Shown one piece after another: positions 1 through 64,000 of a stretch of 64,000 nt of DNA. The notes beneath the pieces were generated by a model that worked only from the letters and a program-made list of their open reading frames with translations, was not told the DNA's origin and searched no databases. Origin of the DNA: a virus (Duplodnaviria; Caudoviricetes); IMG/VR virus record IMGVR_UViG_3300037484_000235, positions 32,001-96,000 of that record. One strand, 5' to 3'. The position numbers and the translations under genes were made by a program. Positions within the stretch are counted from its first letter, which is position 1, and each line of letters starts with the position of its first letter.

Positions 1-106
1 TCGCATTTCCACCGACCTAATCCGAATGACTCGTCCCCAAGATCCCCATCATCTCGGGCAACGATCAGACGGGAGTCCGCAAGAATCAGGTTCTCGTAGA
101 CCTGCC

Positions 107-565
107 TCATACCCCACCTTCTGTCGCACCACCGTGCTGTGGACAAGCCACCTCTCGGACTACAAGGTGGCAGGTGCATCCTTCAAGGTAGTCACCATTC
201 TCAGGTCGGGACACGTTGCACAAGGCATCCCACGCAGCCAGTAGCCCACGCTCGATTCCAGACAGCCGATCCCCGGCCTCTTCCCAAGTCACAGAATAGA
301 CTTGGAGCTTGGCCCAAAGACCCGGCGCGTACTCCCCCGTGATGTCAAATTCCACAGTCGTGTAATCTACATCCACAGTCGGAATCCGAGTCTCACTCAC
401 GGTCGCGTGGACGGAAAGTTTGTTGTTCAGTATGCAAACAGGGTTCCCGCACTCATCACGAGATTCACCCTCATCTGCACGGCGGACTCTCTTCCAGAAG
501 GTACGCTCATGTTCATTCTTCCAGCCCCTGTTCGCAAACATGGCCTCAATCTCTTCGTACTTCAT
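107..565 (-). CDS. hypothetical protein
   Basis: 152 aa ORF, ATGA-coupled to upstream ORF; no recognised domain. Confidence 0.6.
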   Translation of the reverse strand: MKYEEIEAMFANRGWKNEHERTFWKRVRRADEGESRDECGNPVCILNNKLSVHATVSETRIPTVDVDYTTVEFDITGEYAPGLWAKLQVYSVTWEEAGDRLSGIERGLLAAWDALCNVSRPENGDYLEGCTCHLVVREVACPQHGGATEGGV

Positions 566-867
566 TTCGACACCTCACTCGGTGGGATAACGGAGAGGGT
601 GCTTTGGTGAAGCATCACCACCTCTTCGACGGAGCACTTCTCACACCGGACTGTCCGAAGGCCAGGACAGGCCAGGTCTGGCTGAACCCAGAATCTAACG
701 TCCTGCGGGGGGCTCGTAGGGGAAGCCGCTCTCACATGACGAACGGTCCCGTCAAACACAAAACGAGTCCCCCCGAATTTCAGTTGTGCACCCGAGAGGG
801 CACTTAGGGGGTCGTTAATCTGAATGACGGTTACCCGGACTCGGGTGCCTTTGGTCACGTAGGTCAT
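562..867 (-). CDS. hypothetical protein
   Basis: start moved to MTYVTKG, overlapping stop of 864-1124. Confidence 0.55.
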   Translation of the reverse strand: MTYVTKGTRVRVTVIQINDPLSALSGAQLKFGGTRFVFDGTVRHVRAASPTSPPQDVRFWVQPDLACPGLRTVRCEKCSVEEVVMLHQSTLSVIPPSEVSK

Positions 868-1124
868 GTGGTCTTTCGGTGACGGCGATAGAACTCCAGG
901 AGGGTCCACAGCCCGTCATCATGGAGAATGCCACCAAGCTGGAGCATCTCCTCTCGTGCCCTGGAGTCGCCCATACCACCGGCAAATCGGCGGGTCGCAT
1001 CGTCGTACCCCTGGACGATCACCTCCAATTCGGCGAGCTTCACTAGATGTTCAGCCTCCAGCACCTTCTCGCGTGCCAGGCGCTCTATTTCTTCTCGTGC
1101 GGCCCGTGCCTTTGTCATTGCCAT
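864..1124 (-). CDS. hypothetical protein
   Basis: first ORF after promoter 1145-1175, with RBS. Confidence 0.7.
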   Translation of the reverse strand: MAMTKARAAREEIERLAREKVLEAEHLVKLAELEVIVQGYDDATRRFAGGMGDSRAREEMLQLGGILHDDGLWTLLEFYRRHRKTT

Positions 1125-1144
1125 GGTAGATCTCCTACCTGTGT

Positions 1145-1175
1145 AACGGGGTGGGCTAGGGGGATTTACACGATT
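1145..1175 (-). promoter_or_regulatory. repeated phage promoter AATCGTGTAA-N17-CGTT
   Basis: motif read directly. Confidence 0.8.
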
Positions 1176-1278
1176 GTCGGATAGCGGTGACGGACCAATA
1201 TAGGACTATGACGGAGAACGCCAGAATCACCCCGGCAATCCAATCGAGGCCATTGTATCTATCGAACCAGTCTATCAC
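1156..1278 (-). CDS. 40-aa single-TM membrane peptide (not in ORF track)
   Basis: hand translation MIDWFDRYNGLDWIAGVILAFSVIVLYWSVTAIRQSCKSP; GTG start overlaps upstream TGA. Confidence 0.55.
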   Translation of the reverse strand: MIDWFDRYNGLDWIAGVILAFSVIVLYWSVTAIRQSCKSP

Positions 1279-1430
1279 TCGTCGTCTTCCTCATCCCCAT
1301 AGGAGCCCGGCGCACAGCACTCTTTGTCTGGTTCGCATTGGGCCTTTACGCATTCATCACAGAAATCCCCAGGTTCTCCGATTGTCGTCTCGAAACAATC
1401 TCGGCACCCACAGTGAATATATCCCGTCAT
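1275..1430 (-). CDS. 51-aa Cys-rich acidic protein (not in ORF track)
   Basis: hand translation MTGYIHCGCRDCFETTIGEPGDFCDECVKAQCEPDKECCAPGSYGDEEDDE; ATGA overlap. Confidence 0.6.
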   Translation of the reverse strand: MTGYIHCGCRDCFETTIGEPGDFCDECVKAQCEPDKECCAPGSYGDEEDDE

Positions 1431-1825
1431 CGGTAGGCACTCAGCCAGCTGGCAATCTCGGAGATGGTCTTGCCCGTCAAGTCAGCGGTGTGGTCCTCGA
1501 AGGTTGAGGTGTTTGTTGCCCCACCCTCGACCGTGCACCCGTCTGAGTCGAACACGATCTCAATGGCCCATGGCCCGTTGTCCCATTCCGCCTGGACACC
1601 TCCAGTCGGCGTTGGGAAGATGCCTGGGGCACCGATGTCCGGGTGTGCAGCGAGTAGGGCGAAGAGCACCTCACGCGAGCGACTGAGTGCGGCACCGGAA
1701 GGTGCATCTCCATAGCCATCAAGCCAGCCTGGCTTCAGGAGGTCATAGCCATCATTAAGCCAGCCTGGCTTCAGGTCTCCCAGTTCCTTGATGCGTGCCT
1801 CCAATGCTTGTAGGGTCAGGGTCAT
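1427..1825 (-). CDS. hypothetical protein
   Basis: coupled ORF, 132 aa. Confidence 0.65.
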   Translation of the reverse strand: MTLTLQALEARIKELGDLKPGWLNDGYDLLKPGWLDGYGDAPSGAALSRSREVLFALLAAHPDIGAPGIFPTPTGGVQAEWDNGPWAIEIVFDSDGCTVEGGATNTSTFEDHTADLTGKTISEIASWLSAYR

Positions 1826-2088
1826 CGGTAGATCGGCCGTGTGCTAGGTTGTACATCCTCAGGGGACACCGTTGGGGCGAATCCACGAAGACGCAGGCCA
1901 CCAGTCTTCGTGACGCTCTCGACGACGTACGCTTCGTTCGGGTGCATGTACACTGAGGCTTTTCCCATGAAGAATCCGACCCGCCTCTTCTTGGCCTTGT
2001 GCTCGTCACGGTCAATCGCTGCTTGACGCTTCACGTCGGCAAGTCGGCACTCCACTTTGTCTCCAGGACGAAAATCGGTTTGGGTCAT
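1822..2088 (-). CDS. hypothetical protein
   Basis: coupled ORF, 88 aa. Confidence 0.65.
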   Translation of the reverse strand: MTQTDFRPGDKVECRLADVKRQAAIDRDEHKAKKRRVGFFMGKASVYMHPNEAYVVESVTKTGGLRLRGFAPTVSPEDVQPSTRPIYR

Positions 2089-2294
2089 TCTGGGCTCCCA
2101 TCTTCACTGACGTACACGTCCGTCCGGACCGTTAGATCAGCACCCACAGGGAATTTTGAGGCCCTGACCCCGGCCACAACCGGAGACCTCGCGCCGAGTG
2201 ACGACACCCAATAGTGATTTCCGTCCCACATCTCACAGATGTACTGCTTGCCGAGCCACAGCCCGATCCCAGCGGCGATCATTTCATCGGTCAC
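2085..2294 (-). CDS. hypothetical protein
   Basis: coupled ORF, 69 aa. Confidence 0.6.
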   Translation of the reverse strand: MTDEMIAAGIGLWLGKQYICEMWDGNHYWVSSLGARSPVVAGVRASKFPVGADLTVRTDVYVSEDGSPE

Positions 2295-2626
2295 TTCGGC
2301 ACCAGGAACATTGGATCGGTGATCCCCCGGGTCTGCTCATTGAAGGTGCTCTGCTGGGAGTCGAACCGAGCCATGAGGGAGGTATGTACCCCACTCACCA
2401 TCATCTTCTGGTGCCAGTCCGGGGGGTAGTCGTAGCCACGCCGGAGCTTGATGGCATCGCAGGTCGCTCGGAACTGTGCGTAGTTCTCGCAGGCGGTGAG
2501 TGCCTGGAACTCCTCGGGGGTCATGTTCGTTTCACGGGGGAGCGGACCACCGAGATTCTTTGCAATCTCTGGCGCTGCAATGTACCGGAGGTCTCGGAAG
2601 TTCTGCGTATCTTGGGGGGTGTGCAT
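2291..2626 (-). CDS. hypothetical protein
   Basis: coupled ORF, 111 aa. Confidence 0.6.
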   Translation of the reverse strand: MHTPQDTQNFRDLRYIAAPEIAKNLGGPLPRETNMTPEEFQALTACENYAQFRATCDAIKLRRGYDYPPDWHQKMMVSGVHTSLMARFDSQQSTFNEQTRGITDPMFLVPK

Positions 2627-2639
2627 GGGTCTTTCCTAA

Positions 2640-2882
2640 CTACGGGCGGAGCGTGAAGGCGTTGACAGAGAAGATCTTGGTGGGCTTCTTCACAGCCCAG
2701 ATCTCCACGCGAGAAGGGCCGCAGCACTCACAGTCAGTGACCACCTTGTGTCGGAATTCATCCCCAAGAACATTGGAGAGGTTCCAGAGATTCTCAACAC
2801 GAGCCAGTCTGGCGCTCAGCATGAAGGGGAACTCCGCCTTGCGGAAGGCTCGGAACACACGACGCTTTTCATACTTTCCCAT
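2640..2882 (-). CDS. hypothetical protein
   Basis: 80 aa ORF with RBS; CECC motif. Confidence 0.6.
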   Translation of the reverse strand: MGKYEKRRVFRAFRKAEFPFMLSARLARVENLWNLSNVLGDEFRHKVVTDCECCGPSRVEIWAVKKPTKIFSVNAFTLRP

Positions 2883-2891
2883 TGGTTCCTC

Positions 2892-3242
2892 CTAGATGTC
2901 CCGACTGAGCGTGTGACGGTTTTCTTCTTCGTCGAGGGCTCGATCGACGCTGGCGTACATGAGTTCCTGAGACGAGTAGGCTTCTGAGCCGTAGCGGGGG
3001 GCCGTTTCCGCCCAGTGGCCTGAGTTCCTCGGATCCGTGCCCGCAGCCTTGATGTTGGAGAACAGGCGGGCCATGCGTGGAGGCAAGGCGTAGCCCTTGC
3101 GCACCTCCCGGTAGAAGTGGTTCCACCGGCGGCCATCCGGGCTCTCGGCAACGATGTAGTGGAGAAGGGAGAATTCGTCCTCACCAAATTCAGTCAGGCC
3201 GACCTTGACCAAGTCGTTGCGGGCGAAGTACACGAACTTCAT
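2892..3242 (-). CDS. hypothetical protein
   Basis: 116 aa ORF in operon. Confidence 0.65.
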   Translation of the reverse strand: MKFVYFARNDLVKVGLTEFGEDEFSLLHYIVAESPDGRRWNHFYREVRKGYALPPRMARLFSNIKAAGTDPRNSGHWAETAPRYGSEAYSSQELMYASVDRALDEEENRHTLSRDI

Positions 3243-3418
3243 GACGTGATCTCCTCGGGGGTGCGGTCGATGATCTTGGCAGCCATGTAGGCGAGCCAGA
3301 TCGCTTCGGGGGTGGCAGACGTGGAGAAGTGCTCCGCAATCTCTGGGCCCGTAAGACCCTGGCAGACCGCCGCGCGTACGCGGTTGATGAGCTTCTCTGT
3401 GTCGTTCGTGGTGTCCAT
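3239..3418 (-). CDS. 59-aa hypothetical protein (not in ORF track)
   Basis: MDTTNDTEKL... directly after promoter and AGGTGAG RBS; ATGA overlap downstream. Confidence 0.7.
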   Translation of the reverse strand: MDTTNDTEKLINRVRAAVCQGLTGPEIAEHFSTSATPEAIWLAYMAAKIIDRTPEEITS

Positions 3419-3429
3419 CTCACCTATGT

Positions 3430-3459
3430 GACGGGTGGGTAGAGGAACATTACACGATT
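3430..3459 (-). promoter_or_regulatory. repeated promoter AATCGTGTAA-N16-CGTC
   Basis: motif read directly. Confidence 0.8.
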
Positions 3460-3472
3460 GCCAAACCGATTT

Positions 3473-3814
3473 CTATGTGCGCCCGCCGTCGTCCGACCAC
3501 TGGCCCAGCTCCCGGAGACTGAGCTTGGCTTCGTCGTGGTGCCAACAAAACACGCAAGAAGGCCGACCGTTGCCTGTAGGCACACCTCTCGTGCAGAAGC
3601 CAGCAGGATCCACACGATGCATGGTCCCGTCCGCAATTATCGCAGGCGGGTAACTTGTGCCCAGATCGAAGAACAAGGGCATCTCGAAGGTTATCTTGAA
3701 GGGTGATGGTCGTGCTCGGCTTTTAAGGGTCACCAAACTCAGGTCCCGACGATCTTCCCTGGGCCAAGTCCAAACGAAGTCGGACACCAATTTCCCGTCA
3801 GGGTAGTCCGTCAT
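3473..3814 (-). CDS. hypothetical protein
   Basis: 113 aa ORF. Confidence 0.6.
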   Translation of the reverse strand: MTDYPDGKLVSDFVWTWPREDRRDLSLVTLKSRARPSPFKITFEMPLFFDLGTSYPPAIIADGTMHRVDPAGFCTRGVPTGNGRPSCVFCWHHDEAKLSLRELGQWSDDGGRT

Positions 3815-3816
3815 GA

Positions 3817-4296
3817 TCAGTACTGGTAGCGACTTCGGTTCTGCGGGGGTTCGATGCCCTCCGCACGAAGACGATCCAAGTTCTCCGGTGTGTTGCAGAT
3901 CTTCTCGAACACCTCGAACACGCCGCCACTCTTGCCGTCCGCCGAACAGCTGAGTCCCTGGTCATCCCGATTCTTGTTGGGGGCGTTCCCTGGGTACTGA
4001 TTGGCTGCTATGAGGATGAGCAGGCGAGGCTCGACAGGAACCCCCGGGAAGAGTGGGGTGGTCGGTTCGTAGACGCCGAGAGAGAATGTGAACCCATACC
4101 CGTGACTGAAGATGGTCGCAGGGCACCCCAACTGAATTGCTTCCCGTACGGTCTTCCACTCCTCTTCCGTAAGTGGGCGTGTTTCCGTGTAGATGCCATG
4201 AGGGCGATGATGAGGGCGCCCACTAAAGTAGTCCACTGTGGGGGTGCTGGTGTGGATGTCCTTCCACAGGGCGAGCAAGGTCTCAGCTGTGTTCAT
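3817..4296 (-). CDS. hypothetical protein
   Basis: start moved to MNTAETLL (ATGA overlap). Confidence 0.6.
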   Translation of the reverse strand: MNTAETLLALWKDIHTSTPTVDYFSGRPHHRPHGIYTETRPLTEEEWKTVREAIQLGCPATIFSHGYGFTFSLGVYEPTTPLFPGVPVEPRLLILIAANQYPGNAPNKNRDDQGLSCSADGKSGGVFEVFEKICNTPENLDRLRAEGIEPPQNRSRYQY

Positions 4297-4655
4297 GGGT
4301 CTAGATCCTTGAGTTTCTGAGCCAGTTCCCGATAGCGCTCTACCCCCATCACACCCATCGGACTCAAAGGTTCCTTTCCAGAGTCCGAGTTCTTGGGGGT
4401 ATCCCCCGAGACATAAGGAAACTCCAATTGCCCCCACCGTGGGTCGGACTCGGGTAGCAACACTACGAATGCCCGGAACCCCTCCCCATCCGCCGCAGTC
4501 GACTCGAAGGCACAGTTGGGAGCTACGCCTTGGAGTAGCACATCGCAGGCGTCTCTCAGACGCGTGAGCGCCACAGAGTCGCCTATGATGTACACCTCCT
4601 CATGTTCTCGGAAAGGAGCGTAGACGTGCAGCGAATTAGGGAAGGTTCGGTCCAC
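4293..4655 (-). CDS. hypothetical protein
   Basis: 120 aa coupled ORF. Confidence 0.6.
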   Translation of the reverse strand: MDRTFPNSLHVYAPFREHEEVYIIGDSVALTRLRDACDVLLQGVAPNCAFESTAADGEGFRAFVVLLPESDPRWGQLEFPYVSGDTPKNSDSGKEPLSPMGVMGVERYRELAQKLKDLDP

Positions 4656-4660
4656 GGATT

Positions 4661-5341
4661 CTACCTTGTTGCAACCGCCCGCTCTTCGGAGGCGAGAGGC
4701 CGACGACGGAACGAGTGGTTGATTGAGTGCACATTCGCGATGCGCAGGAATCCGGGCTCATCATGCTTGAGCATGAGTGCCTGACTCAGCATCGTGTCCG
4801 CATCCGGAACCCCGTCTCGGGGGTGCGCACAGAGGGACCTGACGACCTTTCCGTTTTCGTCAAGGACATCCACGTTCGCGCTCCGCCCACGGTTGATCCG
4901 GTACTTCTTGCCGGACTTCGAGCAGAGCATGAACCAGTCCTGGTTGGTGAGCTGGGCCCGTTGTTCGTCCGTCAGGTGCGCTCGAAGTAGGGCTTCTGCT
5001 CGCCCGTCGGCTGCGGCGCGTTCACTGGCCCGGAGTGCATCCTTGACTGCCCACTCCTGGCGCCGAAGCTCATCGCGTGCAATCCGTTCCGTACGCTGGG
5101 CGTCAGTCTCTGGTGCGCGGGGTGCCGCTGCTGAAACGTAGGACTGAACCCAAAGTGGCCAGATACCACTTGTGCCAGCACTTGTAACGGAGAGCGTCTG
5201 GGAATTCCAGGCGTTCCACACAAGGCTATTTGTAGTATTGGTACAAGCCGTTGTGGAGGAGTCCAACCACCCCTTCCATATAAGAAGTGGTTTGGGGCTG
5301 TACACAGCCTCCGTCGGTGCCGTTATGACCGACGTGGGCAT
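4661..5341 (-). CDS. partner of ubiquitin-like protein (WxxW/ST-rich N-term, coiled coil, C-terminal LCAHP domain)
   Basis: start MPTSV 1 nt after stop of GG-ending ORF; motifs YRIxxG.NV, LCAHP, DxMLxQxLxL..DE..FL..AN. Confidence 0.7.
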   Translation of the reverse strand: MPTSVITAPTEAVYSPKPLLIWKGWLDSSTTACTNTTNSLVWNAWNSQTLSVTSAGTSGIWPLWVQSYVSAAAPRAPETDAQRTERIARDELRRQEWAVKDALRASERAAADGRAEALLRAHLTDEQRAQLTNQDWFMLCSKSGKKYRINRGRSANVDVLDENGKVVRSLCAHPRDGVPDADTMLSQALMLKHDEPGFLRIANVHSINHSFRRRPLASEERAVATR

Positions 5342-5342
5342 T

Positions 5343-5648
5343 TCAACCACCGGCCATTGGCGGGACAAGTACGACGCGTCCGGCCTTGGGGTCGAACTCG
5401 GTCATCTGGTCCCCGTTGACCCCCTTCTCATCGGTGCGGAAGGCGAGGTATCCCTTTGCCCGAAGGTCATCGAAGCTACGACGAGCATCGTCGCATTCGA
5501 TGACCTTCGTTGGATCCCAGATCTTTTTCACGTCCCCAGAGAGCCCCATCGTCTCGAAGACGAGGTTACCCTCTCGGACGAGAGCCTGTAGCGCATCCTC
5601 GTTGAGGACTTCCTTGGTTCCATCGTGCCGCTGAATCTCGAAATTCAT
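5343..5648 (-). CDS. ubiquitin/ThiS-MoaD-like small protein ending in di-glycine
   Basis: C-terminus RVVLVPPMAGG-stop resembles the last strand and GG of beta-grasp carriers. Confidence 0.6.
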   Translation of the reverse strand: MNFEIQRHDGTKEVLNEDALQALVREGNLVFETMGLSGDVKKIWDPTKVIECDDARRSFDDLRAKGYLAFRTDEKGVNGDQMTEFDPKAGRVVLVPPMAGG

Positions 5649-5718
5649 CTGTGTATGTCTTTCTGTTGTCCCCCTAAGGGAGAACCTGTGCTGCCTTACG
5701 CTTTACCGTCAAGAAGTC

Positions 5719-6102
5719 TCACCCTTCTCCAAGAATTCTCTTCGCCATGAAGCGAAGGTGAATTGCAGAACTTTCAAATCGATCTGGACTGACCCAACGG
5801 TAGTGGATGGAACTTGCACCATGGTAGGGGCCGCGCGAGACCTTCGGTGCGTCTTCAACCCGAGCATTGTTCTTTGCAGCGTAGCTGCGCCACTGGCGCT
5901 CACAGTCCGCTAGGGACTCTTCAATCCCGATGCCCTGCCAAATGGCAACATAGAAGAGCCGTTGGATACGTGGCATCTCTGAGTCGGCCTGATCTGCCCC
6001 AGACATGGATTTGATCATGTACTCGTGCTGCTGCCCAAGTTGGCGCATCTGAACGAAGAGCTGCTCCTCTTGTGCCTCGGTGATGCCCGGACCTCGAATC
6101 AC
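5719..6102 (-). CDS. hypothetical protein
   Basis: GTG start VIRGPG overlapping upstream stop. Confidence 0.55.
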   Translation of the reverse strand: MIRGPGITEAQEEQLFVQMRQLGQQHEYMIKSMSGADQADSEMPRIQRLFYVAIWQGIGIEESLADCERQWRSYAAKNNARVEDAPKVSRGPYHGASSIHYRWVSPDRFESSAIHLRFMAKRILGEG

Positions 6103-6233
6103 GGCAGACCTCCCTTGGTTCGTTTGGTGAGCTTGTCGCTGAACGTGAGGCCAACCTTCTTGGGGGCGTGCATGCGTGTTCCGACAAAGTATCCGACCGT
6201 GAATCCAACGATGACTACGAGCGCGTACCCCAT
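6099..6233 (-). CDS. 44-aa single-TM peptide with basic tail (not in ORF track)
   Basis: MGYALVVIVGFTVGYFVGTRMHAPKKVGLTFSDKLTKRTKGGLP; coupled at both ends. Confidence 0.6.
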   Translation of the reverse strand: MGYALVVIVGFTVGYFVGTRMHAPKKVGLTFSDKLTKRTKGGLP

Positions 6234-6673
6234 CACTGTTCGTCCCCGTCCTTACGTGACAGAGCCCCCTCATGTTCGTCCTTGAGACGCCGCAACGCCC
6301 ACGCATCGATTGCGGCGAAGAGGGCGGAGCGGACACTTTCTACGTGCGCCACGTCATCCGGGGCGAATCGTGATGCCTGCGCTTGTGTACACGCACCAGC
6401 ATGGTCACGCACCGCCGCCACGATTTCTGCATCGTTTTGCGATCCTACCACCCATGAAACCCCAGAGCACAAATCCCCGTAATTCTTGTGATCTCGGGGC
6501 ATGTCGCAGGTCACCCCAGGGAAACCGGGAATCGGATCCCCACAAAGGTCGTCTCTCTCGTAAAGACGACGATGCACGTCGACCGGTTCAGCACACAAGT
6601 CGCAAGTGTCGTAATCCTTTCCACGCCAGGGCTGGAATCGATGCGGAGCATACACTCTGTTTTCATTCGTCAT
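6233..6673 (-). CDS. hypothetical protein with CxxC motif
   Basis: start MTNENRV; CDLC..H. Confidence 0.6.
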   Translation of the reverse strand: MTNENRVYAPHRFQPWRGKDYDTCDLCAEPVDVHRRLYERDDLCGDPIPGFPGVTCDMPRDHKNYGDLCSGVSWVVGSQNDAEIVAAVRDHAGACTQAQASRFAPDDVAHVESVRSALFAAIDAWALRRLKDEHEGALSRKDGDEQ

Positions 6674-6869
6674 AGTCAGGTTCCCGATGAGAGAGGAGTG
6701 CACCGCAGATAACACCAGTGAAGGCAACTAGGATAGTCGTGATAATCCACCCAGCCCCACCATCTGGGAGATCACTGAATCGTGCCGTGGGTCCTAGAAC
6801 GATGAGTGCCACTACTGCGGGAAGCGTCACCGAAGTCATGGGAATTGCAAATGACAGAAATCGTCTCAT
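6663..6869 (-). CDS. small two-TM membrane protein
   Basis: start MRRFLSF; two hydrophobic segments. Confidence 0.6.
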   Translation of the reverse strand: MRRFLSFAIPMTSVTLPAVVALIVLGPTARFSDLPDGGAGWIITTILVAFTGVICGALLSHREPDYDE

Positions 6870-7186
6870 AGGCTTACACTGCGACGCCAGGAATCCATGA
6901 AGGAAGCCAGATTGAGTATGCCCACGGGGTTGGCCGAGTGCACCAGGAACATGGGAACGGCCTGCACCCCATCCCAGTACTCGTTCGCCAGCCACTTGAG
7001 AAAGTCCATGGCCCGATCCTCACCACCGAGGTCGTGATCCAGAGACATGAGCGCGGGCATCCCCCGCTCCGAGACCAGAGCCTTGGCTGCCTCAGTCGAA
7101 CGGGCAACCGTCCAGGGTGTCACGTCCATGGGAGAGGGATCCCTCAGGTCATCCAGGTACAAACTCCAGGTCACTGAGTCTTCCAC
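6866..7186 (-). CDS. cyclic-phosphate-processing receiver (cREC/REC-like) domain protein
   Basis: motifs LYLDDxR, WxxxR, SLDHDLG, HSANPVG. Confidence 0.8.
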   Translation of the reverse strand: MEDSVTWSLYLDDLRDPSPMDVTPWTVARSTEAAKALVSERGMPALMSLDHDLGGEDRAMDFLKWLANEYWDGVQAVPMFLVHSANPVGILNLASFMDSWRRSVSL

Positions 7187-7530
7187 TCTTCTACGAACTT
7201 ACGCATGTCCCGCTCTGCTTCCCACGAACCCGTGAGGTAGCGGACGGTGTGCGGTGGGTTGTTCGGGTACATCCGCTTGGCTTCCACCAGAACGTCCATA
7301 CCGTTCTCGTGACCGACGATGTTGAAATCGAGGTACATCACCTCGGGCGGTCCATAGCACTGGAGGTAGAACACGGCCATGTCGTAGCTGGTGGCCCACA
7401 AGAGAAGCGGAATCTCTTCCTGCTTCGTTTCGATCCCGTAGGGCATTGCCCCGTTGGGACCTTCCATGTTCGAGGGGAACGAGCGCGGGGTGCACACATC
7501 ATCCAGGAAGAGCTGCCACTTGATGCGCAT
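7171..7530 (-). CDS. divergent cyclic-phosphate receiver-like paralogue
   Basis: LFLDD..P, W..S...A, GPP.VMYLDF, G.D; lacks DHDLG and HSxN histidines. Confidence 0.55.
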   Translation of the reverse strand: MRIKWQLFLDDVCTPRSFPSNMEGPNGAMPYGIETKQEEIPLLLWATSYDMAVFYLQCYGPPEVMYLDFNIVGHENGMDVLVEAKRMYPNNPPHTVRYLTGSWEAERDMRKFVEEWKTQ

Positions 7531-7553
7531 GGTGAGTGCCTTACACCTCTCGC

Positions 7554-7742
7554 TCAGCCCGGAGGAATGAACGTCTTGGTGTCCTGTCCGAAGGGACGAT
7601 GAATCAGAGCGCCGGGATAATCGTCCCGTACGTTTTCGAGGACGATGCGGGCCTCCCCGATGTCCTTGCATCCGATTCCAGCGAAGCGGCTGTCGTACAC
7701 CACGAAGTACGTGGTCTTGATCGTTTCGGTCTTGGTCGTCAT
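7554..7742 (-). CDS. hypothetical protein
   Basis: first ORF after promoter 7769-7798. Confidence 0.65.
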   Translation of the reverse strand: MTTKTETIKTTYFVVYDSRFAGIGCKDIGEARIVLENVRDDYPGALIHRPFGQDTKTFIPPG

Positions 7743-7768
7743 TGGGTTCCTACCTTCCTCACTTAGGT

Positions 7769-7798
7769 AACGGGTGGGGGCCCACGATTTACACGATT
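7769..7798 (-). promoter_or_regulatory. repeated promoter AATCGTGTAA-N16-CGTT
   Basis: motif read directly. Confidence 0.85.
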
Positions 7799-7827
7799 CG
7801 TTTTCTTCCTATGGGCGTAAGGTGAGT

Positions 7828-7890
7828 GTCTCCCTCCTACGGCTGTCCACTGCCCCCCCAGTTCCGGACGGCCAAGTTGAGGAGGGGGAC
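7828..7890. terminator. long intergenic hairpin (terminator or processing site)
   Basis: GTCTCCCTCCT/AGGAGGGGGAC outer stem plus nested GGC/GCC, GTCC/GGAC, ACTG/CAGT; followed by GTTTCTCTCT on +. Confidence 0.45.
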
Positions 7891-7898
7891 GTTTCTCT

Positions 7899-8576
7899 CT
7901 ATGGGGGCCCAAGCCTGGTAGCAAGAGATGGTGCGTAGGGCTTTGCCGTACGCACCAGGTAGCCAGGTGCCCACGGATCAAGATCACAGGCAAGTCTGTA
8001 GACATCCGTCTCGGCGCAACCCTCGAACTGGGTGAGCCACTTACGTGCATTCTCCGGGGTGTACCTGGTATCCCCCCTTGAAATCGACTCTTCTATGAAT
8101 TCCCGAATCACGATGAGAGCAAGATCTCGCGGTAAAATGTACTCACATCGGGTTTCGTCATAGGATTCCCGTACATGGGTCACTGCGGGTCGACCATCCT
8201 GGAGGATGTATAATGTGACCTTCGTAGAGACCCCCGTCTCTTTGTTCCTCGGTAGGATTTCCTTGGTAGCACCTTCAAGAACATCTCGCATCGGATGTTC
8301 AGTAGATATGCAATCGTGACCCACGAGGTGTTTCGCCTCCCGCACATCGGAATCTTCCTTGGGTTCCCGAACACGTGCCTTGTGACCCATAGGGCACGGT
8401 CTTAGATTGGTGCATCTTTCGCCTGTGGAAAGTAGGACGTTGCATACAATGGTGCACCTCTCACACTCGACGCCCCAGTCTCCCTTCTTACCGACGAGCC
8501 TGCCGCCATTCGCAGCAACATATACGTCGCACCTTCGACATAGCCCCGCGTAGGAATTTGATCTTTTCTTCATCAC
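7899..8576 (-). CDS. hypothetical protein with N-terminal Zn-binding motifs
   Basis: CxxC...CxxC and C...CxxC..H pattern. Confidence 0.65.
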   Translation of the reverse strand: MMKKRSNSYAGLCRRCDVYVAANGGRLVGKKGDWGVECERCTIVCNVLLSTGERCTNLRPCPMGHKARVREPKEDSDVREAKHLVGHDCISTEHPMRDVLEGATKEILPRNKETGVSTKVTLYILQDGRPAVTHVRESYDETRCEYILPRDLALIVIREFIEESISRGDTRYTPENARKWLTQFEGCAETDVYRLACDLDPWAPGYLVRTAKPYAPSLATRLGPP

Positions 8577-8582
8577 CCGGGT

Positions 8583-8612
8583 AACGGATGAAGGAGATCA
8601 CTTTTCACGTTT
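8583..8612 (-). promoter_or_regulatory. promoter variant AAACGTGAAA-N16-CGTT
   Basis: same spacing, GAAA instead of GTAA. Confidence 0.65.
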
Positions 8613-8917
8613 CACGGTCTATCAGACTCACAGGTCATGGGTCTTGCGTTTTCAGCTGCTGGAAGGATCGCATTTGAGGTAGTGGTACACCCCACGGCCA
8701 TCGGATTGAGCCGCTTCTCGCAAGCGGTTTTCCGAACTGGGGCTCGTGTATCCCACACGACCAGGGTGTCTTCCAGAGAGTACAAAGCGATTGTGTGGTT
8801 GAGAGTTGTGTCTGTGCCAATGTTCAAGAGCTTGTGCAAGCCTGCGTCCTTCGAGTTCATTGCCACACGAGACGTGACGCGTGGATGAAGATACAGGTGT
8901 AAGGTGCAGAAGAAGTC

Positions 8918-9184
8918 ATGCATGGGTACCCCATAAACTTCAATGACCCAAGATACTCGAACAGGGTGTGTGGGTCTTGTAACTGTCAGACAGGGTGCTG
9001 CGCCAATCAAGCGCTTCTGAAGCGGATAGGGGATAATGCATATCTCCGCCAGAGACTTGCTCTTTGGGAGGGGATTATTGTTGGATCACATCCTCCTCCA
9101 TCAGAGCCACGAAAGAATCGGAAAGAACGCCGCTTGAAGGAGCACCTGTCTCGGTGTGGTCCACCTGCAAAAAGGCGTTGGTGA
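8918..9184 (+). CDS. hypothetical Cys-rich basic protein
   Basis: 88 aa, CGSCNC..CC. Confidence 0.45.
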   Translation: MHGYPINFNDPRYSNRVCGSCNCQTGCCANQALLKRIGDNAYLRQRLALWEGIIVGSHPPPSEPRKNRKERRLKEHLSRCGPPAKRRW

Positions 9185-9238
9185 CGTGGTATGAAAGCCC
9201 CGTTTTCAAGGCTCTATCCTGCGCTTAGGTAGGCCCCC

Positions 9239-9520
9239 ATGAGCAGCAGTAAACCCCAGTCAATTCCGGTCCAGATCAACAACGTCGTGGACATCCGATT
9301 TGCCAGGGTCAAGAAACTATCCAGAGCATTCTTTGCAGACTTGAACTCGGCAGTCCCAGATGACAGATTGGTGCCAATGGCATTTGAGTTCATTGAGACA
9401 CTCAGGGGCTCAGGACAAGTACCCACAGCGCCAGTTAAGAGGGTCATCCTCAAGCACGCGATGCTAGTAGCACTTCTTGACACGCTTCGGAGTGAGAAGG
9501 TGCGCCGGAATCGACCTTAG
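9239..9520 (+). CDS. hypothetical protein
   Basis: 93 aa ORF converging on minus operon. Confidence 0.5.
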   Translation: MSSSKPQSIPVQINNVVDIRFARVKKLSRAFFADLNSAVPDDRLVPMAFEFIETLRGSGQVPTAPVKRVILKHAMLVALLDTLRSEKVRRNRP

Positions 9521-9819
9521 TCGGTGAGGTACTCCCACAGACACCCATCGAAATGGACCCTTCGATTGATCTCTTCCCAGAGGGCGTACAACGCAGGTTC
9601 ACTACCTAGGATTTTGGCAGCAAAGTTGGAGTTGAGAACTGGACCTTCGGGGGTCCACAACACCAGAATGTCTTTCCCACCAAGATCTGAGATCTTGTCT
9701 GGGTGATCTGCAAAGTAGGTCAGGAGCCATCGGATGCGGTCAGCACGAATTTCCTGCTTCTGGTCCCTGGATTGCTCACCTGCTTCCGCAATCCCATCCA
9801 TCCATTCTTTTGTGCTCAT
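9517..9819 (-). CDS. hypothetical protein
   Basis: start MSTKEW, ATGA overlap. Confidence 0.6.
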   Translation of the reverse strand: MSTKEWMDGIAEAGEQSRDQKQEIRADRIRWLLTYFADHPDKISDLGGKDILVLWTPEGPVLNSNFAAKILGSEPALYALWEEINRRVHFDGCLWEYLTD

Positions 9820-10028
9820 AGCGCCAACTCCACTGCATGTTCCAGGGCACGAATGCACTCAGTGCACTTGGTATCCACGAATAGATCCAGCCCCCATCCG
9901 TGCTTGGCCAGAAGTCCACATTCCGCTTTTCTATCATGGTTCACGGCGTGCAGCTTCCAGCCAGTTTGAGCTGCTGAGTGACTGTTGCGTGGGTTTGTAG
10001 TACGCCACTTAGTCATGAGACCGCTCAA
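9816..10028 (-). CDS. hypothetical protein
   Basis: 70 aa, LHAV..CG..CxxC. Confidence 0.5.
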   Translation of the reverse strand: MSGLMTKWRTTNPRNSHSAAQTGWKLHAVNHDRKAECGLLAKHGWGLDLFVDTKCTECIRALEHAVELAL

Positions 10029-10602
10029 AGGGACGGAGTTTCAGTTCCTCGCCAACTAGCGCCCGAAGGCGACGGAGTTTTAACTCGTCACTGACTAGCT
10101 TGTCGTGGAGTTTGAAATCGTCCTGAGTCCAATACCGGACTCGATTGTAATCAGGGATCTTACCCCTTAGGTGTTCCCATGCTTTTTGTAGAGTCCACCT
10201 GATTGGTTTCCGTCCTGTTCTCAACCAGGGCCAGTTCTTGGGGTCTGATTGTTGAACACACCATCTGTTCGATCCACTGGGGATACCTCTCCATCGCCTT
10301 TGACGTGGAGACTTCCTAAGGGACTCAGATTGAGCCAGGCTCCTGGCTCTACATACTTCACAATGGTACGGAGCATACAGTCCTGTGTTCCCTGGCTGGT
10401 TGCACCCTTTGCAGCGCACTGTTCCACACACCCGATCAAGATGGGCCAGAGCCTCATCCGCAAGATGGACGAACCCTCCTTGGCGAGCTAGCTTCTCAGC
10501 TTCGTAGATGAGTTCCCTGTCCCCAGAGCGGATGGCTGCCGTCACCGTCTCCCGGATGGGAACGATGCTTCTAGTGCCACGGTATTTTCGTACTGGGTCC
10601 AC
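10009..10602 (-). CDS. hypothetical protein with Zn-finger-like CxxC pairs
   Basis: probable GTG start; CKGC..CEVC. Confidence 0.55.
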   Translation of the reverse strand: MDPVRKYRGTRSIVPIRETVTAAIRSGDRELIYEAEKLARQGGFVHLADEALAHLDRVCGTVRCKGCNQPGNTGLYAPYHCEVCRARSLAQSESLRKSPRQRRWRGIPSGSNRWCVQQSDPKNWPWLRTGRKPIRWTLQKAWEHLRGKIPDYNRVRYWTQDDFKLHDKLVSDELKLRRLRALVGEELKLRPFERSHD

Positions 10603-10609
10603 CGGTACT

Positions 10610-10954
10610 TTAGGACGCCTTGTGCATCTCGATGAACGCGATGAGGGCGTCTGCGCGCTCCGACTTCTGAGGGCCGGAGACATCGACACCCTTGATGTTC
10701 TTGTAGCGGACCTCGAAGTACCCGTTCATCAAGGCCACGACATTGGCGTTCGGATAGCCACAGATGGTCCGCGCCTCAGCTCGAAGAGATTCGTACCTTT
10801 CCCAGTAGCCCGCAGGCCACTTCTTCGCAGTCTCGTCCTTGTCCTTGTGGCTCCAGTTGCCGTTGGTGTCGTCATCCTCGTGGAGGGTGTGTGCGAAGCG
10901 TTCGTCGTTCAGAATTGAGTCGTTCATGATTGTCTCGGGGTCGTTTCTTCTCAT
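10610..10954 (-). CDS. hypothetical protein
   Basis: first ORF after promoter 10993-11023. Confidence 0.65.
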   Translation of the reverse strand: MRRNDPETIMNDSILNDERFAHTLHEDDDTNGNWSHKDKDETAKKWPAGYWERYESLRAEARTICGYPNANVVALMNGYFEVRYKNIKGVDVSGPQKSERADALIAFIEMHKAS

Positions 10955-10992
10955 GTGGCCAAATCTTGGACACGATTACCTTACGCTCAGGG

Positions 10993-11023
10993 AACGATTA
11001 GGCGAGGAATAATTTACACGATT
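10993..11023 (-). promoter_or_regulatory. repeated promoter (N17), left member of divergent pair
   Basis: AATCGTGTAA-N17-CGTT. Confidence 0.75.
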
Positions 11024-11034
11024 CGCAATTCCAG

Positions 11035-11064
11035 AATCGTGTAAATCGCCTGCGCTCCGCCGTA
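11035..11064 (+). promoter_or_regulatory. repeated promoter, right member of divergent pair
   Basis: AATCGTGTAA-N16-CGTA then GGTGAGG RBS. Confidence 0.8.
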
Positions 11065-11082
11065 ACTGTGGTGAGGGTACCC

Positions 11083-11337
11083 ATGTCGTCCACCGAAGCA
11101 GAGATCAATGACGCAATCGAGGCGCTCACGTCCCCCGCACGGGAGAGACGATTGGCGGCTAGTCTTGACATGCGTGGCCTATGTCCGGCTGACTGCTACT
11201 GGCAAACGGAAGAGGAGCAACAGGCCCTGGACCGGCTGCAACTAGAGCTGATCCGAGTGCAGCCGACCACAGAACAGATTCGGGAGCGCGTCGCTCAGAA
11301 ACGTGCTGCCAGGTTGGCATCTGGAGAAAAGTCATGA
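11083..11337 (+). CDS. hypothetical protein
   Basis: ATG after RBS, MSSTEAE. Confidence 0.7.
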   Translation: MSSTEAEINDAIEALTSPARERRLAASLDMRGLCPADCYWQTEEEQQALDRLQLELIRVQPTTEQIRERVAQKRAARLASGEKS

Positions 11338-11642
11338 GCTGGTACCACTTTCACTGCAATTCAGGCGCCGGACACCAGTCGTTCCACGAGACCTACAGGT
11401 GGATCGATGCCCCCAATAAAGACGACCTGGAGTGTTACTGGGAAGATTGGGTCCGGGATGGGTACTGGCATGATGCCATTGGCGGAATCGACAAGGTCAA
11501 ATCTCTGCCGAAGGAGTGGCATGAGCGTCTAGTCGACAAGTACAAGAACAGAATCCTGCACAGCCGAGAGATGCTTGTTCTACTGGGTAAGACGCCAGTG
11601 AGGGCACCAAAGCGGGTGGCACGCAAGGAGAAGACGCCATGA
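11334..11642 (+). CDS. hypothetical protein
   Basis: ATGA-coupled. Confidence 0.7.
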   Translation: MSWYHFHCNSGAGHQSFHETYRWIDAPNKDDLECYWEDWVRDGYWHDAIGGIDKVKSLPKEWHERLVDKYKNRILHSREMLVLLGKTPVRAPKRVARKEKTP

Positions 11643-12043
11643 AGAGTCTGGTTTCGTTTCCCTTGACGAATCCACCGGATGACTTTCTCACGTGGTCCGT
11701 CAAAGGAGAGTCGGGCTGGTCGGATGAAAAGCTGTTCGTCGAGGCACGTGCCTGCGCTTGGGAGGGTGATGTAAAGGCGGCCGTTGTTGTGAACAACGGC
11801 CAGATTCTCGAAGTCTGTGACGCCTCTACCTTGTCCCTCTTCCAGCTTGCCCTCACCCTCCTCACTTGTGAGGCTTGCAACGGCTGTGAGCTTTGCTGCA
11901 TGGAGGGTGAATGTCAAGGTTGTGGGCAATGTGAGGTTTCCGACTTCGATGACACCATGGATGGTGACGCTGGTTCCGCGCTTTCCTCAGCAGGATTTGG
12001 GACGGACGAAGACTATGGCGGCCCCTGTGACTTCGAGTCATAA
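11639..12043 (+). CDS. hypothetical protein with Cys cluster and acidic GTDEDYG tail
   Basis: CEACNGCELCC..CQGCGQC; DGDAGSALSSAGFGTDEDYG. Confidence 0.7.
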   Translation: MKSLVSFPLTNPPDDFLTWSVKGESGWSDEKLFVEARACAWEGDVKAAVVVNNGQILEVCDASTLSLFQLALTLLTCEACNGCELCCMEGECQGCGQCEVSDFDDTMDGDAGSALSSAGFGTDEDYGGPCDFES

Positions 12044-12257
12044 GCTCGACTACCGGGACCAACTGCGGCCACGAAACAAGGAAGACCTATTGGCTGCACT
12101 CGTGGGACTCATTGGGGACTTCATGTACCCGAGTGATGTAGAGGAGGCTCTCATCATGATCGAAGTGCTCTGCCGTCATCACTACGTCGATGGCTACAAC
12201 TCCGCCACCAAACAGTTTGGGATCGGGCGGGAGTTCTTCAAGGAAGACCTGAAGTAA
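12027..12257 (+). CDS. hypothetical protein
   Basis: GTG start, 76 aa. Confidence 0.55.
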   Translation: MTSSHKLDYRDQLRPRNKEDLLAALVGLIGDFMYPSDVEEALIMIEVLCRHHYVDGYNSATKQFGIGREFFKEDLK

Positions 12258-12321
12258 CATCTGGTGTATGGTGTGTTTGAAAGGTTCGCCCCCTGTAAAA
12301 TAGGGCGTGAATTGAAACACC

Positions 12322-12855
12322 ATGACTGACGCCGATGACCGATCCACAAATGACGACCTGACTGATGACTACGACCCCAACGACTTAGGGGATCTCCAGT
12401 GTGGTATGATTTCATCCACAAGATCAGCGGTGTGTATTCTGAATCCTGGACATGGGGGTATGCACCGTGTCTTTTCCGTTACAACCCACAGTTTTGGACC
12501 CAGGAAGCCTATCCCATTTCCGGATCTGGAAAACATTAACCCAGGAATCCGAGAGACAGTCAGGCTCCTAAATCAGAATGGCTTCCGGACTACAGATAGT
12601 GGTGACGGAAAGACAGGTGACTATTCGTGTGACCGTCCCTACCCATACGTGTCGATTGCTTCAACCCGTGCGGGGTTGATCCAGGATGCAGACGACATCG
12701 CCTTTCTGTTCTCTGAGCACGGTGTTCAAGTCGGAGAACTCACCGAAGAGGGTGAAGGCCCCTACATCCAGGCGATGTACACCCCTCAGGTAAAAAACTG
12801 CGCAATCATCGACATTCAGAATGTCGATGACAAGCTGTTGGGGCTCGTACCCTAA
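12322..12855 (+). CDS. hypothetical protein
   Basis: 177 aa; GF.T.DSGDG motif. Confidence 0.65.
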   Translation: MTDADDRSTNDDLTDDYDPNDLGDLQCGMISSTRSAVCILNPGHGGMHRVFSVTTHSFGPRKPIPFPDLENINPGIRETVRLLNQNGFRTTDSGDGKTGDYSCDRPYPYVSIASTRAGLIQDADDIAFLFSEHGVQVGELTEEGEGPYIQAMYTPQVKNCAIIDIQNVDDKLLGLVP

Positions 12856-14459
12856 CCCTTGGTGACGTGCCCATCGTAGAAGTGGAAGAAGACCGGGACC
12901 CTCTCGATCCCCAGCTCCGCCGCAATGGCCAGTCGATGATTCCCTTCACCAACCTTGACTCCGCCTTTACGACCGATTTGGAGGTGCACGGTGCTCCCCT
13001 TCTTCCATCCTCGGCTGTTCATACTGTCCATCAGCTCGTCCCATTCATGTGGTTCCAGACGAGCCTTGTCCCGAGTCCAAACGTACTCCCTGTAGGGTAG
13101 TAGCTCAGACAGACGGACCATCACGGGCATGTCGTCCTCGTACATCTTGTCCCCGAGCTTTTGCCAGTTCGCAATCACGTCTCCCAGGCCCGTGTAGTTG
13201 GAGTAGTACCCAGCGGTACGACCACCATGTGTAACAGTGCCCAACGCCGCCCGCACGGCGTCCTGCAAACGGTCTGGTTGGAAGGCGAGCATTGGTGTGC
13301 TCAGCATCGCCTCGCGAGCTAGAGGGGCCAGTGCGCCCCGGTCTCGGCCCTGTAGGTTGAACTCTGTGATGAGGGCCGTGTTGTCGATCGGTGGCTTCTT
13401 GAGCTTCTCGAAGAACTCGTCAGCCTCATCGCTGATCATCCCCGTGGTGATTTCCCGGAGTCTGACTTGTTGAGGCTTCGTCAGGAAAGCTACGGGCTGC
13501 GACCCAAGCCCAAGGTCTGCCAGATCCAGAAGCAACGCCACCGCACGGTTCCCGTTGCTGAACTGCTTTGCCATGTACGAGGCAAACGGAGCCTCACTTT
13601 GGATCATTTCCGAGAGGGTCTCGATCAGGCCCAGGTGAGCCATTGTGAGAAGGGCCCCACGTGCATTAGGGGTGTCCAGAATGTCTTGCACCAAGATCGT
13701 GGCAATCGCCTCCCATGGCATCTTCTTCATCTTGGGGGCGTTACGCCGGACACTGGCCGCAACCTCATCGGTCAGATCAAGCTCGTACTTGATCGAGAAT
13801 TTAATCAGTCTGAGCATACGTGTTGGATCGTCGGAGAATGTTCGGTCCGGATCCAACGGTGTGTGGAGCATTCGCTCTTCGAGGTGCTGCACGCCAAGAC
13901 CCGTAAGGTCGATGACTTCTGCGTAGTCAGGTCCGTTTGCTAGGTCGAGCAGTCTCCAGAGCAGAGAATTGAGCGTGAAGTCGCGTCGATTTATATCCTC
14001 TTCGATGGTGGCTGGTTGGACATCGGTGGGCTTGTAGCCTTTTCCTTTCCCTTCGGCTCCACCGTAGGACTCTTTGCGCGCATTCGCGATTTCCAGAATT
14101 TCACCCTTCAGCGAGTGGCCCTCAAGTTCCCATTCTCCCTTAATTGTCAGTATGACAACCCCATACTGATTGGTTGTGAGATTCGTTGGGGCTGGGATAG
14201 CCTTGGCCAGTTGATTTGCAAACCACTCTGAGTTCTTGCCGAGCGCGATGGAATCTACGACGACGTCCAAATCATTGATTGGGTACTTGGATCCACCAGG
14301 GTCCATCATGAAGTTACGCACGGCCCCACCAACCACGTAAACGTGACTAGCCACACCCAATTCGATTGCTGTGCGAGACAAGAACTTCATCAGCGCCACT
14401 GAGCGTGCATGCGACCCAGCGTTGAGAAAGCGAGTTGCGACTTGAGATGCTTGATCCAT
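12852..14459 (-). CDS. cca: class II tRNA nucleotidyltransferase/poly(A) polymerase (CCA-adding type) fused to C-terminal ParB/sulfiredoxin-like domain
   Basis: VVGGAVR, DLDVVV, RKESY, EDINRRDFTLNSL, FSDDPTRMLR; C-term GEGNHRL..A..LG...VPV; no HD domain seen. Confidence 0.88.
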   Translation of the reverse strand: MDQASQVATRFLNAGSHARSVALMKFLSRTAIELGVASHVYVVGGAVRNFMMDPGGSKYPINDLDVVVDSIALGKNSEWFANQLAKAIPAPTNLTTNQYGVVILTIKGEWELEGHSLKGEILEIANARKESYGGAEGKGKGYKPTDVQPATIEEDINRRDFTLNSLLWRLLDLANGPDYAEVIDLTGLGVQHLEERMLHTPLDPDRTFSDDPTRMLRLIKFSIKYELDLTDEVAASVRRNAPKMKKMPWEAIATILVQDILDTPNARGALLTMAHLGLIETLSEMIQSEAPFASYMAKQFSNGNRAVALLLDLADLGLGSQPVAFLTKPQQVRLREITTGMISDEADEFFEKLKKPPIDNTALITEFNLQGRDRGALAPLAREAMLSTPMLAFQPDRLQDAVRAALGTVTHGGRTAGYYSNYTGLGDVIANWQKLGDKMYEDDMPVMVRLSELLPYREYVWTRDKARLEPHEWDELMDSMNSRGWKKGSTVHLQIGRKGGVKVGEGNHRLAIAAELGIERVPVFFHFYDGHVTKG

Positions 14460-14495
14460 GAGGGCTCCACCCAATGCAGAAAATAGACGGCTTCG

Positions 14496-14687
14496 CTAAG
14501 GCCGTGGCTTGGAACGACGTACGCGAGGTCTAGAAATACCAATCTGCTCGATGAGATCACTAGCCTTGCGGAATTCGCACTCCAGGCACGAGCACGTATC
14601 CCCACATCCCATACTCTTCGTTGTTGCAGCGTTTCGAAGTCGCAGCACTTCTCTTGCGGCACGGATTTTTTCTGCCAGACTCATCAT
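14496..14687 (-). CDS. hypothetical protein
   Basis: 63 aa, CGDTCSCLEC. Confidence 0.55.
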   Translation of the reverse strand: MMSLAEKIRAAREVLRLRNAATTKSMGCGDTCSCLECEFRKASDLIEQIGISRPRVRRSKPRP

Positions 14688-14926
14688 GGACCCATCCCCA
14701 CAAAGGAATTAGGCCCGTCCACAATGGCTTCGGTCTCTCTTCCTGTTGGGCTTAGCAGACGGAGACGGACACACAGTCGACCCCACCAAGGATGCTTTTC
14801 TTCCGCCGAGAGAATCTTGTAGGGCACTAGGATCATTTTGAAATCCGGTGGGTACCACTCTGGCATGTCTAGGGTCTTACCTACCACATAGCGTCTAGAT
14901 GGGGTGTCCCTGTATGGATGGGTCAT
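14684..14926 (-). CDS. hypothetical protein
   Basis: 80 aa coupled ORF. Confidence 0.55.
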   Translation of the reverse strand: MTHPYRDTPSRRYVVGKTLDMPEWYPPDFKMILVPYKILSAEEKHPWWGRLCVRLRLLSPTGRETEAIVDGPNSFVGMGP

Positions 14927-14934
14927 ACGAGGGA

Positions 14935-15261
14935 CTATTCTGGAGTGTCAATCGACCGATATTCCACAGGTCGGCCTTTGGACTCAGCACGCTCAATACC
15001 GAACCTCATCCCACGTGAGATGCCACGGTCTGTGTAGACGACCGTGGCATCCGCTTTCAATCCCCACGCAAGACCCGCTTCGATACCCCTGGTGCGCTCT
15101 TCCAGAATGAGGTCATCAAGGACGCCATCCTGTGTGTAGAGCAGGTGGCTTGCAAAGGGGGCCTCACCACGTAGAAGGGAATCTCGCATGCACCGTCGTG
15201 CATAGAGCTTGTTCGCCTCTACGTCACCTGCAAATGGACTCTCAAGGATGACGAGTCTCAT
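14935..15261 (-). CDS. conserved phage protein (deoxyribosyltransferase-like fold, uncharacterised)
   Basis: VILESPFAG, ARR, GEAPFASHLLY, GISxGM..G motifs. Confidence 0.65.
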   Translation of the reverse strand: MRLVILESPFAGDVEANKLYARRCMRDSLLRGEAPFASHLLYTQDGVLDDLILEERTRGIEAGLAWGLKADATVVYTDRGISRGMRFGIERAESKGRPVEYRSIDTPE

Positions 15262-15328
15262 GCTGCAAGTCTGTGTTCTGGGCTTGCCACAGCCAAGTAG
15301 ATACTAAGAGGGGGCGAGAATACTAGAC

Positions 15329-15868
15329 TCATTTGGAAATACCATCCTCTAGATTACGGGAAGCCGTGACGCCGACCTGATCCTGATACTTGGAACTCGT
15401 CCCATAGGGTTTTTCGGCGCTGCCTAGAAGAGCATGAAAGCTTACCTGACAGATCGAGTCCCCCTCTTGAAGCTCCACTGGCGGTCCCGCGATATCTAGC
15501 TCCAGGGTGATGTTCCCGGCAAATCCAGGGTCAATGAACCCAGCTGTGGCATGAATCCTAAGACCGACACGACCCCAGGATGAGCGGCCGTCAACTCTGC
15601 CTACAAGATCTCTGGGCATCACGATACGTTCCCGGGTCCCAATCAGATAGAGCATACCTGGTTTTAGAACCCAGGATCCAACGGGAACAAGTTCCGAGCG
15701 TCCTGGTCGCAATGCCACTCCGTAGGGCGCAGTAACCCTACATAGTGGGCCCACGATTGTCAGGTCTACAGACGCCGGTTGAACCCTCCCCTCGATCTCC
15801 AGGGCCCTGTGGTGGTCTGGAAACAGGGTTGGGAGTAACAGCTTGATCTGAGAGTCCTGAAGAATCAT
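15329..15868 (-). CDS. dcd: dCTP deaminase
   Basis: QPASVDL, GRSSWGRxGL, AGFIDPGFxGxITLEL, YQDQ. Confidence 0.9.
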   Translation of the reverse strand: MILQDSQIKLLLPTLFPDHHRALEIEGRVQPASVDLTIVGPLCRVTAPYGVALRPGRSELVPVGSWVLKPGMLYLIGTRERIVMPRDLVGRVDGRSSWGRVGLRIHATAGFIDPGFAGNITLELDIAGPPVELQEGDSICQVSFHALLGSAEKPYGTSSKYQDQVGVTASRNLEDGISK

Positions 15869-15925
15869 GTGCGTTACGATACCACCAGACTTGAGAGATT
15901 GAATGGCGGCACTGGGGCCCCTGCT

Positions 15926-16660
15926 TCAATACTCTTTTCTGGGATACCTGCCACCGTTCTCAATGGCCACGACCTGAGCCTGAGCCGCATCATACAGGCG
16001 CAGACCCTCGACGTGAGCGGGCCAGTCCCGTGCGGGGTTACACCCCTGCACTCGGTCTGCGGCACGCAGGGACTCAACTGCCATGCTTGTGCAGTCCCCT
16101 GGGCTAGGGCCATAGCGACTGACGATCTTCTGGGGGCCCCTCAGTTCAGGAGGGCAGCAGATGTAGAGATCTGCACGAGCGTAGAACTGCCTGCTTACCA
16201 CCCTGCCAATAGCATCCACACTGACCTCGGGGACAGCATCCGGCGTGTACCGTCCGAGGAACTGGCACTCTTTGCAGGTGTGTGGGTACTCCGGCACGGG
16301 CCGTGGCGTGCAGGGCGGATGACGTCGAGCGTAGTCATCGAGGATGGCATCGGCCTGCTTGGGGGTCAGGCGGGTAGGGTTGGGGCTCTCTGTGAACTCT
16401 TCGGGGGTGAACCGGAAACCGCCTGGCATCACATCGATTGTTCCAGGTGGTAAGCCCTCGATTGTGGTTGTACCACCCACCACCGGGCGCAGCTCCCCAT
16501 CTTCGGTGGCGTGAGCATAGAGCGCGTCAATGACCACATCGATTTCGGCAAGGGCCCGGACCTCTAGAGCCTCTTGAATGTCACCAGGCGGAGTAATGCG
16601 CATCGCCTCGCCATAGGCTCGAATTGCTTCCTTGAGATTACGGGCAGTCATACGATCCAC
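15926..16660 (-). CDS. hypothetical protein
   Basis: 244 aa; CxxC.FLG and DLY.C motifs as in 19720-20001. Confidence 0.6.
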   Translation of the reverse strand: MDRMTARNLKEAIRAYGEAMRITPPGDIQEALEVRALAEIDVVIDALYAHATEDGELRPVVGGTTTIEGLPPGTIDVMPGGFRFTPEEFTESPNPTRLTPKQADAILDDYARRHPPCTPRPVPEYPHTCKECQFLGRYTPDAVPEVSVDAIGRVVSRQFYARADLYICCPPELRGPQKIVSRYGPSPGDCTSMAVESLRAADRVQGCNPARDWPAHVEGLRLYDAAQAQVVAIENGGRYPRKEY

Positions 16661-16875
16661 TTACCCCTGATTTTCGAAGCGTGGAGTACGCATCGACGCT
16701 CGCCTGGATTCTTGCCCACCTCGTAAATTGCGAATCGAACCACCGCGTGAGTGTGGATGATGTTCGAGAGTTCGTGTAACGCGTCCACGATGGTGTCCGC
16801 GTCTCTACTGGCGTCCCCCTGATTTTTCATGGTCCATACGACCTCGAAGTGATCCTTCTTACGGGCGGTAGTCAT
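16648..16875 (-). CDS. hypothetical protein
   Basis: 75 aa in operon. Confidence 0.6.
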   Translation of the reverse strand: MTTARKKDHFEVVWTMKNQGDASRDADTIVDALHELSNIIHTHAVVRFAIYEVGKNPGERRCVLHASKIRGKWIV

Positions 16876-17206
16876 GTGTGATCTTCCCCTTTCTCAGGCG
16901 TTCGGTGAGGGCCCCTGCGATGAGGGCCTGGCGGATGGTCTTCCCCACTTCGGCCTCGATGGTGTCCCGCTCACCTCGGGATACCAGGAAGTCCTTGGTC
17001 CATCGGCCTCGGCCAGTGCGATATTCGAAGCGGACTAGAAACAATCCATCAGCCTTAGAGGGTGCGACTCGCAGACGTCGCCACTCACCTGAGGTAGGTG
17101 AGGGCTCCGGATTGTCTCGCAAGGTCTCTCGCACGCGGTTGAGTCCCCAGACCAGAAAGACCAGGACTAGCCAGCCCGTGACTGCGATGAAGAAAAAGAC
17201 CGTCAT
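16859..17206 (-). CDS. hypothetical protein with N-terminal TM anchor
   Basis: hydrophobic first 22 aa. Confidence 0.6.
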   Translation of the reverse strand: MTVFFFIAVTGWLVLVFLVWGLNRVRETLRDNPEPSPTSGEWRRLRVAPSKADGLFLVRFEYRTGRGRWTKDFLVSRGERDTIEAEVGKTIRQALIAGALTERLRKGKITHDYRP

Positions 17207-17218
17207 GCTTTGACCTGC

Positions 17219-17410
17219 TTATTTCACGTTTTCAAGCTGAGCGACAAGCGCCATGACGTCTTCTAGAACACTGGCTGCTACAAGAGAACGATTCACGTAT
17301 GGGTTCGCATGAGGAACCCCACTAAGATGCTCCTCATCGCAAGCATCTGCGATTTTCATGAGCCGTTCACGTTCGACGAGCAATTTCTTGATCAAGTCAG
17401 ACTTGGTCAC
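17219..17410 (-). CDS. hypothetical protein
   Basis: 63 aa coupled. Confidence 0.6.
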   Translation of the reverse strand: MTKSDLIKKLLVERERLMKIADACDEEHLSGVPHANPYVNRSLVAASVLEDVMALVAQLENVK

Positions 17411-17634
17411 ACGTCCTCGACTCGGATTACGACCCGCACGATGCGCACGAGGGGGCCCAGAGGGTGTCCACTCAGAGCCTTTTCGGCCTCTGCCAGATTT
17501 GAGAATCGGTAGGAATCCACTGCGTCATCAATCCACTGATGTGGACGTGAGTCCCCCTCTGGATTGATGAAGGAGGCATTGAGATAGCCCCTCTCGTAGA
17601 GACGCAGGGTGTACCACACCCACTGAGTGGTCAT
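17407..17634 (-). CDS. hypothetical protein
   Basis: 75 aa coupled. Confidence 0.6.
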   Translation of the reverse strand: MTTQWVWYTLRLYERGYLNASFINPEGDSRPHQWIDDAVDSYRFSNLAEAEKALSGHPLGPLVRIVRVVIRVEDV

Positions 17635-17870
17635 TTGAGATTGGCCTCATGATCTCGCTTGAGCAGGATCATGATCTTCGAGCGGGCCTCACGGAAGGCA
17701 ACAGACTCCCCCTTGGCCTCACCCCAGTTGAAGAGCATGGTCTCCCGGGCAGGGCCCTTCGCTCGCTTGGCAGCCAGTTCAAACCCGGTAGCTGCCTTGA
17801 GGTTGTGCTCCGCCTCATCCAGTAGCTCGTTGGCGATGGCCTCCAGCTTCATTCGTGTGCTCAGGTCCAT
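17631..17870 (-). CDS. hypothetical helical protein
   Basis: start MDLSTRM. Confidence 0.6.
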   Translation of the reverse strand: MDLSTRMKLEAIANELLDEAEHNLKAATGFELAAKRAKGPARETMLFNWGEAKGESVAFREARSKIMILLKRDHEANLK

Positions 17871-17877
17871 TAGCGTG

Positions 17878-18063
17878 TTACTCCCTTGCCTGGGGTGTGG
17901 GATAGACACATCGGCATTCTACAGGGGCCGGACTCATCTTTGGATCCAAGGAGAGCTTGATCATGGCCACCGCAATCGCGAAGAGGGAGATGGAAATGAG
18001 AAAGAGGAAGAAGAAAACGGTGCTCGAATCCTCGATTGCCACCGTCTTGGGTGTGGTCAGCAT
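17878..18063 (-). CDS. small single-TM membrane protein
   Basis: MLTTPK...VFFFLFLISISLFAIAVAMI. Confidence 0.55.
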   Translation of the reverse strand: MLTTPKTVAIEDSSTVFFFLFLISISLFAIAVAMIKLSLDPKMSPAPVECRCVYPTPQARE

Positions 18064-18284
18064 GGTGCGATCTCTCGCCGGAAATACACACCATGCCGAT
18101 TGAGAGGTGTGTACGGCTTGTCCAACACTGGACGGTTGTCGACGGGCTTGGGGGCCTTCGAAGCCTTGTCCAACTTCACAACGTAGAGCATCGCCCCACG
18201 GTCGATGGGATGAATAGTGGAAATCACGGTCCCCGTCCCTCGTGGTGTACTCACAGTGGAACCAATCGATAGTCGTGTCTTCAT
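18057..18284 (-). CDS. hypothetical (SH3-like beta) protein
   Basis: IGSTVSTPRGTGTV pattern. Confidence 0.5.
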   Translation of the reverse strand: MKTRLSIGSTVSTPRGTGTVISTIHPIDRGAMLYVVKLDKASKAPKPVDNRPVLDKPYTPLNRHGVYFRREIAPC

Positions 18285-18613
18285 GGGGTCTCTCCGCAGG
18301 CCGGGCAGTTGTCTCGAAACTCCAGGAGGTCACCACAGTGCGAGCACACGGGCTCTACAGGCGGCACGAAGCCCTGGCAGGCTGCGATGAGTCCCACGGC
18401 CTCTACGACGCGTATAACGCTTCCCAGGCGCAGTACGACGTACGTGCGGACGTTGGACAGGTGTCCCGCCACGATGACGATGGCATCGCCTTCGTCGAAC
18501 ACCCAGGCTTGGGTTTCAGCCCAAGAGCCTGTGCGGGGGTCTCGGTAGCGCACATCTCGTGTAGCTGAGGAAATCTCAGAGTGCTTGACCAGTCGGAGAT
18601 TGGTAGGTGTCAT
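18281..18613 (-). CDS. hypothetical protein with C-terminal Zn ribbon
   Basis: CSHCG...CPACG. Confidence 0.6.
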   Translation of the reverse strand: MTPTNLRLVKHSEISSATRDVRYRDPRTGSWAETQAWVFDEGDAIVIVAGHLSNVRTYVVLRLGSVIRVVEAVGLIAACQGFVPPVEPVCSHCGDLLEFRDNCPACGETP

Positions 18614-18840
18614 GACGTGCTCTTGCAGTACTCTCCGACCGACATGCCTGCACGGATTGCGGCACGGGCCGTTGCCGCCACAAGCTCGAACCACAGCTTG
18701 CGCACAATGCGGGCCTCGTGGTCTGCCTGGTCCGCTACACGACTCGCCTCACACTCAGGACAGGTGGTGAAGTTGTGCGATGCGCCGACTACAGCTACAT
18801 GCGCCAGTGAGGGATTCGGCGTGATGACAGGGGTGTTCAT
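18610..18840 (-). CDS. hypothetical protein
   Basis: first ORF after promoter 18858-18887. Confidence 0.7.
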   Translation of the reverse strand: MNTPVITPNPSLAHVAVVGASHNFTTCPECEASRVADQADHEARIVRKLWFELVAATARAAIRAGMSVGEYCKSTS

Positions 18841-18857
18841 GATGTCCTCACCTGTGT

Positions 18858-18887
18858 AACTGGCGAGACTCAGCCGATTACACGATT
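18858..18887 (-). promoter_or_regulatory. repeated promoter AATCGTGTAA-N16-AGTT
   Basis: motif read directly. Confidence 0.75.
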
Positions 18888-19090
18888 CAACGGGCCTTCT
18901 TTTGGAGGCAGTCCCTCAGCCGGGCATCCGCTTCCAGGTAGGCAGCAAAGGCCGCCCCCACGTCCTTGAGGAGAGGTTGAATCTCCGGATCCTCGGGAGT
19001 CACGGAGGCAGCCAGGAAATCAGGACGTACCGCATCCGAAAGGAAAAGAGCACTGAAGTGGGGGGTATCCATGGTGTTAGGGCGGGTCAT
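18887..19090 (-). CDS. hypothetical protein
   Basis: start MTRPNT, ATGA overlap. Confidence 0.6.
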   Translation of the reverse strand: MTRPNTMDTPHFSALFLSDAVRPDFLAASVTPEDPEIQPLLKDVGAAFAAYLEADARLRDCLQKKAR

Positions 19091-19269
19091 GCGCAGGGCT
19101 CTACTCGTGCAGTGAAGGACCGTCCGAGGCGTACCAGGGCGTTCTCTGCGCCTCGCAGCGTGCGGTAGACTCGTGCGGAGTACCCGCCGGGCCCGATGAG
19201 GTGTGTCCACTCCCCTGTGGTAGCGAGCACCAGTGCTGGATTCACCGTGGAGCGCAGGATGTAGATCAC
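19087..19269 (-). CDS. hypothetical protein
   Basis: GTG start VIYILRS. Confidence 0.55.
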   Translation of the reverse strand: MIYILRSTVNPALVLATTGEWTHLIGPGGYSARVYRTLRGAENALVRLGRSFTARVEPCA

Positions 19270-19273
19270 TTGC

Positions 19274-19390
19274 TTACCAGAACTTTGCGATGAAGTGATA
19301 GAGGACCATGGCAATAGTGCTGAAGACTGCCACAGCGACTACGATGGACAGAAGCTCCACCAGTGTGAATCCGGAGTTTCGCTTGATCAT
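19274..19390 (-). CDS. 38-aa prepilin-like peptide (type IV pilin N-terminus only; not in ORF track)
   Basis: MIKRNSG-FTLVELLSIVVAVAVFSTIAMVLYHFIAKFW; basic leader, G/F site, E5, hydrophobic helix; promoter and RBS upstream. Confidence 0.8.
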   Translation of the reverse strand: MIKRNSGFTLVELLSIVVAVAVFSTIAMVLYHFIAKFW

Positions 19391-19416
19391 TGGATGTGTG
19401 TTCCTCTCACCTAAGT

Positions 19417-19446
19417 AACGAGTGGGGCCTTGTGGATTACACGATT
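19417..19446 (-). promoter_or_regulatory. repeated promoter AATCGTGTAA-N16-CGTT (extra upstream box at 19469-19478)
   Basis: motif read directly. Confidence 0.85.
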
Positions 19447-19477
19447 TCGGAGGATTTCGCGCAGTGGATTACACGAT

Positions 19478-19711
19478 TCAGTGACGGCAGAGATTGGCAA
19501 GCCTCAGGATTGCGGCCTGAAGGTCAAGTCCATGCCCCTGGCCATCTGCCTCCTCGTTTCGCGCTACTACAAAACCCCCGCGTCCAGCTACGAATCCACC
19601 AGTATGGTATGCGATCATAGGGAGGGTACGAGAGGCCGACACGTCGATGTCCTCGATGGCCTTGAGCAAGGCCAGGGCATTCTTGATTCTTTCCGCAGTG
19701 GGCTTGGTCAT
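19478..19711 (-). CDS. hypothetical protein
   Basis: 77 aa. Confidence 0.55.
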   Translation of the reverse strand: MTKPTAERIKNALALLKAIEDIDVSASRTLPMIAYHTGGFVAGRGGFVVARNEEADGQGHGLDLQAAILRLANLCRH

Positions 19712-19719
19712 GGGTATCC

Positions 19720-20001
19720 TCAGGTCCCGGAGAGACCGGCGTCCTTCGCAATCAGGTAGGCAACTCGTAGTGCTCGGTTGGAGGCGTCCATGTGGTCGGC
19801 ACGGGTGTCCTGGGTGAGGCTCTTCGCGAAGACCATCCCAGAGACGTAGTCGGGACCGTCTGAGCTGTGCCGGGCGATGACCGTGCTGCCGGTAGCTTGC
19901 TTGCAGTGGTAGAGGTCATGCTTCTCGTACGTTCCGAGGAACGTGCAGACTTCGCAGTCGTGATCGAACTTGGGGTTCCCCGTGTCAGGTAGCTTTTTCA
20001 T
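19720..20001 (-). CDS. hypothetical protein
   Basis: start MKKLPDT; HDCEVCTFLG..DLYHC. Confidence 0.6.
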   Translation of the reverse strand: MKKLPDTGNPKFDHDCEVCTFLGTYEKHDLYHCKQATGSTVIARHSSDGPDYVSGMVFAKSLTQDTRADHMDASNRALRVAYLIAKDAGLSGT

Positions 20002-20123
20002 GGCACCCCCATGACTTTCTGGAGAGCAAGAATGACGACCTCTACCAGCATCACGACCAGGATGAAGCCGAGCACCATCCCGAATCCGATCTCTATCTTG
20101 AGCATCAGCGTCTTGATTTTCAT
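19998..20123 (-). CDS. 41-aa single-TM peptide
   Basis: MKIKTLMLKIEIGFGMVLGFILVVMLVEVVILALQKVMGVP; coupled at both ends. Confidence 0.55.
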   Translation of the reverse strand: MKIKTLMLKIEIGFGMVLGFILVVMLVEVVILALQKVMGVP

Positions 20124-20410
20124 GCCGTCTCCGAGTGTCGTGCGAACCAGTCCTTGAGCCAGAGCCACCGACCCGCATTGGCATGGGTCGAGGCCGCCTG
20201 CTTGGCTTCCTTGCGGCTGTTGAACGTGCCGTTTTGGAGGACCCCATCGATCCGAAGTCTCCACTTGCGAGTGTAGCCCGTCTCGACGCCCCACGTAGTC
20301 TCAATGAGGTAGGGGCCGCAGACTCGGGCATCACCGTCTTCGACCGAGACGACAGGGATGCGCTCCCAGACGAGCTTGGGGTACGAGCGAACGGCTGGGA
20401 TGGTGGTCAT
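20120..20410 (-). CDS. hypothetical protein
   Basis: first ORF after promoter. Confidence 0.7.
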   Translation of the reverse strand: MTTIPAVRSYPKLVWERIPVVSVEDGDARVCGPYLIETTWGVETGYTRKWRLRIDGVLQNGTFNSRKEAKQAASTHANAGRWLWLKDWFARHSETA

Positions 20411-20430
20411 GGTGGTTCTCTCACCTGTAT

Positions 20431-20460
20431 AACGGGCGAGTGGACCGGGATTACACGATT
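20431..20460 (-). promoter_or_regulatory. repeated promoter AATCGTGTAA-N16-CGTT
   Basis: motif read directly. Confidence 0.85.
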
Positions 20461-20511
20461 TCGGTCACTCCGTGTCTTCCGGCCAGGGATTGATCTGAAT
20501 TCCACGCACCC

Positions 20512-21051
20512 TCACTGAAATACAACCCCGCCGTGATCCCCAGCGTTGATGAGGGATACCTCCCACTTCTCGCACCACCGAAGGAACGCATCCCCGTGGC
20601 TATATGGGACCAAGCCAATCGAACTTGTGGCTTCTCCCATAGGCAGGGCGTTGGCGTAGCTGCGGATGACCCCAGCATGCTCTGCGAAGTCACGGGCAAG
20701 ACTCACGCAGTGGTCTCCACCAATCACACCCTCGCAGTCAGACATGGCAATCAGCCAGCCGAATGCCCGTTCGAAGACACTCGGGTCCGTCCATGTGAGA
20801 TGGTTGAACGCTGTGCAATCCATGCCGTGGATTGCCTGGGTAAGATGATCTCTCATCCTGGAATGACCCATGTAGGAGATGCTCGCGCCAGGCCAACGTT
20901 TCTCGGCCGTATAGAGCCCCGTCACCAAGCCCCCAGCGTTGCGGACGAAGTTGGGGTTGACGTAGACCCATACCTGGCCGTCGACTTCATTGAAGTGGTC
21001 AGTTGCCCGAGCCAACTGGAGTCCGCTGTACACCGTTGTGTCTAGTCCCAT
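20512..21051 (-). CDS. hypothetical protein
   Basis: 179 aa; SDCEG.IG motif. Confidence 0.65.
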   Translation of the reverse strand: MGLDTTVYSGLQLARATDHFNEVDGQVWVYVNPNFVRNAGGLVTGLYTAEKRWPGASISYMGHSRMRDHLTQAIHGMDCTAFNHLTWTDPSVFERAFGWLIAMSDCEGVIGGDHCVSLARDFAEHAGVIRSYANALPMGEATSSIGLVPYSHGDAFLRWCEKWEVSLINAGDHGGVVFQ

Positions 21052-21062
21052 GACGTGTTCTC

Positions 21063-21311
21063 TTACTCGATTTCGATTTTGGTGCGCTTGGCATCGTAAG
21101 CATATGCCGCCTGTGTGATCGCCAAGTTACCTACGGAGCACGCGACTCGCAGGTCATCAGCTGCCTTGAGGGCGTCAAAGACTGCATCCAGGTCATTGTA
21201 GACATTGAACTCCCTACGCTGGGCCTGTGCCTTCTGTTTGATGGTGCGTCCAACCGACTCCGTGGCGAAGTACTTACGGATGATGGCTCGAAACTGATTG
21301 TGTGTTGTCAT
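21063..21311 (-). CDS. hypothetical protein
   Basis: 82 aa. Confidence 0.6.
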   Translation of the reverse strand: MTTHNQFRAIIRKYFATESVGRTIKQKAQAQRREFNVYNDLDAVFDALKAADDLRVACSVGNLAITQAAYAYDAKRTKIEIE

Positions 21312-21365
21312 GCGATGCGCTCGTTGGTGGTCCCAGGCTTGATGAGACCATGAGGACTACACGAT

Positions 21366-21815
21366 TCACCAGAGATCTTCCGAGTAGAGAATCTTTCCGA
21401 TGGGGTAGCCTGGGTCTCTCAAAGGCTGCTTTGCGGCCTTGGCAAGCTTAGCCGCTACCCCACGCGTCACATACCGCCCGTGACTTGTTACGAAGCCCTG
21501 GCTCCTGCCCTGAACATTGAGAGAGTGCAGCCCCAAATGGAACAGTCGCTGCCGCATGATTGTGTCGTGTCGACCGGGGCGTCTAATGCTCCAAATCTCC
21601 CCATCGATACGCATGGCCGCTTGAAAGACAGTCTCTACTTCCCCAGGAAGCACGGGGTGCTCAAGCATTTCCCCCACGGGTGTGCGGCTCAAGAGCAGGG
21701 TGCGACCGCATCCCGCACAGGCGCCGCAGTAGCCATGGTCTACAGCCGGGCCCGTGTTGCCCGTGCCCGAACAGTGCAGGCAGGGGATGCCATAGGTCTT
21801 CAGGTAGGGGTTCAC
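21366..21815 (-). CDS. conserved phage protein (QGF.TS.GR...SEDLW family) with N-terminal Cys-rich repeat
   Basis: CLHCSGTG..CGACAGCG; RPGRHD; QGFVTSHGRYV; LYSEDLW. Confidence 0.65.
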   Translation of the reverse strand: MNPYLKTYGIPCLHCSGTGNTGPAVDHGYCGACAGCGRTLLLSRTPVGEMLEHPVLPGEVETVFQAAMRIDGEIWSIRRPGRHDTIMRQRLFHLGLHSLNVQGRSQGFVTSHGRYVTRGVAAKLAKAAKQPLRDPGYPIGKILYSEDLW

Positions 21816-22135
21816 AGCATAGCCTCTATCACCAGGGCCCTGAGATCCACCTTGGAGAAACCATTGGGGGCAACGACGTATACACCCTCAGGGGTCTCCA
21901 GCAGGTCACCCACCGAAGTCGAGCGCGGGCTCTGGAGGGTCAGCATCTTCACACCGTCCGCCTTGGACCAATCCGAATCAATGTGCTGGCTGGCCTTGAA
22001 GGCATCTCCAAGAGATGGAACCTCCAGAACGGCCACCGCATCGAAGTTCACGAGAGGCGCGACCTCACCGCACGAGACAGCCCAGCGAACGTTCCTACTC
22101 GCATCCGACCGAAGGTGAAAGACTGTGACTCGCAT
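21812..22135 (-). CDS. YodL-like domain protein
   Basis: RSTSVGDLL....YVVAPNGF motif. Confidence 0.55.
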   Translation of the reverse strand: MRVTVFHLRSDASRNVRWAVSCGEVAPLVNFDAVAVLEVPSLGDAFKASQHIDSDWSKADGVKMLTLQSPRSTSVGDLLETPEGVYVVAPNGFSKVDLRALVIEAML

Positions 22136-22154
22136 GTGTGTTCCTCACCGGTGT

Positions 22155-22184
22155 AACGCTTGGCCTACCATCGATTACACGATT
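22155..22184 (-). promoter_or_regulatory. repeated promoter AATCGTGTAA-N16-CGTT
   Basis: motif read directly. Confidence 0.85.
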
Positions 22185-22193
22185 GCGTGTACG

Positions 22194-22511
22194 TCACTTA
22201 CACCTGATGATGGAGACTTTCACCAGACGGCCGAATGACGCACGCTGCGTACGTGCAATCGAGCGGGCGAGGTCCATCCGCTGCCTTCGCTTCTCGCGGA
22301 AGATGAGGCGCCAGGGCTTGTCGATGATGAGTTTGTTGATCTCCTCCTGGACGCGCTGCTCCCGCTCGGCATCGGTCATCAGGTCGGACCACATCGCCAC
22401 CGACGCTCGCCGGATTGCCGTGATGCGGCAATGCAGTTCCACATCACGGCTCTGCTCCGCCCTCTTGAGTTGACGCGCCCACCGACGGCGCTTCTTCGAC
22501 GCAATGCTCAC
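22194..22511 (-). CDS. hypothetical basic protein
   Basis: 105 aa coupled. Confidence 0.55.
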   Translation of the reverse strand: MSIASKKRRRWARQLKRAEQSRDVELHCRITAIRRASVAMWSDLMTDAEREQRVQEEINKLIIDKPWRLIFREKRRQRMDLARSIARTQRASFGRLVKVSIIRCK

Positions 22512-23248
22512 AGACAGGGGTCCCCGCAGTTAGCACAGCCCCCATTGATACCGCGTCGTTCGTTGTTGCAGCACGCCGCATCGGGCTTGTTCGGGTCGTT
22601 CTGAGCGTCAAGGGCTTCTTGCCCCGTCAGACGCGGGTTGTACTCGTTGTACACCTGACGGTACGTACCATCCGCCTGTAGAACGTACCCGTCGGACTCC
22701 AGATCTGCATGCAGCAGATCACGGTCCTGCTTGCGCATCGCAAGCACATAGGGGTGGGTGTCCATATTGCGGCGAAGCCACCCCTCATGGTGCTCCCCCG
22801 CCCCAAGTCGTCCCTCCCCACTCCCGTGCCGCCCTGCAAAGAAGCTGAGGGCCCGGCGCAGCATCTTCTCCTGGTCTGCCAGGAACGAGAGGGCGTCATC
22901 CCGGGTCTGACCCCGCACAGGACACACAGCCATGCGTGCTGCATCCACCACGGCCCACAGCTGCTCCCAGACCTCCGGGTGACAGTCTGGACGCTCTGGC
23001 CCCGCACCGGCCTTCACCTTCCCGTAGGTGGCAAGGGAGGGACCGTCGCCGTTCGTGAGATCACCAAGCCGTGCAAGGAGCGCGGCCTTCGCCGTGGCAG
23101 CTCGCTCCACCTTCTCCGCAGGGGTGAGTGCCCGGTGCCGCCAGCACTTGCCGTCGTACTTGCCAGGCAGCTTGCACCCGTCGGAGATGGTGCCTCGCCC
23201 CACATGCTCCATGCAGTCGGGAACAGTCTTCTTCTTGGTCTTAGTCAT
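22508..23248 (-). CDS. hypothetical protein
   Basis: 246 aa, Cys motifs at both ends; first after promoter. Confidence 0.7.
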   Translation of the reverse strand: MTKTKKKTVPDCMEHVGRGTISDGCKLPGKYDGKCWRHRALTPAEKVERAATAKAALLARLGDLTNGDGPSLATYGKVKAGAGPERPDCHPEVWEQLWAVVDAARMAVCPVRGQTRDDALSFLADQEKMLRRALSFFAGRHGSGEGRLGAGEHHEGWLRRNMDTHPYVLAMRKQDRDLLHADLESDGYVLQADGTYRQVYNEYNPRLTGQEALDAQNDPNKPDAACCNNERRGINGGCANCGDPCL

Positions 23249-23267
23249 GTATCTTCCTCACCAGTGT

Positions 23268-23297
23268 AACGGGCGGGACTCAGCCGATTACACGATT
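23268..23297 (-). promoter_or_regulatory. repeated promoter AATCGTGTAA-N16-CGTT
   Basis: 28/30 identical to 18858-18887. Confidence 0.85.
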
Positions 23298-23311
23298 GCC
23301 CTAGGTCGTAT

Positions 23312-23536
23312 TCATCGACCCCTTGCTGACACACCATTGAGCAGATCGGCTGCTTCACGGAGTGATTCCGCATGGTGGTAGTTTGAGTTCTCGTCACGAT
23401 CCGCTTGGTTCAGGAGGCGTTCCTGTGCAGCAAACACACCCATCTGCCACGCTTCGTGGAGAGCGCGACGGAACTCGCGCTTTGTCTTCGGTAGCGTCGC
23501 TAGTGCGTCGCCGTACTTGGGTAGCGGCTTGGTCAT
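23312..23536 (-). CDS. hypothetical protein
   Basis: 74 aa after promoter. Confidence 0.65.
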   Translation of the reverse strand: MTKPLPKYGDALATLPKTKREFRRALHEAWQMGVFAAQERLLNQADRDENSNYHHAESLREAADLLNGVSARGR

Positions 23537-23555
23537 GGGTTTTCCTCACCAAGGT

Positions 23556-23585
23556 AACGGATGGCCTTTTGCGAAGTACACGATT
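23556..23585 (-). promoter_or_regulatory. promoter variant AATCGTGTAC-N16-CGTT
   Basis: motif read directly. Confidence 0.75.
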
Positions 23586-23587
23586 CC

Positions 23588-24367
23588 TCAGGCTGTGCTC
23601 TTCTCGATGAAGAGCACGCAGGTGTTGACGAGGGTGCCGCTCTCCCGGAATGACCCAGGGTGCAAGTCGGTGATTGTGCCCCCCGCCTCACTCACCCAAG
23701 TACGGAACTCCGCATGCCGCCGATCCTGACGGAAGAGAACGCTAGAGGGCAGGACACACACGAGGATGCCACCTACCTTGAGGAGTCGGTACGCGAGCCG
23801 AGCGTGGTCAAGATGATCATTCAGGTTGATCTTGCAGAACGGGGGGTTCATCACCACACGATCGAACTCAGGCGTGAATACGCTGCCCCCAAATCCCATT
23901 TCCATGAAGTCATCGATCGGAGACACATCACATACGTCAGGGAATGTCTTGACGAGGTGGTGCCGCATCTTCTGATCGCGCTCAATGGCCCACACCTTCC
24001 CGGCGCCAGCTGCGATCAACGCACGTACGATGTTTCCAGTTCCAGCACTGGGCTCTAGACAGATGTGTCCAGATTCAACTCCTGCCATGCCCACCAGTTC
24101 GATTGCTAGCTGAGGCGGTGTAGGGAAAAACCCGATGTCCTTGTGCGTCGTGACCTCACCCATGAGGATGGCTTGATCAATGCGTTCTGCCGCATCCCCA
24201 TCAAAGACGTGGGCCTTGGCCTTGCGTTCCCACTTGCCACCTAGGGCTGTGAGCACTTCGTTCACCTTGGTGTAGAGTTTGCGGTCTAGTTGATCAACAA
24301 TGACCGCTTGATTTCCTACGCACTTGACGGTCGACAGGACGATCTGGACTTCGGGAGAGATCTTCAT
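23588..24367 (-). CDS. SAM-dependent (N6-adenine-type) DNA methyltransferase, orphan
   Basis: FFPTP, LEPSAGTG, VVMNPPF, FRESGT. Confidence 0.85.
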   Translation of the reverse strand: MKISPEVQIVLSTVKCVGNQAVIVDQLDRKLYTKVNEVLTALGGKWERKAKAHVFDGDAAERIDQAILMGEVTTHKDIGFFPTPPQLAIELVGMAGVESGHICLEPSAGTGNIVRALIAAGAGKVWAIERDQKMRHHLVKTFPDVCDVSPIDDFMEMGFGGSVFTPEFDRVVMNPPFCKINLNDHLDHARLAYRLLKVGGILVCVLPSSVLFRQDRRHAEFRTWVSEAGGTITDLHPGSFRESGTLVNTCVLFIEKSTA

Positions 24368-24739
24368 TTAGCTGCGTGCTCCAGGATACCGTATGTTGTA
24401 CTTCGTCATGAACTTCGCACGGGACTCTTTGGCTTCCTTTTCGAAGGTCTCCGCTAGTTTTCGAAGAAGGAAGGCCTCATCGGTCTTGCCGTCTGCGAAC
24501 GACTTCCCAGATAGCTCACGGAATCGGGGCCAGAAGTCTTCTTGCATAGAGACCTGGCCCAGTTCGAAGTTCTTAGTCCTCAGGGTTTCGAGAGGGTCCC
24601 CCTCAGACTCATCGCCTAGATCCCCGTTGAGAGCGTTGTTGTGAAAGCCAATCGGACACACGAAATTGACGCAGTGTTCGTAGCTCTGTTCCTCGCACAC
24701 CAAACACTTGGAACTCTTTCCGTCTTTTGCTTTGCTCAC
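24368..24739 (-). CDS. hypothetical protein
   Basis: GTG start overlapping upstream stop. Confidence 0.55.
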   Translation of the reverse strand: MSKAKDGKSSKCLVCEEQSYEHCVNFVCPIGFHNNALNGDLGDESEGDPLETLRTKNFELGQVSMQEDFWPRFRELSGKSFADGKTDEAFLLRKLAETFEKEAKESRAKFMTKYNIRYPGARS

Positions 24740-24999
24740 GTTGGTACCTCTTCCAGGGGCCATGAAATTGCAGGCCAGTAGGCAACGACTCCCTTGCCCA
24801 TATTGTCAGTAGTCGGGCGGAACCCAACCACTGAGGTAAGTTCGCCGGCCTCCACGTTGCTGTGCACGCGGACTGATACACAGAGCCCACCATGCATACC
24901 ACGACCAGAGTAGGGCTCAGGCTCGTATCCTGCGGTATCGAGTGCCACGATGACGGCTTCCAAATCGGAAGCGCGTCCCACATAAAAACGCCTGGTCAT
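24736..24999 (-). CDS. hypothetical protein
   Basis: YSGRGM.G..C motif, common in phage ORFs. Confidence 0.65.
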   Translation of the reverse strand: MTRRFYVGRASDLEAVIVALDTAGYEPEPYSGRGMHGGLCVSVRVHSNVEAGELTSVVGFRPTTDNMGKGVVAYWPAISWPLEEVPT

Positions 25000-25196
25000 C
25001 TGTAGCCTCTGTCGGATAGCTCTTTTCGTACGGACTTCACGGCCTTTAGCCGTGTCTTGTAGGTCTCTTTAGGGACTTCTCGTGTTCCGTCTTCTGTTTC
25101 CGTAAGCCACTCGTATTGACCACAGAGAGACTCTTCCAGGTATGCCTCTAGGCGTCGAAGAACGAAGCGACGTGCTTCTTGGTACTCAGTGCTCAC
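24996..25196 (-). CDS. hypothetical protein
   Basis: 66 aa coupled. Confidence 0.6.
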   Translation of the reverse strand: MSTEYQEARRFVLRRLEAYLEESLCGQYEWLTETEDGTREVPKETYKTRLKAVKSVRKELSDRGYR

Positions 25197-25612
25197 CTGG
25201 TTACCGTTGATTCAGGCGGCGTTGTTTTCCAAGTGTCTCCAGTTGAAAGGTCGGCAATCTTGACCAGATCGGTGGATCGAGCAATGATTCTCTCAAGTGC
25301 AGCTCGCGGGTCATTAGTGTGACCATCTCGGATGTTCATGGCGTCCATCTTGATGCTCTGGGCGCACGAGATGACCTGCATCATGGGAGTATCCTGCTTG
25401 AACACAGGTCCCTCTTCCGGCAGGTCCATCCACTTCTCCCAGTGGACTTCAAGTGCTCGTAGCAGGTGCTGACCCGCCCCGTTCCGCAGTAGAATAGCGA
25501 TTCGAGAGGAGAGGGGGAGTTGCTCCATCCACCGAGTCTTGTCTTCTCTGGTGAGCATGTGCTCGACCAGTTCGATGCTGTGGTGTCCGAAGCCCTTCTT
25601 ATTGGTGGTCAT
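25193..25612 (-). CDS. hypothetical protein
   Basis: start MTTNKKG. Confidence 0.6.
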   Translation of the reverse strand: MTTNKKGFGHHSIELVEHMLTREDKTRWMEQLPLSSRIAILLRNGAGQHLLRALEVHWEKWMDLPEEGPVFKQDTPMMQVISCAQSIKMDAMNIRDGHTNDPRAALERIIARSTDLVKIADLSTGDTWKTTPPESTVTR

Positions 25613-25929
25613 GACGATTTGAATCTGAGTGTGATGGGATCCGTGATCGAGTCCCACTGGTCGTCCAGCCTGTTGAGAAGGGCGCACCGAAGGCACTTAC
25701 GATCTCTCTGACGATTGGTGTCCGTGCACCGGTAGTCGTGCTGCACAATTCCCAGGATGGTCTTAGGATTCTCCAGGAAGAGCACGAGGAAGGCACTCTG
25801 GGCGGCAGCCTCCTTGGCTTCAAGCGCAAGGCGCTCCGCCTTCTCCCGAGCCTCACGATCATCGTTGCGGCGCTTGGCCTCAGCGAAGATCTCCACGTCG
25901 GTGAACTTCTTGATGTCAGCCACGGTCAT
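25609..25929 (-). CDS. hypothetical protein
   Basis: start MTVADIK. Confidence 0.6.
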   Translation of the reverse strand: MTVADIKKFTDVEIFAEAKRRNDDREAREKAERLALEAKEAAAQSAFLVLFLENPKTILGIVQHDYRCTDTNRQRDRKCLRCALLNRLDDQWDSITDPITLRFKSS

Positions 25930-26203
25930 TGATCTCCCTCTGGGCAGTGGACAGCTCGACCGCAGATTCCAGCGCCAACACAGCCTCATCATGCAGGTAC
26001 CTGGGCATCACGCCGAGTCCCTCTTCCACGATCAGCTCCAGGGCTTCCTGCATCTTCAGCATGCGTTCGCGCTCTTGCTTGGTCATCATGGGGGTGTCCA
26101 GTACTTCGGTTGGCCACTCAATGGACGTCGCTGTGCAATCTGCCTTGGGGCCAATCTTGCGTGGTACTCGGAGCGTCTTCGTCCTGGGCTTCTTTTCGGT
26201 CAT
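25916..26203 (-). CDS. hypothetical protein
   Basis: 95 aa. Confidence 0.6.
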   Translation of the reverse strand: MTEKKPRTKTLRVPRKIGPKADCTATSIEWPTEVLDTPMMTKQERERMLKMQEALELIVEEGLGVMPRYLHDEAVLALESAVELSTAQREINDRG

Positions 26204-26211
26204 GACAATTC

Positions 26212-26433
26212 TCAGCGTCGATGGGGGTAATACATTCGAAGATACTTCTCAGAGATGCGCCATGGTTGAACGCTTCTTGGGGGTGGATTTACGCTCTCCA
26301 CCAGAAGCATCCCTTGCTCGTTGGGCTCGTACTCCGGGAATTTCCCACAAGTTCCTACGATGATCACACCGGATGAGGAATCCACTCCTGGCTCCCATCT
26401 TTGACCAACCTGGAGTTCCTCAGGATCCGTCAT
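26212..26433 (-). CDS. hypothetical protein
   Basis: 73 aa. Confidence 0.55.
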   Translation of the reverse strand: MTDPEELQVGQRWEPGVDSSSGVIIVGTCGKFPEYEPNEQGMLLVESVNPPPRSVQPWRISEKYLRMYYPHRR

Positions 26434-26699
26434 CGCTTGGACATCCTAACGGGTGATTTCTTCTTGACGGGCATCCCGCCGCGAATGGTGAGCACCTTGC
26501 CGTGTAGGTTGCTCAGAGCTTCAATCGGCGTGTCCCCCTGTGCCTGTGTGTTGACGATGTTCTGCCAACCCGCGCTGGACAACACGGTGTAGCCAGCGTA
26601 CCAAAACAGGACACCCTTCTTGTCGATCACAGGACCGAGCTTTACCCGACGGCGAGTCATCCAGGCAAACCACTCAGCCTCAGTCTTGGGTGTCTTCAT
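26430..26699 (-). CDS. hypothetical protein
   Basis: 89 aa coupled. Confidence 0.6.
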   Translation of the reverse strand: MKTPKTEAEWFAWMTRRRVKLGPVIDKKGVLFWYAGYTVLSSAGWQNIVNTQAQGDTPIEALSNLHGKVLTIRGGMPVKKKSPVRMSKR

Positions 26700-26887
26700 G
26701 CCTTGTATCCCCTTGCCTTGTATCCCCTTGCCTTGTACGCCTTTAGATCAGCTTTCAGAATGCAGATGCTGCAAGTCCCGCATTCGTCTTCGCACTCACG
26801 GAGCCCTACGACCATTTCTGCGGAATAAATCAGATTCCACAGGAGGTCTGCCTTGGTCTTGCGAGGGGTCTTCGTCTTGGTCGTCAT
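26696..26887 (-). CDS. hypothetical protein with YKARG tandem repeat
   Basis: first ORF after promoter; ends YKARGYKARGYKA. Confidence 0.65.
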   Translation of the reverse strand: MTTKTKTPRKTKADLLWNLIYSAEMVVGLRECEDECGTCSICILKADLKAYKARGYKARGYKA

Positions 26888-26906
26888 GGGCTTTCCTCAC
26901 CTAAAT

Positions 26907-26936
26907 AACGGGTCAGCCCCCAGGGATTACACGATT
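26907..26936 (-). promoter_or_regulatory. repeated promoter AATCGTGTAA-N16-CGTT
   Basis: motif read directly. Confidence 0.85.
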
Positions 26937-26982
26937 CCGGGCCTGTGTAACGAACGGACCCATTCCACCCAAACCAGCGGAT

Positions 26983-27243
26983 TCACCGCCCTTTCATTCG
27001 CTGGCCATGCCGCTTGCGTTGTTCACGTTCAATGCGCTTTCGTTCGTGGGTCTTGCCCTGGGGTCCTACCGATTTGCCCTTGTTGTAACACCACTTAGGC
27101 AGAGTGGGAGGCATCGGAAGATCCTCGTGCTGCACTGGTCGCACTTCGAGCAGTATCACTGGATCGTTGCGATGCTGACGCAGCAGCTCGGCCTGAAGAG
27201 CTACTTCGGCAACCATGAGTAGGACAGTCTTGGGGCTTCTCAC
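26983..27243 (-). CDS. hypothetical protein
   Basis: 86 aa. Confidence 0.5.
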   Translation of the reverse strand: MRSPKTVLLMVAEVALQAELLRQHRNDPVILLEVRPVQHEDLPMPPTLPKWCYNKGKSVGPQGKTHERKRIEREQRKRHGQRMKGR

Positions 27244-27246
27244 GGG

Positions 27247-27516
27247 CTAGTCCTTCGGGAAGTCGAATTTGTCGACTGTGGCTGCCTTCCAGGCTCGAAG
27301 TTCCTCAAAGTCACGAAGCTCGTACTCCGTGACCTGGCCCGGGTAGATGTCCGAGATGTATAGGCGCTGGCCGTAGCAATCCACAACCCAATCTCCCACA
27401 CGGAACTCCCGGCGAACCTTGCGAAGCTCTTCTGCGACGAGCTTTTGGAGAGCGAGGGTCAGTTGGTCTGCCACCTTGGAGGGGAGTTCGTCTGGGATGT
27501 CTAGTGTGATTTTCAT
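27247..27516 (-). CDS. hypothetical protein
   Basis: 89 aa; ribbon-helix-helix-like start, FRVGDWV. Confidence 0.6.
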   Translation of the reverse strand: MKITLDIPDELPSKVADQLTLALQKLVAEELRKVRREFRVGDWVVDCYGQRLYISDIYPGQVTEYELRDFEELRAWKAATVDKFDFPKD

Positions 27517-27884
27517 GCGGGGGTCTTTCGGTCTTGAGCGTGCTGGAAGGCTGTCTCAGGGCTTGCCTGCTCCAAAAGGTTGTTCCATGCCTCAGCAGCG
27601 ACCCTTGCCCTCTTGTTCGCCTCGAACGCAAGAGAACGCAGTCGCAAGTAAGCCGCATGCGCTTCTCGCAAACGAACGAGCATCTCAGCGTCGCACTCAC
27701 GCTTGTACTCAGTAGCTGCGCCCAAGGCGTCCTCAACCGTGGGACGGGCCCCACCCCGTTCATTGGCCGCAGCCGCAGCCTGGAACCCTGCCAGGACGTC
27801 TGGGTGGTCACTGGGGGGTACGTATCCGAACGAGACCCAGACCTTCCAGCCGGTGATAAACGCGGCGCGTTGGCAGGTGTTCAC
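27513..27884 (-). CDS. hypothetical protein
   Basis: 123 aa coupled. Confidence 0.6.
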   Translation of the reverse strand: MNTCQRAAFITGWKVWVSFGYVPPSDHPDVLAGFQAAAAANERGGARPTVEDALGAATEYKRECDAEMLVRLREAHAAYLRLRSLAFEANKRARVAAEAWNNLLEQASPETAFQHAQDRKTPA

Positions 27885-28114
27885 GACTCGCTCCCCGGGC
27901 CCCAGCGGTGGTCACAGGCGCAGCACCGGAACTCCTGGCGTGAGCCCTGGCACCCGTTGTCCTCAGTGTCCTTGCACCCGCAAGAGGGGCACTCGGAGCC
28001 CTCAGCTTGGCGCACAGACTTTGCGAGTGATCGGAGCTGGATCTGACGCTCCAGGTCCGTGAAGGGAGCAAGCAGGATACCGAGAGTGATTTGATCGATG
28101 GTCTTGGGGGTCAT
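27881..28114 (-). CDS. Zn-ribbon protein
   Basis: CPSCG..EDNG..FRCCACDHRW. Confidence 0.6.
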   Translation of the reverse strand: MTPKTIDQITLGILLAPFTDLERQIQLRSLAKSVRQAEGSECPSCGCKDTEDNGCQGSRQEFRCCACDHRWGPGSES

Positions 28115-28305
28115 GGGGCCTCCGGATGAAATGTGAGGTTGCTTGGACCAGCGTAATAGCCACTCTTGTATGCCTGCACCGCGTACCCACGCTCGTAACC
28201 AATGAGTCGGTCCGTAGGCCAGCCGTGCTCTACGGCCCAAGTTCGCGCCGCAACGAGCGTTGGCCAGTAGTAAATGCCGCGATGCGTCTTTAGCGTGTCG
28301 TCCAT
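28111..28305 (-). CDS. hypothetical protein
   Basis: AGGAG RBS, MDDTLKT. Confidence 0.65.
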   Translation of the reverse strand: MDDTLKTHRGIYYWPTLVAARTWAVEHGWPTDRLIGYERGYAVQAYKSGYYAGPSNLTFHPEAP

Positions 28306-28317
28306 AGTTCTCCTGAG

Positions 28318-28413
28318 TGGCGCTACATCACACACGCGGTGAGCCATGATCCCAAGGGTCGCCCTTGCTGGCCCTGGGTAGCGCCGTTCCTAGCGGTTCG
28401 TGTGCGGTGTAGC
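28318..28413 (-). ncRNA. candidate CCA-ended structured RNA (acceptor-like helix)
   Basis: GCUACA/UGUAGC + C.A + CGCACACG/CGUGUGUG, then G-CCA; internal hairpins; directly downstream of a promoter. Confidence 0.5.
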
Positions 28414-28428
28414 GTCTCTCACCTAGGT

Positions 28429-28458
28429 AACGGTTGAGCCCACCAGGATTACACGATT
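28429..28458 (-). promoter_or_regulatory. repeated promoter AATCGTGTAA-N16-CGTT (no ATG follows)
   Basis: motif read directly. Confidence 0.85.
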
Positions 28459-28463
28459 ACAGG

Positions 28464-28757
28464 CTATCGATCGTAGAACCTCGCGTTTGGGTTCTCACGA
28501 AGGAAATCACCAAGTTCTTTGATCTGCTCCTCAACCCACTCGGGTTTGCCCTCGAAAACTGCTGTGTTCCAGGGCTGCTTGACCCAATCCGGTTCTGGCC
28601 AAAGATTGCGAAGCCACTCACAGTAGGCTGCGTAGCGGGCCTGAGTCGTCGTGTGGGAGAGGATGCGGTAAGTCACCTCTGTAGGTGTCTGCGCCAAGCC
28701 CATCGTCTTGCGATGCTTGCCATGTGCGCCGTTATCGACCCCCAGATTCATACTCAT
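28464..28757 (-). CDS. hypothetical protein
   Basis: 97 aa; L.QTPT..T..IL motif. Confidence 0.65.
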   Translation of the reverse strand: MSMNLGVDNGAHGKHRKTMGLAQTPTEVTYRILSHTTTQARYAAYCEWLRNLWPEPDWVKQPWNTAVFEGKPEWVEEQIKELGDFLRENPNARFYDR

Positions 28758-28761
28758 GGTG

Positions 28762-28947
28762 TTAGCGTCCAGTCTCGTTGTCTACGACCGTCTCGATGGT
28801 GTCCCCACCTTCGGGAGTCTGCGCCACACGCACCGCCACACACTCTTGGCAGCACCAAATGACCAGACGCCCTTGACCGCTCTTGGTCTCTAGCTCGGGC
28901 CGACGACCCCAGCGGTGGGTCACGCAGAACTGCTTGATCGTGGTCAT
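28762..28947 (-). CDS. hypothetical protein
   Basis: first ORF after promoter, MTTIKQF. Confidence 0.65.
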   Translation of the reverse strand: MTTIKQFCVTHRWGRRPELETKSGQGRLVIWCCQECVAVRVAQTPEGGDTIETVVDNETGR

Positions 28948-28964
28948 GATGTCCTCACCTGTAT

Positions 28965-28994
28965 AACGGTCGGGGACCAGAGGATTACATGATT
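28965..28994 (-). promoter_or_regulatory. promoter variant AATCATGTAA-N16-CGTT
   Basis: motif read directly. Confidence 0.8.
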
Positions 28995-29002
28995 CAGGAC
29001 CA

Positions 29003-29156
29003 AATCCACTCCTACAAGCTGCCCTCGACCCCAGCTCCACCCCCGGCCTAGGATGGGGGCTTCTTTGACTGGTAGGTTAGGTCGTGATTGCAATCACACC
29101 TACTGCGGCTTTTGCATGCCGGAGCCCATTTCGAGAGCAGCTTGTAGAAGTGGATT
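29003..29156 (-). ncRNA. candidate structured RNA: 26-bp terminal stem enclosing a multibranch core
   Basis: arms 29003-29028 and 29131-29156 are reverse complements at 24/26; both mismatches become G.U on the minus strand. Confidence 0.55.
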
Positions 29157-29173
29157 CTTAGCGCTGAGGGACC

Positions 29174-29395
29174 TCATGACTTCCTCAGCTTTGCCAGCTC
29201 GGTTTCCATCCGGTCCCCGAATGCAGCCGCTTCCTTGAAGAGGATTCCAAGATCCCCGGGGATCTGCTCACCCACCTTCTCAAAAGGAACGGATTGCAGT
29301 TGCCGAACGGCTTCTTCAAGATTTCGTCGCATATCGCGCACGATACGTTCCCGTTCGTTTAGAGGCAGACCCTCCCATGTCGTAGAGGTGCTCAT
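29174..29395 (-). CDS. hypothetical protein
   Basis: 73 aa. Confidence 0.6.
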   Translation of the reverse strand: MSTSTTWEGLPLNERERIVRDMRRNLEEAVRQLQSVPFEKVGEQIPGDLGILFKEAAAFGDRMETELAKLRKS

Positions 29396-29400
29396 GGCCC

Positions 29401-29706
29401 TCAGGTGTCCTCTCGCATGCCACCACGAAGGCGGTCTGCTACGTCTTCGAGGCCCCGTCGGAGACTCGGTGGCATCTCCGTGCCCTCGATCATCTTGAGC
29501 GCCGACTCACAGATGTTCTTGAAGCGGGCCCGTGCGCTCTTGCCCGTGGACTTGGGCAGCCCGTAGGCCGTTGCCGCATGGCAGTCCGCCAGGTAGAGGG
29601 CGATGCTCTTCCAGTGAGCGGCCTCCTGCTCCGCCGTGGTGACGGCTGCGCTCAGGCGGTCGATGCGCTCGTTGCTGGTCTCAGGCTTGGTGAGATCGTG
29701 GGTCAT
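29401..29706 (-). CDS. hypothetical protein
   Basis: first ORF after promoter. Confidence 0.7.
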   Translation of the reverse strand: MTHDLTKPETSNERIDRLSAAVTTAEQEAAHWKSIALYLADCHAATAYGLPKSTGKSARARFKNICESALKMIEGTEMPPSLRRGLEDVADRLRGGMREDT

Positions 29707-29728
29707 TTGACGGTTCCCTCACCTGTAT

Positions 29729-29758
29729 AACGGGTGAGGGCCAGACGATTACACGACG
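29729..29758 (-). promoter_or_regulatory. repeated promoter with 11-bp tandem duplication of the upstream box (second box 29760-29769)
   Basis: ACGATTACACG-ACGATTACACG-ATT on +. Confidence 0.8.
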
Positions 29759-29768
29759 ATTACACGAT

Positions 29769-30554
29769 TCATCGGCGAGGATACTGCGGGCGAGGGATCT
29801 TCCCACCCCCAGCAAGCAGGTCCATGGGCACCTCTGTGCCGAACTTGCTTCCACCAGTGATCCGCACGAATCCCGGAGGTAGACCCGGATCTCGGTGCAC
29901 CCGGCCAAGGGCCTGTGTCACATCCCCCAGAGGCATTCCAGGAGTCCGACGCACCGTGGACTTGTCCGACGGACGTACCGGGCGCTCCTCATTGCGGATG
30001 ATGGTCTTCGTGACCCCGGCCCGCATCGCAGCCTCAAGCTGGTCCATGACGGCCATGCGCCCCGCTCGGGACTGAGGTGGTGTAGGCGCAATCTCAGGCA
30101 CCTTGCAGCGGCCACAACACGGGCCGAGGTGCTCGTCTTCTGCTGCATTGCACTCAGGCTCCGCAGGTTGGCCAAAAGGGAGTGCTTCCAGTTCGTGCCG
30201 GGCGATGCGGCGGCCCACGATGTTGACCTGGCGCAGGTCAGTGGCAATAGCCGTGAGAGCGAGTACAAGAGGGTGAGTCTCCCCGTCGAAGTGCTCCACG
30301 TAGCGGCTGCGTTCGACCTTGAGACGTCCAAGAGCAATCTTCTTGCCCTTCTCACGATCGAACACCTCACCTGGGATGAGATACGTGAAGAACGTGTCTG
30401 GCAGGGGCCCAGGCTCAGTTACCCAGTGCGGGGGCTTGTTGACGGAGTACGCGATGTAGAGCGACGAGCCCTTGATTTGAGTCACGAGGGTCATGACTCG
30501 GTCTGGATTGCGCAGGTCTTGGATGTATCGAATCTTGGTATTTGGAGTAGTCAT
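29769..30554 (-). CDS. hypothetical protein
   Basis: start MTTPNTK; two-part ORF. Confidence 0.6.
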   Translation of the reverse strand: MTTPNTKIRYIQDLRNPDRVMTLVTQIKGSSLYIAYSVNKPPHWVTEPGPLPDTFFTYLIPGEVFDREKGKKIALGRLKVERSRYVEHFDGETHPLVLALTAIATDLRQVNIVGRRIARHELEALPFGQPAEPECNAAEDEHLGPCCGRCKVPEIAPTPPQSRAGRMAVMDQLEAAMRAGVTKTIIRNEERPVRPSDKSTVRRTPGMPLGDVTQALGRVHRDPGLPPGFVRITGGSKFGTEVPMDLLAGGGKIPRPQYPRR

Positions 30555-30577
30555 TGTGTTCTCTACGCTCTTTGAAG

Positions 30578-31216
30578 TCAAGATTTGTGCTTCCAGTCAG
30601 CGAAAAGCGTGAGCCACTCTTCGAATGGTACAAAGCGATCGTACGTCCACCATCCACCAGCCTCGTTTGCGTAGTCCATCAAACTAGCCAGCTCCCTCTC
30701 AGTTACGAGACCCATTCCGTACTTAAGGTCTCCACTGCCACAGGCGGCTTCCCACAGATCGGATTCAATCTCCGAACTCCAACCAGCGCACCACGTCTCT
30801 TCAGAGATTTCCCGAATACGGCTATCCAGGAGAAGTGCAGCATTCTGGTTCCGTGCCTCACGTAATGAGGCCTCACGTGCGCCCATACGATTCTTCTGGA
30901 TCTCAGCATGTCTAGCGAGACCATCCTCAGCGATCACACGTTGTGTCGGCCAACACATATCGCAACAATCTGACGGCTGCCACACCATCACATCCTGTTC
31001 TTCCGGGATGTTGTCGGACCAACGGTCGTAGAATTTACCGCAGTGCTTACACGTGCAGCATTGTTCGGCGTGCGCACGGCTACCCTCGGCATATCGAGCC
31101 ACGTTCTCATCTGTATTCGAGGTCATGCACGTGCCTGCACCTCCGATGTGACGACACTTGCTGCACACCCAAGCATAGGTCACACCATCTGGTCCGAACA
31201 ATCGGAACGCTTCCAT
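30578..31216 (-). CDS. hypothetical protein with CxxC motifs
   Basis: 212 aa. Confidence 0.6.
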   Translation of the reverse strand: MEAFRLFGPDGVTYAWVCSKCRHIGGAGTCMTSNTDENVARYAEGSRAHAEQCCTCKHCGKFYDRWSDNIPEEQDVMVWQPSDCCDMCWPTQRVIAEDGLARHAEIQKNRMGAREASLREARNQNAALLLDSRIREISEETWCAGWSSEIESDLWEAACGSGDLKYGMGLVTERELASLMDYANEAGGWWTYDRFVPFEEWLTLFADWKHKS

Positions 31217-31219
31217 CTT

Positions 31220-31642
31220 CTACCCCTTTGTCCAAGTCCAAACGTACGAGGCTGTCTTGAATCCAGCGCTCCGAACCCGCTTCTTCTTGAAACCATTTTT
31301 CTCGTAGAACCTCTGTTGGTCTTCTGGGTTTGCCCCATACCCACCCGGCACAACATGTACCTTTGTGGCACCCATCGAGACTGCCTTCTCCAGTGCGAGA
31401 TTCAACAGTGTGGACCCGATGCCCTTGCCCCTTACCTCTGGAGATCCTTGCACTATAGCCCTAGCTACCCACCAGTCCTCAGGGCCCCCGAGAGTGTCTA
31501 GGTCGACAGTCCCACGATTCATCCCGGCATACCAGGAAGCTGAGCAGGATTGTCCATGCCCTTGGACGACAACCTTGCCTGGTGGGAGACTCGGGTTTGC
31601 GAGGAGTAGTGTTTCGGACTCCTGGGTCTGTTGCGTTACCAC
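31220..31642 (-). CDS. GNAT-family acetyltransferase
   Basis: VRGKGIGSTLL motif A; FYEKNGF motif B. Confidence 0.8.
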   Translation of the reverse strand: MVTQQTQESETLLLANPSLPPGKVVVQGHGQSCSASWYAGMNRGTVDLDTLGGPEDWWVARAIVQGSPEVRGKGIGSTLLNLALEKAVSMGATKVHVVPGGYGANPEDQQRFYEKNGFKKKRVRSAGFKTASYVWTWTKG

Positions 31643-31649
31643 GGGTGAT

Positions 31650-32075
31650 TTACTCTTCCGGTACCAAATCTGTCTTGCCAGTCAGGTAGTCGAGAAGATC
31701 GAGACGCCCACCGTAATTGGCCCGGATCGTCTTTCTTCCGAGAAATCTATGGGCATAGATCCTGTGCCACCCGTCAATAATCACTGGGATGGGGTAGACA
31801 TTACCCCCATCACACACGTTGTCCACGCTGATGGGATCTTCAAGGCCCTCTGGATTTAATAATATCCAACGGATTCTGGCGACGTGCCATCTTCGGTAAG
31901 CTGGGATCTCTGGGTCATCCGGCCGAGTGGTGTGGTCCCCTGCGCCGAGGACCCCGATGTCCTTGTTTGATGCCTTGCTGACAGATCTGAGTGTGAGGCG
32001 CGGACTGCATCCCCAGGGATCTTCCCCCTTGGGGATGAATTTTGATAGGCGAGAGAGGATGAGTACATCAGACAT
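31650..32075 (-). CDS. ParB/sulfiredoxin-like domain protein
   Basis: PISVD...IIDGWHR..A; start could be 32141. Confidence 0.7.
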   Translation of the reverse strand: MSDVLILSRLSKFIPKGEDPWGCSPRLTLRSVSKASNKDIGVLGAGDHTTRPDDPEIPAYRRWHVARIRWILLNPEGLEDPISVDNVCDGGNVYPIPVIIDGWHRIYAHRFLGRKTIRANYGGRLDLLDYLTGKTDLVPEE

Positions 32076-32316
32076 GGGAACCACCGGGTAGGTGTGGAAG
32101 GAGTCCGTTCTCTCGAAGCCACGCTTTCTCGTCTTGCTCAAACTTGTCGCTGTCCATTCGAATCAGGTACAGGGCCTGGTCGTACCCATCTTGAGCAGTG
32201 ACGACAGATCCATCCCAGCTCACTGGGGATCTCATTGCCCCGATCGCCTTGTTGAGAACCGGGTGATTTCGATTCTCGTTGTAGGCTTCCAGCTTGGAGA
32301 GCAGGCCGTCCATCAC
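32068..32316 (-). CDS. hypothetical protein
   Basis: 82 aa coupled. Confidence 0.55.
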   Translation of the reverse strand: MMDGLLSKLEAYNENRNHPVLNKAIGAMRSPVSWDGSVVTAQDGYDQALYLIRMDSDKFEQDEKAWLRENGLLPHLPGGSHV

Positions 32317-32489
32317 CCCTCCTTAAACATCTCGTCGGCCAGCCTTCGAACAGCACTGGCTGAAAGCTCGTAAGCGATTGCGCAGCCGTCATCGAAGTCA
32401 CCTTCCGCGTTCTGCCTGGAGGACTTGGCGTCATGCTCCAGCTTGGCAGCGAGAGCTTCGAGCTTCTTCACGGTCTTGAACTTGTCCAT
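32313..32489 (-). CDS. hypothetical protein
   Basis: start MDKFKTV. Confidence 0.6.
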   Translation of the reverse strand: MDKFKTVKKLEALAAKLEHDAKSSRQNAEGDFDDGCAIAYELSASAVRRLADEMFKEG

Positions 32490-32908
32490 CAGCAGTGCTC
32501 CCAATCGTAGGCCACTAGGCGGCCATCCTTGGTTGTCCCGACTTGCCCGCAGTCCACCGACCACGTCCAATCAGCTTTCTCCGACCAACCTACGTGCTTG
32601 ACGGACTCCATGCGTAAAATCGGCAATCCGAACCTCGTGGACAGTTCCTGGTCGAACCAAGCACGGGCCCGAGGCTCCCACTGGTTATCACACGTATGTT
32701 CCTCGTAGCAGTTGGCATCGATCCCACTCAGGACGGTGGGAACCTTGATTACAGTGTCACCATCACGGAAGACTGCCCGGTGACGACCCACCATAGGCTC
32801 TCCAAAGACCTGGGTGAGTGCGGCACGGGCCTGCTCAAAGAGACATGGGTCCGGCTCGATGCACACCTCGACTGGGCGGGGCTTGGGGCGTTGCTTGGGC
32901 GGATGCAC
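32489..32908 (-). CDS. small protein-kinase-like fold protein
   Basis: GRHRAVF, VIKVP, ANCYE, D..Q.G....G.LVAYD. Confidence 0.55.
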   Translation of the reverse strand: MHPPKQRPKPRPVEVCIEPDPCLFEQARAALTQVFGEPMVGRHRAVFRDGDTVIKVPTVLSGIDANCYEEHTCDNQWEPRARAWFDQELSTRFGLPILRMESVKHVGWSEKADWTWSVDCGQVGTTKDGRLVAYDWEHC

Positions 32909-32912
32909 AGGA

Positions 32913-33107
32913 TCACTCCTTCAGGGCACGGAGGGCCACGCATGCCATGCGAAGTTCCTCCCGCTCAAGCGACGTGCGGTGCCTCAGGACGACCTTGTTG
33001 CGCCGCGCAGACTTCAGCGTCGAGTAGGTCGGACGGTGGCGAAAGCCCATCGTGACCTTGTACTCGAAGTGCTCGATCGCTTCCAGGGTCTTCTTGGTGG
33101 GGGTCAC
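32913..33107 (-). CDS. hypothetical basic protein
   Basis: GTG after GAGGA RBS and promoter. Confidence 0.6.
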   Translation of the reverse strand: MTPTKKTLEAIEHFEYKVTMGFRHRPTYSTLKSARRNKVVLRHRTSLEREELRMACVALRALKE

Positions 33108-33127
33108 GGTGTCTTCCTCGTCTAGAT

Positions 33128-33158
33128 AACGGGTGACCCACCCATAGATTACACGATC
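33128..33158 (-). promoter_or_regulatory. repeated promoter GATCGTGTAA-N17-CGTT
   Basis: motif read directly. Confidence 0.75.
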
Positions 33159-33166
33159 GGTAACCC

Positions 33167-33421
33167 CTATTCGTCGTTGGATTCGGATCCGAAGAGTTCG
33201 TCCAGACGAAACTTCAGTGTGCGGGGCATGGCACAGTACTCGACCAACTTCCTGGTTTCTGGCTTGGACTTGAACGCATCCGAACCAGGCAAAGCTCCAC
33301 GCTCCCCACGGAGGTCTACCTCCCAGGTCCAGATGTCTTCCAAAAGCTTTTCCATGAGCTTTGCCCGAGCAAGCTCTTCCGCCAGATTCTCTAGGGTTGG
33401 GAATGTGTTGTCGCTGCGCAT
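33167..33421 (-). CDS. hypothetical protein
   Basis: GGAGG RBS, MRSDNTF. Confidence 0.6.
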   Translation of the reverse strand: MRSDNTFPTLENLAEELARAKLMEKLLEDIWTWEVDLRGERGALPGSDAFKSKPETRKLVEYCAMPRTLKFRLDELFGSESNDE

Positions 33422-33444
33422 TTGGTCTGTCCCTCCATCTAGAC

Positions 33445-33474
33445 AACGGGTGGGGGCCCAGAGTTTATATGCTT
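33445..33474 (-). promoter_or_regulatory. degenerate promoter AAGCATATAA-N16-CGTT
   Basis: spacer similar to that of 7769-7798. Confidence 0.5.
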
Positions 33475-33489
33475 GAGGACACCAGACGG

Positions 33490-33984
33490 TCATTCCTTTG
33501 ATGGATCTGGACCTACACCCAAGTCAACGAGATTCGATCCGGCAAATTGAAGAGATACCCGAGGTGTACCTTCAATTTCCTCGATTGCTGACAACACAGA
33601 TGATCGGACCTCCTTTTTGAGGCCCGATATACGACGCACTATGTTAGGGTGGCACTCGTAAGTGCAGGTCTCCTCAAACAGGGCGCTAAACACCATTGGG
33701 GTGATGGATCTCTTCAAGGCAGCAATGTCGGTTTTTTTGGACACTTGGAGGATGCTTTTTGGGAGAGTCACCATGGCACGGGTCATTCCCGTTCCTTCGA
33801 TGACTACAGTCCCAGGTATCTTGCGCTTGAGCTTAGCCTGGTTGCGTAGCTCGTCTTTCAATGGCACAAGAGCTTCATTTGCACGCTTGATGACATCCCA
33901 AAGGCGTGCCCCCGCTGCAATCCGGACCTCTAGTGGGAGGTTCGGATCTTTAGCAGCAAGCATGTCACGATCAGGATCGTCCAC
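33490..33984 (-). CDS. hypothetical protein (possible Gp157/Mu Gam-like helical protein)
   Basis: K..LR...K...GT..IEG..V pattern; family uncertain. Confidence 0.55.
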   Translation of the reverse strand: MDDPDRDMLAAKDPNLPLEVRIAAGARLWDVIKRANEALVPLKDELRNQAKLKRKIPGTVVIEGTGMTRAMVTLPKSILQVSKKTDIAALKRSITPMVFSALFEETCTYECHPNIVRRISGLKKEVRSSVLSAIEEIEGTPRVSLQFAGSNLVDLGVGPDPSKE

Positions 33985-33988
33985 AGCG

Positions 33989-34876
33989 CTACTTAGACGG
34001 GAAGCTTTCGGCGCGCACTACACCCTCACCAGGGATGTAGTAGCAAGCGTCCCCTTCCTTGATCTGGCTCCCGGATCTTGCACAGATCCCATCGTGTTGA
34101 GCAACCATCTTTTTCCCCTCAGGGGCAGGAGTCACACGTGCGACGGTCTGTGTATCTGAGAGAACAGACCCAATGATCGGCCTCAATTTGTCGATAGCCC
34201 TTTGGTTCTCTTTCGAGGATCCAGATGCAGCGACTGCGGCTATTCTGGCTGAGAGATTCGACAGCCCCTTAGCCAGGGTAGTTCCACACGGACTCGCAAG
34301 GGGGCAGTTAGTACAAGCTGGATCCTTCGAAGACCAGTATCCGTAACAGGGCGTATTGCCCTTGACGAGACTTCGAATGTAAGGATCCTGCATCCAGGCA
34401 GGTGCCCCGGTATCCTCTTGGGGGATTGGGGACCTGACAACAATAGGTTCCAGAGCCACTACAGGAATGGACTCCTTGACGTGTTGTGTGACTGACGGCA
34501 CTTCAGGTGAAACCACTGCCTTGGGCTCCTTCGGTGCCTTGGGCTCCTTCGGTGCCTCAGGTGCAGACTTCAGTCCGTTGAACTTCGTCCAATCCGCGAC
34601 CACTTCCCATCCTAGGGGGGTCAACCTCGTTGCCGTTGGACCGGGACCTGTGATGAGTCCCTTCTTGCGGAGGTGTGAAACCGCGTTGCTCATCGGGATG
34701 AGGACCGCAGGTCGCTTGTCCTTGAGACCCATGCAGTCACGCGTGAGTCCTAGATTGGCTAGTGCAAGATCCGAGAATACCGGGTAAGGATGACACGCAT
34801 CTTTGTCATCCTTACCGAGGGCGGCCAGAGCGTTGCAGATCGGTTTGTGCAGTTCGGAACCAGAAACGTTGGTCAT
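33989..34876 (-). CDS. winged-helix protein with short KxP linker and C-terminal Cys motifs
   Basis: N-terminal domain paralogous to 34956-35492; LRKKGLI...LTPLG; CYG..S..CTNCP..C. Confidence 0.65.
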   Translation of the reverse strand: MTNVSGSELHKPICNALAALGKDDKDACHPYPVFSDLALANLGLTRDCMGLKDKRPAVLIPMSNAVSHLRKKGLITGPGPTATRLTPLGWEVVADWTKFNGLKSAPEAPKEPKAPKEPKAVVSPEVPSVTQHVKESIPVVALEPIVVRSPIPQEDTGAPAWMQDPYIRSLVKGNTPCYGYWSSKDPACTNCPLASPCGTTLAKGLSNLSARIAAVAASGSSKENQRAIDKLRPIIGSVLSDTQTVARVTPAPEGKKMVAQHDGICARSGSQIKEGDACYYIPGEGVVRAESFPSK

Positions 34877-34927
34877 TGTGTGCGCGGTTCATCCCCATTT
34901 GCACAGGGAATACCTTTCTGGTTCTGT

Positions 34928-34957
34928 AACTCTTGGGATCGCCCTGTTTTCACGATC
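34928..34957 (-). promoter_or_regulatory. promoter variant GATCGTGAAA-N16-AGTT
   Basis: motif read directly. Confidence 0.6.
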
Positions 34958-35492
34958 AGATCGTCGGAACAGTCGGTTCCGCGGATTCCTCAGCTACCAC
35001 AGGGGCGACAGCCTTGGGCGCCTTCGGTGCCTTGGGCGCCTTGGGGGCCTTCGGTGCCTTGGGGGCCTTCGGTGCCTTGGGGGCCTTCGGTGCCTTGGGG
35101 GCCTTCGGTGCCTTGGGTGCCTTGGGTGCCTTGGGTGCCTTGGGCTCCTTCGGTGCCTTCGGTGCCTTGACAGGCATCTTCGGGAGTTCCGCACGTCCCT
35201 CTGCCACATCCCATCCAAGTGAAGTCAACTTGGACTTGCGACCATCGGATACGATGACACCACGCTGACGGAGGCTGAAAAGTGCGTTGCTCATCGGGAT
35301 GAGAACCGCAGCTCTCTTGTCCTTGAGACCCATGCAATCGAGCGTGAGGTTCAGGGACGCCAGTGCGTGATTTGCGAAGTCCATGAACTGGTGCCAGGAA
35401 TCCCTGTCGGCCTTGCCGAGTTCGGCTAGGGAGGCGTAGATTGGCTTGATGAGATCGCCCTGCGAAACCGTCTTTGTCGTTGTATTCGTCAT
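34956..35492 (-). CDS. winged-helix protein with histone-H1-like (KAP)n tail
   Basis: shares DCMGLKDKR.AVLIPMSNA with 33989-34876; about 17 K[A/E]P units. Confidence 0.75.
   Translation of the reverse strand: MTNTTTKTVSQGDLIKPIYASLAELGKADRDSWHQFMDFANHALASLNLTLDCMGLKDKRAAVLIPMSNALFSLRQRGVIVSDGRKSKLTSLGWDVAEGRAELPKMPVKAPKAPKEPKAPKAPKAPKAPKAPKAPKAPKAPKAPKAPKAPKAPKAPKAPKAVAPVVAEESAEPTVPTI
35011..35168 (-). repeat. 9-bp coding tandem repeat (18 units, higher-order 18-bp unit)
   Basis: GCCTT/TCCTT recurs every 9 bp from 35011 to 35164. Confidence 0.95.
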
Positions 35493-35555
35493 GATATTTC
35501 TCCGGATCTGAACACGAACTGTTTGGTGTTTACTGCATTGATTATGACAGGCCGC

Positions 35556-36743
35556 TCACCAACCATCGGTTAGTGGTCTGTCAGAAATGTGAGAGGTGTC
35601 CCCCTCATTGACCAGGCCCCCCTTGATATGTGGGTCCATGATCCTCTTGACGTTCTCCCTAGTGTCAGCATCTGGCATTCCGTCGAGAACGACCCGGGCG
35701 GCACGTTTGAGAAGTACCTCAAGCGCTACTGTACGTGGTAGGATCTCCAGAAGATCCTCAGCCGCACTTGCCCACGAGCAGACTGTACGGTGGCTCCACT
35801 CACAGTAGACTTCTTCCTTCTCTACACCTTCACGTACTGCAAATGTAGCACGCATCATAGTGCTGATTGCATTCGGAGCACGTTCCGCGAGCAGGGGGAA
35901 CTTTGCTTTCGCGATTGGCTCTTCGTCACGTAGATCCATTGAGTGGAACTGAATCTTACGCTCGAAGCGATCCAAAATGGATGCATCAATTGGATTTGAT
36001 GAGATGCATCGTCCCGTAGTGTCTCCGGCACCCGATGAATTTGCGGTGGCTACGATGGTTGTACCAGGAAACACCGGATAGATTTCACCGGTTGGCCCGC
36101 TGATGCGACCCTGGATTGAATCCAGTATCTGACGAAGCTCCTCCGCTTGTTGGCGTGTGGCCCGATCAAAATCTGAGAGGATAATCAGGTAAGGTACGCG
36201 CCTTCCACTACCGGTCAAGTAACCGTCTCGGAGAGCCTTGAGAAGAACTCCCTCTTCCCACTTCGTTCCTTGGGCGTCAAAGCTTCGTGTGAACTTCCAG
36301 GATTGGAGATCAGCACCCTGGACGACAGAAAAGAGAAGCGAGGGACGCCTGGTCATAGCACAGAGTGCCGACACGGCTGCGTCTTTGCCAACTCCAGGGG
36401 CGCCCCACACCCAAATCGAACGGCATTTCTTGACTGCTACAGCTACGTCCTGTACATCCCTGGCGAGAGGGCCGTGGGTTGGAACAGTGTAATGTGCTGG
36501 CATTGGCAAACAGGCGGATGCAGGAACCTCTATGTCAACTGGAAATGTCACCCCCGCGAACTTCAGAGAGAGCCCCTCTACAGTAGCTTCTTTCCGCTTC
36601 CCTGTGGTGGCCTCCGGGTACTGCACTAGGTACCCATCGAGTGACAGATCGTGTTCGTTGACGAGGTGATCCCCAAGCCAATGGGCTTCTATGCCACAGA
36701 TACGGCACTTGGCGAGACCAGATTGGGTAGCGATCATGTTCAT
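35556..36743 (-). CDS. CobS-like/MoxR-family AAA+ ATPase with N-terminal C2H2 Zn finger
   Basis: CRIC..H..EH; Walker A GAPGVGKD; ATAN..G.GD; LDRF; start may be TTG at 36770. Confidence 0.85.
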   Translation of the reverse strand: MNMIATQSGLAKCRICGIEAHWLGDHLVNEHDLSLDGYLVQYPEATTGKRKEATVEGLSLKFAGVTFPVDIEVPASACLPMPAHYTVPTHGPLARDVQDVAVAVKKCRSIWVWGAPGVGKDAAVSALCAMTRRPSLLFSVVQGADLQSWKFTRSFDAQGTKWEEGVLLKALRDGYLTGSGRRVPYLIILSDFDRATRQQAEELRQILDSIQGRISGPTGEIYPVFPGTTIVATANSSGAGDTTGRCISSNPIDASILDRFERKIQFHSMDLRDEEPIAKAKFPLLAERAPNAISTMMRATFAVREGVEKEEVYCEWSHRTVCSWASAAEDLLEILPRTVALEVLLKRAARVVLDGMPDADTRENVKRIMDPHIKGGLVNEGDTSHISDRPLTDGW

Positions 36744-36797
36744 TTGAGGACTAGATTGAGCGGCAGCCAATCACTGATTGATTCCTTACGCTTTCCA

Positions 36798-36827
36798 AAC
36801 GAACGAGGCGACTCATCTTACACGTTA
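36798..36827 (-). promoter_or_regulatory. promoter TAACGTGTAA-N16-CGTT driving AAA+ gene
   Basis: motif read directly. Confidence 0.7.
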
Positions 36828-36919
36828 TGGGCAATCTTTCTCATAACCAATCGAAATTGCTGCATATTTTATTTCAACACACAGCTACCAATTGGGGACA
36901 GTACCCGGTAGGATTGCTG

Positions 36920-36949
36920 GATCGTGAAAAACTACTTTACCCAAACGTT
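36920..36949 (+). promoter_or_regulatory. promoter GATCGTGAAA-N16-CGTT driving vWA gene
   Basis: motif read directly; AAGGAG RBS follows. Confidence 0.7.
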
Positions 36950-36969
36950 GGGTGTGTAAGAAGGAGAAG

Positions 36970-39042
36970 ATGACCTCTACTACAGGTAAGGACATGATGG
37001 CAGGTTCGATTTCAGGGGCACGGGTGCGCTCGGGTCATCGGGCAAGCCTGTTTGGGATCTTGGGCAGAAAGATGATCCCCATCCACAGCAGTGGAACCGG
37101 ATTCATGATGCGGGGGCACTTCCCGTTCCGCCAGGTGCTCCAGAAGATAGTTGCGCACTCTAAAATCTCGGTTGACCCCCCCACTGATCTTATCTTCCGC
37201 AAGTGGGCCAGTCAAATCTCCAAGGACTCGAAGGTCAAACCGAGTATCCAAATCGCAGAGACAGGGGACCTGCTCACACGTCGTGAGTACATGGCACTGA
37301 TCGGAGGAGCGAATCATGAGGGGTGGCATCATCTCTACACTGCTCAGGGACCTGTGACAGGGGAAGAGTTGTCTCAATCTATCCTACCTGGCTATAGGGT
37401 CGGTGTACCGTACCACTTGTACCCCGATCTGTTGAGTGCATCCCAAAATGTCTTTGAGGACATCCACATTGAAAGGATTGGATGCGCGGAGTTTCCTGGT
37501 GCCTACACGAAGATGGCGGATCTGGCAGATTTCATTCTGGACCAGGAATCCAAAGCTCTCAAATCGAATCCTGAAACGAAAGAGTCTGCGGCTGGTACTG
37601 CGTTGTGTTTGATCCGTGAAGTTGGTTTCGGCTACAACACGGTGAAAACCAGAGCAGCGATGGATCACTATCGCTCGACGCACCCGGAAATCGTTGATCT
37701 TGTACTCAACGGTGCACTTTCGCCAGTCCTACGTGAGGCCATTCCGGATGTGTCCACACCGGCTGCAATCCTTCAAGCCAAAGAAAACAAGGGATTGTCT
37801 ACAACTCTTGCCCTTCGGTTTATTGCGCTGCTTCACGAACTGGTCGTGGCCCCACCTACCCCACCTGAACCGGAAAATCAAGGGGAGACACAACAGAACG
37901 ATCCAGAACAGGATCCAGAACAGGATGATCTGAAAGATCCGGAATCGAGTAATGGAGACCCGGTAGACCTCAGCAAGGAAGAAAGACCTGGAGGCACCTC
38001 CCCGGACGGTTCTGGTGAGGCTGCGGCGGCGATTCTCCAGTCTATACCCGATGGCGTGTTAGATTATGCGAGTGCTCTAGAGCAGGCTGTCTCAAATGCA
38101 CTCAAAGCGGAGGACAAGACCCAGGAAGCTGGCGAGATGCCCTACCGACCCTACACCACAACTCAAGATCAGACACTCAAACCTACGGAAAATGAGCCTG
38201 AAGCTCGTCTTCTAATCAAGAAGGTCATTGCCGGAACCAAGAGGGAGACATCGTTCCTTCGATCCAAGCTTCGACTCATGTTTCGTGCACTAGAGGATGG
38301 TGCCAGGTTCCATGGTGTTCGAAAAGGGACTGGGCTCTCTGAACGATTTCTGGTGGACACATTGGCTTCAATCCAAGATGGAAAGGACCCCTCTCGGGCT
38401 TTCTACGAGGACTCCACGTCGATGGACACATCGATAGCTGTTTGCATCGTAGTGGATGAGAGTTCCTCAATGTCTAGAAAGCTCAAAGACACAAGCGCAA
38501 TCCTCTACACCCTGTGTCAGTCCCTAGATTCGATTGAGGCTAACTTCTCTGTAGTGGGATTCCGTGACAGAGATATTGGCTATGTTCAGGGGGCGAAGAC
38601 CAATGTCGTTTACCACCGTCACGGTCCTATCACATACGACATTTTCAAGAGTTTTGAAGAAAAGTTCCGTAGCGTTTCATGGCGACTTGGGAACATCAAA
38701 GCAACCGGAGGCACTCCAATGGCCGATGGTATCGAGTTCGCCCTCAACGCTCTTTCAACACGACGGGAGGGGCACCGAATCCTTTTTGTAGTCACTGACG
38801 GTCAACCAAATCCAAACCACAGGCCAATCATTAAGGGTCAAATTCGCCGCGCCCAAGCGGCTGGTATTCTTGTCATCGGTGTGGGACTTGGAAAAGACGC
38901 CAGGTACGTTCAAACAACCTTCCCAGACAACGTGTGGGCCATGACCCTATCGAGTATCCCTGCTCTCCTTGTTGCCAAACTTCACGAAATGGTCAGAAAG
39001 ATTGGTACCTCTAAGCGAGGGATTCGAGTCAAGTCTGTCTGA
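36970..39042 (+). CDS. CobT-like vWA protein (HExxH N-term, acidic linker, MIDAS)
   Basis: NHEGWHH; VVDESSSM; GGTP; VVTDGQP; VIGVGLG. Confidence 0.85.
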   Translation: MTSTTGKDMMAGSISGARVRSGHRASLFGILGRKMIPIHSSGTGFMMRGHFPFRQVLQKIVAHSKISVDPPTDLIFRKWASQISKDSKVKPSIQIAETGDLLTRREYMALIGGANHEGWHHLYTAQGPVTGEELSQSILPGYRVGVPYHLYPDLLSASQNVFEDIHIERIGCAEFPGAYTKMADLADFILDQESKALKSNPETKESAAGTALCLIREVGFGYNTVKTRAAMDHYRSTHPEIVDLVLNGALSPVLREAIPDVSTPAAILQAKENKGLSTTLALRFIALLHELVVAPPTPPEPENQGETQQNDPEQDPEQDDLKDPESSNGDPVDLSKEERPGGTSPDGSGEAAAAILQSIPDGVLDYASALEQAVSNALKAEDKTQEAGEMPYRPYTTTQDQTLKPTENEPEARLLIKKVIAGTKRETSFLRSKLRLMFRALEDGARFHGVRKGTGLSERFLVDTLASIQDGKDPSRAFYEDSTSMDTSIAVCIVVDESSSMSRKLKDTSAILYTLCQSLDSIEANFSVVGFRDRDIGYVQGAKTNVVYHRHGPITYDIFKSFEEKFRSVSWRLGNIKATGGTPMADGIEFALNALSTRREGHRILFVVTDGQPNPNHRPIIKGQIRRAQAAGILVIGVGLGKDARYVQTTFPDNVWAMTLSSIPALLVAKLHEMVRKIGTSKRGIRVKSV

Positions 39043-39046
39043 GCAC

Positions 39047-39553
39047 GTGGTAGAGTCCAGGGTGCGTGCATGTCCCGATTGCGGTCTTTCCTACCAAGAC
39101 CCAAAAACAGTCTCCGAGAAGAACGCTCCGTTCGTATGCCCTGCATGTCTACGAAAGGCCGCACCGCGCCCCCCTGGGGGTTGGCCCATCGAACCCAGAT
39201 GGGTGAATGATTCCCGAGGAAGGGGCGTATTTGCCTCCCGTGACATCCTCAAGGGGGAAACGGTCGAACGCTGTTGGGTGATGCCACTCCCGGTCGAAGA
39301 GTCCAAGATGACTCTCACCATTCCCACAATCAATCGCTATCTGTTTCCATGGTCGGATGGTCAGCGAGCAATGCTTTCGGGTGAGGGACTACTCTACAAC
39401 TTTGACTCATTGGAGGCCACCAGACGCCAGCCCAACATGGAGTGTGTCCTGCGCAGAGGGATTGCCGCCATCGAGTTCCGGGCGATTCGGGACATCCGAG
39501 AAAACGAAGAGTTGACTTGGAATTACAAACGGGCGGTGTCTCGCAGGGAGTAA
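39047..39553 (+). CDS. SET-domain lysine methyltransferase with N-terminal Zn ribbon
   Basis: CPDC..CPAC; GRGVFASRDI; AIRDIRENEELTWNY; probable GTG start. Confidence 0.85.
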   Translation: MVESRVRACPDCGLSYQDPKTVSEKNAPFVCPACLRKAAPRPPGGWPIEPRWVNDSRGRGVFASRDILKGETVERCWVMPLPVEESKMTLTIPTINRYLFPWSDGQRAMLSGEGLLYNFDSLEATRRQPNMECVLRRGIAAIEFRAIRDIRENEELTWNYKRAVSRRE

Positions 39554-39563
39554 GTCCCCTGAT

Positions 39564-40034
39564 ATGGCACCACCCATCTCCAAGTTCTCTGGGCGGTACC
39601 GATTTCTGTCCAACTTCTTCCCAGCCCCGATTGTCATGAGCTTCGTCCATGAGGGCAAGAGATACAGATTCCTCATGCCCACCGTCGAGAATGCTTTTCA
39701 GGCTGCAAAGGTGGACACTCACATCATTGGACGTGTGGCTCGCATCCGGGCCTTTGTGGACCTCACGGCTGGGGAGGCAAAGAGGGCCGGTCGAAAAGTT
39801 GCCCTCCGATCTGATTGGGAGGGGATCAAATTATCAATCATGCACGCTCTTCTGGTCCAGAAGTTCTCCCATGCGGATCTTCGGGCCAGGCTCCTTGCAA
39901 CGGGGGACACTGAGCTGATCGAGGGAAATACTTGGGGGGATACTTGGTGGGGTGTTGATTTGCGAACAGGTGAAGGCGAAAATCATCTTGGGAAGACGCT
40001 AATGCGGGTTCGAGCCGAGATTCAGAGCGCCTAA
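39564..40034 (+). CDS. NADAR (YbiA-like) N-glycosidase / ADP-ribosylhydrolase
   Basis: FLSNF, TVENAFQAAK, QKF, LIEGNTWGDTWWGV, GENHLGK.LM.VR. Confidence 0.9.
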   Translation: MAPPISKFSGRYRFLSNFFPAPIVMSFVHEGKRYRFLMPTVENAFQAAKVDTHIIGRVARIRAFVDLTAGEAKRAGRKVALRSDWEGIKLSIMHALLVQKFSHADLRARLLATGDTELIEGNTWGDTWWGVDLRTGEGENHLGKTLMRVRAEIQSA

Positions 40035-40057
40035 TCCATCTATTGGCCCCTAGAAGC

Positions 40058-40744
40058 ATGTCGAACCTTCGTTCTGGCCTCATCCGCCTCGCTCATAGCA
40101 AGCCAGAGTTTCGGCCTGCGATCCTGCCTCTGCTCAAGGAAGCCGGTTGTGAGAAACTCCCCGAAGGGGGTATGAGGGACAATTGCGAAAAGAAGGTCGA
40201 AGAGGGCAAGAAGGCATCCTCCTACCTCACTGAAGAGCAGTTTCGAGACAACAACCACACGCGCAACATGCGTTATCTAAACACGGCTCTTAAAGCGTTG
40301 TTGACGATTTCACGTTCTGTGAAATCCATTTACACCTCGGATGAGGGGGCACAACCGACGCGAGAGCAGTCGGCAGAGATGCTGATGACGGCTCAAGCCA
40401 TTGCGCTCAATGCTGGGGACATCGTCAAACTGGTGGGGCGTTCATCACGGACCACTAGAAGTAGGTCTTTCACCGCGAGTGCACGCCAAGAACTATTGTC
40501 CAAAACAGCCGCTTCGGAGATCCCTTTTTCGGAACTCCCAGAGCCTCAGATGGAACTCGTGAAGATCGTAGATCTGTCCCCGGTTACCATTTGGGATGGA
40601 GTCCACGGGTACATTGTGTCGTTCAAGAGCAGCTCACAAAGTGGGGCTCGGTTAGAGCGGGACACGCTCAAGAAGATTGTCGACCACAAGGACTTCCGTT
40701 GGATCTCCCCCTCTGGTAGGGGTAGCTTCTACATCGGGATGTGA
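40058..40744 (+). CDS. putative virion-internal protein with LRSxLIRLAH leader
   Basis: MSNLRSGLIRLAHSKPEFRPAILPLLKEAG; KxA junctions. Confidence 0.65.
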   Translation: MSNLRSGLIRLAHSKPEFRPAILPLLKEAGCEKLPEGGMRDNCEKKVEEGKKASSYLTEEQFRDNNHTRNMRYLNTALKALLTISRSVKSIYTSDEGAQPTREQSAEMLMTAQAIALNAGDIVKLVGRSSRTTRSRSFTASARQELLSKTAASEIPFSELPEPQMELVKIVDLSPVTIWDGVHGYIVSFKSSSQSGARLERDTLKKIVDHKDFRWISPSGRGSFYIGM

Positions 40745-41217
40745 GGACACCAATCATGGAACCCAAGAGTCAATCCAATCAGTCAAGTCTTGCTCAGCTA
40801 CTTGCCGTTCTCAGGGCAATCCACTGGAGTCATTGGACGGCTCACTGGCAAGTCAAGGGGACACCATCGTATAGCGATCACATCCTCTTCGATAGCCTAT
40901 ACACGGGGATCCCGGCTGAGATAGATGCTCTGGCCGAGAAGATGGTTGCCTATTTTGGCGCGGAGGCAGTTGCACCAATACCCAGCATGGCCCTCTCGCA
41001 GCAATTCCTTGCGACCCATAGCAGTGAGCCCAACGTGTACCGGCGCGCGTTGAAGATGGAACTCCAACTTCAACGGACGCTTAAGCAGGTATACGAGTCA
41101 ATTGAAGACTCCAATGAAATGAGCCTTGGGCTTGACGACTTTCTCATGGCTGTTTCAAACACCCATGAGACCTCAATCTATCTCCTCCGCCAGAGGTTGC
41201 GACCGTCAGCCGTCTGA
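40741..41217 (+). CDS. Dps/ferritin-like four-helix protein
   Basis: HW..HW.VKG, DH.LFD.LY, ID.LAEK. Confidence 0.8.
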   Translation: MRTPIMEPKSQSNQSSLAQLLAVLRAIHWSHWTAHWQVKGTPSYSDHILFDSLYTGIPAEIDALAEKMVAYFGAEAVAPIPSMALSQQFLATHSSEPNVYRRALKMELQLQRTLKQVYESIEDSNEMSLGLDDFLMAVSNTHETSIYLLRQRLRPSAV

Positions 41218-41859
41218 GTCCGGAGTAGATTCTTCCGCAGGACCGTTGATACCAGACATCTGCGATGCAGTGTCAGCGAGTGCTCTGGGTAGTAACTCCC
41301 CGTACTGCTCAACGGGGAGCAAGAACTTGCCGTCCTTTGTCTTCCCTGAGGCATCAAGTCCCTTGAGGAATTCCCCCATGACCGTGTAGAGGAAGTGCCA
41401 GACCTCGGGATTGCCCTGGGCGACAGGGTCCCCCTTCGCTGCCCAGACGAACTTCTTGGCGCGATTGACCAAGGCGAACATCTCCCGGGGCTTCAGGGAA
41501 CACCACAGGATGGTTCGGGTGCCCGAGGGGGATAGCTGATTCGTCGTGGCATCAAGGTGTGCTTCCAGCACGCGCTTGAAGAGTGCGGTGCGGGTGACGG
41601 TCTTCCCCTCATAGATCTCCGGGAACGCAGGGCTCCACACCCCCTGCTCGTAGGAGGACAGGAGGAAGTTCGATCCGTGAATCAGCCAGAACTCGTAGCC
41701 CGTCTGCGGATTCAAGGTGAAGTGTTCCAGGGAGTGCTTCTTCTTCTCCCGAAACTTGGTGGCTTCGCGGGCCTTTTCGATTTGTCGGTCTTTGGACCTG
41801 GCACTTGCCTTTTTTGCTCGTGTGCCTGCCTTCTGTGCTTTGTTCTTTGACATTCCCAC
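41206..41859 (-). CDS. hypothetical protein
   Basis: 217 aa, basic N-terminus. Confidence 0.6.
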   Translation of the reverse strand: MGMSKNKAQKAGTRAKKASARSKDRQIEKAREATKFREKKKHSLEHFTLNPQTGYEFWLIHGSNFLLSSYEQGVWSPAFPEIYEGKTVTRTALFKRVLEAHLDATTNQLSPSGTRTILWCSLKPREMFALVNRAKKFVWAAKGDPVAQGNPEVWHFLYTVMGEFLKGLDASGKTKDGKFLLPVEQYGELLPRALADTASQMSGINGPAEESTPDSDG

Positions 41860-41888
41860 ACCTTACACCCGGCGTAACGTACAACGTG

Positions 41889-43466
41889 ATGAATCCTGTT
41901 CTTGATCAGCAGAGGGCGTGGGAGCTTCTTTCGAGTGGCGCCCATGAAGTTGCACGCGTCGTGTCCAAGACCTTCGGCCCTGCGGGCGGCAAGGTCATGA
42001 TAGAGAAGGCAGGGTCGGTCCTTGTAACGACTGATGGGGCCGCACTCACACGCGAGACTCAGCTTGACGGTGCGAAGAGACTGGGTGCGACCCTCATCCG
42101 ATCTGCCGCAATCAAGACCGATGAGCAAGTTGGAGATGGGACTTCCACAACGGTGATCTTGGCGGACGCTCTCATCCGGGAGATTGGAAAGAGGGCTTGT
42201 GTGCACGGCTGGGATCCGGTGTGCACGGTAGCTCAAATCCGAGAAGCTCATCTGGAGGCAGAGGGTCAGATTCAGCATATGTCCCGCCTCGCAGATCGTG
42301 AGTGTTTGGATCGGATAGCCCTCATGGCTTCCCATGAAGACCCACTCATTGCCGAGAAGGTAGTTGAGGCGGTGCTTGCAGTAGGCGAGGGCGGGTCCGT
42401 GGTGATCTCGCCCTACGAGGGGACGGGGATTGTCCTTGAGCAGAAGGCCGGACTTTATCTCAATCAAGGGTGGACCTCCTTCGATATGGCACCGGCAGAC
42501 GGATCCACCGAGCGGGAGATGGATGGGCCTCTCGTGGCCGTGTTCCGCCAAGGACTTCGACGGGTGGGTGACATTGCGACTGCGATGGAGCAAGCGAGTC
42601 AGTGGCCGGGTCGTGGTCTCGTGGTGTTTGCGCCCAGTATCCAGGGGGATGCCCTCAAGACCCTCTTGGTCAATGACAAGAAGGGCGTGCTCTCGTGTGT
42701 GGGTGTCGAGTACTCGGGGTCATCTGCGGACCTGGACGACTGGCTTGAGGACATCTCGGCAGTCACCAATTCGATGATCGTGGATACAGGGACAGGGATG
42801 TCCCCTGAGAAGTTCGAGGGGTCGTGGTTGGGTTCCGCTCGAAGAGTGACCCTGACTCGGGAACACACACTCGTCGTCTCCTACCTGGATGGGGATATTC
42901 CCCAGAAGATTGATCTGAGAGTTGCCCAGCTTCGGGCGCGAGCCGAGGTCTCCCCCTACCCCTACGAGAAGGCCAAGCTCACGGAGCGTGCTTCGGCGAT
43001 CGATGGGGGCCTCTGTACGCTGCGGATCGGTGGACTCACCAAGCAGGAGGGTCAGGACCGTCGCTCACGGGTCGAGGATGCCCTCAAGGCTGTGCAGACG
43101 TGTCTGAGGGGCGGCGTGGTTCCTGGAGCGGGCTACGCGCTGTTCAGGGCCTGTGTGTGGCTCCCTCAGACCGAGGGCGGCGTGATACTGGACAGGGCTC
43201 TCATGTCGGTCCTGGGCACGCTGGCGAGCCGGGCGGGGGCAGAGCCTCAGACCGTTTTTCGGGAGGGCATGGAGGTCACTCTGTACGATCCCGATGGGTG
43301 GTACGGGTGGGATCCACTGCTTGGGGATTGGCGAGACTTCTGGGTGACGGCCCCACGAATCGTAGACCCCACTGAAGTCGTGTTGGCAGCTCTTAGGAAT
43401 GCCGTATCCGTTGCTTGTCAGATCGCTTTGTGCGGGGTGGTCCTTGGAGTGCACCCAAAACGATAA
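41889..43466 (+). CDS. groEL: divergent GroEL-like chaperonin
   Basis: TFGPAG, TTDG, GDGTST, GGVVPGAG, IVDPTEV..AL.NA.SVA; no GGM tail. Confidence 0.85.
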   Translation: MNPVLDQQRAWELLSSGAHEVARVVSKTFGPAGGKVMIEKAGSVLVTTDGAALTRETQLDGAKRLGATLIRSAAIKTDEQVGDGTSTTVILADALIREIGKRACVHGWDPVCTVAQIREAHLEAEGQIQHMSRLADRECLDRIALMASHEDPLIAEKVVEAVLAVGEGGSVVISPYEGTGIVLEQKAGLYLNQGWTSFDMAPADGSTEREMDGPLVAVFRQGLRRVGDIATAMEQASQWPGRGLVVFAPSIQGDALKTLLVNDKKGVLSCVGVEYSGSSADLDDWLEDISAVTNSMIVDTGTGMSPEKFEGSWLGSARRVTLTREHTLVVSYLDGDIPQKIDLRVAQLRARAEVSPYPYEKAKLTERASAIDGGLCTLRIGGLTKQEGQDRRSRVEDALKAVQTCLRGGVVPGAGYALFRACVWLPQTEGGVILDRALMSVLGTLASRAGAEPQTVFREGMEVTLYDPDGWYGWDPLLGDWRDFWVTAPRIVDPTEVVLAALRNAVSVACQIALCGVVLGVHPKR

Positions 43467-43498
43467 ACACCCTATCACCTAGACAAGGTGACGGGATT

Positions 43499-44737
43499 AT
43501 GCCCACCCCAAGAAATCTGTATGCTGCAATCGGGGGGACTCAGGAGAGTGCCCGTTCCGCAATCGGGGCGCTGGGTGAGGTCCAATCTGGAAACTCGTTG
43601 TATGTGGACTCCGTCTACGGTTCAAATGACACAGCGGCTCGGGGGCGCATTGACAAACCCTACCTGGCAGTTGCAGCGGCATTGGCCGCAGCCCAAGCAG
43701 GGGATGTTGTCCACGTTCGACCTGGAACATACCCCGTCACACCGTTCACAATTCCTGCCAATGTTTCCCTCGTTGGTGACATTAAACGGAGGACGCATCT
43801 GACATATACGGCTACGGGAAATGCCGCCATGATCACGATGGGTGTAGGGTCCAGCCTTAGGGAGATTACTATCGAGTTGTCGAGCGTTGGCCACCACACC
43901 CTCACTGGTGTTTGGTTTGACGACGCTACGGTTCAAACCGCGTATCTCAGGTCCGTTCATGTCCATGTGGACAACGCAGGGGCTGGTGCAGGTGCCAGCG
44001 ATGTTACTGGGGTTTTGGTCCAGTCTCTAGGAACCCAGGTGGTGGACAGCATCATGTTTGAGTCCACAATCACCGTGGATACGGTTGGGACGGGCCGTAA
44101 AAGATGCTTCCTAATGGACACATCGGTAGCGGATGCCAATCTGCAACACGTAGATATGCTGCTGAGTGCGCCTGCGTCCATCGATGCAATCGGGGCAGAG
44201 ATCAATATTGCGGGGGGTACGCTCCGCTATCTATCTGGTTTGGTGTCTGTCATTGCGGCGGTGTCCCCCACGACAAATGCCGACATATCTCAAACGGCGG
44301 GATTCCTACGGATGGGGGCGGTGACGCTTCTAGACAGTAGTTGTAAGGGTTTGGCATTTACAACCGTGGGGCAGAACTCCCCTGTCATCTTTGGGGATCC
44401 TGGGGGCATCACAGGCAACTTGTTCCTGCGTCCAGGTGGTGGATCAGGCAGTATCACGGAAGCTGACAATCAGCTGTATGTGGCCACGAGGTCCATCATT
44501 CAGGCGTTGTCAGCTCACGCAAATACTGGTCCAGGCGGGGTACTAACTTGCGTAGTCACTGTGCGCGTCAACGGGGTTCCCACCACATTGACGCTGACAC
44601 TTACGGGTGTGCAAACCAGCGGGACTGACCTGGTGCACGCTGTTGAAGTGCCTGCCGGTTCCCTTGTCTCCGTGCACGCGGCGGACGCTGGTGCAACTAC
44701 TGATCTCAATGTGTCCTTCCTAATCTCAGGCTGGTAA
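43499..44737 (+). CDS. beta-helix tail fibre/spike-like protein
   Basis: LYVD...G.N.....PY..A...A..GD.V.VRPGTY; G/T/V-rich beta content. Confidence 0.65.
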   Translation: MPTPRNLYAAIGGTQESARSAIGALGEVQSGNSLYVDSVYGSNDTAARGRIDKPYLAVAAALAAAQAGDVVHVRPGTYPVTPFTIPANVSLVGDIKRRTHLTYTATGNAAMITMGVGSSLREITIELSSVGHHTLTGVWFDDATVQTAYLRSVHVHVDNAGAGAGASDVTGVLVQSLGTQVVDSIMFESTITVDTVGTGRKRCFLMDTSVADANLQHVDMLLSAPASIDAIGAEINIAGGTLRYLSGLVSVIAAVSPTTNADISQTAGFLRMGAVTLLDSSCKGLAFTTVGQNSPVIFGDPGGITGNLFLRPGGGSGSITEADNQLYVATRSIIQALSAHANTGPGGVLTCVVTVRVNGVPTTLTLTLTGVQTSGTDLVHAVEVPAGSLVSVHAADAGATTDLNVSFLISGW

Positions 44738-44747
44738 AAGGATCCCA

Positions 44748-45416
44748 ATGGCTGTTACTTTTCTTGACCTGACGGGGGAATCCCGAAACCCACCACCACC
44801 CAAGACGGCGTCAGATGGCTCCAAGAATCCTATCTGTCGGCTTAAGAACAGCAAAGTTCTCGTTCGAGACCCTAAGACCATCACTGGCATTGGCATCCAC
44901 CAGACCGCTTGTGTCTTTGGACCAGCGGACAACTTGATCAAGAGGCATCGCAGAGCGTTCGACGTGCCATCCCACGCTCTGGCCTTTAGGGATGGTGTGG
45001 TGGCTACCGCGTTCCCGATGCTCTGGTACATGTACCACGGACACCGACTTAACGCCTTCACCTACGGCCTGGAAATCGAGGGACAGTACCCAGGTCTTCT
45101 CGATGACCCAGCGACTCCACAGCGTGAGGACATTCAGACTGCTTGGAAGGGCATCACCCCACTCGATGATCTCACGATTGAGACAGCACGAGCCGCACTC
45201 AAATACCTCTATGAAGAGGGGTTGAAGCTCGGGTCGCCTGTCCAGTATGTATGGGCGCACCGGCAGTCCAACGACAAGAAGATTCACGACCCTGGGGCTG
45301 GGATTTGGAAGCATGTTGTTCTGGACTACGCAGTGGCTGTCCTGGGGCTCAAGGTCGAACCCAACAGGAAGTGGAACGATGGTAATCCTATCCCCGCCGC
45401 ATGGGGAAAGCCATGA
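44748..45416 (+). CDS. N-acetylmuramoyl-L-alanine amidase (Amidase_2), endolysin candidate
   Basis: IGIHQTA, SH, N....GLEIEG, AHRQS...DPG. Confidence 0.8.
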   Translation: MAVTFLDLTGESRNPPPPKTASDGSKNPICRLKNSKVLVRDPKTITGIGIHQTACVFGPADNLIKRHRRAFDVPSHALAFRDGVVATAFPMLWYMYHGHRLNAFTYGLEIEGQYPGLLDDPATPQREDIQTAWKGITPLDDLTIETARAALKYLYEEGLKLGSPVQYVWAHRQSNDKKIHDPGAGIWKHVVLDYAVAVLGLKVEPNRKWNDGNPIPAAWGKP

Positions 45417-46180
45417 CCGTAAAGATCGCACGAGCCAACGTTCGCCCCCAACGCCAGCCAAATCAGTACTCATGCTGTACCACAAGTTTAAGTATGAGCC
45501 TGGAGGCTTTGGGTCTCCCGTTGTCAGAGGTGGGTGTAGAGCAGGTGAACAAGGTGCTCGGAGCCCAGCCTCTTCAGGGCGCAAGTTGGGACCAGGTTGC
45601 GGGCGCGGCTTCGCACTTCGGTTGTAGGGCGACGCTCGTGGTCCCGTCCACTTTGGCCCAGGTACGGGCTTGGACAGATGCGGGAACCCCCGTTCTAATC
45701 GGTTGGAACACGGGTAGCGAGTGGAGCCACGCAAGTCTGATTTTCGACGTGACGGACACCCACGTTTACATTGCGGACCCCAACATCACCAATCCGGAAC
45801 GGACCACACACGTTCTGCCTCACGATGAGTTCTACGAGAAGTGGTACGAGAAGGCGGCACCCGGATATAAGATCCGACGCTCAGCCATGGCAATCGAGCG
45901 TGAGATCACACCAGACGGGAGACAGGTCATGGCCAGTTCTATTCACTCAAAGTTGGCATCCAAGGTTGCAACCCGATTCGTCGCCGGCAAGAAGCTCCCT
46001 GAAGTGTGGGCTGTGATGATGCCCAAGAACACATCGGAACTGGAAGACATTTGGTTCAATGCGGGGGAGTTCATTCAGTCTCAGTTCCAGGACCATGGGG
46101 GTGTTGTTCACCTCTTCGACAATCGTATGCAAGCTAGAGACGTAGCGAAGTTGCTTTTGAAGACTCTTCCGAGAGTCTAA
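45413..46180 (+). CDS. C39-like papain-fold cysteine peptidase plus C-terminal ASKVATRF module
   Basis: Q....SC..TSL; WSHA; YIADPN. Confidence 0.8.
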   Translation: MTVKIARANVRPQRQPNQYSCCTTSLSMSLEALGLPLSEVGVEQVNKVLGAQPLQGASWDQVAGAASHFGCRATLVVPSTLAQVRAWTDAGTPVLIGWNTGSEWSHASLIFDVTDTHVYIADPNITNPERTTHVLPHDEFYEKWYEKAAPGYKIRRSAMAIEREITPDGRQVMASSIHSKLASKVATRFVAGKKLPEVWAVMMPKNTSELEDIWFNAGEFIQSQFQDHGGVVHLFDNRMQARDVAKLLLKTLPRV

Positions 46181-46217
46181 GTTAGACCCCCTATAATCCC
46201 CCGGTGGGAGAACCCAT

Positions 46218-49200
46218 ATGCCCACCGCCGGAAAGCGCGAACGTCGTCAGATGAAGGACCGGGAAATGTCCCGGACCATCAAGTATGGTCCTCCGAGTCA
46301 TGAGGGACCTAGCGAAGATCAGTCTGCCATTTCAGGGGTCGGCTGGCGTGAACGTAAAGAACAAGGGCAAGCTGGGATGGCGGGTGCCGGACGAGGAGGT
46401 CGACACAAGTCTCCTCTTGACTACCAGCGCAATCCCAAGCACCGGGACCAAGCCGAAGAGCGCTACGCGGATGTGGGGAGCCCACTCTCAACCCGTCGGG
46501 ACTATGGGGAGAAGACAGCTCGGGCGCCTAAGACCATGGAAGACTTCGCAGGACACATTAGTGTCCTTGTGGGGGGCATCAAGGACTTACAGCGTGCAAC
46601 GAAGCGCCTCAAGCCTCAGTTGCTTGAGCTGAGTCAGTCCGTGGATTTTCTGCCAGACATGCTGGGGTCTGCCCCCACGATGTCTGGGGACATGTTCGGG
46701 AAGGAACTCGACCTCATCTCGCGGTCCACCGAGGAGATTGAGAACTTCATCGACGAGGCACAGCGGTCGGCCGCGCTCTTGGAGCGCGTGTTGACCTCTG
46801 ACCGAAATCTTCGATTGGCTGCGACCGAAGTACCTCCCGGCCTAAAGAAGGGTGACTACATCGAAGTCATCGTATGGGATCGGAAAGACGCGGATGCTGA
46901 TCGGGCGGGAAACGTTCACAGCACTTACCGTGTGGTTCGCATTGAGGGTCCGAAGATCCTTGGTGTGGATTTTGAAGGACACAAAGCCTTCATTGATGTG
47001 GGCGACCGAAACGTAAAGTCTGTTCACGTACTAGATGACGATGCTGTTCACAAATTCGGGGGGGCTGCGACCCTTACAATCGTAGACGGACACCTGGAGA
47101 AGCTCATGATCACTGCCTCTGATTTCGAAGACGCGCTCAAAGAGTCCAAGTTCGAGGAAGGCAAGCCAGCCGACCCCACGAAGAACATGAGTAAGGAAGA
47201 CGCCGCTGAATGGAAGCGTCAGACCGAAGAGCACAAGGATGAGTTTAAGACGGCCGGGGTGCCCGAGGACCATCAGTTGAAGATCCTCAAGGACACCGTG
47301 AAGAACCCAATGAAGGGGAAGTTCCTGGGAGGGCCCTCTGCGGAAGAGGCTGAGAAAACTCTGCGCGAGAAGTTTCACTTCACGGATAAGCAGATTACTA
47401 CTCTGAAGAAGGCGTCCGTTGGCAAGATCGCAAGTGTAACCGTAGGTGCCATTGCTAGCTTGGTGGCAGAGGAACTAGGTGCTTTCTCGTCAGCTATCAA
47501 GAAGACCGAGGATACTCTTGAGACCATCAAGGACAGCGACACAGATTGGAAGATCTGGGGCAAGAATTCTGAGGGAGAAGACTTTGAAGCTACTCTCACA
47601 GTCACTGGAAATGGCTACTACAGCCTCTATGTCTCTACTCAACTTGGGTCTCGAATGGGATTTTACATCATAGGCCCGCACGAGAGAGACCCATCGAAGA
47701 TCAACGGGGCCCTACGTGGGTACACTGATCTTACTTGGGACATGCAGGGGTCGACACGGCCTCGCTTGGCATCGATTAAGGACTACGAGGTTGCCCTGCG
47801 CGTTGCTTCCCCAGGGGACAGCAAGGAGTCCAAGTTTGAAGAGGGCAAGCCAGCGGATCCAACCGAGAACATGTCCAAGGAAGATGCTGCCGAGTGGAAG
47901 CGTCAGAATGAAGAGCACAAGGACGAGTTTAAGACCGCCAAGGCAACCTATGTAGACCCCTCCATCGTTGGGGCGAAGCGAGTTGTCGATGAAGCTCGTA
48001 AAGAACTTGATCTTCTTTGGAGTAAGGGGCCTATTGTGTCTGGGTCGCCGGAGGCAAATAAGGCTAAGGACGCGTACAGGAAGTTTGAGGAGGCCAGTAG
48101 GGATCTCATGGATACCTACAAGTCTCTCCAAAATTGGAGATCAGCAACTCTGTCGGTAGACGACTACGCTGAGAGCTTGCGCGAAGCGAAGTTCCCCAAG
48201 GACAAGTCCATGACCGTGGACGAGGTGTCCGAGGTTGTGGGCCCTGAATTCAAAGAGATGAACGAGGACCCCCCGGAGTCTGTCAAGAAGCTTCAGAAGG
48301 AAATGCAGGGCAAGTCTGCTAGTGAGAAGATTGCGTTCCACTCCAAGCCTGCAATCAAGGCCATCCGCGATTATTACCTCGAAGCCATGTCTAAGCCCCT
48401 TCAGGAGTCTCTGGGTAAGGCGCTCTCAGAGCTGTACTCAGGACCGGGGTCCGCTGGTGATGACGAGGACGGCTGGACCTACAGCAAGGCCCTACGCGAC
48501 CTAGGGCGTTGGTGGGACTCCGTGGGGACCACGCTCTACTACGACACCCAGAGTGGCTTGGTGGAAGAGAGCCTACCCACAGCCTATCAGGATGGCGATG
48601 AGATGGTTGAACCCATGCTTGAGGACTACATGGAGTTCTCCGAGCGTGATGGTGCAAAAGCAATCTTTGGAGCGCTGATCACCGATGGTGGGATGCGTCT
48701 GGGGTCTCAGAAGGCCTCCAGGTCATCCGATGTTTCGAAGCGGGAGTGGCAGCGTGCCCTCAAGACCGATGAGGACATGCTCGTGAGTCTCAATGCCAAC
48801 ATCAAGAAATTGGAGTCCGGGGAGACGGTCGAAAACCTCACCCTGGAAAACGCGAAGCTGATCAAGGGTGGCCTTGAGCAGGTCATTGAGAACAAGAAGA
48901 ACCTCATCAAGAAGTTCGCGAACCTGTCGGACGAGACCACAGACAAGACTGCCGAGTGGAAGGGCTGGGACGAGGACATGCCTGTCCAGGTCGCGTCTGA
49001 ACACGGCAGTGAGGTCTTCGAGAACCTTGCGGATGCTCGTCGCAAGTACCCCGAACTTGACCCTAAGAAGGGTGGTGGAGGCTTTCACTGGGCTATGCGT
49101 GGTGAGGTGAAGGGTCGCCCTGCCATCCGATTTGAGAGCCACGGCCTATACAGGGCCATCTCGCGTGATGCCTCAGTGCATGAGGCGGCGGCTGGCCTCT

Positions 49201-50000
49201 ACGGTTTCACGAAGGAAGCTGAACGGGTCTGTGGGTCGGCCACGAACAAGCTCGCCAAGTTCACGGCGAAGCTCGCCAAGGACATCTACTCGAAGGACGC
49301 CGAGACCCCAGGCTTTCTAGAGGAACACACGACACGCACTGCGTCCAAGGCCGCTCGGATGCTCCGTGCATCCATGGCTGACATCGGCCCAGGCAAACCC
49401 TCCAAGACCGCAGCCTACAATCCGTGGATCAAAGAGCTAGGTGGGACTACAGACTTTTCCTCCATCGAGGTAGGCAAGTCATTTTCGTTCCCCAAGAGCG
49501 AAGAGGTTCTCACGAAGATTAGCCCTCGGAAATACAGGGACTCCTCAGGCCACTCCTTTGCAACGGGTTCTGGAACATCCGTTGTCCAGATTAAGACCGC
49601 AGCCAAGAGCGGCAAGGGGCGCTATGGGTTCTCTGCGAAGACCGCCAAGCTAGCCCTTGAGGCTTGCCACGAAGTAGAGCACCAGGCGGGTGTGGTCGCA
49701 AGTGACCTGCACACGCGCATGGGTGCAAAGCACGCCAGCATCACGGGCTTCCTTAACAAGCACGCGAAGCGCGCTAAGTGTGGTTGGAGCGACATGATCC
49801 TCGAAGCGTATCCGACTCCGGATGAGGCTGAGGTTCTGGCTTCGAAGTCTGCATCCCTAGAGAGCTACAAGATCCACCCAACGGTGGATGAGATTCTCTC
49901 GTGGGACGGTAAGGGTGGACGCCTGGCCGCTTCGTTCCTTGCTTCTGAGGAAGAGGGGTCCGAGGATAAGCCTGAGAACGAGGATGACAATCTAGCCTGA
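46218..50000 (+). CDS. large modular putative virion polyprotein
   Basis: 1260 aa; duplicated 39-aa module; two G.YGF modules; many [K/R]xA junctions. Confidence 0.75.
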   Translation: MPTAGKRERRQMKDREMSRTIKYGPPSHEGPSEDQSAISGVGWRERKEQGQAGMAGAGRGGRHKSPLDYQRNPKHRDQAEERYADVGSPLSTRRDYGEKTARAPKTMEDFAGHISVLVGGIKDLQRATKRLKPQLLELSQSVDFLPDMLGSAPTMSGDMFGKELDLISRSTEEIENFIDEAQRSAALLERVLTSDRNLRLAATEVPPGLKKGDYIEVIVWDRKDADADRAGNVHSTYRVVRIEGPKILGVDFEGHKAFIDVGDRNVKSVHVLDDDAVHKFGGAATLTIVDGHLEKLMITASDFEDALKESKFEEGKPADPTKNMSKEDAAEWKRQTEEHKDEFKTAGVPEDHQLKILKDTVKNPMKGKFLGGPSAEEAEKTLREKFHFTDKQITTLKKASVGKIASVTVGAIASLVAEELGAFSSAIKKTEDTLETIKDSDTDWKIWGKNSEGEDFEATLTVTGNGYYSLYVSTQLGSRMGFYIIGPHERDPSKINGALRGYTDLTWDMQGSTRPRLASIKDYEVALRVASPGDSKESKFEEGKPADPTENMSKEDAAEWKRQNEEHKDEFKTAKATYVDPSIVGAKRVVDEARKELDLLWSKGPIVSGSPEANKAKDAYRKFEEASRDLMDTYKSLQNWRSATLSVDDYAESLREAKFPKDKSMTVDEVSEVVGPEFKEMNEDPPESVKKLQKEMQGKSASEKIAFHSKPAIKAIRDYYLEAMSKPLQESLGKALSELYSGPGSAGDDEDGWTYSKALRDLGRWWDSVGTTLYYDTQSGLVEESLPTAYQDGDEMVEPMLEDYMEFSERDGAKAIFGALITDGGMRLGSQKASRSSDVSKREWQRALKTDEDMLVSLNANIKKLESGETVENLTLENAKLIKGGLEQVIENKKNLIKKFANLSDETTDKTAEWKGWDEDMPVQVASEHGSEVFENLADARRKYPELDPKKGGGGFHWAMRGEVKGRPAIRFESHGLYRAISRDASVHEAAAGLYGFTKEAERVCGSATNKLAKFTAKLAKDIYSKDAETPGFLEEHTTRTASKAARMLRASMADIGPGKPSKTAAYNPWIKELGGTTDFSSIEVGKSFSFPKSEEVLTKISPRKYRDSSGHSFATGSGTSVVQIKTAAKSGKGRYGFSAKTAKLALEACHEVEHQAGVVASDLHTRMGAKHASITGFLNKHAKRAKCGWSDMILEAYPTPDEAEVLASKSASLESYKIHPTVDEILSWDGKGGRLAASFLASEEEGSEDKPENEDDNLA
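47141..47939 (+). repeat. duplicated 39-aa module (about 47140-47255 and 47823-47939)
   Basis: KESKFEEGKPADPT[K/E]NMSKEDAAEWKRQ[T/N]EEHKDEFKTA, 37/39 identical, many synonymous DNA changes. Confidence 0.9.
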
Positions 50001-50393
50001 TCCGTCAGGTTTATTGTTCTCGTCCGTGTGCTTCTTGATTGCTGCTAGCACGACCTTCCTCAGGTCGGGCCCGGAACGCAGGTGGCAGTTGCACTTTTGT
50101 CCCCCGCGGGTGCCACACCATTCTCCGTGCGGCACCCCCTCACGAGCCGCCGCAAAGACGGCCCGTGCTATAGCCATCTCGTAACGCAGAGGCAGCTCTG
50201 GCTTCTCGGGCTTGGGGGGAAGCATCGGCGTATCCCTCGTGTCCAGATTGATCTCCCGAAGCCGATCGAAGAAGATCACGAGAGACTGGGCTAGGGTATG
50301 CCTCAAGTCCATGGGGGTGTTAGGATCAAATCCTCCCCCCATCTCCATACGATGCATGACCTTGCGGTACGTCTTGTCGCCCTTGTAAGTCAT
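49992..50393 (-). CDS. hypothetical protein
   Basis: first ORF after promoter; HGEWC..CNC. Confidence 0.65.
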   Translation of the reverse strand: MTYKGDKTYRKVMHRMEMGGGFDPNTPMDLRHTLAQSLVIFFDRLREINLDTRDTPMLPPKPEKPELPLRYEMAIARAVFAAAREGVPHGEWCGTRGGQKCNCHLRSGPDLRKVVLAAIKKHTDENNKPDGSG

Positions 50394-50414
50394 GATCTCT
50401 TTGCTCACCTTGGT

Positions 50415-50444
50415 AACGGGTGGGCAAAGAGAGATTACATGATT
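50415..50444 (-). promoter_or_regulatory. promoter variant AATCATGTAA-N16-CGTT
   Basis: motif read directly. Confidence 0.8.
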
Positions 50445-50450
50445 TGCTTC

Positions 50451-51137
50451 TTACAAGGAATTGGGGTGCTGGGCGTTGTACGTCTCACTCTCCAGCTTCG
50501 AGATGCGTGCCCGATTCATCTCGGAGTTGATTCCCCCGCCGTACCAGGTATCGAGGAACTTGTAGAGGTACGTGAAGCCCTTGTCCTCTCGTTCGTCCCC
50601 CGAATAGAACGGGATGAGCTTGAGGCCCGCCGCCTTTGCCTTGATGATCTCGTCGAGGCGTGCGAGGCGCTCTTCCATCGAGTTCTTGTTGCTCTTGAGG
50701 AACGCGATGACCTTGGCCCGCTCGTCCTTGCGCTTCTTGATTCCGGCCTGTCGATCCGCTTCGGCCTTCTCACGGGCTTTGTGCTCCACTCGGATCTCCT
50801 GCTCCATGGAATCGGGGTCGATTCCTGCGGCTAGGATCAGGTTGTGGATGAGGGCGTGGAAGGAACGCGCTGTGCCCTTGTCTCCGAAGAGGGGGTAGCT
50901 CCACGCCTGGCTTCCGAAGAATGGACGCCGGAGGCGTCTCTCTGCTGTATCCCCCTTCTGGATCCACTGGTTCTTGCGACCAGCCTTCATGAACTCCTTC
51001 GTCAGTCCCTCAGTGGCGAGCCCGCAGTCGGGCACCCACGCGAGAAGCGCACGGGCCGCCTTGCGTGTCTCATTGTGGCAGGCATGACTGACCACGTCAC
51101 CGCAGTCCGGACAGATTACACGTACGCCGTTGCTCAT
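50451..51137 (-). CDS. hypothetical protein
   Basis: start MSNGVRVICPDC. Confidence 0.65.
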   Translation of the reverse strand: MSNGVRVICPDCGDVVSHACHNETRKAARALLAWVPDCGLATEGLTKEFMKAGRKNQWIQKGDTAERRLRRPFFGSQAWSYPLFGDKGTARSFHALIHNLILAAGIDPDSMEQEIRVEHKAREKAEADRQAGIKKRKDERAKVIAFLKSNKNSMEERLARLDEIIKAKAAGLKLIPFYSGDEREDKGFTYLYKFLDTWYGGGINSEMNRARISKLESETYNAQHPNSL

Positions 51138-51787
51138 CGCTTCTTCTCCTTGAACTTGTACTTGGTCAGGGTGACCTTGTGGATGCTGATAGTTCGGTTC
51201 TTTTCCGACCATTTGAGTACGGCCGACGCGTCCTTGCCCCTCTTGGGCAAGAGAACCCCCAACTCACTTTCCCCCGGGTCATTCCAGAAGATGCAAGTGT
51301 CCCCTACAGGTTCATCGAGCGTGAAAGAGGAAACTCCGTCCACCGAGTAGTACCCCTCACCCAGTTCCTTGACCCGGACCCAGACAAGATCCGTCTTCGG
51401 GAGTGCCTTGAGCTGACCCACGGTCATCACTCGTCCGCACGAGGAATAGGGCTCCCCTTCGACGAAGTACTGATTGATGTTGGGGGATGGGACGCGATGG
51501 TAGAGCCGTCGGAACCCACGCCACTGCCCAAGCCACTTCTCGGCTTCGCTTGCTTGCTCGTAGCGGCGTGACGTGTCCACCTCACACACTGGCTTACCCA
51601 TTCGCACGAGAGTCACCGTGAGCTTGAGCCCATTGCGACCCTTGCCGGGCCAGCGCAGGCGTGATCCTGAGATGTCAGAATCAGTGTTCGACCAACTCGA
51701 CTTGACCTCAGCCCGAAGGCCGAGTTCAGGGTGTGCGTTGATGTCCGCTGCAATGGCCTTAAGGGAGCGTTTTGTGGTGGCCAGCAT
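51134..51787 (-). CDS. hypothetical protein
   Basis: 217 aa coupled. Confidence 0.65.
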   Translation of the reverse strand: MLATTKRSLKAIAADINAHPELGLRAEVKSSWSNTDSDISGSRLRWPGKGRNGLKLTVTLVRMGKPVCEVDTSRRYEQASEAEKWLGQWRGFRRLYHRVPSPNINQYFVEGEPYSSCGRVMTVGQLKALPKTDLVWVRVKELGEGYYSVDGVSSFTLDEPVGDTCIFWNDPGESELGVLLPKRGKDASAVLKWSEKNRTISIHKVTLTKYKFKEKKR

Positions 51788-51788
51788 C

Positions 51789-52124
51789 CTAGAGCCCCTT
51801 CCGAGAAATCCCGAATCGCCAGGTAGGCCAGAACAGGTCGAAATTGGGGAGCGCCTCCACTAGCTCGTGGTGAATCTTGAGCGCCTTGACACGATCTCGA
51901 CTGGTTCCCTTCAGGAACGCCGTAGCCCGCCGAAGGAGCTTCTCGGTTGTGCTGCCTGTCGGCTTACACTTCTGCCGAGCTAGCTTCTCGATTATCTCGG
52001 CCTCTTCCGCGTTCAGCTGATCTCGCTTCATTTTGAGGAGATCCAGATCCGTCTTCAGTTCCAGACGCCTACGACACCGGTCACACACGCCACAGGAATG
52101 GGTCTTTGCCGTCTTGGTCGTCAT
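51789..52124 (-). CDS. hypothetical protein
   Basis: CGVCDRC then coiled coil. Confidence 0.6.
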   Translation of the reverse strand: MTTKTAKTHSCGVCDRCRRRLELKTDLDLLKMKRDQLNAEEAEIIEKLARQKCKPTGSTTEKLLRRATAFLKGTSRDRVKALKIHHELVEALPNFDLFWPTWRFGISRKGL

Positions 52125-52137
52125 CAGAGGGCTTCCT

Positions 52138-52404
52138 TCAGGCAACCACACCGGATATGGTGGTGAAACACTCGGTCGATGGCACGAATCGAGATCGCGC
52201 GTGGGACAGCGTAGGTCGTACCCACTGAAAACCATCTGGTCGGACTTCCTGAAGTCCAACGTGTCCAGCGGGTTCACTGACGAGTCGTGCCTCTTCGATG
52301 ACCGGATCTCCGTTCTCGATTCGGGTCACGCAGTAGTTCCGACGGTCGTGCCCTGCAAAGAGGTGTCCTACCAGACTGGGGATCTTGTTGGTGATGGGTG
52401 CCAT
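52138..52404 (-). CDS. hypothetical protein
   Basis: first ORF after promoter. Confidence 0.55.
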   Translation of the reverse strand: MAPITNKIPSLVGHLFAGHDRRNYCVTRIENGDPVIEEARLVSEPAGHVGLQEVRPDGFQWVRPTLSHARSRFVPSTECFTTISGVVA

Positions 52405-52429
52405 TTTGGTATCAGCCTTCTGCTGGTGT

Positions 52430-52459
52430 AACGGGTGAATCCAGGAGGATTACACCATT
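52430..52459 (-). promoter_or_regulatory. promoter variant AATGGTGTAA-N16-CGTT
   Basis: motif read directly. Confidence 0.75.
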
Positions 52460-52464
52460 GGGGA

Positions 52465-52626
52465 TCAACTTTTCCAGAAAGGATCCATGGCCGCATAGTC
52501 TGCCGCCTTCTTCGCGGCTCGTGCCCGGCACATCTTCAAGTCCTTGCAGAGGATGCGCGCACCCACATAGAACTTGACCTTGCGGGCATCGAAGTGGGTG
52601 TACCCACACAGGTAGCAGCGGTTCAT
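52465..52626 (-). CDS. 53-aa Cys-containing protein (not in ORF track)
   Basis: MNRCYLCG...ILCKDLKMC; ATGA overlap. Confidence 0.6.
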   Translation of the reverse strand: MNRCYLCGYTHFDARKVKFYVGARILCKDLKMCRARAAKKAADYAAMDPFWKS

Positions 52627-53249
52627 CGACGGCTCCGCGCCCAGGGGTCCCTCTTCTCACGAGCCTTATGGTACTCGCACTGAGAACGAGACCAGCTACC
52701 CTTCCAGTTTGCACGACGTCCAAACCGACGGCTGAGGGTCTTCATCTCCGCGAGATTGTCAGTGCAAATGTTATCCCAAATGTCGAACCAAGCCGTGTCC
52801 CACTTCTCCCCCTTGGGTGGGGTCCACGAGAGAATGTCCGCCTGGATGATCGTGACCCGGCCCGGGAACTTCTCCGTGAGCCAAGGGCCCGTCAGTGCGA
52901 TCACATCGCTCGAAAGCTCGATGATCGTGACGTGGGTGACCTCTGGCTTGTTGAGCATCGCCTGAGCAACCATGCCGATTCCGAGTCCCGCCACGAGACA
53001 GCGACCCCGGGCCTGACGGATGGCTTCCCGGTGGTCTCGAATCTCGTCCGGAGTATCACTCATGACCGTGGTGCCACCCCGCGAGAGCATCGTGTAGGTG
53101 CCCTCCGGCACCCCACGCCCGCCCCCACCGAAGACAGCCCGAAGGCGTTCCATCTCTGCGTCCTTGGGGGAAACGGTGAAGCGCTGGATGCTCCACGGAC
53201 CGGACTTGCCTTCCGGAACGTCGACTTGGTATCTGCTTGCTGTGTTCAT
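52623..53249 (-). CDS. SAM-dependent methyltransferase (spermidine-synthase-like fold)
   Basis: LVAGLGIG, VTIIE...D, ADI..W, FDIWD. Confidence 0.8.
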   Translation of the reverse strand: MNTASRYQVDVPEGKSGPWSIQRFTVSPKDAEMERLRAVFGGGGRGVPEGTYTMLSRGGTTVMSDTPDEIRDHREAIRQARGRCLVAGLGIGMVAQAMLNKPEVTHVTIIELSSDVIALTGPWLTEKFPGRVTIIQADILSWTPPKGEKWDTAWFDIWDNICTDNLAEMKTLSRRFGRRANWKGSWSRSQCEYHKAREKRDPWARSRR

Positions 53250-53268
53250 TGGTCTTCCTCACTTTTGA

Positions 53269-53298
53269 AACGAATGGGACCCCAAGGTTTACACGATC
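53269..53298 (-). promoter_or_regulatory. repeated promoter GATCGTGTAA-N16-CGTT, left member of divergent pair
   Basis: motif read directly. Confidence 0.8.
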
Positions 53299-53312
53299 GG
53301 GCGTAACAATCG

Positions 53313-53342
53313 GATCGTGTAAATGGTGGAGGGTCACTCGTT
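53313..53342 (+). promoter_or_regulatory. repeated promoter GATCGTGTAA-N16-CGTT, right member of divergent pair
   Basis: motif read directly. Confidence 0.85.
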
Positions 53343-53362
53343 ATACTAGTGAGAAATCGACC

Positions 53363-53641
53363 ATGGACCCCAAGAACACCGCCAAGCATGAATCCCAGCA
53401 CGCCAAGCAGATTGCTCTTCGTGAGCTGAAGGCTGCGAAGAACATACTCGGCACGGGCTGGAACCACGTCTCGGATGACGTTCGGTGGGGCCTTCTCTGT
53501 GCTGGCATCCTGGGCGTGATCGTCGGGCAGCATGCCATCGACAATGAAAATGCAACTCCCGGAGAGCTTGCTGCTGTGGCCATCTACGCGCACGAGCTTT
53601 GGAAGGCTGCCTACACCATTCGCGAAAACGGGTGGCGGTGA
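53363..53641 (+). CDS. hypothetical protein
   Basis: ATG after promoter. Confidence 0.7.
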   Translation: MDPKNTAKHESQHAKQIALRELKAAKNILGTGWNHVSDDVRWGLLCAGILGVIVGQHAIDNENATPGELAAVAIYAHELWKAAYTIRENGWR

Positions 53642-54078
53642 TGAGCCGCTTTGGGGAAGTCCGACGGAGTCATTACGCGGACGCTAGCGGGAAGCCCGTG
53701 TGTGCACCTGTCTTAGAGGGTCCCCACGCATGCGTTTCAGACCCGGTGTTGGTGAACTGCGCCCACTGCAAGCGTTGGCTGAAGGGGTACAAGGGTCCGG
53801 GGTGCATTGCAACCGTCGAGTCCGATGAGGGAGTCCCCAGCTACAGCATGCAGCGCATTCGAGTCACCCGTGCGAAGCGCTGTGACCGGAAGGCCACCAA
53901 GAAGATCGGTCACCTGGACCTGTGCACGGTCCACGCGAGAATGGCGCGTGAGGGATTCGTAGACGAGTTGGGCGGGGTGTCCTCGTCCAGTGACATCGCA
54001 AATGCCCGGAAGTACCCCAGGAATTTCCCCGGTGGGTTCAACAACTGGCACACCAAGTACCCGGAAAAGGACGACTGA
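53641..54078 (+). CDS. hypothetical Cys/His-rich protein
   Basis: H..C..CxxC; C..LC.VH. Confidence 0.65.
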   Translation: MSRFGEVRRSHYADASGKPVCAPVLEGPHACVSDPVLVNCAHCKRWLKGYKGPGCIATVESDEGVPSYSMQRIRVTRAKRCDRKATKKIGHLDLCTVHARMAREGFVDELGGVSSSSDIANARKYPRNFPGGFNNWHTKYPEKDD

Positions 54079-54450
54079 ATGGCCAAGACCAAGATCTACA
54101 CCGTCCGCAAGCTGAATCCACAACTTCTGGCACTTGCCGTCGAAGCGTACCGCCTCGCCGTCCAGTACGACCGTAGAAACGAACTCAAGTGGGAGACCCG
54201 TGGTGCCGAACTGCGAAAGGCAGACGAGTTCTCGCGCGTGCGGTGCGCGTGGGAGAACTCGTCTTTCTTGGGTGAGCGGATAGTGGCCAGGGCTTCGGAC
54301 GTGCTCCTGGCCATCGTTCGAGCTGACCGGATCCTGCCGGGACAGAATCCGTTTGATCTCCAGTTCTTCGACAAGAGCAAAGACAGAGACTTCCTGCGTG
54401 CACGCAAGGCTGTCGACGCGACCGTTTTAGCCTTCGGAGGGTTGCGATGA
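54079..54450 (+). CDS. hypothetical protein
   Basis: 123 aa. Confidence 0.65.
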   Translation: MAKTKIYTVRKLNPQLLALAVEAYRLAVQYDRRNELKWETRGAELRKADEFSRVRCAWENSSFLGERIVARASDVLLAIVRADRILPGQNPFDLQFFDKSKDRDFLRARKAVDATVLAFGGLR

Positions 54451-54767
54451 GTGGTTGCCTCTGGTGTGACGATCCTACCGAAGGCCACAAGCTCTGCGAA
54501 CCCTGCCGGGCAGTCAATGAGCACCCCCCGTTTCACTGCCACAAGCCCCAGCATGCCGTGCCAACTCTAGGACCGTCTTGTGCCCAGTGTGACTCGGAGA
54601 AGGCCCGGGAAGAGGCTCGTAGAGAGCGGAACGCACCCATGATAGCTCAGCTTCTCCAGATTCGAGCGGGTCTGATCCAGGACTGGAACAAGCCGTGGCC
54701 CGGGATGAACTTCGCGAAGGGAATGCTTGGTCAAAGCATCGACGCGGTTCTGGCTGAACTGAGTTAG
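54447..54767 (+). CDS. hypothetical Zn-binding protein
   Basis: CxxC..CxxC; C...H..CxxC. Confidence 0.65.
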   Translation: MSGCLWCDDPTEGHKLCEPCRAVNEHPPFHCHKPQHAVPTLGPSCAQCDSEKAREEARRERNAPMIAQLLQIRAGLIQDWNKPWPGMNFAKGMLGQSIDAVLAELS

Positions 54768-54985
54768 GCTTTGACGACGCCTGTTGTGACCATCCACCAA
54801 TGAAACGCAAGAGCCTGACGGGAAGGGAGCAAGACTCTCATTTCCGTCGAGCGCTTGTTGCCTGAGGTGCGAAACGCGAGGACAACAAGCTCTTTTCTGT
54901 TTGGGTCAAAGTTAGTGGTCTCTGTTGGCGTGTCCATGTTCATGGACACGTTACGCTTATCGGCTGGTGGAATCCAGTGCGACAT
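54764..54985 (-). CDS. hypothetical protein
   Basis: 73 aa with AGGTGA RBS. Confidence 0.55.
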   Translation of the reverse strand: MSHWIPPADKRNVSMNMDTPTETTNFDPNRKELVVLAFRTSGNKRSTEMRVLLPSRQALAFHWWMVTTGVVKA

Positions 54986-55138
54986 ATCACCTAGGGTAAC
55001 CTAGGATCTGCCGCAGCGCTAGTGGTGCCTCATCTGTTGTCACGCGTATTGGCCACCACCCATGATACATTTGGATGTTGTGATGAACAACACCCCCTCG
55101 GTGAGGCCCATCGATGCTGGCACCTTCTGGTGTTACGG

Positions 55139-55321
55139 TCAGTCCTCGTCTTCTGGTTCCATCGCCAGGTTTTTCTTCCACCATCCTGGACGCCCATTGT
55201 CTCTGAGCCTGCCACACGCCTCGTCCAACATGCCTACAGAACCGTGCTCCCATTGGCGGACCACCTCTGCGGCGTCTTCCAGAAGGGACTCGTAATTGGC
55301 CTTCAAGTTGTCGCTGGTCAC
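55139..55321 (-). CDS. hypothetical protein
   Basis: 60 aa coupled. Confidence 0.55.
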   Translation of the reverse strand: MTSDNLKANYESLLEDAAEVVRQWEHGSVGMLDEACGRLRDNGRPGWWKKNLAMEPEDED

Positions 55322-55764
55322 GGATCCTCGCTAAGCAAGAGAGATTCCATAGCCTCATCCATAGCCTTATCGAAAGCCATCTCGTAACGCCTGTGGATTA
55401 CTAAGTCCTCAGCATCCATCTCTGCAAGCGTGTCTACACCACCATCCAACAGCGTACCGACAAGAGAGTCTATGGTAGTCTTGATTTCCTCAAGGGTTAA
55501 TGCTGTTTTAACGGTGGACACTGGAGAGCTTGTACCATGTTTTGCTTCCCACTCCAAGACGTATCCCAGACACTTGGGGCAGTTGGGGCGCCTCTTGGTG
55601 AGCCCCCGCTTGAAGTTCGCCCAGATTGTGCAGAGTGTCCACGCACCCCCATCTAGAAGTGAGGGGGGTGGTGAAAACTGACCTTGTATCAGGTGCCAAA
55701 CGTCCCCAACAAGGACGCAGTGGTACCCATCGCTGAAGAGCTTCTTCGGTGGGTCAGTAGCCAT
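55318..55764 (-). CDS. hypothetical protein
   Basis: WH...LC...CPKC. Confidence 0.6.
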   Translation of the reverse strand: MATDPPKKLFSDGYHCVLVGDVWHLIQGQFSPPPSLLDGGAWTLCTIWANFKRGLTKRRPNCPKCLGYVLEWEAKHGTSSPVSTVKTALTLEEIKTTIDSLVGTLLDGGVDTLAEMDAEDLVIHRRYEMAFDKAMDEAMESLLLSEDP

Positions 55765-55936
55765 CTTTGAACCATCCCCCACCCCTGAGAACGAATGACG
55801 GGGCCCCTGAGATCAGGCGGCGCACCTCTCCCTTGCACCCCTTCTTCCGGCACTTCTTCAGCGGGGGGTCTGAGATTTTCTGGTCTGCCTCAAAGGTCTT
55901 TTTGCACTTCGAGCACGCATAATCATAGAGAGGCAC
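55754..55936 (-). CDS. FmdB-family zinc-ribbon protein
   Basis: PLYDYACSKC...FE..Q......C..C...RLIS..SF.L.GGGW..DGY. Confidence 0.8.
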   Translation of the reverse strand: MPLYDYACSKCKKTFEADQKISDPPLKKCRKKGCKGEVRRLISGAPSFVLRGGGWFKDGY

Positions 55937-56216
55937 TAGTTCGCTCCGCCTTATCCACCCACCAGCGAATGTTCTGTTCGGCCTCAACCCTAGAAACACT
56001 CCTAGCACACCACGGCAGTGAGAGCTGGGAGTCTTCCGGAAGGCTCTTGCCCCGAGTGGCATCTACCACCAAAGCGTGAATCCCGTCGTGTGGGTCTTGG
56101 GACCACTCGCTCGGATGATCCTCCGCCCAGTACTCAGCATCCTTTGAGCTTTTCGCGACTACAAAAACCCGATAGTTGATCTCGACTTCGTAGAGCTTGT
56201 GGCCGTTGTCTTCCAT
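55923..56216 (-). CDS. hypothetical protein
   Basis: start MEDNGHK. Confidence 0.6.
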   Translation of the reverse strand: MEDNGHKLYEVEINYRVFVVAKSSKDAEYWAEDHPSEWSQDPHDGIHALVVDATRGKSLPEDSQLSLPWCARSVSRVEAEQNIRWWVDKAERTSASL

Positions 56217-56230
56217 TTGGACCCCAGCTC

Positions 56231-56515
56231 TCAGTTCAGGTTCTCGATGCGAACGGACTCTACCGCTTCCTGAACGCACTTCTCCAGATACTCAATGGCG
56301 CCGATCTCAGGCCAACCGCCTTCAAGAGCACGGTGCATACTTGCAGTGTAGTTCACTCGTCCATCCCACTTTTGACCACGAATCTGGTCCTTCATGTAAG
56401 CAACTAGCTTCTCACGTTCCTCAAAGCCAATGCTCACGTCAAGAAGCTTTCTCTTCTGACCGAGTTTCTGAGTCCTAAGCTTGAGCTTTCCGTCTTCAAT
56501 GTAGGCGTAGAGCAT
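56231..56515 (-). CDS. hypothetical protein
   Basis: 94 aa with GGAGG RBS. Confidence 0.6.
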   Translation of the reverse strand: MLYAYIEDGKLKLRTQKLGQKRKLLDVSIGFEEREKLVAYMKDQIRGQKWDGRVNYTASMHRALEGGWPEIGAIEYLEKCVQEAVESVRIENLN

Positions 56516-56589
56516 GGTGCGTCAACCTCCCATACACTGTGCGGGGTATGCCACCATCATCGCGGGACACGGCCGAAAGTTGCTTTTCA

Positions 56590-57420
56590 TCAGATGGCAA
56601 TTGGGAAGGAAATCGCCGGATGGGGGTCATACCCCACGAGCTTGGAATCGTCGTGCTTCCATAGAAAGATGGAGTTCGACGGCGCTACTGTCTCCAATGT
56701 CGGGAGCTGAAGCGATTCCCTAGAGAGCTGTTCTACAGCCCCCTCCATCTGATTGACGTAGATATGGGTGTCAGCCAGGAAGCCAATGAGCTTCCCCTCT
56801 AAAAGGCCACAGTGTCTCGCGATGAGGTGCAGCAAAAGAGCATACGACGCGATGTTGAACGGTAGGCCAAGCATGGTGTCGACAGATCGCTGAGACCACA
56901 GCAGGTCCAGTTTTCCATTGTTCACCAGAAGCTGGAACGCGAAGTGACATGGTGGTAGGGCCATTGCCGGTATGTCCGTTGGATTCCATGCAGAACAGAT
57001 GAGCCTGCGGTTCTTCGGATCGTCCTGGCAAAGGCGCAGGATGTTTGCAAGCTGGTCAATCCCGTTGAAGCTGCGCCACTGTGCACCATAAATGGGGCCC
57101 AGGTCTGGTTCGTTGCGCATCGCAAGGAAGGACTCCGAAGAGTGACCGTAAGGCACTTTGGCGGGGGAGCACCACTCGTCCCAGATGGTACACTTGCGCT
57201 CCTGATACCATCTCTTGTCTGTGACCCCGTTGATGAAACCCTCAAGCTCAACTTTTACGGATCGGAACGGGACCCTCTTCGTAGTCAACAGGGGGAATCC
57301 GTTCCCCATGTCGTGCTCAAAGAGAACCCCAGACAGCGAGCGGGTGTCAACCCCCGTGCGGTTGGGTTTTAGTTGCCCCTCACGGATGATGCGCCGCACT
57401 ATGGTCTGATAGGAATGCAT
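56590..57420 (-). CDS. thyA: thymidylate synthase
   Basis: FPLLTTK, LGPIYGAQWR, MALPPCH, QRSVD..LGLPFNIASY, DTHIY.N. Confidence 0.95.
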   Translation of the reverse strand: MHSYQTIVRRIIREGQLKPNRTGVDTRSLSGVLFEHDMGNGFPLLTTKRVPFRSVKVELEGFINGVTDKRWYQERKCTIWDEWCSPAKVPYGHSSESFLAMRNEPDLGPIYGAQWRSFNGIDQLANILRLCQDDPKNRRLICSAWNPTDIPAMALPPCHFAFQLLVNNGKLDLLWSQRSVDTMLGLPFNIASYALLLHLIARHCGLLEGKLIGFLADTHIYVNQMEGAVEQLSRESLQLPTLETVAPSNSIFLWKHDDSKLVGYDPHPAISFPIAI

Positions 57421-57439
57421 GATCCTCTGTATTTCTCTC

Positions 57440-57943
57440 TTATAACTTCAAACCCATCGCACGCATCTTGAGGAGTGCCTCAGCATTCCCCCGGGCATCA
57501 TCCAGAGGGTCATGCGTGTGCTTGGTTCCTCGAAGGTGCTTAAAGTTCTGACGGGTGTCATTCACCATCCCCTTGTAGAGGGATCCAAGATTTGTTGAGC
57601 TGAAACCAAATGGGCAGTGCCCCAAGAAGTGGTGAAAGTACCAGCAGACAAATTGCCAGTCAAATCCATTGTTGTCCGAGATGAACATCGGTCGGGGGAT
57701 TGTGGAGAGCCACTGGGAGAATGCCTCCATCCCATCTGTGGCAAATGGGAACTCAAGCGTCTCTTCCCTGGAATGTCCGCTGATGGCTAGTGCCTCGGGA
57801 ATCCACCTTTCGGAGATTGGTCGGAACCGAGCGGCAAAGGTCCGGTTGAGACCAGGCTCCACTACGATGGCCCCAAGGGAAATCATAGAGAAGTCCCCGG
57901 GGATCGGCCCATCGGTTTCCACGTCCACCATAACGTACGTCAT
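57440..57943 (-). CDS. DEDDh 3'-5' exonuclease (RNase T / RNase AS-like)
   Basis: VDVETDGP, DN.GFDW, H.PLDDA. Confidence 0.85.
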   Translation of the reverse strand: MTYVMVDVETDGPIPGDFSMISLGAIVVEPGLNRTFAARFRPISERWIPEALAISGHSREETLEFPFATDGMEAFSQWLSTIPRPMFISDNNGFDWQFVCWYFHHFLGHCPFGFSSTNLGSLYKGMVNDTRQNFKHLRGTKHTHDPLDDARGNAEALLKMRAMGLKL

Positions 57944-58134
57944 GGTGCCACCCACAGGTCGTGTGCCATTGCGTTAGCCCCACAGCGGGAACAGCTTGCA
58001 CTGTCCGAAAGGTCAGTCGATTGGGTAGGTCCATCCCAGACGTGCTCGCATGTACCCTCCGGGCACTTGCACTGGCAAGTTCTTGAAGATGGCCCACAGA
58101 AGAACAATGAAATGGCAGACTCAGTGGTGTTCAC
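57940..58134 (-). CDS. small Cys-rich protein
   Basis: probable GTG start; CEH.WDGP..CSRCG..AM.HD. Confidence 0.55.
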   Translation of the reverse strand: MNTTESAISLFFCGPSSRTCQCKCPEGTCEHVWDGPTQSTDLSDSASCSRCGANAMAHDLWVAP

Positions 58135-58388
58135 TTGCGGCCTTTTTTCTCTGTGATGATAGTGATTGGAACCACCGTCTCGCACTCGATCTCACGGATG
58201 ATCCGACCAAGAGCCCGTCGAAGTTCCTTGGCATCCTCAACAGAGATGTGGGCGACCCCAGTTTTCTCATTGGATGAAGCCAGAATCTTGACCAACCCCT
58301 TACCATTTCCTGAATGGCCGATTTCCGCAATACCCTCTTGCCAGGCAGATACTATCCTCACAGACCACCTCCGCGCTCGGTCCTTCAC
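58131..58388 (-). CDS. hypothetical protein
   Basis: 85 aa coupled. Confidence 0.5.
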   Translation of the reverse strand: MKDRARRWSVRIVSAWQEGIAEIGHSGNGKGLVKILASSNEKTGVAHISVEDAKELRRALGRIIREIECETVVPITIITEKKGRK

Positions 58389-59005
58389 TTGGACCCACCT
58401 GTCAGGGAGTCACCTGTGTGGAACAACGGCCAGCGAGATTCCCACCCGTAGTGATTGGACACCACCCGGTAGGCGTCCTTGAAGAGGATCACAAGCTCAG
58501 AGATTCTCGTGTCCATCTGAGGGCCCTCTGCGGCCAAGACGACTTCAAGCGCTGCATCTGAGTAGCCACGGATGGCCTTGAGACCCCATTTTGGTGGAGC
58601 GAGGAACAGGTCGAGGACATTTGATGTCTTGTCGGCGATCTTGATCGCCTGACCCTCGATGCCCATGCTTCGCATCTTGCCGAGCTGGAAGATGTGCTTC
58701 GCTTCCCGGTCTTTCTTGACGTCATCCGGAAGTGTGAGGTCGTGGACCAGCCCCGCTACGTGGACACCGAACTTGGTGTTGATCTGTTCGATTGTGACTC
58801 TGGTGTCCTCTACTGTGTCGTGTAGAAGAGCGGCAATCAATGTGCTCGGGTCATTGAATCCAGCCTGGGAGACCCGACTGGATACATCGAAGCAGTGATT
58901 GACGTATGGGGTCCGAATCTCCCCACCACGGACCTGATCGAGGTGTGCGTTTGTTGCGAACTTCACAGCTTCCATGAGCTGTGGTACTAGGATTTCTGGT
59001 TTCAT
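58385..59005 (-). CDS. HD-domain small alarmone hydrolase (Mesh1/SpoT-hydrolase-like)
   Basis: FA..AH..Q.R, PYVNH, AALLHDTVEDT, IKIADK.SN. Confidence 0.88.
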   Translation of the reverse strand: MKPEILVPQLMEAVKFATNAHLDQVRGGEIRTPYVNHCFDVSSRVSQAGFNDPSTLIAALLHDTVEDTRVTIEQINTKFGVHVAGLVHDLTLPDDVKKDREAKHIFQLGKMRSMGIEGQAIKIADKTSNVLDLFLAPPKWGLKAIRGYSDAALEVVLAAEGPQMDTRISELVILFKDAYRVVSNHYGWESRWPLFHTGDSLTGGSK

Positions 59006-59016
59006 TTTGGAACCAC

Positions 59017-59247
59017 TTACGCCTTTTTGCCGGACTCCAAGTAAATCTCCGCCAGAGTCTTATTGGGCAGGGTGGGGTCTTGGATATCCCGTGCGAGCAT
59101 GTCTAGCTCGGCTGCGAACTTCTTGCGATTGGCACCGCGCATCAGATCCGCTAGGGTACTGACCATCCCTGCGCAACGGTTGCGTTCCGTCCTTTGGGCT
59201 TCTCGAACAAGGTCTTCATCCCGGGGGTCTAGGCGCTTGAGGTTCAT
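59017..59247 (-). CDS. hypothetical protein
   Basis: start MNLKRLD. Confidence 0.6.
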   Translation of the reverse strand: MNLKRLDPRDEDLVREAQRTERNRCAGMVSTLADLMRGANRKKFAAELDMLARDIQDPTLPNKTLAEIYLESGKKA

Positions 59248-59630
59248 CACATTGGCCCGCTCTTTCTGAACTGATCTTCGCAACACCACGTTCCGGTCGC
59301 CCATTCAGTAAGGGGGAGAATTCGCCCCTGACAGAACGGGCAGGGCTTTACGATCCTGAGACCAGAGCTGGCTAGATCCAGAGTGGCCTGCACCTTGGCC
59401 GTCACGAGTCCGTACCACTCTCCGCCAGGTAGAGCGTTGCAAGCGGGGCAGAGGATGTCCCCGTGGTCCAAGTCAATCTTGAAGTCAGGGGCAGGTACAA
59501 TCACCCGACGGAATTCAAATGGGGCACCACCACATTTGGGATGCGAAAGATGTGGGTCGAAGACGCTGAGCCAGTGCCACACCCGATCGAAACCACGTGC
59601 CGCGAATCGCTTCTCTGGTTTGTCGCTCAT
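59247..59630 (-). CDS. hypothetical Zn-ribbon protein
   Basis: CPAC..CPFC..CC. Confidence 0.6.
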   Translation of the reverse strand: MSDKPEKRFAARGFDRVWHWLSVFDPHLSHPKCGGAPFEFRRVIVPAPDFKIDLDHGDILCPACNALPGGEWYGLVTAKVQATLDLASSGLRIVKPCPFCQGRILPLTEWATGTWCCEDQFRKSGPM

Positions 59631-59635
59631 GATAC

Positions 59636-59863
59636 TCAACTCTCTTGAAAGACACCCAGATTGGTCACGGGCTGGCAGGTTGCACTGCATGTCAGGCACC
59701 ACATTCCCTTCCGTACGTAGTCCCCAACCAACATTGCACAAAGATCCTTGGATACACGGTACCTACCCGTGGAAATGTGTCCGATGTGACCGCATTCAAG
59801 AGTCACGCGGATCTCACGGGGAGCTTTCTTTCTGGTTGCCACGCCGCCCCTAACCCTCTTCAT
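59636..59863 (-). CDS. hypothetical protein
   Basis: LECGH..CLTC. Confidence 0.55.
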   Translation of the reverse strand: MKRVRGGVATRKKAPREIRVTLECGHIGHISTGRYRVSKDLCAMLVGDYVRKGMWCLTCSATCQPVTNLGVFQES

Positions 59864-60056
59864 TGGCGAGGAAGCGGACTGCAACCCGCGACACGCGACG
59901 GGTCTCACGAGCGTTGGCCTTCTTGGCATCCGACTTACGCCCCCGCACACAGCAAGAGCAGTTGAGCCCACCGGGTCCGTGCACCGAGTGTGTGTGGCAG
60001 ACACGACGAACACTACTACGGAGAGGGAGATACATTTGCAGTCCTTTCAGTTCCAC
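59850..60056 (-). CDS. hypothetical basic protein
   Basis: CHTH..GG..C.CC. Confidence 0.45.
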   Translation of the reverse strand: MELKGLQMYLPLRSSVRRVCHTHSVHGPGGLNCSCCVRGRKSDAKKANARETRRVSRVAVRFLANEEG

Positions 60057-60337
60057 TCCAGAAGGATCCAGATTCCTCCCTGACGAAGGTCTACGACTCG
60101 CGAGAAGTAGTACAGGTTACCCGATCGAATGACCCAGTCGTGCCCGAAGTCTTCGAGGAACGCTGTATGAAGGTGGATCGGCATGAAGGGGAGAGTGGGG
60201 GACTTGCTTTCATCCGTAAAGAACTGGAGCGTCCAGACTCGGTTTGGGCGTCCGGGAAGAGTCGGCCCACCAGCGAAGGGCACATGTCCTCGCGCAGTTT
60301 CACTCTTGGGCATCCAGACCAGTTCTTGACGGGGCAT
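60047..60337 (-). CDS. hypothetical protein
   Basis: AGAGG RBS immediately after tRNA-like RNA. Confidence 0.6.
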   Translation of the reverse strand: MPRQELVWMPKSETARGHVPFAGGPTLPGRPNRVWTLQFFTDESKSPTLPFMPIHLHTAFLEDFGHDWVIRSGNLYYFSRVVDLRQGGIWILLEWN

Positions 60338-60350
60338 GACGTGTTCCTCT

Positions 60351-60439
60351 TGGTGCCGGGTCAGGGAATTGAACCCTCAGATTTTAACCTGCCCCCAACC
60401 CTTGCGGGCCACCGCCTGGTGCTTCGAGGGGGTACCGAC
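60351..60439 (-). ncRNA. tRNA-like RNA with T-arm, acceptor 3' strand and ACCA but non-canonical 5' half
   Basis: GAGGG-UUCAAUU-CCCUG-ACCCGGC-A-CCA has exact tRNA 49-76 spacing; 5' GUCGG pairs with CCGGC; no 7-nt anticodon loop. Confidence 0.6.
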
Positions 60440-60461
60440 GTTGTGCTCTCTACACCCTAGT

Positions 60462-60491
60462 AACGGCAGGTAGGAGGATCATTACACGGTT
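60462..60491 (-). promoter_or_regulatory. promoter AACCGTGTAA-N16-CGTT driving tRNA-like RNA
   Basis: motif read directly; divergent pair. Confidence 0.8.
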
Positions 60492-60514
60492 CCCAGTCGA
60501 TTTTTCACTCGACG

Positions 60515-60544
60515 AATCGTGTAAAGAACCTTCCACCATACGTT
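60515..60544 (+). promoter_or_regulatory. repeated promoter AATCGTGTAA-N16-CGTT
   Basis: motif read directly. Confidence 0.85.
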
Positions 60545-60562
60545 ACACAGGCGAGGATGCAC

Positions 60563-61348
60563 ATGACCACCAATGCAAAGTCGGTTCTGGTAGCGGGATG
60601 CCTGGCGGAGATGGTTGAGGACGCTGGGGGTTCCCCTCGCTTCATCAGCTTCGCAACCCGCCTTTCGGGGGAAGTCCGTGGCTCGGGGGCCAACCGGATG
60701 CGTCGTGGAGATCACGTCATGGAATACACGCTCCTGACGGGATTTAGCTACATGAACATGGTCCGGAGGTCCGCACGCATGTTGCAAGAAGCCCTGCTCA
60801 GCCCATACTTTGTGGGCGAGGTGGTTGCCCTTCTGGCAGAGACCGTCGATGAACAGACCGGAGAGCCCATCAACGACACCGACGTACTGGACGCCATCTT
60901 TGGTACTGAACGGGGGCGCAAGGGTTTGCTTACGGCCTACAGTGAAACCCTGGCTGAGTCCAACACCTCCAGCAACGACCACGTTTACGAGCCCCTCATG
61001 GTGGATGGGGAGGAAGTCTCTGGGTGCAAGGTCTACACGGGCGAGGGTGACCCCACGGACCCGAAGGCGCCGGTTCCGGGCACCATGTACCTGAAGGGTG
61101 TCGAGATCTCCAGCCGGTGCGTCGAGAAGAGCCCCAATGGGGACAAGATCCTGAGCAAGCGGGGCGCCGTGGCCCTCGCCAAGGACTTCATCGAAGCCCG
61201 TCTCGCTCTTCCTGCAAGCACCTACCGCACGTTCCGCCTGTTGCCTGGAGAGGCCCTGAGCCTCAAGTGCGGTGGGGTCTCTCTCCACGCCGCAGAGGGT
61301 GAAGAGGCGCAGCCGGGGGCTGCTCGGATCGGGACGTTGATCGCCTGA
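60563..61348 (+). CDS. hypothetical protein
   Basis: 261 aa after promoter and RBS. Confidence 0.75.
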   Translation: MTTNAKSVLVAGCLAEMVEDAGGSPRFISFATRLSGEVRGSGANRMRRGDHVMEYTLLTGFSYMNMVRRSARMLQEALLSPYFVGEVVALLAETVDEQTGEPINDTDVLDAIFGTERGRKGLLTAYSETLAESNTSSNDHVYEPLMVDGEEVSGCKVYTGEGDPTDPKAPVPGTMYLKGVEISSRCVEKSPNGDKILSKRGAVALAKDFIEARLALPASTYRTFRLLPGEALSLKCGGVSLHAAEGEEAQPGAARIGTLIA

Positions 61349-61411
61349 CCGCGCATTTTGGTCTATATCTTCGGGTCTACGTCAGGAAATTTCTCCCTGC
61401 ACAGGCCCATC

Positions 61412-61966
61412 ATGAGTAATCCACGACAAGCCATCAATCTCCCGAAAGACGTAGAACGCTACGTCGAAGAGGGAAAAGACCAGGGTCTTACCGAAGACGT
61501 GGCCTGGCCAGTTGCTTGGAGTAGGTACTGCAAAAAGAATCCTGGCAGTGACCACTGCCACAAGTCCAAGGATGAGTATTTTCCTGGGCGAAAGGCTGAG
61601 GACGTGAGTTTAGCAAAGCGTGTGGCACAGCGGTATGCAACGCTCCAGAGCAACTCTGTTGTGGGTAGTCCAATTCGCCAGAGGATCAACTCTGAACTCA
61701 TCCGAGAGGGGATGGACGGTAACACCCGGTTCAAGTCTCCCGGAATGGCGTTGGCGAAAATCAACAGTGTGCTCCAGAAATTCAAGATTGAGTGGGATGA
61801 AGTCATCGATTCTTGGCGATTAAAGCAATCCAAAGGTCAAATGATGGTGACCTTGGCTACGCAGACAGCAGACCCTTTCTCCCCTGTTTCAATCGAGAAC
61901 ACAGCACTGTCGTTCCACTGGGACACACTTGAGTCTGGCATTGAAGTCATTGCCTATCTAGGATGA
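61412..61966 (+). CDS. putative virion protein (ChaB-like N-terminus, AKRVAQRY module)
   Basis: LP..V....E..AW.VAWS.Y; shared AxxVAxR[F/Y] motif. Confidence 0.55.
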   Translation: MSNPRQAINLPKDVERYVEEGKDQGLTEDVAWPVAWSRYCKKNPGSDHCHKSKDEYFPGRKAEDVSLAKRVAQRYATLQSNSVVGSPIRQRINSELIREGMDGNTRFKSPGMALAKINSVLQKFKIEWDEVIDSWRLKQSKGQMMVTLATQTADPFSPVSIENTALSFHWDTLESGIEVIAYLG

Positions 61967-61968
61967 TC

Positions 61969-63072
61969 ATGTCAAATCTTCGATCTAAGCTCATCCGGCT
62001 TGCCCACGCCAACCCAGAGTTGCGTGCAGATCTCCTGCCCCTCTTGAAGAAGATCGCAGGGGAAGAGGATCCGAGAGTTCAAGGTCTCAGCTCAGCAGAT
62101 CGAAAGGTCTACGATCGGTGGCTCTCCGAGGGGGAACCCGAGCTTGCGGACCGTTGGCTCAACAGGGTCTCCCCCATCGAGGATTCTAGCTCTGTGCTGT
62201 GGGACAAGATTGACGCCATCGTGAAGAGTGCACGAGAACGCTCAATGAAAGAGGGAAAGACTGTCTGGAAAGATAACACACCCCAGCACCTTCCCCTGTT
62301 CCGGAAGTACCTTGAAGAGGGCCTGAAAAAGGTCTTCCCTGGGGTGTCTATCAAGCGACAGATTGACCACGTTGTTCATGACCCGCAGGATAGATTCAAG
62401 ACACGCATGGATATCACGGACTACCTCCACAGGTATCTGCAAGGTAACCCAGCGAAGTTCGCAAGTGACAAAGAGGCGGGCCTTCCCCGTTCGACCTACC
62501 TACCGAAGGACAACGACACCCTCACTGAGCGCATCAATACTCCAGAAGGCCTGGACATCTGGACTTGGGAGATGCCAATTAGAGGAAACCCAGCCTATAG
62601 TGCCATCGCTTTCGCTGGCAAAGCTGACAAGCCTCTTTGGCAGTTCAACTACTCAGATTTCTCACGACGAGAGCGCCAGATTCAAGACACCATCAAGAAC
62701 TACGAGGCCGGTGCTGAGGCCAAGCGCAAGCGCCAGGAAGAGCGCAAGCAGTTCCAGCACGGACTCCAAGTAGGGGACATTCTTGTGGCCTCGTGGGGCT
62801 ATGACCAAACAAATGTCAACTGGTACGCCGTAGTCGGGGTGCCTACCGTAAAGATGGTTCTGGTACGAGAGATTGGATCCAAGATCATCTCTTCCGATGG
62901 GTCTGGATCAGACAGAGTTGTCCCAGACCCCAGTAGGCCCATTGGCAGTGTTCTGAGACGCATTCCAGGAGGCACCGCAGGAAATCCCAGGGTCAAGATT
63001 GAAGACAGCATAGTGGCCCACAAGTGGGAGGGGAGGCCTGAGCGTGCAACTTCTAGTGGTTGGGGGCACTGA
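61969..63072 (+). CDS. putative virion-internal protein with LRSxLIRLAH leader
   Basis: MSNLRSKLIRLAHANPELRADLLPLLKKIAG; internal KFAS/KEAG junctions; F..GDILV.SWGYDQTNV.WY module. Confidence 0.7.
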   Translation: MSNLRSKLIRLAHANPELRADLLPLLKKIAGEEDPRVQGLSSADRKVYDRWLSEGEPELADRWLNRVSPIEDSSSVLWDKIDAIVKSARERSMKEGKTVWKDNTPQHLPLFRKYLEEGLKKVFPGVSIKRQIDHVVHDPQDRFKTRMDITDYLHRYLQGNPAKFASDKEAGLPRSTYLPKDNDTLTERINTPEGLDIWTWEMPIRGNPAYSAIAFAGKADKPLWQFNYSDFSRRERQIQDTIKNYEAGAEAKRKRQEERKQFQHGLQVGDILVASWGYDQTNVNWYAVVGVPTVKMVLVREIGSKIISSDGSGSDRVVPDPSRPIGSVLRRIPGGTAGNPRVKIEDSIVAHKWEGRPERATSSGWGH

Positions 63073-64000
63073 TGACATACAACGAAGCTGTGGCCCTCCA
63101 GGAGGCCCTCCTAAAAGAGCTTCGCAAGGAGGCTGTTAGGAAGGATAGATACGAGCCAGTCCTGTCCACTCCACGCAAGATTCCATTCAAACCCAAGAAG
63201 TACTTGAGTGGTGGAGATCTGGTCCTGCGTCGAATAGCACTCTCGGCTAAGCGAGATGCAAGACATCAGAATGAGACTCGGGCTATGGACCTGCCATTAC
63301 CCGAACGGTACACCAACGAGATCAACCATGCCCTCGGATACAGCACCCTTCCATCGGAGCGCCAAGAGATTCTTGTGGAAGCCACTCGTGTGTACAACGA
63401 GAAGTTCAACTCAGTGATCCAGGAAGAGGCCCAGATGAAGACCGCAGCAGAAGTCACCAAGTCCACCGTCAAGTCCTGGATGAAGAAGAACGTGGCCGAC
63501 CACGTTGATCCCAAGACTGACGAAGTCAATGCCACAGGTCTTGCTGAGGCAGCTGCCCAGGAGTTCGACAAGAAGGATCTTGGGGGATGGCTCGACGACG
63601 AGAGTCATTGGGTTTGGGAGATAGCATCAGACGTGGCTGAGGCCCATGAGAAGTCCTCGAAGAAGGCAGGCAGACTTCGCTCTGGTCTGATCCATCTCGC
63701 ACACGCTAATCCTGATCTGCGCCCACACCTACTTCCGCTTTTGGTGCGAAAGGAGTCGAACTTCGTCCAACCCATCCTTGAAGGGATGACACTCACGATC
63801 CTTGGAAAGCCACACAAGGTGATGGGGGTGACTCGCGGGACGGAGTGGGATCTGTACTCATTTGATGATGGGTTCAGCTTCAGAAACATCAAAAGCAATA
63901 GGGAAGACCCTGGATCCAAAGTGGGGGGTGACCTCTACAAGAATGGCAAGCCAGTAGGAAAGCACCTGTCCCCCATAGAAGTGAAGAGGATTCTCCAAGA
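63072..64000 (+). CDS. putative modular virion protein, truncated by window end (not in ORF track)
   Basis: hand-read open frame MTYNEAV...; internal LRSGLIHLAHANPDLRPHLLPLL at 63675-63743. Confidence 0.75.
   Translation, partial: MTYNEAVALQEALLKELRKEAVRKDRYEPVLSTPRKIPFKPKKYLSGGDLVLRRIALSAKRDARHQNETRAMDLPLPERYTNEINHALGYSTLPSERQEILVEATRVYNEKFNSVIQEEAQMKTAAEVTKSTVKSWMKKNVADHVDPKTDEVNATGLAEAAAQEFDKKDLGGWLDDESHWVWEIASDVAEAHEKSSKKAGRLRSGLIHLAHANPDLRPHLLPLLVRKESNFVQPILEGMTLTILGKPHKVMGVTRGTEWDLYSFDDGFSFRNIKSNREDPGSKVGGDLYKNGKPVGKHLSPIEVKRILQ

Follow-up and report, generated by a model that had tools for sequence, protein, structure and literature searches.

A 23-residue peptide tag and a [K/R]-x-A junction motif in a phage-G-like jumbo phage: a possible system for loading and processing capsid cargo

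The window, i.e., the whole stretch of 64,000 nucleotides analysed, belongs to the genome of an uncultured phage-G-like jumbo phage (252.5 kb, ~57% complete). Three of the proteins encoded in it carry the same 23-residue peptide next to [K/R]-x-A motifs, and the question raised by this locus is whether these elements form a code by which the phage addresses proteins to its capsid and processes them there.

The tag and its carriers

A preliminary description of this DNA had placed the peptide, or tag, at three sites in otherwise unrelated proteins, flanked by KEAG, KIAG or KKAG. The translations confirmed the three copies and all three flanks (the second as KKIAG). The features of these proteins are listed below. 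A slash marks the putative cut, and the junctions were read from the sequence, the KTAA of tagged protein 1 also from a step in AF2 pLDDT.

40058-40744, + strand: tagged protein 1, 228 aa, consisting of tag, KEA/G, Cys module CEKLPEGGMRDNCEKK, KKA/S, linker, KTA/A and C-terminal alpha/beta domain
40067-40135, + strand: tag copy 1, 23 aa, after M-S-N at the ORF start (HMM, 57.5 bits)
40136-40147, + strand: KEAG junction between tag and Cys module
40148-40195, + strand: Cys module CEKLPEGGMRDNCEKK, also in two other tagged proteins of the genome
40208-40219, + strand: KKAS junction after the Cys module
40502-40513, + strand: KTAA junction before the C-terminal domain
61963-63072, + strand: tagged protein 2, 369 aa, consisting of tag, KIA/G, a ~130-aa region, KFA/S plus KEA/G and a C-terminal domain of ~190-200 aa
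61978-62046, + strand: tag copy 2, after M-S-N at the ORF start (HMM)
62047-62061, + strand: KKIAG junction after tag copy 2
62455-62481, + strand: paired KFAS and KEAG junctions, immediately before the stand-alone-type domain
63072-64000 (ORF 63072-64307, extending beyond the window end), + strand: tagged protein 3, 411 aa, with four modules
63438-63449, + strand: KTAA junction, start of the shared module
63441-63671, + strand: swappable module, residues 124-200, also in P0296 and P0297
63660-63671, + strand: KKAG junction, directly before the internal tag
63675-63743, + strand: tag copy 3, internal, residues 202-224 (HMM, 49.3 bits)

The genome-wide scan that the preliminary description had proposed as a check was carried out with an HMM of the tag (consensus LRSxLIRLAHxxPELRxxLLPLL). 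Ten full copies were found at 49-57 bits, and the next match, at 14.6 bits, is a degenerate eleventh copy. The tagged genes are dispersed across the genome on both strands, and most of their products have one tag at an extreme terminus, fused to unrelated domains. When the proteome was compared all against all by BLAST, most pairs of tagged proteins aligned over ~23-50 residues only, which bears out that the carriers are otherwise unrelated; the exceptions with longer matches were two small paralogs and the proteins with the common Cys module. The copies share 73% identity at the amino acid level versus 63% at the nucleotide level. Since different codons are used at 68% of the identical residues, the tag is not a DNA repeat, and its conservation is at the level of the peptide.

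Hydrophobic residues are conserved at tag positions L1, I6, L8, A9, L15, L19, L20 and L23, polar ones at R2, R7, H10 and R16, and proline is kept at positions 13 and 21. The tag is most likely a portable protein-docking peptide made of two short helices with a break at the conserved proline. A low-confidence AF2 single-sequence model of tagged protein 1 (mean pLDDT 45) has helices at residues 3-14 and 16-28 over the tag, where pLDDT is <50.

In the same model of tagged protein 1, pLDDT rises from ~30-44 to ~70 right after KTA/A. The Cys module of this protein is present in 18 of 168 metagenomic tagged proteins. K-x-A-G stands directly before it in all five copies seen (three in the source genome, one each in P0009 and P0010), and a [K]xA[SG] site follows it in four of the five. 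A phage chaperonin gene adjoins the gene for tagged protein 1. The C-terminal domain of tagged protein 2 is elsewhere a stand-alone phage protein: residues 213-361 match phrog_37844 (E 1.8e-23), and structural matches in the Atlas cover residues 161/171-369 (TM 0.72-0.80). Just three [KR]xA[SAG] sites occur in this protein, at residues 30, 165 and 170. In tagged protein 3 the modules are separated by KTA/A, KKA/G (then the tag) and KTA/A, and the swappable module is bounded in P0296 by KEA/A and KNA/A. The sites thus coincide with independently defined module boundaries in three of the three window proteins, in agreement with the earlier proposal that [K/R]-x-A followed by A, S or G delimits modules.

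The junction motif and the head proteins

Compared with within-protein shuffles, which do not preserve local Lys/Ala-rich composition, [KR]xA[SAG] occurs 24 times in the tagged proteins versus 8.2 expected, and KTA[SAG] six times versus 0.2 (0/300 shuffles). After masking the tag ±8 residues, the counts were 16 versus 6.7 for [KR]xA[SAG] and 5 versus 0.36 for [KR]TA[SAG] (0/500 shuffles). The result was replicated in 19 independent metagenomic tagged proteins, which have four KTA[SAG] versus 0.53 expected (0/500 shuffles). At tag edges the motif is enriched 12-19-fold: a site closely follows 31% of the N-terminal tags and closely precedes 37% of the C-terminal ones (~2-2.6% expected), so that a strict site lies on the cargo side at only about one third of the tags (31-38%). 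K-x-A-S typically precedes the internal and C-terminal tags found elsewhere. No x-x-E was present at tag junctions. These results indicated that the [KR]-x-A-[S/A/G] motif is real and non-random. Alternatively to junction sites, the K-x-A-S before the tag and the K-E-A after it could be part of the tag itself and cap its helices.

The motif is also found in untagged proteins of the window, which contains another motif, AxxVAxR[FY], as well:

44748-45416, + strand: Amidase_2-domain protein with KTA/S at residues 19-22 (44802-44813)
46218-50000, + strand: untagged 1260-aa protein with 15 [KR]xA[SAG] versus 4.5 expected
47151-47222, + strand: FEEGKPADPTKNMS module of the 1260-aa protein, found together with tags in mosaic proteins from metagenomes
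45956-45979, + strand: ASKVATRF, directly after a C39-like peptidase domain (ORF 45401-46180)
61613-61636, + strand: AKRVAQRY, in ORF 61358-61966, which directly precedes the gene for tagged protein 2
14427-14450, - strand: ASQVATRF, N-terminal in a nucleotidyltransferase of the PolyA_pol/CCA type (ORF 12852-14474)

The 1260-aa protein is likely a substrate of the same system even though it is untagged, and the stretch of the Amidase_2 protein up to KTA/S looks like a short N-terminal propeptide. AxxVAxR[FY] had been regarded as a second tag occurring three times. It does occur three times in the window (14427-14450 lies outside the span for which it was reported) and six times in the genome versus 0.2 expected, but the tagged proteins of the genome do not contain it and it must be considered a separate motif. 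G005 and G002, two relatives that bear the tag, have conserved the copy behind the C39-like peptidase domain at this position; G003 and G004, which have no tag, lack this copy.

An unbiased ranking of individual proteins by excess of [KR]xA[SAG] placed the scaffold (11 versus 2.1 expected), the prohead protease (7 versus 1.9) and head-module proteins at the top. The latter include those at 157069 and 152805, and the ranking also picked the block at 143015-146303, which immediately precedes the terminase, as well as the degenerate-tag protein and the 1260-aa ORF of the window. Part of the excess in the scaffold may come from its local Lys/Ala-rich composition. Among 23 scaffold homologs (26-72% identical), two aligned positions retain [KR]-x-A-[SAG] with a middle residue that varies (T, V, E, A, K, M, Q), and one of these sites is located immediately before the conserved C-terminal tip. 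As would be the case for a head-protease code, the motif is thus both concentrated in scaffold, protease and head proteins and retained at aligned scaffold positions. In Tunturi_5, a relative in culture, nine such sites are present in the scaffold-equivalent protein, including some near both ends. The major capsid protein (MCP) of the source phage belongs to phrog_2522 and is 39% identical to phage G gp27 and 48% identical to that of Tunturi_5; its N-arm contains KTA/S, and that of Tunturi_5 KSA/A. Since the sister clade has KTP at this place, the KTA/S of the MCP N-arm is not a generally required cut site.

The prohead protease is 39% identical to the annotated head maturation protease of Tunturi_5 (E 6.6e-53), and its relatives include Tunturi_5 gp331 and phage G gp19. 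Its extreme C-terminal tail is a conserved x-L-[IV]-R-L-A-K-L-L helix weakly like the first helix of the tag. The pattern [LMVI][IV]RLA[HKSNQ] matches the proteome 12 times versus 0.2 expected, namely in the ten tags, the protease tail and one head-block protein; the similarity between tag and tail extends over seven residues only (hhalign P 0.0024, probability 12%). The short motif GEFTQ is found in tagged proteins and in the head-module gene at 157069. The junction motif is consistent with a head protease that requires Ala at P1 and a basic residue at P3. This specificity had been suggested before for the tagged proteins, and it agrees with the finding that the proteins richest in the motif are the scaffold, the prohead protease and proteins encoded nearby.

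Distribution of the tag and comparison with known systems

In public data, 3,705 cluster representatives carry the tag at E<=1e-3 and 606 at E<=1e-10. The best 149 representatives have 2-6 tags each, of which 122 are N-terminal, 159 internal and 60 C-terminal; overall, a protein may have from one to six copies in any of these positions. Some carriers terminate exactly at ...LLPLLK, and many are mosaics of short motifs with charged low-complexity linkers between them. The tag was detected in one uncultured genome only among 50,697 GenBank phage records, with no carrier among cultured phages. It is limited to one MCP subclade of the uncultured phage-G-like huge-phage group, unlike the junction motif, which is found across the clade. 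Complete sister genomes with MCPs ~91% identical have zero tags, and none of the head-module genes compared was specific to the tag-bearing clade. The carriers constitute a variable, fast-changing accessory set.

The internal proteins of T4 reach the core by means of capsid-targeting sequences, which the head protease removes (PMC5694885). In the account given there, these are N-terminal propeptides of 10-20 residues ending in (L/I)-x-E, and the protease that removes them from the internal proteins is gp21 (Mullaney and Black 1996, via PMC5694885). The analogy had been drawn in the preliminary description. It holds in that a short common peptide is found on unrelated proteins with a protease-type site at the junction between tag and cargo, in that this type of site is abundant in scaffold or core proteins, and in that the carriers are accessory and fast-changing. 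It fails in that the tag is not an N-terminal leader: it has 23 residues and occurs in one to six copies at any position, C-terminal and internal ones included. The putative junction site is [KR]-x-A-[SAG] and not (L/I)-x-E, and the source phage is phage-G-like rather than T4-like with respect to the T4 head genes (gp23-type MCP, gp21 protease, gp22 core). Extensive processing of head proteins, with cleavage after Glu at S/A/G-x-E or A-x-E, is known in phiKZ, 201phi2-1 and SPN3US (PMC5694885, PMC10052503), and the head-protease specificity of T4, phiKZ and SPN3US is x-x-E (PMC5694885). Like the source phage, phiKZ, 201phi2-1 and SPN3US are jumbo phages with many candidate internal head proteins, a simple three-residue protease code, putative in the source phage, several sites per protein and a protease with sites of its own near the C-terminus. 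They differ in having P1 Glu, where P1 Ala and P3 basic are the putative determinants here, and in being without a common portable tag of this kind.

Other shells built on the HK97 fold use small docking elements. P22-type scaffolding proteins have a C-terminal coat-binding helix-turn-helix, and the HK97 protease has a C-terminal capsid-targeting tail. The tag is, by prediction, a similar small, basic, helical and transferable module docking inside such a shell, and the C-terminal helix of the source protease resembles the first half of the tag. However, the P22 and HK97 elements have no detectable sequence relationship with the tag and serve one scaffold or protease, whereas the tag is spread over thousands of protein families. 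Encapsulin cargo-loading peptides are short and terminal, dock diverse cargo inside an HK97-fold shell and are not removed by a protease. They share with the tag the location at either end of the cargo and the shell (putative in our case), but they are shorter and unrelated in sequence, and here a tailed phage and a putative processing code are involved. Herpesvirus assemblin cuts (V/L/I)-x-A before S. This would be the same kind of Ala/Ser cut by a maturation protease, in the scaffold and in the protease itself, as is predicted here, with P3 hydrophobic instead of basic.

A proposed pathway and its alternatives

The presence of the tag on unrelated proteins, taken together with junctions that resemble head-protease sites, suggests that the phage probably loads cargo into the capsid and then cuts it there. 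The motif is probably a cleavage site, the prohead protease probably the enzyme that cuts it, and the tag probably a signal that leads to encapsidation. In this pathway the tag would dock its carrier onto a component within the assembling prohead, be it the shell, the scaffold or the protease, and proteins with several tags would bind multivalently. The prohead maturation protease would then cut at [K/R]-x-A, before S, A or G, at sites between tag, small modules and cargo domains, and the freed pieces would stay inside the head and could exit with the DNA. We give docking into the prohead followed by cutting of the junctions, which would resemble the use of the T4 capsid-targeting sequence, about an even chance of being correct.

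Another explanation, which we find unlikely, is that the tag is a multivalent association motif of an intracellular assembly (for instance a condensate, a scaffold-like network, or a factory for replication or assembly) and not a capsid address, with the K-x-A-S and K-E-A flanks acting as helix caps. Up to six tags per protein, mosaic carriers with charged low-complexity linkers and a head module without a clade-specific receptor gene would suit such a role, as would weak sub-threshold matches of the tag to the helical repeat family LRV_2, which make tag-on-tag stacking conceivable. It leaves unexplained the concentration of [KR]xA[SAG] in the protease, scaffold and head-module proteins, the conservation of scaffold sites far from any tag, and the motif at the boundaries of non-tag modules. 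The LRV_2 matches could also mean that the tag is a helical repeat of the LRV/HEAT kind, a structural unit that happens to be common in the clade and has no addressing role. They lie over the tags of three multi-tag proteins (PF25591, 13-16.5 bits, E 0.008-0.09), and I-R-x-A-x-x-N-P is a pattern like that of the LRV_2 repeat. Nonetheless, the scores are far under the curated cut-off of 27 bits, LRV_2 had no match in the source genome, and most carriers there have a single terminal copy next to unrelated domains, a setting in which a solenoid repeat is not expected to be stable; a plain repeat unit is therefore very improbable.

It is also rather improbable that the tag is a short linear motif binding a conserved hub outside the capsid, such as a host factor, the phage chaperonin or another enzyme, to recruit or regulate phage proteins. 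Hub binding typically involves short motifs that are independent of position and have conserved charged residues, and the chaperonin gene is a neighbour of tagged protein 1, but complete genomes of relatives without the tag encode the chaperonin and the C39-like peptidase too, a host target would need to be conserved across the host range of the tag-bearing clade, and the ties to the junction motif and to the head-module motifs are not accounted for. An origin of the copies in chance resemblance, or in a repeated DNA element that is translated in frame, was rejected and has a negligible probability given the gap between 49-57 and 14.6 bits, the 68% codon difference and the thousands of public carriers.

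Returning to loading and cutting in the prohead, a broader proposal that we advance tentatively is that of a programmable cargo system of this one subclade, unlike any described, in which a position-independent, multi-copy tag is combined with a [K/R]-x-Ala head-protease code, and mosaic 'polyproteins' would enter the prohead and be cut there into single tags, small peptides of the Cys and GEFTQ types, and domains with an enzymatic or effector role. If this were true, the packaged proteome of a whole phage clade would be predictable from sequence alone, and foreign proteins could be brought into large capsids with the tag as a new handle.

The tag and its carriers

The contig from which this DNA comes is a single viral sequence of 252,521 bp (56% G+C, ~57% complete according to CheckV), and the window covers its bases 32001-96000. 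The preliminary description had reported a 23-residue tag in three window proteins, and the three copies, with their flanks KEAG, KKIAG and KKAG, were located exactly where it had placed them:

Window 40067-40135, tag of protein 1 (ORF 40058-40744, 228 aa)
Window 61978-62046, tag of protein 2 (ORF 61963-63072, 369 aa)
Window 63675-63743, internal tag of protein 3 (ORF 63072-64307, 411 aa, passing the window end)

A genome-wide HMM search returned ten full copies at 49-57 bits, followed by a gap down to the 14.6 bits of a degenerate eleventh copy. Nine full copies begin 2-5 residues past the initiator Met, and the third window copy is the internal one. Beyond the tag, most pairs of carriers have no common sequence, the exceptions being a Cys module found in three carriers and one pair of small paralogs. 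The tags share 73% amino acid identity and 63% nucleotide identity, and different codons are used at 68% of the identical residues, which shows selection at the peptide level. No model in Pfam, PHROG or NCBIfam spans the tag or the Cys module, and a literature search with strings from parts of both found nothing relevant. A resemblance of the tag to LRV_2 was sub-threshold and was not found in this genome.

In a first search, carriers turned up on other metagenomic contigs, with N-terminal tags, C-terminal tags, tags at both ends or internal ones. When 1.84 billion cluster representatives were then searched with a profile, 3,705 carriers passed E<=1e-3 and 606 passed E<=1e-10. The best 149 carry 2-6 tags apiece, of which 122 lie at the N-terminus, 159 inside the protein and 60 at the C-terminus, and some ORFs near the MCP gene of relatives terminate precisely at ...LLPLLK. 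The idea of a shared portable peptide is upheld by these data; that of a mere leader is not, since the module is also internal and C-terminal and occurs in multiple copies. Many carriers are mosaics in which charged linkers connect a few recurrent short motifs; besides the tag and the Cys module, these are P-[YW]-M-x-GEFTQQE and FEEGKPADPTKNMS. In this genome the head-module gene at 157069 contains the GEFTQ motif, and the window's 1260-aa ORF contains FEEGKPADPTKNMS. Among GenBank phages the tag was found only in one uncultured 485-kb genome, in 11 places.

Head module and junction motif

The genes of the head module are arranged in the following order (L006 and L007 are later stretches of the same record with their own coordinates):

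Genome 148081-149922, large terminase
Genome 150512-152212, portal
Genome 152515-152814, tagged 99-aa protein
L006:9591-12965 (genome 153591-156965), HAD and topoisomerase-IB protein, 1124-aa ORF
L006:14327-15844 (genome 158327-159844), prohead protease (phrog_18299)
After the prohead protease, scaffold-like protein, 432 aa, very acidic
Between the scaffold-like protein and the MCP, decoration-like protein
L006:18035-18913 (genome 162035-162913), HK97-type MCP, 292 aa (phrog_2522)

The MCP is 39% identical to gp27 of Bacillus phage G and 48% identical to that of Tunturiibacter phage Tunturi_5, and the protease shares 39% identity with the annotated head maturation protease of Tunturi_5 (E 6.6e-53) and 41% with phage G gp19. 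A profile search of PDB sequences with the protease gave no match, and an AF2 model of its domain built with 16 homologs reached a mean pLDDT of 44, too low for use. The protease has a Cys-rich insertion (C-x6-C-x2-C...C) within the protease domain and a long C-terminal extension. MCP identity is ~90% or more in the best 80 of 573 matching IMG/VR stretches, some belonging to contigs 200-618 kb long; this is a large, uncultured group of huge phages. At these loci identity falls to 25-81% for the scaffold and the protease, so the MCP is unusually frozen across a very large phage group. Two further ORFs of the region deserve mention. The 1124-aa ORF joins a HAD_SAK_1 domain to a eukaryotic-type topoisomerase IB catalytic core, and its position suggests a virion-associated enzyme. 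Directly 3' of the MCP gene, an 864-aa ORF (L007:1032-3626, genome 163032-165626) carries LAGLIDADG, HNH-like and CGNR zinc-finger matches; it may encode a mobile endonuclease or be an intein-like insertion.

The junction motif [KR]-x-A-[SAG] was counted in several protein sets and compared with 300 or 500 shuffles, depending on the set.

Junction-motif counts (set; motif; observed; expected; shuffles reaching the observed count, where given)
Tagged proteins; [KR]xA[SAG]; 24; 8.2; 0/300
Tagged proteins; KTA[SAG]; 6; 0.2; 0/300
Untagged proteome; [KR]xA[SAG]; 225; 164
Tagged proteins, tag +/-8 masked; [KR]xA[SAG]; 16; 6.7; 0/500
Tagged proteins, tag +/-8 masked; [KR]TA[SAG]; 5; 0.36; 0/500
19 metagenomic carriers; KTA[SAG]; 4; 0.53; 0/500

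When proteins were ranked individually, eight had an excess that no shuffle reached. They include the scaffold (11 sites, 2.1 expected), the prohead protease (7, 1.9 expected) and the window's 1260-aa ORF (15, 4.5 expected); the others are head-module protein 157069, proteins 143015 and 144144 of the block that immediately precedes the terminase, the protein with the degenerate tag, and one more. A UvrD-type helicase of 1339 aa, encoded at L011:14060-18079(-) in another later stretch (genome 248060-252079), has eight sites, two of them KTA[AS], an excess that is not significant (8 vs 4.4 expected).

Two aligned [KR]xA sites are kept in 23 scaffold homologs that are 26-72% identical, with a variable middle residue. 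One lies near the N-terminus (W-S/N-D/G-[KR]-x-A-S-A-P-P) and the other immediately precedes the conserved tip at the C-terminus (T-L-G-x-V-x-[KR]-[T/V/E/A]-A-[S/A/G/H]). The equivalent Tunturi_5 protein, gp332, has nine sites, some near both ends, and the protease of that phage has one near its C-terminus. The MCP N-arm reads KSA↓A in Tunturi_5 (the arrow marks the putative cut), whereas it reads ETE↓E in phage G. This concentration of sites resembles the pattern of the maturation-protease code of T4, phiKZ and SPN3US, which is x-x-Glu (PMC5694885), but here the putative P1 residue is Ala and the putative P3 residue is basic. We consider it somewhat more likely than not that [KR]-x-A-[SAG] is the head-protease code, which would make its occurrences putative cut sites.

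Module boundaries and the second motif

In a set of 258 tags, a strict site was found directly downstream of 31% of the N-terminal tags, directly upstream of 37% of the C-terminal tags, and upstream and downstream of 38% and 31% of the internal ones, when ~2-2.6% would be expected. The four residues that most commonly precede an internal tag are KKAS, KEAA, KTAS, KKAT and KQAS, and K-x-A-S and K-E-A may in part be helix caps belonging to the tag. The two-Cys module CEKLPEGGMRDNCEKK, present in three tagged proteins here (window 40148-40195; genome 25200-25250 and the 202300-202400 region) and in 18/168 metagenomic carriers, is preceded by K-x-A-G in 5/5 copies and followed by K-x-A-[SG] in 4/5; its excision would release a free peptide of ~25 residues.

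Residues 124-200 of protein 3 form a unit that recurs in two other proteins. Its borders are KTA↓A and KKA↓G in protein 3; in P0296, one of the proteins sharing it, they are KEA↓A and KNA↓A. Protein 2 has only three sites, one at residue 30, after the tag, and those at 165 and 170, which directly precede a domain of ~190-200 aa that occurs elsewhere as a phage protein of its own. In protein 1, the sole moderately confident part of an AF2 model made with no alignment (mean pLDDT 45, from which only secondary structure and the step in pLDDT were taken) begins right after KTA↓A. The proposal that such sites delimit modules is thus borne out in window proteins 1-3, because the sites coincide with independently defined boundaries.

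A second tag, AxxVAxR[FY], had been described as well. The motif is real, with six occurrences genome-wide against 0.2 expected, and it never occurs in a tagged protein. Three occurrences have the form A-x-[KR]-V-A-x-R-[FY]:

Window 45956-45979, C39-like peptidase
Window 61613-61636, 202-aa protein
Window 14427-14450 (-), head of a PolyA_pol/CCA-type nucleotidyltransferase

After the C39-like peptidase domain the motif is kept in two tag-bearing relatives and missing in two tag-free ones. It represents a distinct short motif within this lineage and could serve as another address or as a binding motif. The peptidase closes a plus-strand block around tagged protein 1 (window 36952-46180) that comprises, in order, a VWA/CobT-like 696-aa protein, NADAR, DUF5856, a GroEL-type chaperonin (41805-43466), a DUF1565 beta-helix, Amidase_2 and the C39-like peptidase; the Amidase_2 protein has KTA↓S at residue 19. 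Window ORFs 33989-34876(-) and 34956-35492(-) share with genome 97138-98418(-) an N-terminal domain of ~135 residues (39-51% identity) and form a small paralog family.

A proposed packaging role for the tag

Whole-genome searches found 11 tags in a 485-kb relative, 12 in a 248-kb relative and one weak match in a 618-kb genome, and none in the complete 375- and 312-kb genomes, whose MCPs are ~91-92% identical. Across 80 loci, tags accompany 12/26 MCPs with KTA at residues 19-21 and 0/54 with KTP. Tag presence and the KTA/KTP difference go together in a single split of the MCP tree and therefore count as one event. The KTP of the sister clade rules out KTA↓S in the MCP N-arm as a general conserved cut site. 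The scaffold sites and the head-module genes are present in both clades; judged by these sequence comparisons, the cut code seems to be clade-wide and the tag to have been added in a single lineage. The head module showed no receptor gene specific to the tag clade. The chaperonin and the C39-like peptidase beside tagged protein 1 were rejected as tag-specific partner or processing enzyme, since both also occur in the tag-free complete genomes.

HK97-type proteases enter the prohead via their C-terminal tail. The extreme C-terminus of the prohead protease here is a helix, x-T-L-[IV]-R-L-A-K-L-L, kept in homologs down to 39% identity in both clades. The pattern [LMVI][IV]RLA[HKSNQ] occurs 12 times in the proteome, against 0.2 expected: in the ten tags, in the protease tail and in the C-terminal region of a 719-aa head-block protein. 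Homology of tag and tail was not accepted, as a profile comparison aligned 7 columns only (P 0.0024, probability 12%), and it is retained as a lead. If the HK97-type role of the tail applies, the tag may hypothetically use the same docking site. The reading of R-L-A-H within the tag as a pseudo-substrate site was set aside; the tail homologs mostly carry K there. A complex prediction of the MCP (alignment A3) with the tag (A2), run with no controls, fell below the mark and speaks neither for nor against binding.

We propose that the tag would dock cargo to some component within the prohead during assembly, with added avidity where a protein has several tags. The prohead protease would then cleave [KR]-x-A sites that are followed by S, A or G, freeing tags, small modules and domains, and would also trim the scaffold and itself, as in T4/phiKZ-like phages. 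Taken as a whole, this model has in our judgment an even chance of being correct. Alternatively, the tag could be a multivalent association motif for intracellular assembly, which is unlikely, or bind a hub outside the capsid, which is less likely still; that it is a plain structural repeat seems very improbable. Packaging is favored over all three because the junction motif is concentrated in head-morphogenesis proteins and at module boundaries away from tags.

The packaging system would work like the T4 capsid-targeting sequence and gp21 code, but the tag differs from the T4 sequence in the defining placement, length, cut-site chemistry and lineage. If the model is true, a phage-G-like lineage has evolved cargo addressing and a head-protease code of different chemistry. 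The tag would function from either protein end and in multiple copies, nearer in logic to scaffold coat-binding helices and encapsulin cargo peptides than to the T4 leader, with a processing code added. Tunturi_5, a cultured relative with the same protease family and motif pattern, makes this reading testable, and the tag is a candidate loading handle for recombinant procapsids. To our knowledge, which proteins are inside the capsid and how they are processed has so far been worked out in only a few cultured phages, T4, phiKZ and SPN3US among them. If the model holds, sequence alone would foretell the in-capsid proteins, and their cutting, of a widespread uncultured clade of huge phages.

Follow-up and report, generated by a model that had tools for sequence, protein, structure and literature searches.

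A tRNA-shaped RNA gene behind a reiterated promoter in a huge phage and its uncultured relatives

The locus, its promoter and the fold of the RNA

The window, the whole 64,000-nt stretch of DNA analyzed here, comprises bases 32001–96000 of a 252.5-kb IMG/VR virus record. CheckV estimates the completeness of the record at 57%, which at 252.5 kb marks its source as a huge phage. The window encodes, at 12852–14474, a PolyA_pol-head enzyme of the CCA-adding type, and also a RelA/SpoT-type HD_4 hydrolase, an Rv2179c-like 3'-5' exoribonuclease and ThyA; the PolyA_pol-head enzyme and the exoribonuclease represent processing capacity of the phage. Outside the window, the record carries 46 tRNAs called by ARAGORN (genome 102.3–116.9 kb), a regular tmRNA (genome 168034–168418) and a TROVE/Ro60-like ORF. 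A tRNA-shaped RNA, present as a single copy in the record, is encoded 10 kb away from the tRNA array and on the opposite strand. The RNA gene and its surroundings comprise the following features, numbered along the window:

60518..61348, plus strand: divergent promoter copy and 263-aa ORF (ATG 60557), bounding the other side of the RNA gene
60481..60488, minus strand: upstream element CGTGTAAT of the bipartite promoter that is reiterated in the phage
60453..60465, minus strand: downstream promoter element CGTTAC TAGGGTG
60440..60452, minus strand: 13-nt spacer or 5' leader UAGAGAGCACAAC, found in the window lineage only
60351..60439, minus strand: tRNA-shaped RNA, 89 nt, whose sequence, fold and alleles are described below
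60435..60439, minus strand: acceptor 5' strand GUCGG, followed by invariant U6 and A7 at 60433–60434
60392..60432, minus strand: arm P2, made up of basal stem, bulge and core
60428–60432 with 60392–60396, minus strand: P2 basal stem, 5–6 bp
60424–60427, minus strand: purine-rich bulge of P2, 4 nt
60397–60423, minus strand: conserved core of P2, 27 nt
60378..60391, minus strand: hairpin P3, 4 bp with a 6-nt loop (NUNNNA), where the anticodon arm would be
60363..60377, minus strand: T arm, 4 bp with loop UUCAAUU, followed by an invariant G at 60362
60351..60359, minus strand: acceptor 3' strand CCGGC, discriminator A and encoded CCA
60047..60350, minus strand: Shine-Dalgarno sequence AGAGGAA (60344–60350) and 96-aa ORF (ATG 60337)

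The 96-aa ORF heads a leftward run that also holds the HD_4 hydrolase, the exoribonuclease and ThyA. No integrase domain was found among the neighboring ORFs tested.

An earlier sequence-only reading had placed the RNA downstream of a promoter −10 box. The RNA does lie behind a promoter, but one that follows the phage's own bipartite consensus rather than the sigma-70 type, and no sigma-70-type promoter was found at the RNA element. The motif, AATCGTGTAAT-N14-16-CGTTACnnAGGTG with AGGAA and an ATG directly behind it, occurs in 22 strict copies (CGTGTAA-N13-18-GTYAY) in the 252-kb record versus 0.75 in shuffles, most of them between 13 and 92 kb and on both strands. The copy belonging to the RNA is at genome 92488 on the minus strand (window 60488–60453) and the divergent copy at genome 92518 on the plus strand; a further copy stands at the front of the tRNA array and is followed there by a leader of comparable length. 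In the window the promoter is succeeded by the 13-nt spacer, the RNA, AGAGGAA and the ATG, with the ribosome-binding site directly behind the RNA as originally described, whereas in other units nothing stands between promoter and Shine-Dalgarno sequence. A second, unrelated structured leader is located behind another promoter copy, at window 28318–28413.

On the minus strand, the 5' part of the RNA reads GUCGG UA CCCCC UCGA AGCACCAGGCGGUGGCCCGCAAGGGUU GGGGG and the 3' part CAGG-UUAAAA-UCUG AGGG-UUCAAUU-CCCU G AC CCGGC A CCA, followed by AGAGGAA and the ATG at 60337. Its minimum free energy (MFE) fold is a four-way junction comprising an acceptor-like stem (nucleotides 1–5 with 81–85), P2 (8–48), P3 (49–62) and the T arm (63–77). 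The 3' strand keeps the canonical tRNA count, with 5 nt of T stem and 7 nt of acceptor before the discriminator, and shows no indels across 9/9 alleles, bearing out the tRNA position 49–76 spacing that had been read from the single sequence. RNAalifold likewise returned the proposed CACC-AGGY-GGUG and GCCC-GCAA-GGGU hairpins inside CCCCC/GGGGG, and the RNA has neither a D arm nor an anticodon arm, in agreement with the claim that both are replaced.

Other elements required revision. The T stem, described as 4/5 paired, does contain four Watson-Crick pairs, but its "fifth pair" is a conserved G.G, the 5' G of which closes the preceding hairpin. The proposed 5-bp acceptor closed by GUCGG retains four invariant pairs, while the fifth varies between alleles. 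The AGGU-UAAA-AUCU element is indeed a hairpin, better drawn with a 4-bp stem and a 6-nt loop, its inner U-A pair being found in the window allele only. At the center of the acceptor/T stack are three consecutive non-Watson-Crick layers.

The folding energy of the RNA is not significant (z = −0.58; 52/200 shuffles fold equally well), so thermodynamics alone proves nothing. Within the P2 core, RNAalifold favors two 4-bp hairpins with AGGY and GCAA loops, whereas single-sequence folding favors one long interrupted hairpin, the difference being 0.6 kcal/mol. A by-eye check for a K-turn, for loop-loop covariation of P3 with the bulge, and for leader-trailer pairing found none that was consistent.

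Homologs, covariation and conserved positions

Nine distinct alleles, 75–99% identical, are known from related uncultured phages in freshwater, wetland, sediment and wastewater samples. Contig L002 was reached independently of the core, through the one relative of the 96-aa ORF (84% identical), and has the RNA at the same upstream place. The core pattern matched L008, a viral contig of 60 kb, and L009–L013, five contigs from metagenomes. Three further alleles (X1 type, X4 and X5) were obtained from Logan contigs of eight public DNA runs, the X1-type allele in three runs of three studies and X4 and X5 once each; none of the runs listed with the RNA sequence was an RNA-sequencing run. L009 is an X1-type copy cut off from the T loop into the 96-aa ORF, and the 3' third of its RNA is missing, which may mean that the RNA is dispensable or that the contig itself is defective.

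Additional searches added little. The exact 3'-end pattern gave no match, and a pattern of GNRA hairpin plus T loop, together with three looser patterns, hit many loci, from which the covariance model kept only L008; its weak matches among the pattern loci were ordinary tRNAs. Searches of viral contigs with the neighboring proteins returned zero relatives, and none of 50,697 phage records was matched by blastn. The core pattern was also absent from 185,579 prokaryote genomes, which therefore yielded no copy in a host or prophage. Within the reach of these searches, the RNA family appears to be rare and confined to uncultured wetland, freshwater, sediment and wastewater phages.

Pairs were counted on a covariance-model alignment of six of the nine alleles plus the truncated L009. 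In this alignment 97.4% of the cells at paired positions are paired, and six pairs carry substitutions in both partners. The score for covariation reaches 0.216, compared with 0.102 ± 0.018 in shuffles (0/500 reach 0.216) and with 0.015–0.09 when partners are slid by 1–3 columns. RNAalifold recovered the same helices from a plain MAFFT alignment. Three stems occur in several versions, all of them fully paired: CCCCC/GGGGG, CUCGCC/GGCGAG, CCCUCC/GGAGGG and CUCCCC/GGGGAG in the P2 basal stem; CAGG/UCUG, CAGG/CCUG, CGGG/UCCG and CGGG/CCCG in P3; and AGGG/CCCU, GAGG/CCUC, UGGG/CCCA and GUGG/CCAC in the T stem.

The acceptor behaves differently from these stems. Pairs 1–4 are invariant (G1-C, U2.G, C3-G and G4-C), and pair 5 is G-C, U-A, C.A or C.C. 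Invariance extends to U6-A7 and to the G following the T stem. Every allele has a UUCRANY T loop, and 8/9 have A as the discriminator, the exception being L008 with G. The terminal ACCA noted at the outset is encoded in the window but is not a family trait: encoded CCA is limited to the window, X4 and X1-type alleles, the other 3' tails being CCG (L002, X5), CUA (L008, L010, L011) and CUC (L012), or, with the discriminator, ACCG, ACUA, GCUA and ACUC. Because encoded CCA is not conserved, a CCA end would need to be added after trimming.

In the 27-nt core, AGCACCAGGYGGUGGCCCGCAAGGGUU, the sole variable position is C/U26, an invariance that is partly an artefact, since the homologs were mostly found by the core pattern and by 31-mers. 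The core-independent allele, L002, has 1 change in the 27 core letters versus 9 in the other 62, a distribution that is suggestive of core conservation. The P3 loops (UUAAAA, UUCAAA, GUAGAA, AUCAAA, GUCAAA and GUAACA) share just two letters, the U at position 2 and the A at position 6; the letter preceding the constant U is U, G or A, and no register yields one anticodon common to all alleles. The 6-nt loop and its allele-variable middle letters therefore indicate that the RNA is probably non-decoding.

Promoter and gene context also differ between lineages. The spacer is 16 nt long in L002, X4 and X5 and absent in L008 and L010–L013. The latter contigs use a sister consensus, ATCGTGTAAAAG...TCGYTTCATGGGTG, in which G1 of the RNA is the last G of the motif (GGGTG), placing the RNA 5' end at, or within a few bases of, the presumed transcription start. 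In L008, GTTCGCTTCATGGGTG stands before either AGGAAG...ATG or the RNA. The upstream gene in L008 and L010–L013 encodes a different protein of 210–228 aa, and no ribosome-binding site lies directly behind the RNA. Although the RNAs of L008 and L010–L012 are 77–86% identical to that of the window phage, no ORF near them has a detectable relative in that phage. The earlier description of the RNA as a transcribed leader thus holds for the window lineage only: in L008 and L010–L013 it begins on the last G of the promoter and has other neighbors and no adjacent ribosome-binding site, which makes it a self-contained RNA gene and not just a leader. No terminator was found behind the RNA in any lineage; the RNA is consequently always the 5' part of a longer transcript, which fits a cis role equally.

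The X1-type locus provides a further indication of context independence. Its RNA differs from that of the window by 15 substitutions and 3 inserted letters, whereas its downstream flank differs at 3 of 87 nt and no difference is listed for ~157 nt upstream. The X1 allele is also nearer to the L010/L011 alleles (86%) than to the window allele (80%). A diverged RNA between near-identical flanks behaves as an exchangeable module, and the X1-type locus looks like a swapped cassette. Covariation, promoter and context independence together show that this is a functional, self-contained RNA gene.

Comparison with known RNAs

Neither ARAGORN nor Rfam, including RF00005, gives a tRNA call at this locus, as the sequence-only reading had expected. 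ARAGORN made no call in the window, at the 80% threshold or at any homolog locus, and with lowered thresholds and introns it produced only junk calls on other frames. No Rfam family reached its gathering score. RF00005, with a gathering threshold of 29 bits, detected 41 tRNAs above threshold in the whole phage and 50 matches at E ≤ 10, the RNA locus not among them, and gave no match in a 401-nt Rfam search around the RNA. At E ≤ 10, Rfam searches of the window, L010 and L011 returned only noise of 13–16 bits (cow-rumen-1, L31 leader, tRNA-Sec and a mascRNA T arm). With six double-sided pair changes and no Rfam family, neither outcome named beforehand as counting against the RNA, a lack of compensatory changes or a known Rfam match, occurred. 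The RNA represents a small family that the searched databases do not contain.

Features in common with tRNA (RF00005) are the four-way junction, the G53-C61 pair, the UUCRANY loop, the 5+7-nt 3' strand and the discriminator A. The RNA has a T arm with a canonical T loop, a G-C closing pair and a covarying 4-bp stem, as well as an acceptor closed by its 5' and 3' ends, and the tRNAs of the phage array are served by the same promoter type. In contrast to tRNA, the RNA lacks a D arm with a G18-G19 loop, has P2 (41–44 nt) instead, and has no variable region. It also lacks a 5-bp anticodon stem and a 7-nt loop with a conserved anticodon, P3 having 4 bp and 6 nt without a conserved triplet, and three acceptor/T layers are mismatched. 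Among the phage's 46 tRNAs, the closest match by local alignment is the 3' end of tRNA-Val(AAC), a generic T-arm similarity only, and the resemblance of the window P3 to the tRNA-Leu(UAA) anticodon arm is not common to the other alleles. tRNA-Sec (RF01852) scored 13.2–13.4 bits (E ~4) against a gathering score of 47, and UCA is found in the 6-nt loop of some alleles only. The compensatory changes in three stems and the presence of a 5' acceptor strand also distinguish the RNA from an attP-type tRNA 3' half.

Several non-decoding tRNA mimics were also compared. The RNA is not a tmRNA, as was recognized from the start: it is 89 nt long, and ARAGORN identified no tmRNA within the window. In every allele pair 3-70 is C-G and not G3.U70, which excludes alanine charging as in tmRNA. 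The tRNA-like domain of tmRNA is likewise a phage-encoded, non-decoding mimic with acceptor and T arm and without an anticodon; it differs in belonging to an RNA of >300 nt rather than 89 nt, one with a tag reading frame that is absent here. The mascRNA-menRNA family (RF01684) matched only a 15-nt T arm at 13.4 bits (E = 3.5; gathering 42.5 bits). The mascRNA/MEN-beta of MALAT1/NEAT1 is excised by tRNA-processing enzymes, which defines the end of the neighboring RNA (PMC8457004). This cloverleaf, which does not decode, has a degenerate anticodon loop and forms part of a longer transcript, offers the closest analogy for the proposed mechanism, although it is eukaryotic, sits at the 3' end of a long non-coding RNA and keeps its D arm, whereas the phage RNA lies at the 5' end of an operon. 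YrlA Y RNA, which acts with Ro60/Rsr, is a further case of tRNA mimicry in a non-coding RNA, and the phage also encodes a TROVE-domain ORF. YrlA is circularly permuted, with its ends in the Ro-binding stem and its acceptor closed. The phage RNA has no Rfam match to YrlA (RF02553); its ends form the acceptor and are not permuted, it has no Ro-binding stem, and its gene is 22 kb from the TROVE ORF. By analogy, the RNA would work most like these non-decoding mimics, resembling mascRNA in processing and the tmRNA domain and YrlA in mimicry.

A search for antisense targets found two 13-mers complementary to the core elsewhere in the genome; with three 13-mers in all and 0.6 expected, this is not significant, and a further antisense match is the T arm of another tRNA. 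An antisense ORF at 59990–60460 (plus strand) was considered as a coding explanation and rejected, because homologs have 1–3-nt indels inside it and because the changes follow base pairing.

Possible maturation, function and significance

The reading that we favor, tentatively and at slightly under even confidence, is that the RNA is a non-decoding tRNA mimic, matured by tRNA end-processing and acting in trans through its conserved arm. Transcription would start at G1 or a few nt before it, and in the window lineage RNase P would remove the 13-nt leader. The 3' end would be produced by the tRNA pathway, with endonuclease or exonuclease trimming to the discriminator followed by CCA addition by the phage's CCA-type nucleotidyltransferase. 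In the window phage, the 3' cut would also separate the RNA from the downstream mRNA, much like mascRNA from MALAT1. The released RNA would then act in trans as a tRNA look-alike that reads no codons, with its acceptor/T half serving as a ligand for tRNA-handling factors and the 27-nt P2 core, at the place of the D loop near the elbow, as a candidate specific contact for a protein or RNA partner. What RNase P and the CCA-adding enzyme gauge is the stack of T-stem-loop and acceptor, not its sequence (PMC4919913). Since the acceptor/T half keeps what these enzymes measure, the tRNA pathway is the likeliest route of maturation; given the three non-Watson-Crick layers and an acceptor with only four invariant pairs, the RNA should be regarded as a plausible candidate substrate of RNase P, RNase Z and the CCA enzyme.

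A clearly less probable, though possible, explanation is that the RNA is a cis-acting promoter-proximal leader whose structure works only on its own transcript, the released piece being functionless. Such a leader might function as a tRNA-like cleavage signal determining where the downstream mRNA begins and how stable it is, or as an RNA that modifies the transcribing polymerase, like the put RNAs of phage HK022. The position of the RNA fits such a role: it begins 0–16 nt behind the last conserved base of the promoter in every lineage with no terminator after it, in the window it lies exactly between promoter and Shine-Dalgarno sequence, where other copies have nothing, and the unrelated structured leader at 28318–28413 occupies the same position. 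However, a pure cleavage signal needs no near-invariant 27-nt core, P3 hairpin or invariant acceptor, the downstream genes differ between lineages, and the RNA allele is exchangeable independently of its flanks. As for the polymerase version, we know of no role for a canonical T loop or tRNA strand lengths in polymerase-binding leaders such as put RNA.

It is unlikely, though conceivable, that the RNA serves after CCA addition as an acceptor-end decoy or a chargeable carrier. As a decoy it would soak up host toxins such as toxSAS/CapRel-type pyrophosphokinases, MenT/AbiEii nucleotidyltransferases or HEPN RNases; as a carrier it would be aminoacylated and donate its amino acid outside the ribosome. 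The RelA/SpoT-type HD_4 hydrolase and the 3'-5' exoribonuclease in the same leftward run and the CCA-type nucleotidyltransferase in the window are consistent with this role, as are the invariant acceptor pairs 1–4 with their U2.G71 wobble and the discriminator A in 8/9 alleles, which would be expected of identity elements. Against it, this gene linkage is limited to the window lineage and its close relatives, L010 having other neighbors, and charging with alanine is excluded by the missing G3.U70. LeuRS-type recognition needs the D-loop core, which is absent here. A decoy role also leaves the conserved core unexplained.

An extension of the decoy idea, which we consider doubtful, is that the RNA is a component of a phage "tRNA 3'-end protection" system, in which a CCA-tailed mimic, made early from its own promoter, baits or titrates abortive-infection toxins that act on acceptor ends. 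If so, the baited host toxins would be of the kinds that add pyrophosphate to tRNA acceptor ends, lengthen them or trim them, repair of real tRNAs would fall to the co-transcribed RelA/SpoT-type HD hydrolase together with the 3'-5' exoribonuclease and the CCA-adding enzyme, and the P2 core would be a handle for a phage protein recognizing the decoy.

Two remaining explanations are highly improbable. A functionless decayed tRNA gene or attP-type tRNA 3'-half remnant would account for the tRNA-like T arm and 3' acceptor strand, closest to the tRNA-Val(AAC) 3' end, and for the silence of the tRNA detectors, but it is effectively ruled out by the four complementary versions of each of the P2, P3 and T stems, which, given that 97% of cells pair, cannot be reconciled with neutral decay, and is further opposed by the RNA's own consensus promoter, its single copy without a second half-site in the record and its conservation across phages with differing flanking genes. 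An aberrant tRNA that still decodes, such as a Leu tRNA or a suppressor of stop codons whose anticodon loop has 6 nt and whose D arm is enlarged, might explain why P2 and P3 provide ~9–10 stacked layers, similar to D stem plus anticodon stem, why the loop keeps U2 and A6 and reads UAA, UAG or UCA at letters 2–4, and why the weak matches of the covariance model are class II tRNA-Leu genes and tRNA-Sec reaches 13 bits; it is contradicted by a loop of 6 rather than 7 nt, the lack of a common anticodon and of a D loop, a would-be U33 that is U, G or A, and Rfam scores that are noise (E ~4 and 13 bits versus a gathering score of 47).

The large tRNA sets of huge phages are commonly attributed to codon supply or to replacement of host-cleaved tRNAs. 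A conserved, promoter-driven RNA that keeps only the enzyme-recognized half of a tRNA would, on the reading of a trans-acting mimic, represent a phage investment in tRNA mimicry unfit for decoding. The family raises the questions of which tRNA-handling machinery phages target, whether bacterial RNase P, RNase Z and CCA enzymes can mature a loosened acceptor/T stack, and whether phage operons use tRNA-like modules as punctuation. The family is well supported and amenable to experiment, being a compact, testable object of ~90 nt with nine natural alleles that include compensatory mutants and with a 27-nt candidate binding site. By-products of the analysis are a new covariance model, with which phage metagenomes can be annotated, and a defined consensus for the phage promoter.

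Promoter-like consensus and the units behind it

Across the whole record, a bipartite, phage-specific promoter-like consensus, AATCGTGTAAT-N14-16-CGTTACnnAGGTG, was identified in 22 strict copies, compared with 0.75 in shuffled sequences. The consensus is directly followed by AGGAA..ATG, and the units behind it are almost devoid of leaders. A sister consensus, ATCGTGTAAAAG...TCGYTTCATGGGTG, is present in the viral contig L008 and the metagenome contigs L010-L013, which carry homologues of the 89-nt RNA. Examples of matches to the bipartite motif in the window, together with genes related to RNA and nucleotide metabolism, are listed below.

Examples of promoter-like consensus copies (bipartite motif matches) and RNA- or nucleotide-related genes in the window
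26933, minus strand: promoter-like consensus copy
28455, minus strand: promoter-like consensus copy
53316, plus strand: promoter-like consensus copy
60453-60488, minus strand: promoter-like consensus copy
60518, plus strand: promoter-like consensus copy
12852-14474, minus strand: PolyA_pol-head (CCA-adding type) enzyme
56590-57420, minus strand: thymidylate synthase
57440-57955, minus strand: Rv2179c-like 3'-5' exoribonuclease (match below the Pfam cut-off)
58385-59005, minus strand: RelA/SpoT-type HD_4 hydrolase

The HD_4 hydrolase, the Rv2179c-like exoribonuclease and thymidylate synthase belong to the gene run headed by the 89-nt RNA. A second structured RNA (28318-28413, minus strand) lies between the promoter copy at 28455 and a Shine-Dalgarno/ATG, and comprises one long hairpin, GCGCUACACCGCACACG...CGUGUGUGAUGUAGCGC, with CA after it. 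Its sequence is unrelated to that of the 89-nt RNA, and R1, the covariance model built for the 89-nt family, did not match it.

Allelic variation and an unrelated tRNA-like RNA

Relative to the window sequence, the X1-type allele of the 89-nt RNA, recovered from public DNA runs X1, X6 and X9, has 15 substituted positions and three inserted letters; its flanks are nearly identical to those of 60351-60439. This pattern suggests either that recombination has replaced the allele or that the RNA has undergone rapid compensatory change. An X1-type copy also occurs on a metagenome contig (L009:346-447), with one mismatch in P2 and a deletion of approximately 175 nt that extends from the T loop into the 3' part of the downstream 96-aa ORF; it may represent a defective variant or a misassembly.

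Separately, IMGVR_UViG_3300001533_001671 encodes an unrelated tRNA-like RNA of approximately 80 nt (L007:~1190-1275, plus strand). The acceptor of this RNA, GGGGUCG/CGACUCC, contains G3.U70, and a T arm and a GNRA hairpin are also present, giving it the appearance of a miniature mimic of an alanine-type tRNA.

The tRNA island

Past the window's end, a tRNA island (genome 102.3-116.9 kb) contains 46 tRNAs called by ARAGORN, covering all amino acids except Ser, and at least 10 further GGTTCRANYCC T-arm sites uncalled by that program. Two loci match the Rfam tRNA model RF00005 below threshold, genome 112994-113075 at 27 bits and 113211-113297 at 14 bits; both are possible tRNA-Ser-like genes of unusual form. 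The island also harbors an ORF (locus L058) with a TROVE (Ro60/Rsr-like) domain at genome 114472-114627; the domain match scores 23 bits, at the Pfam cut-off, and the open frame spans 578 aa.
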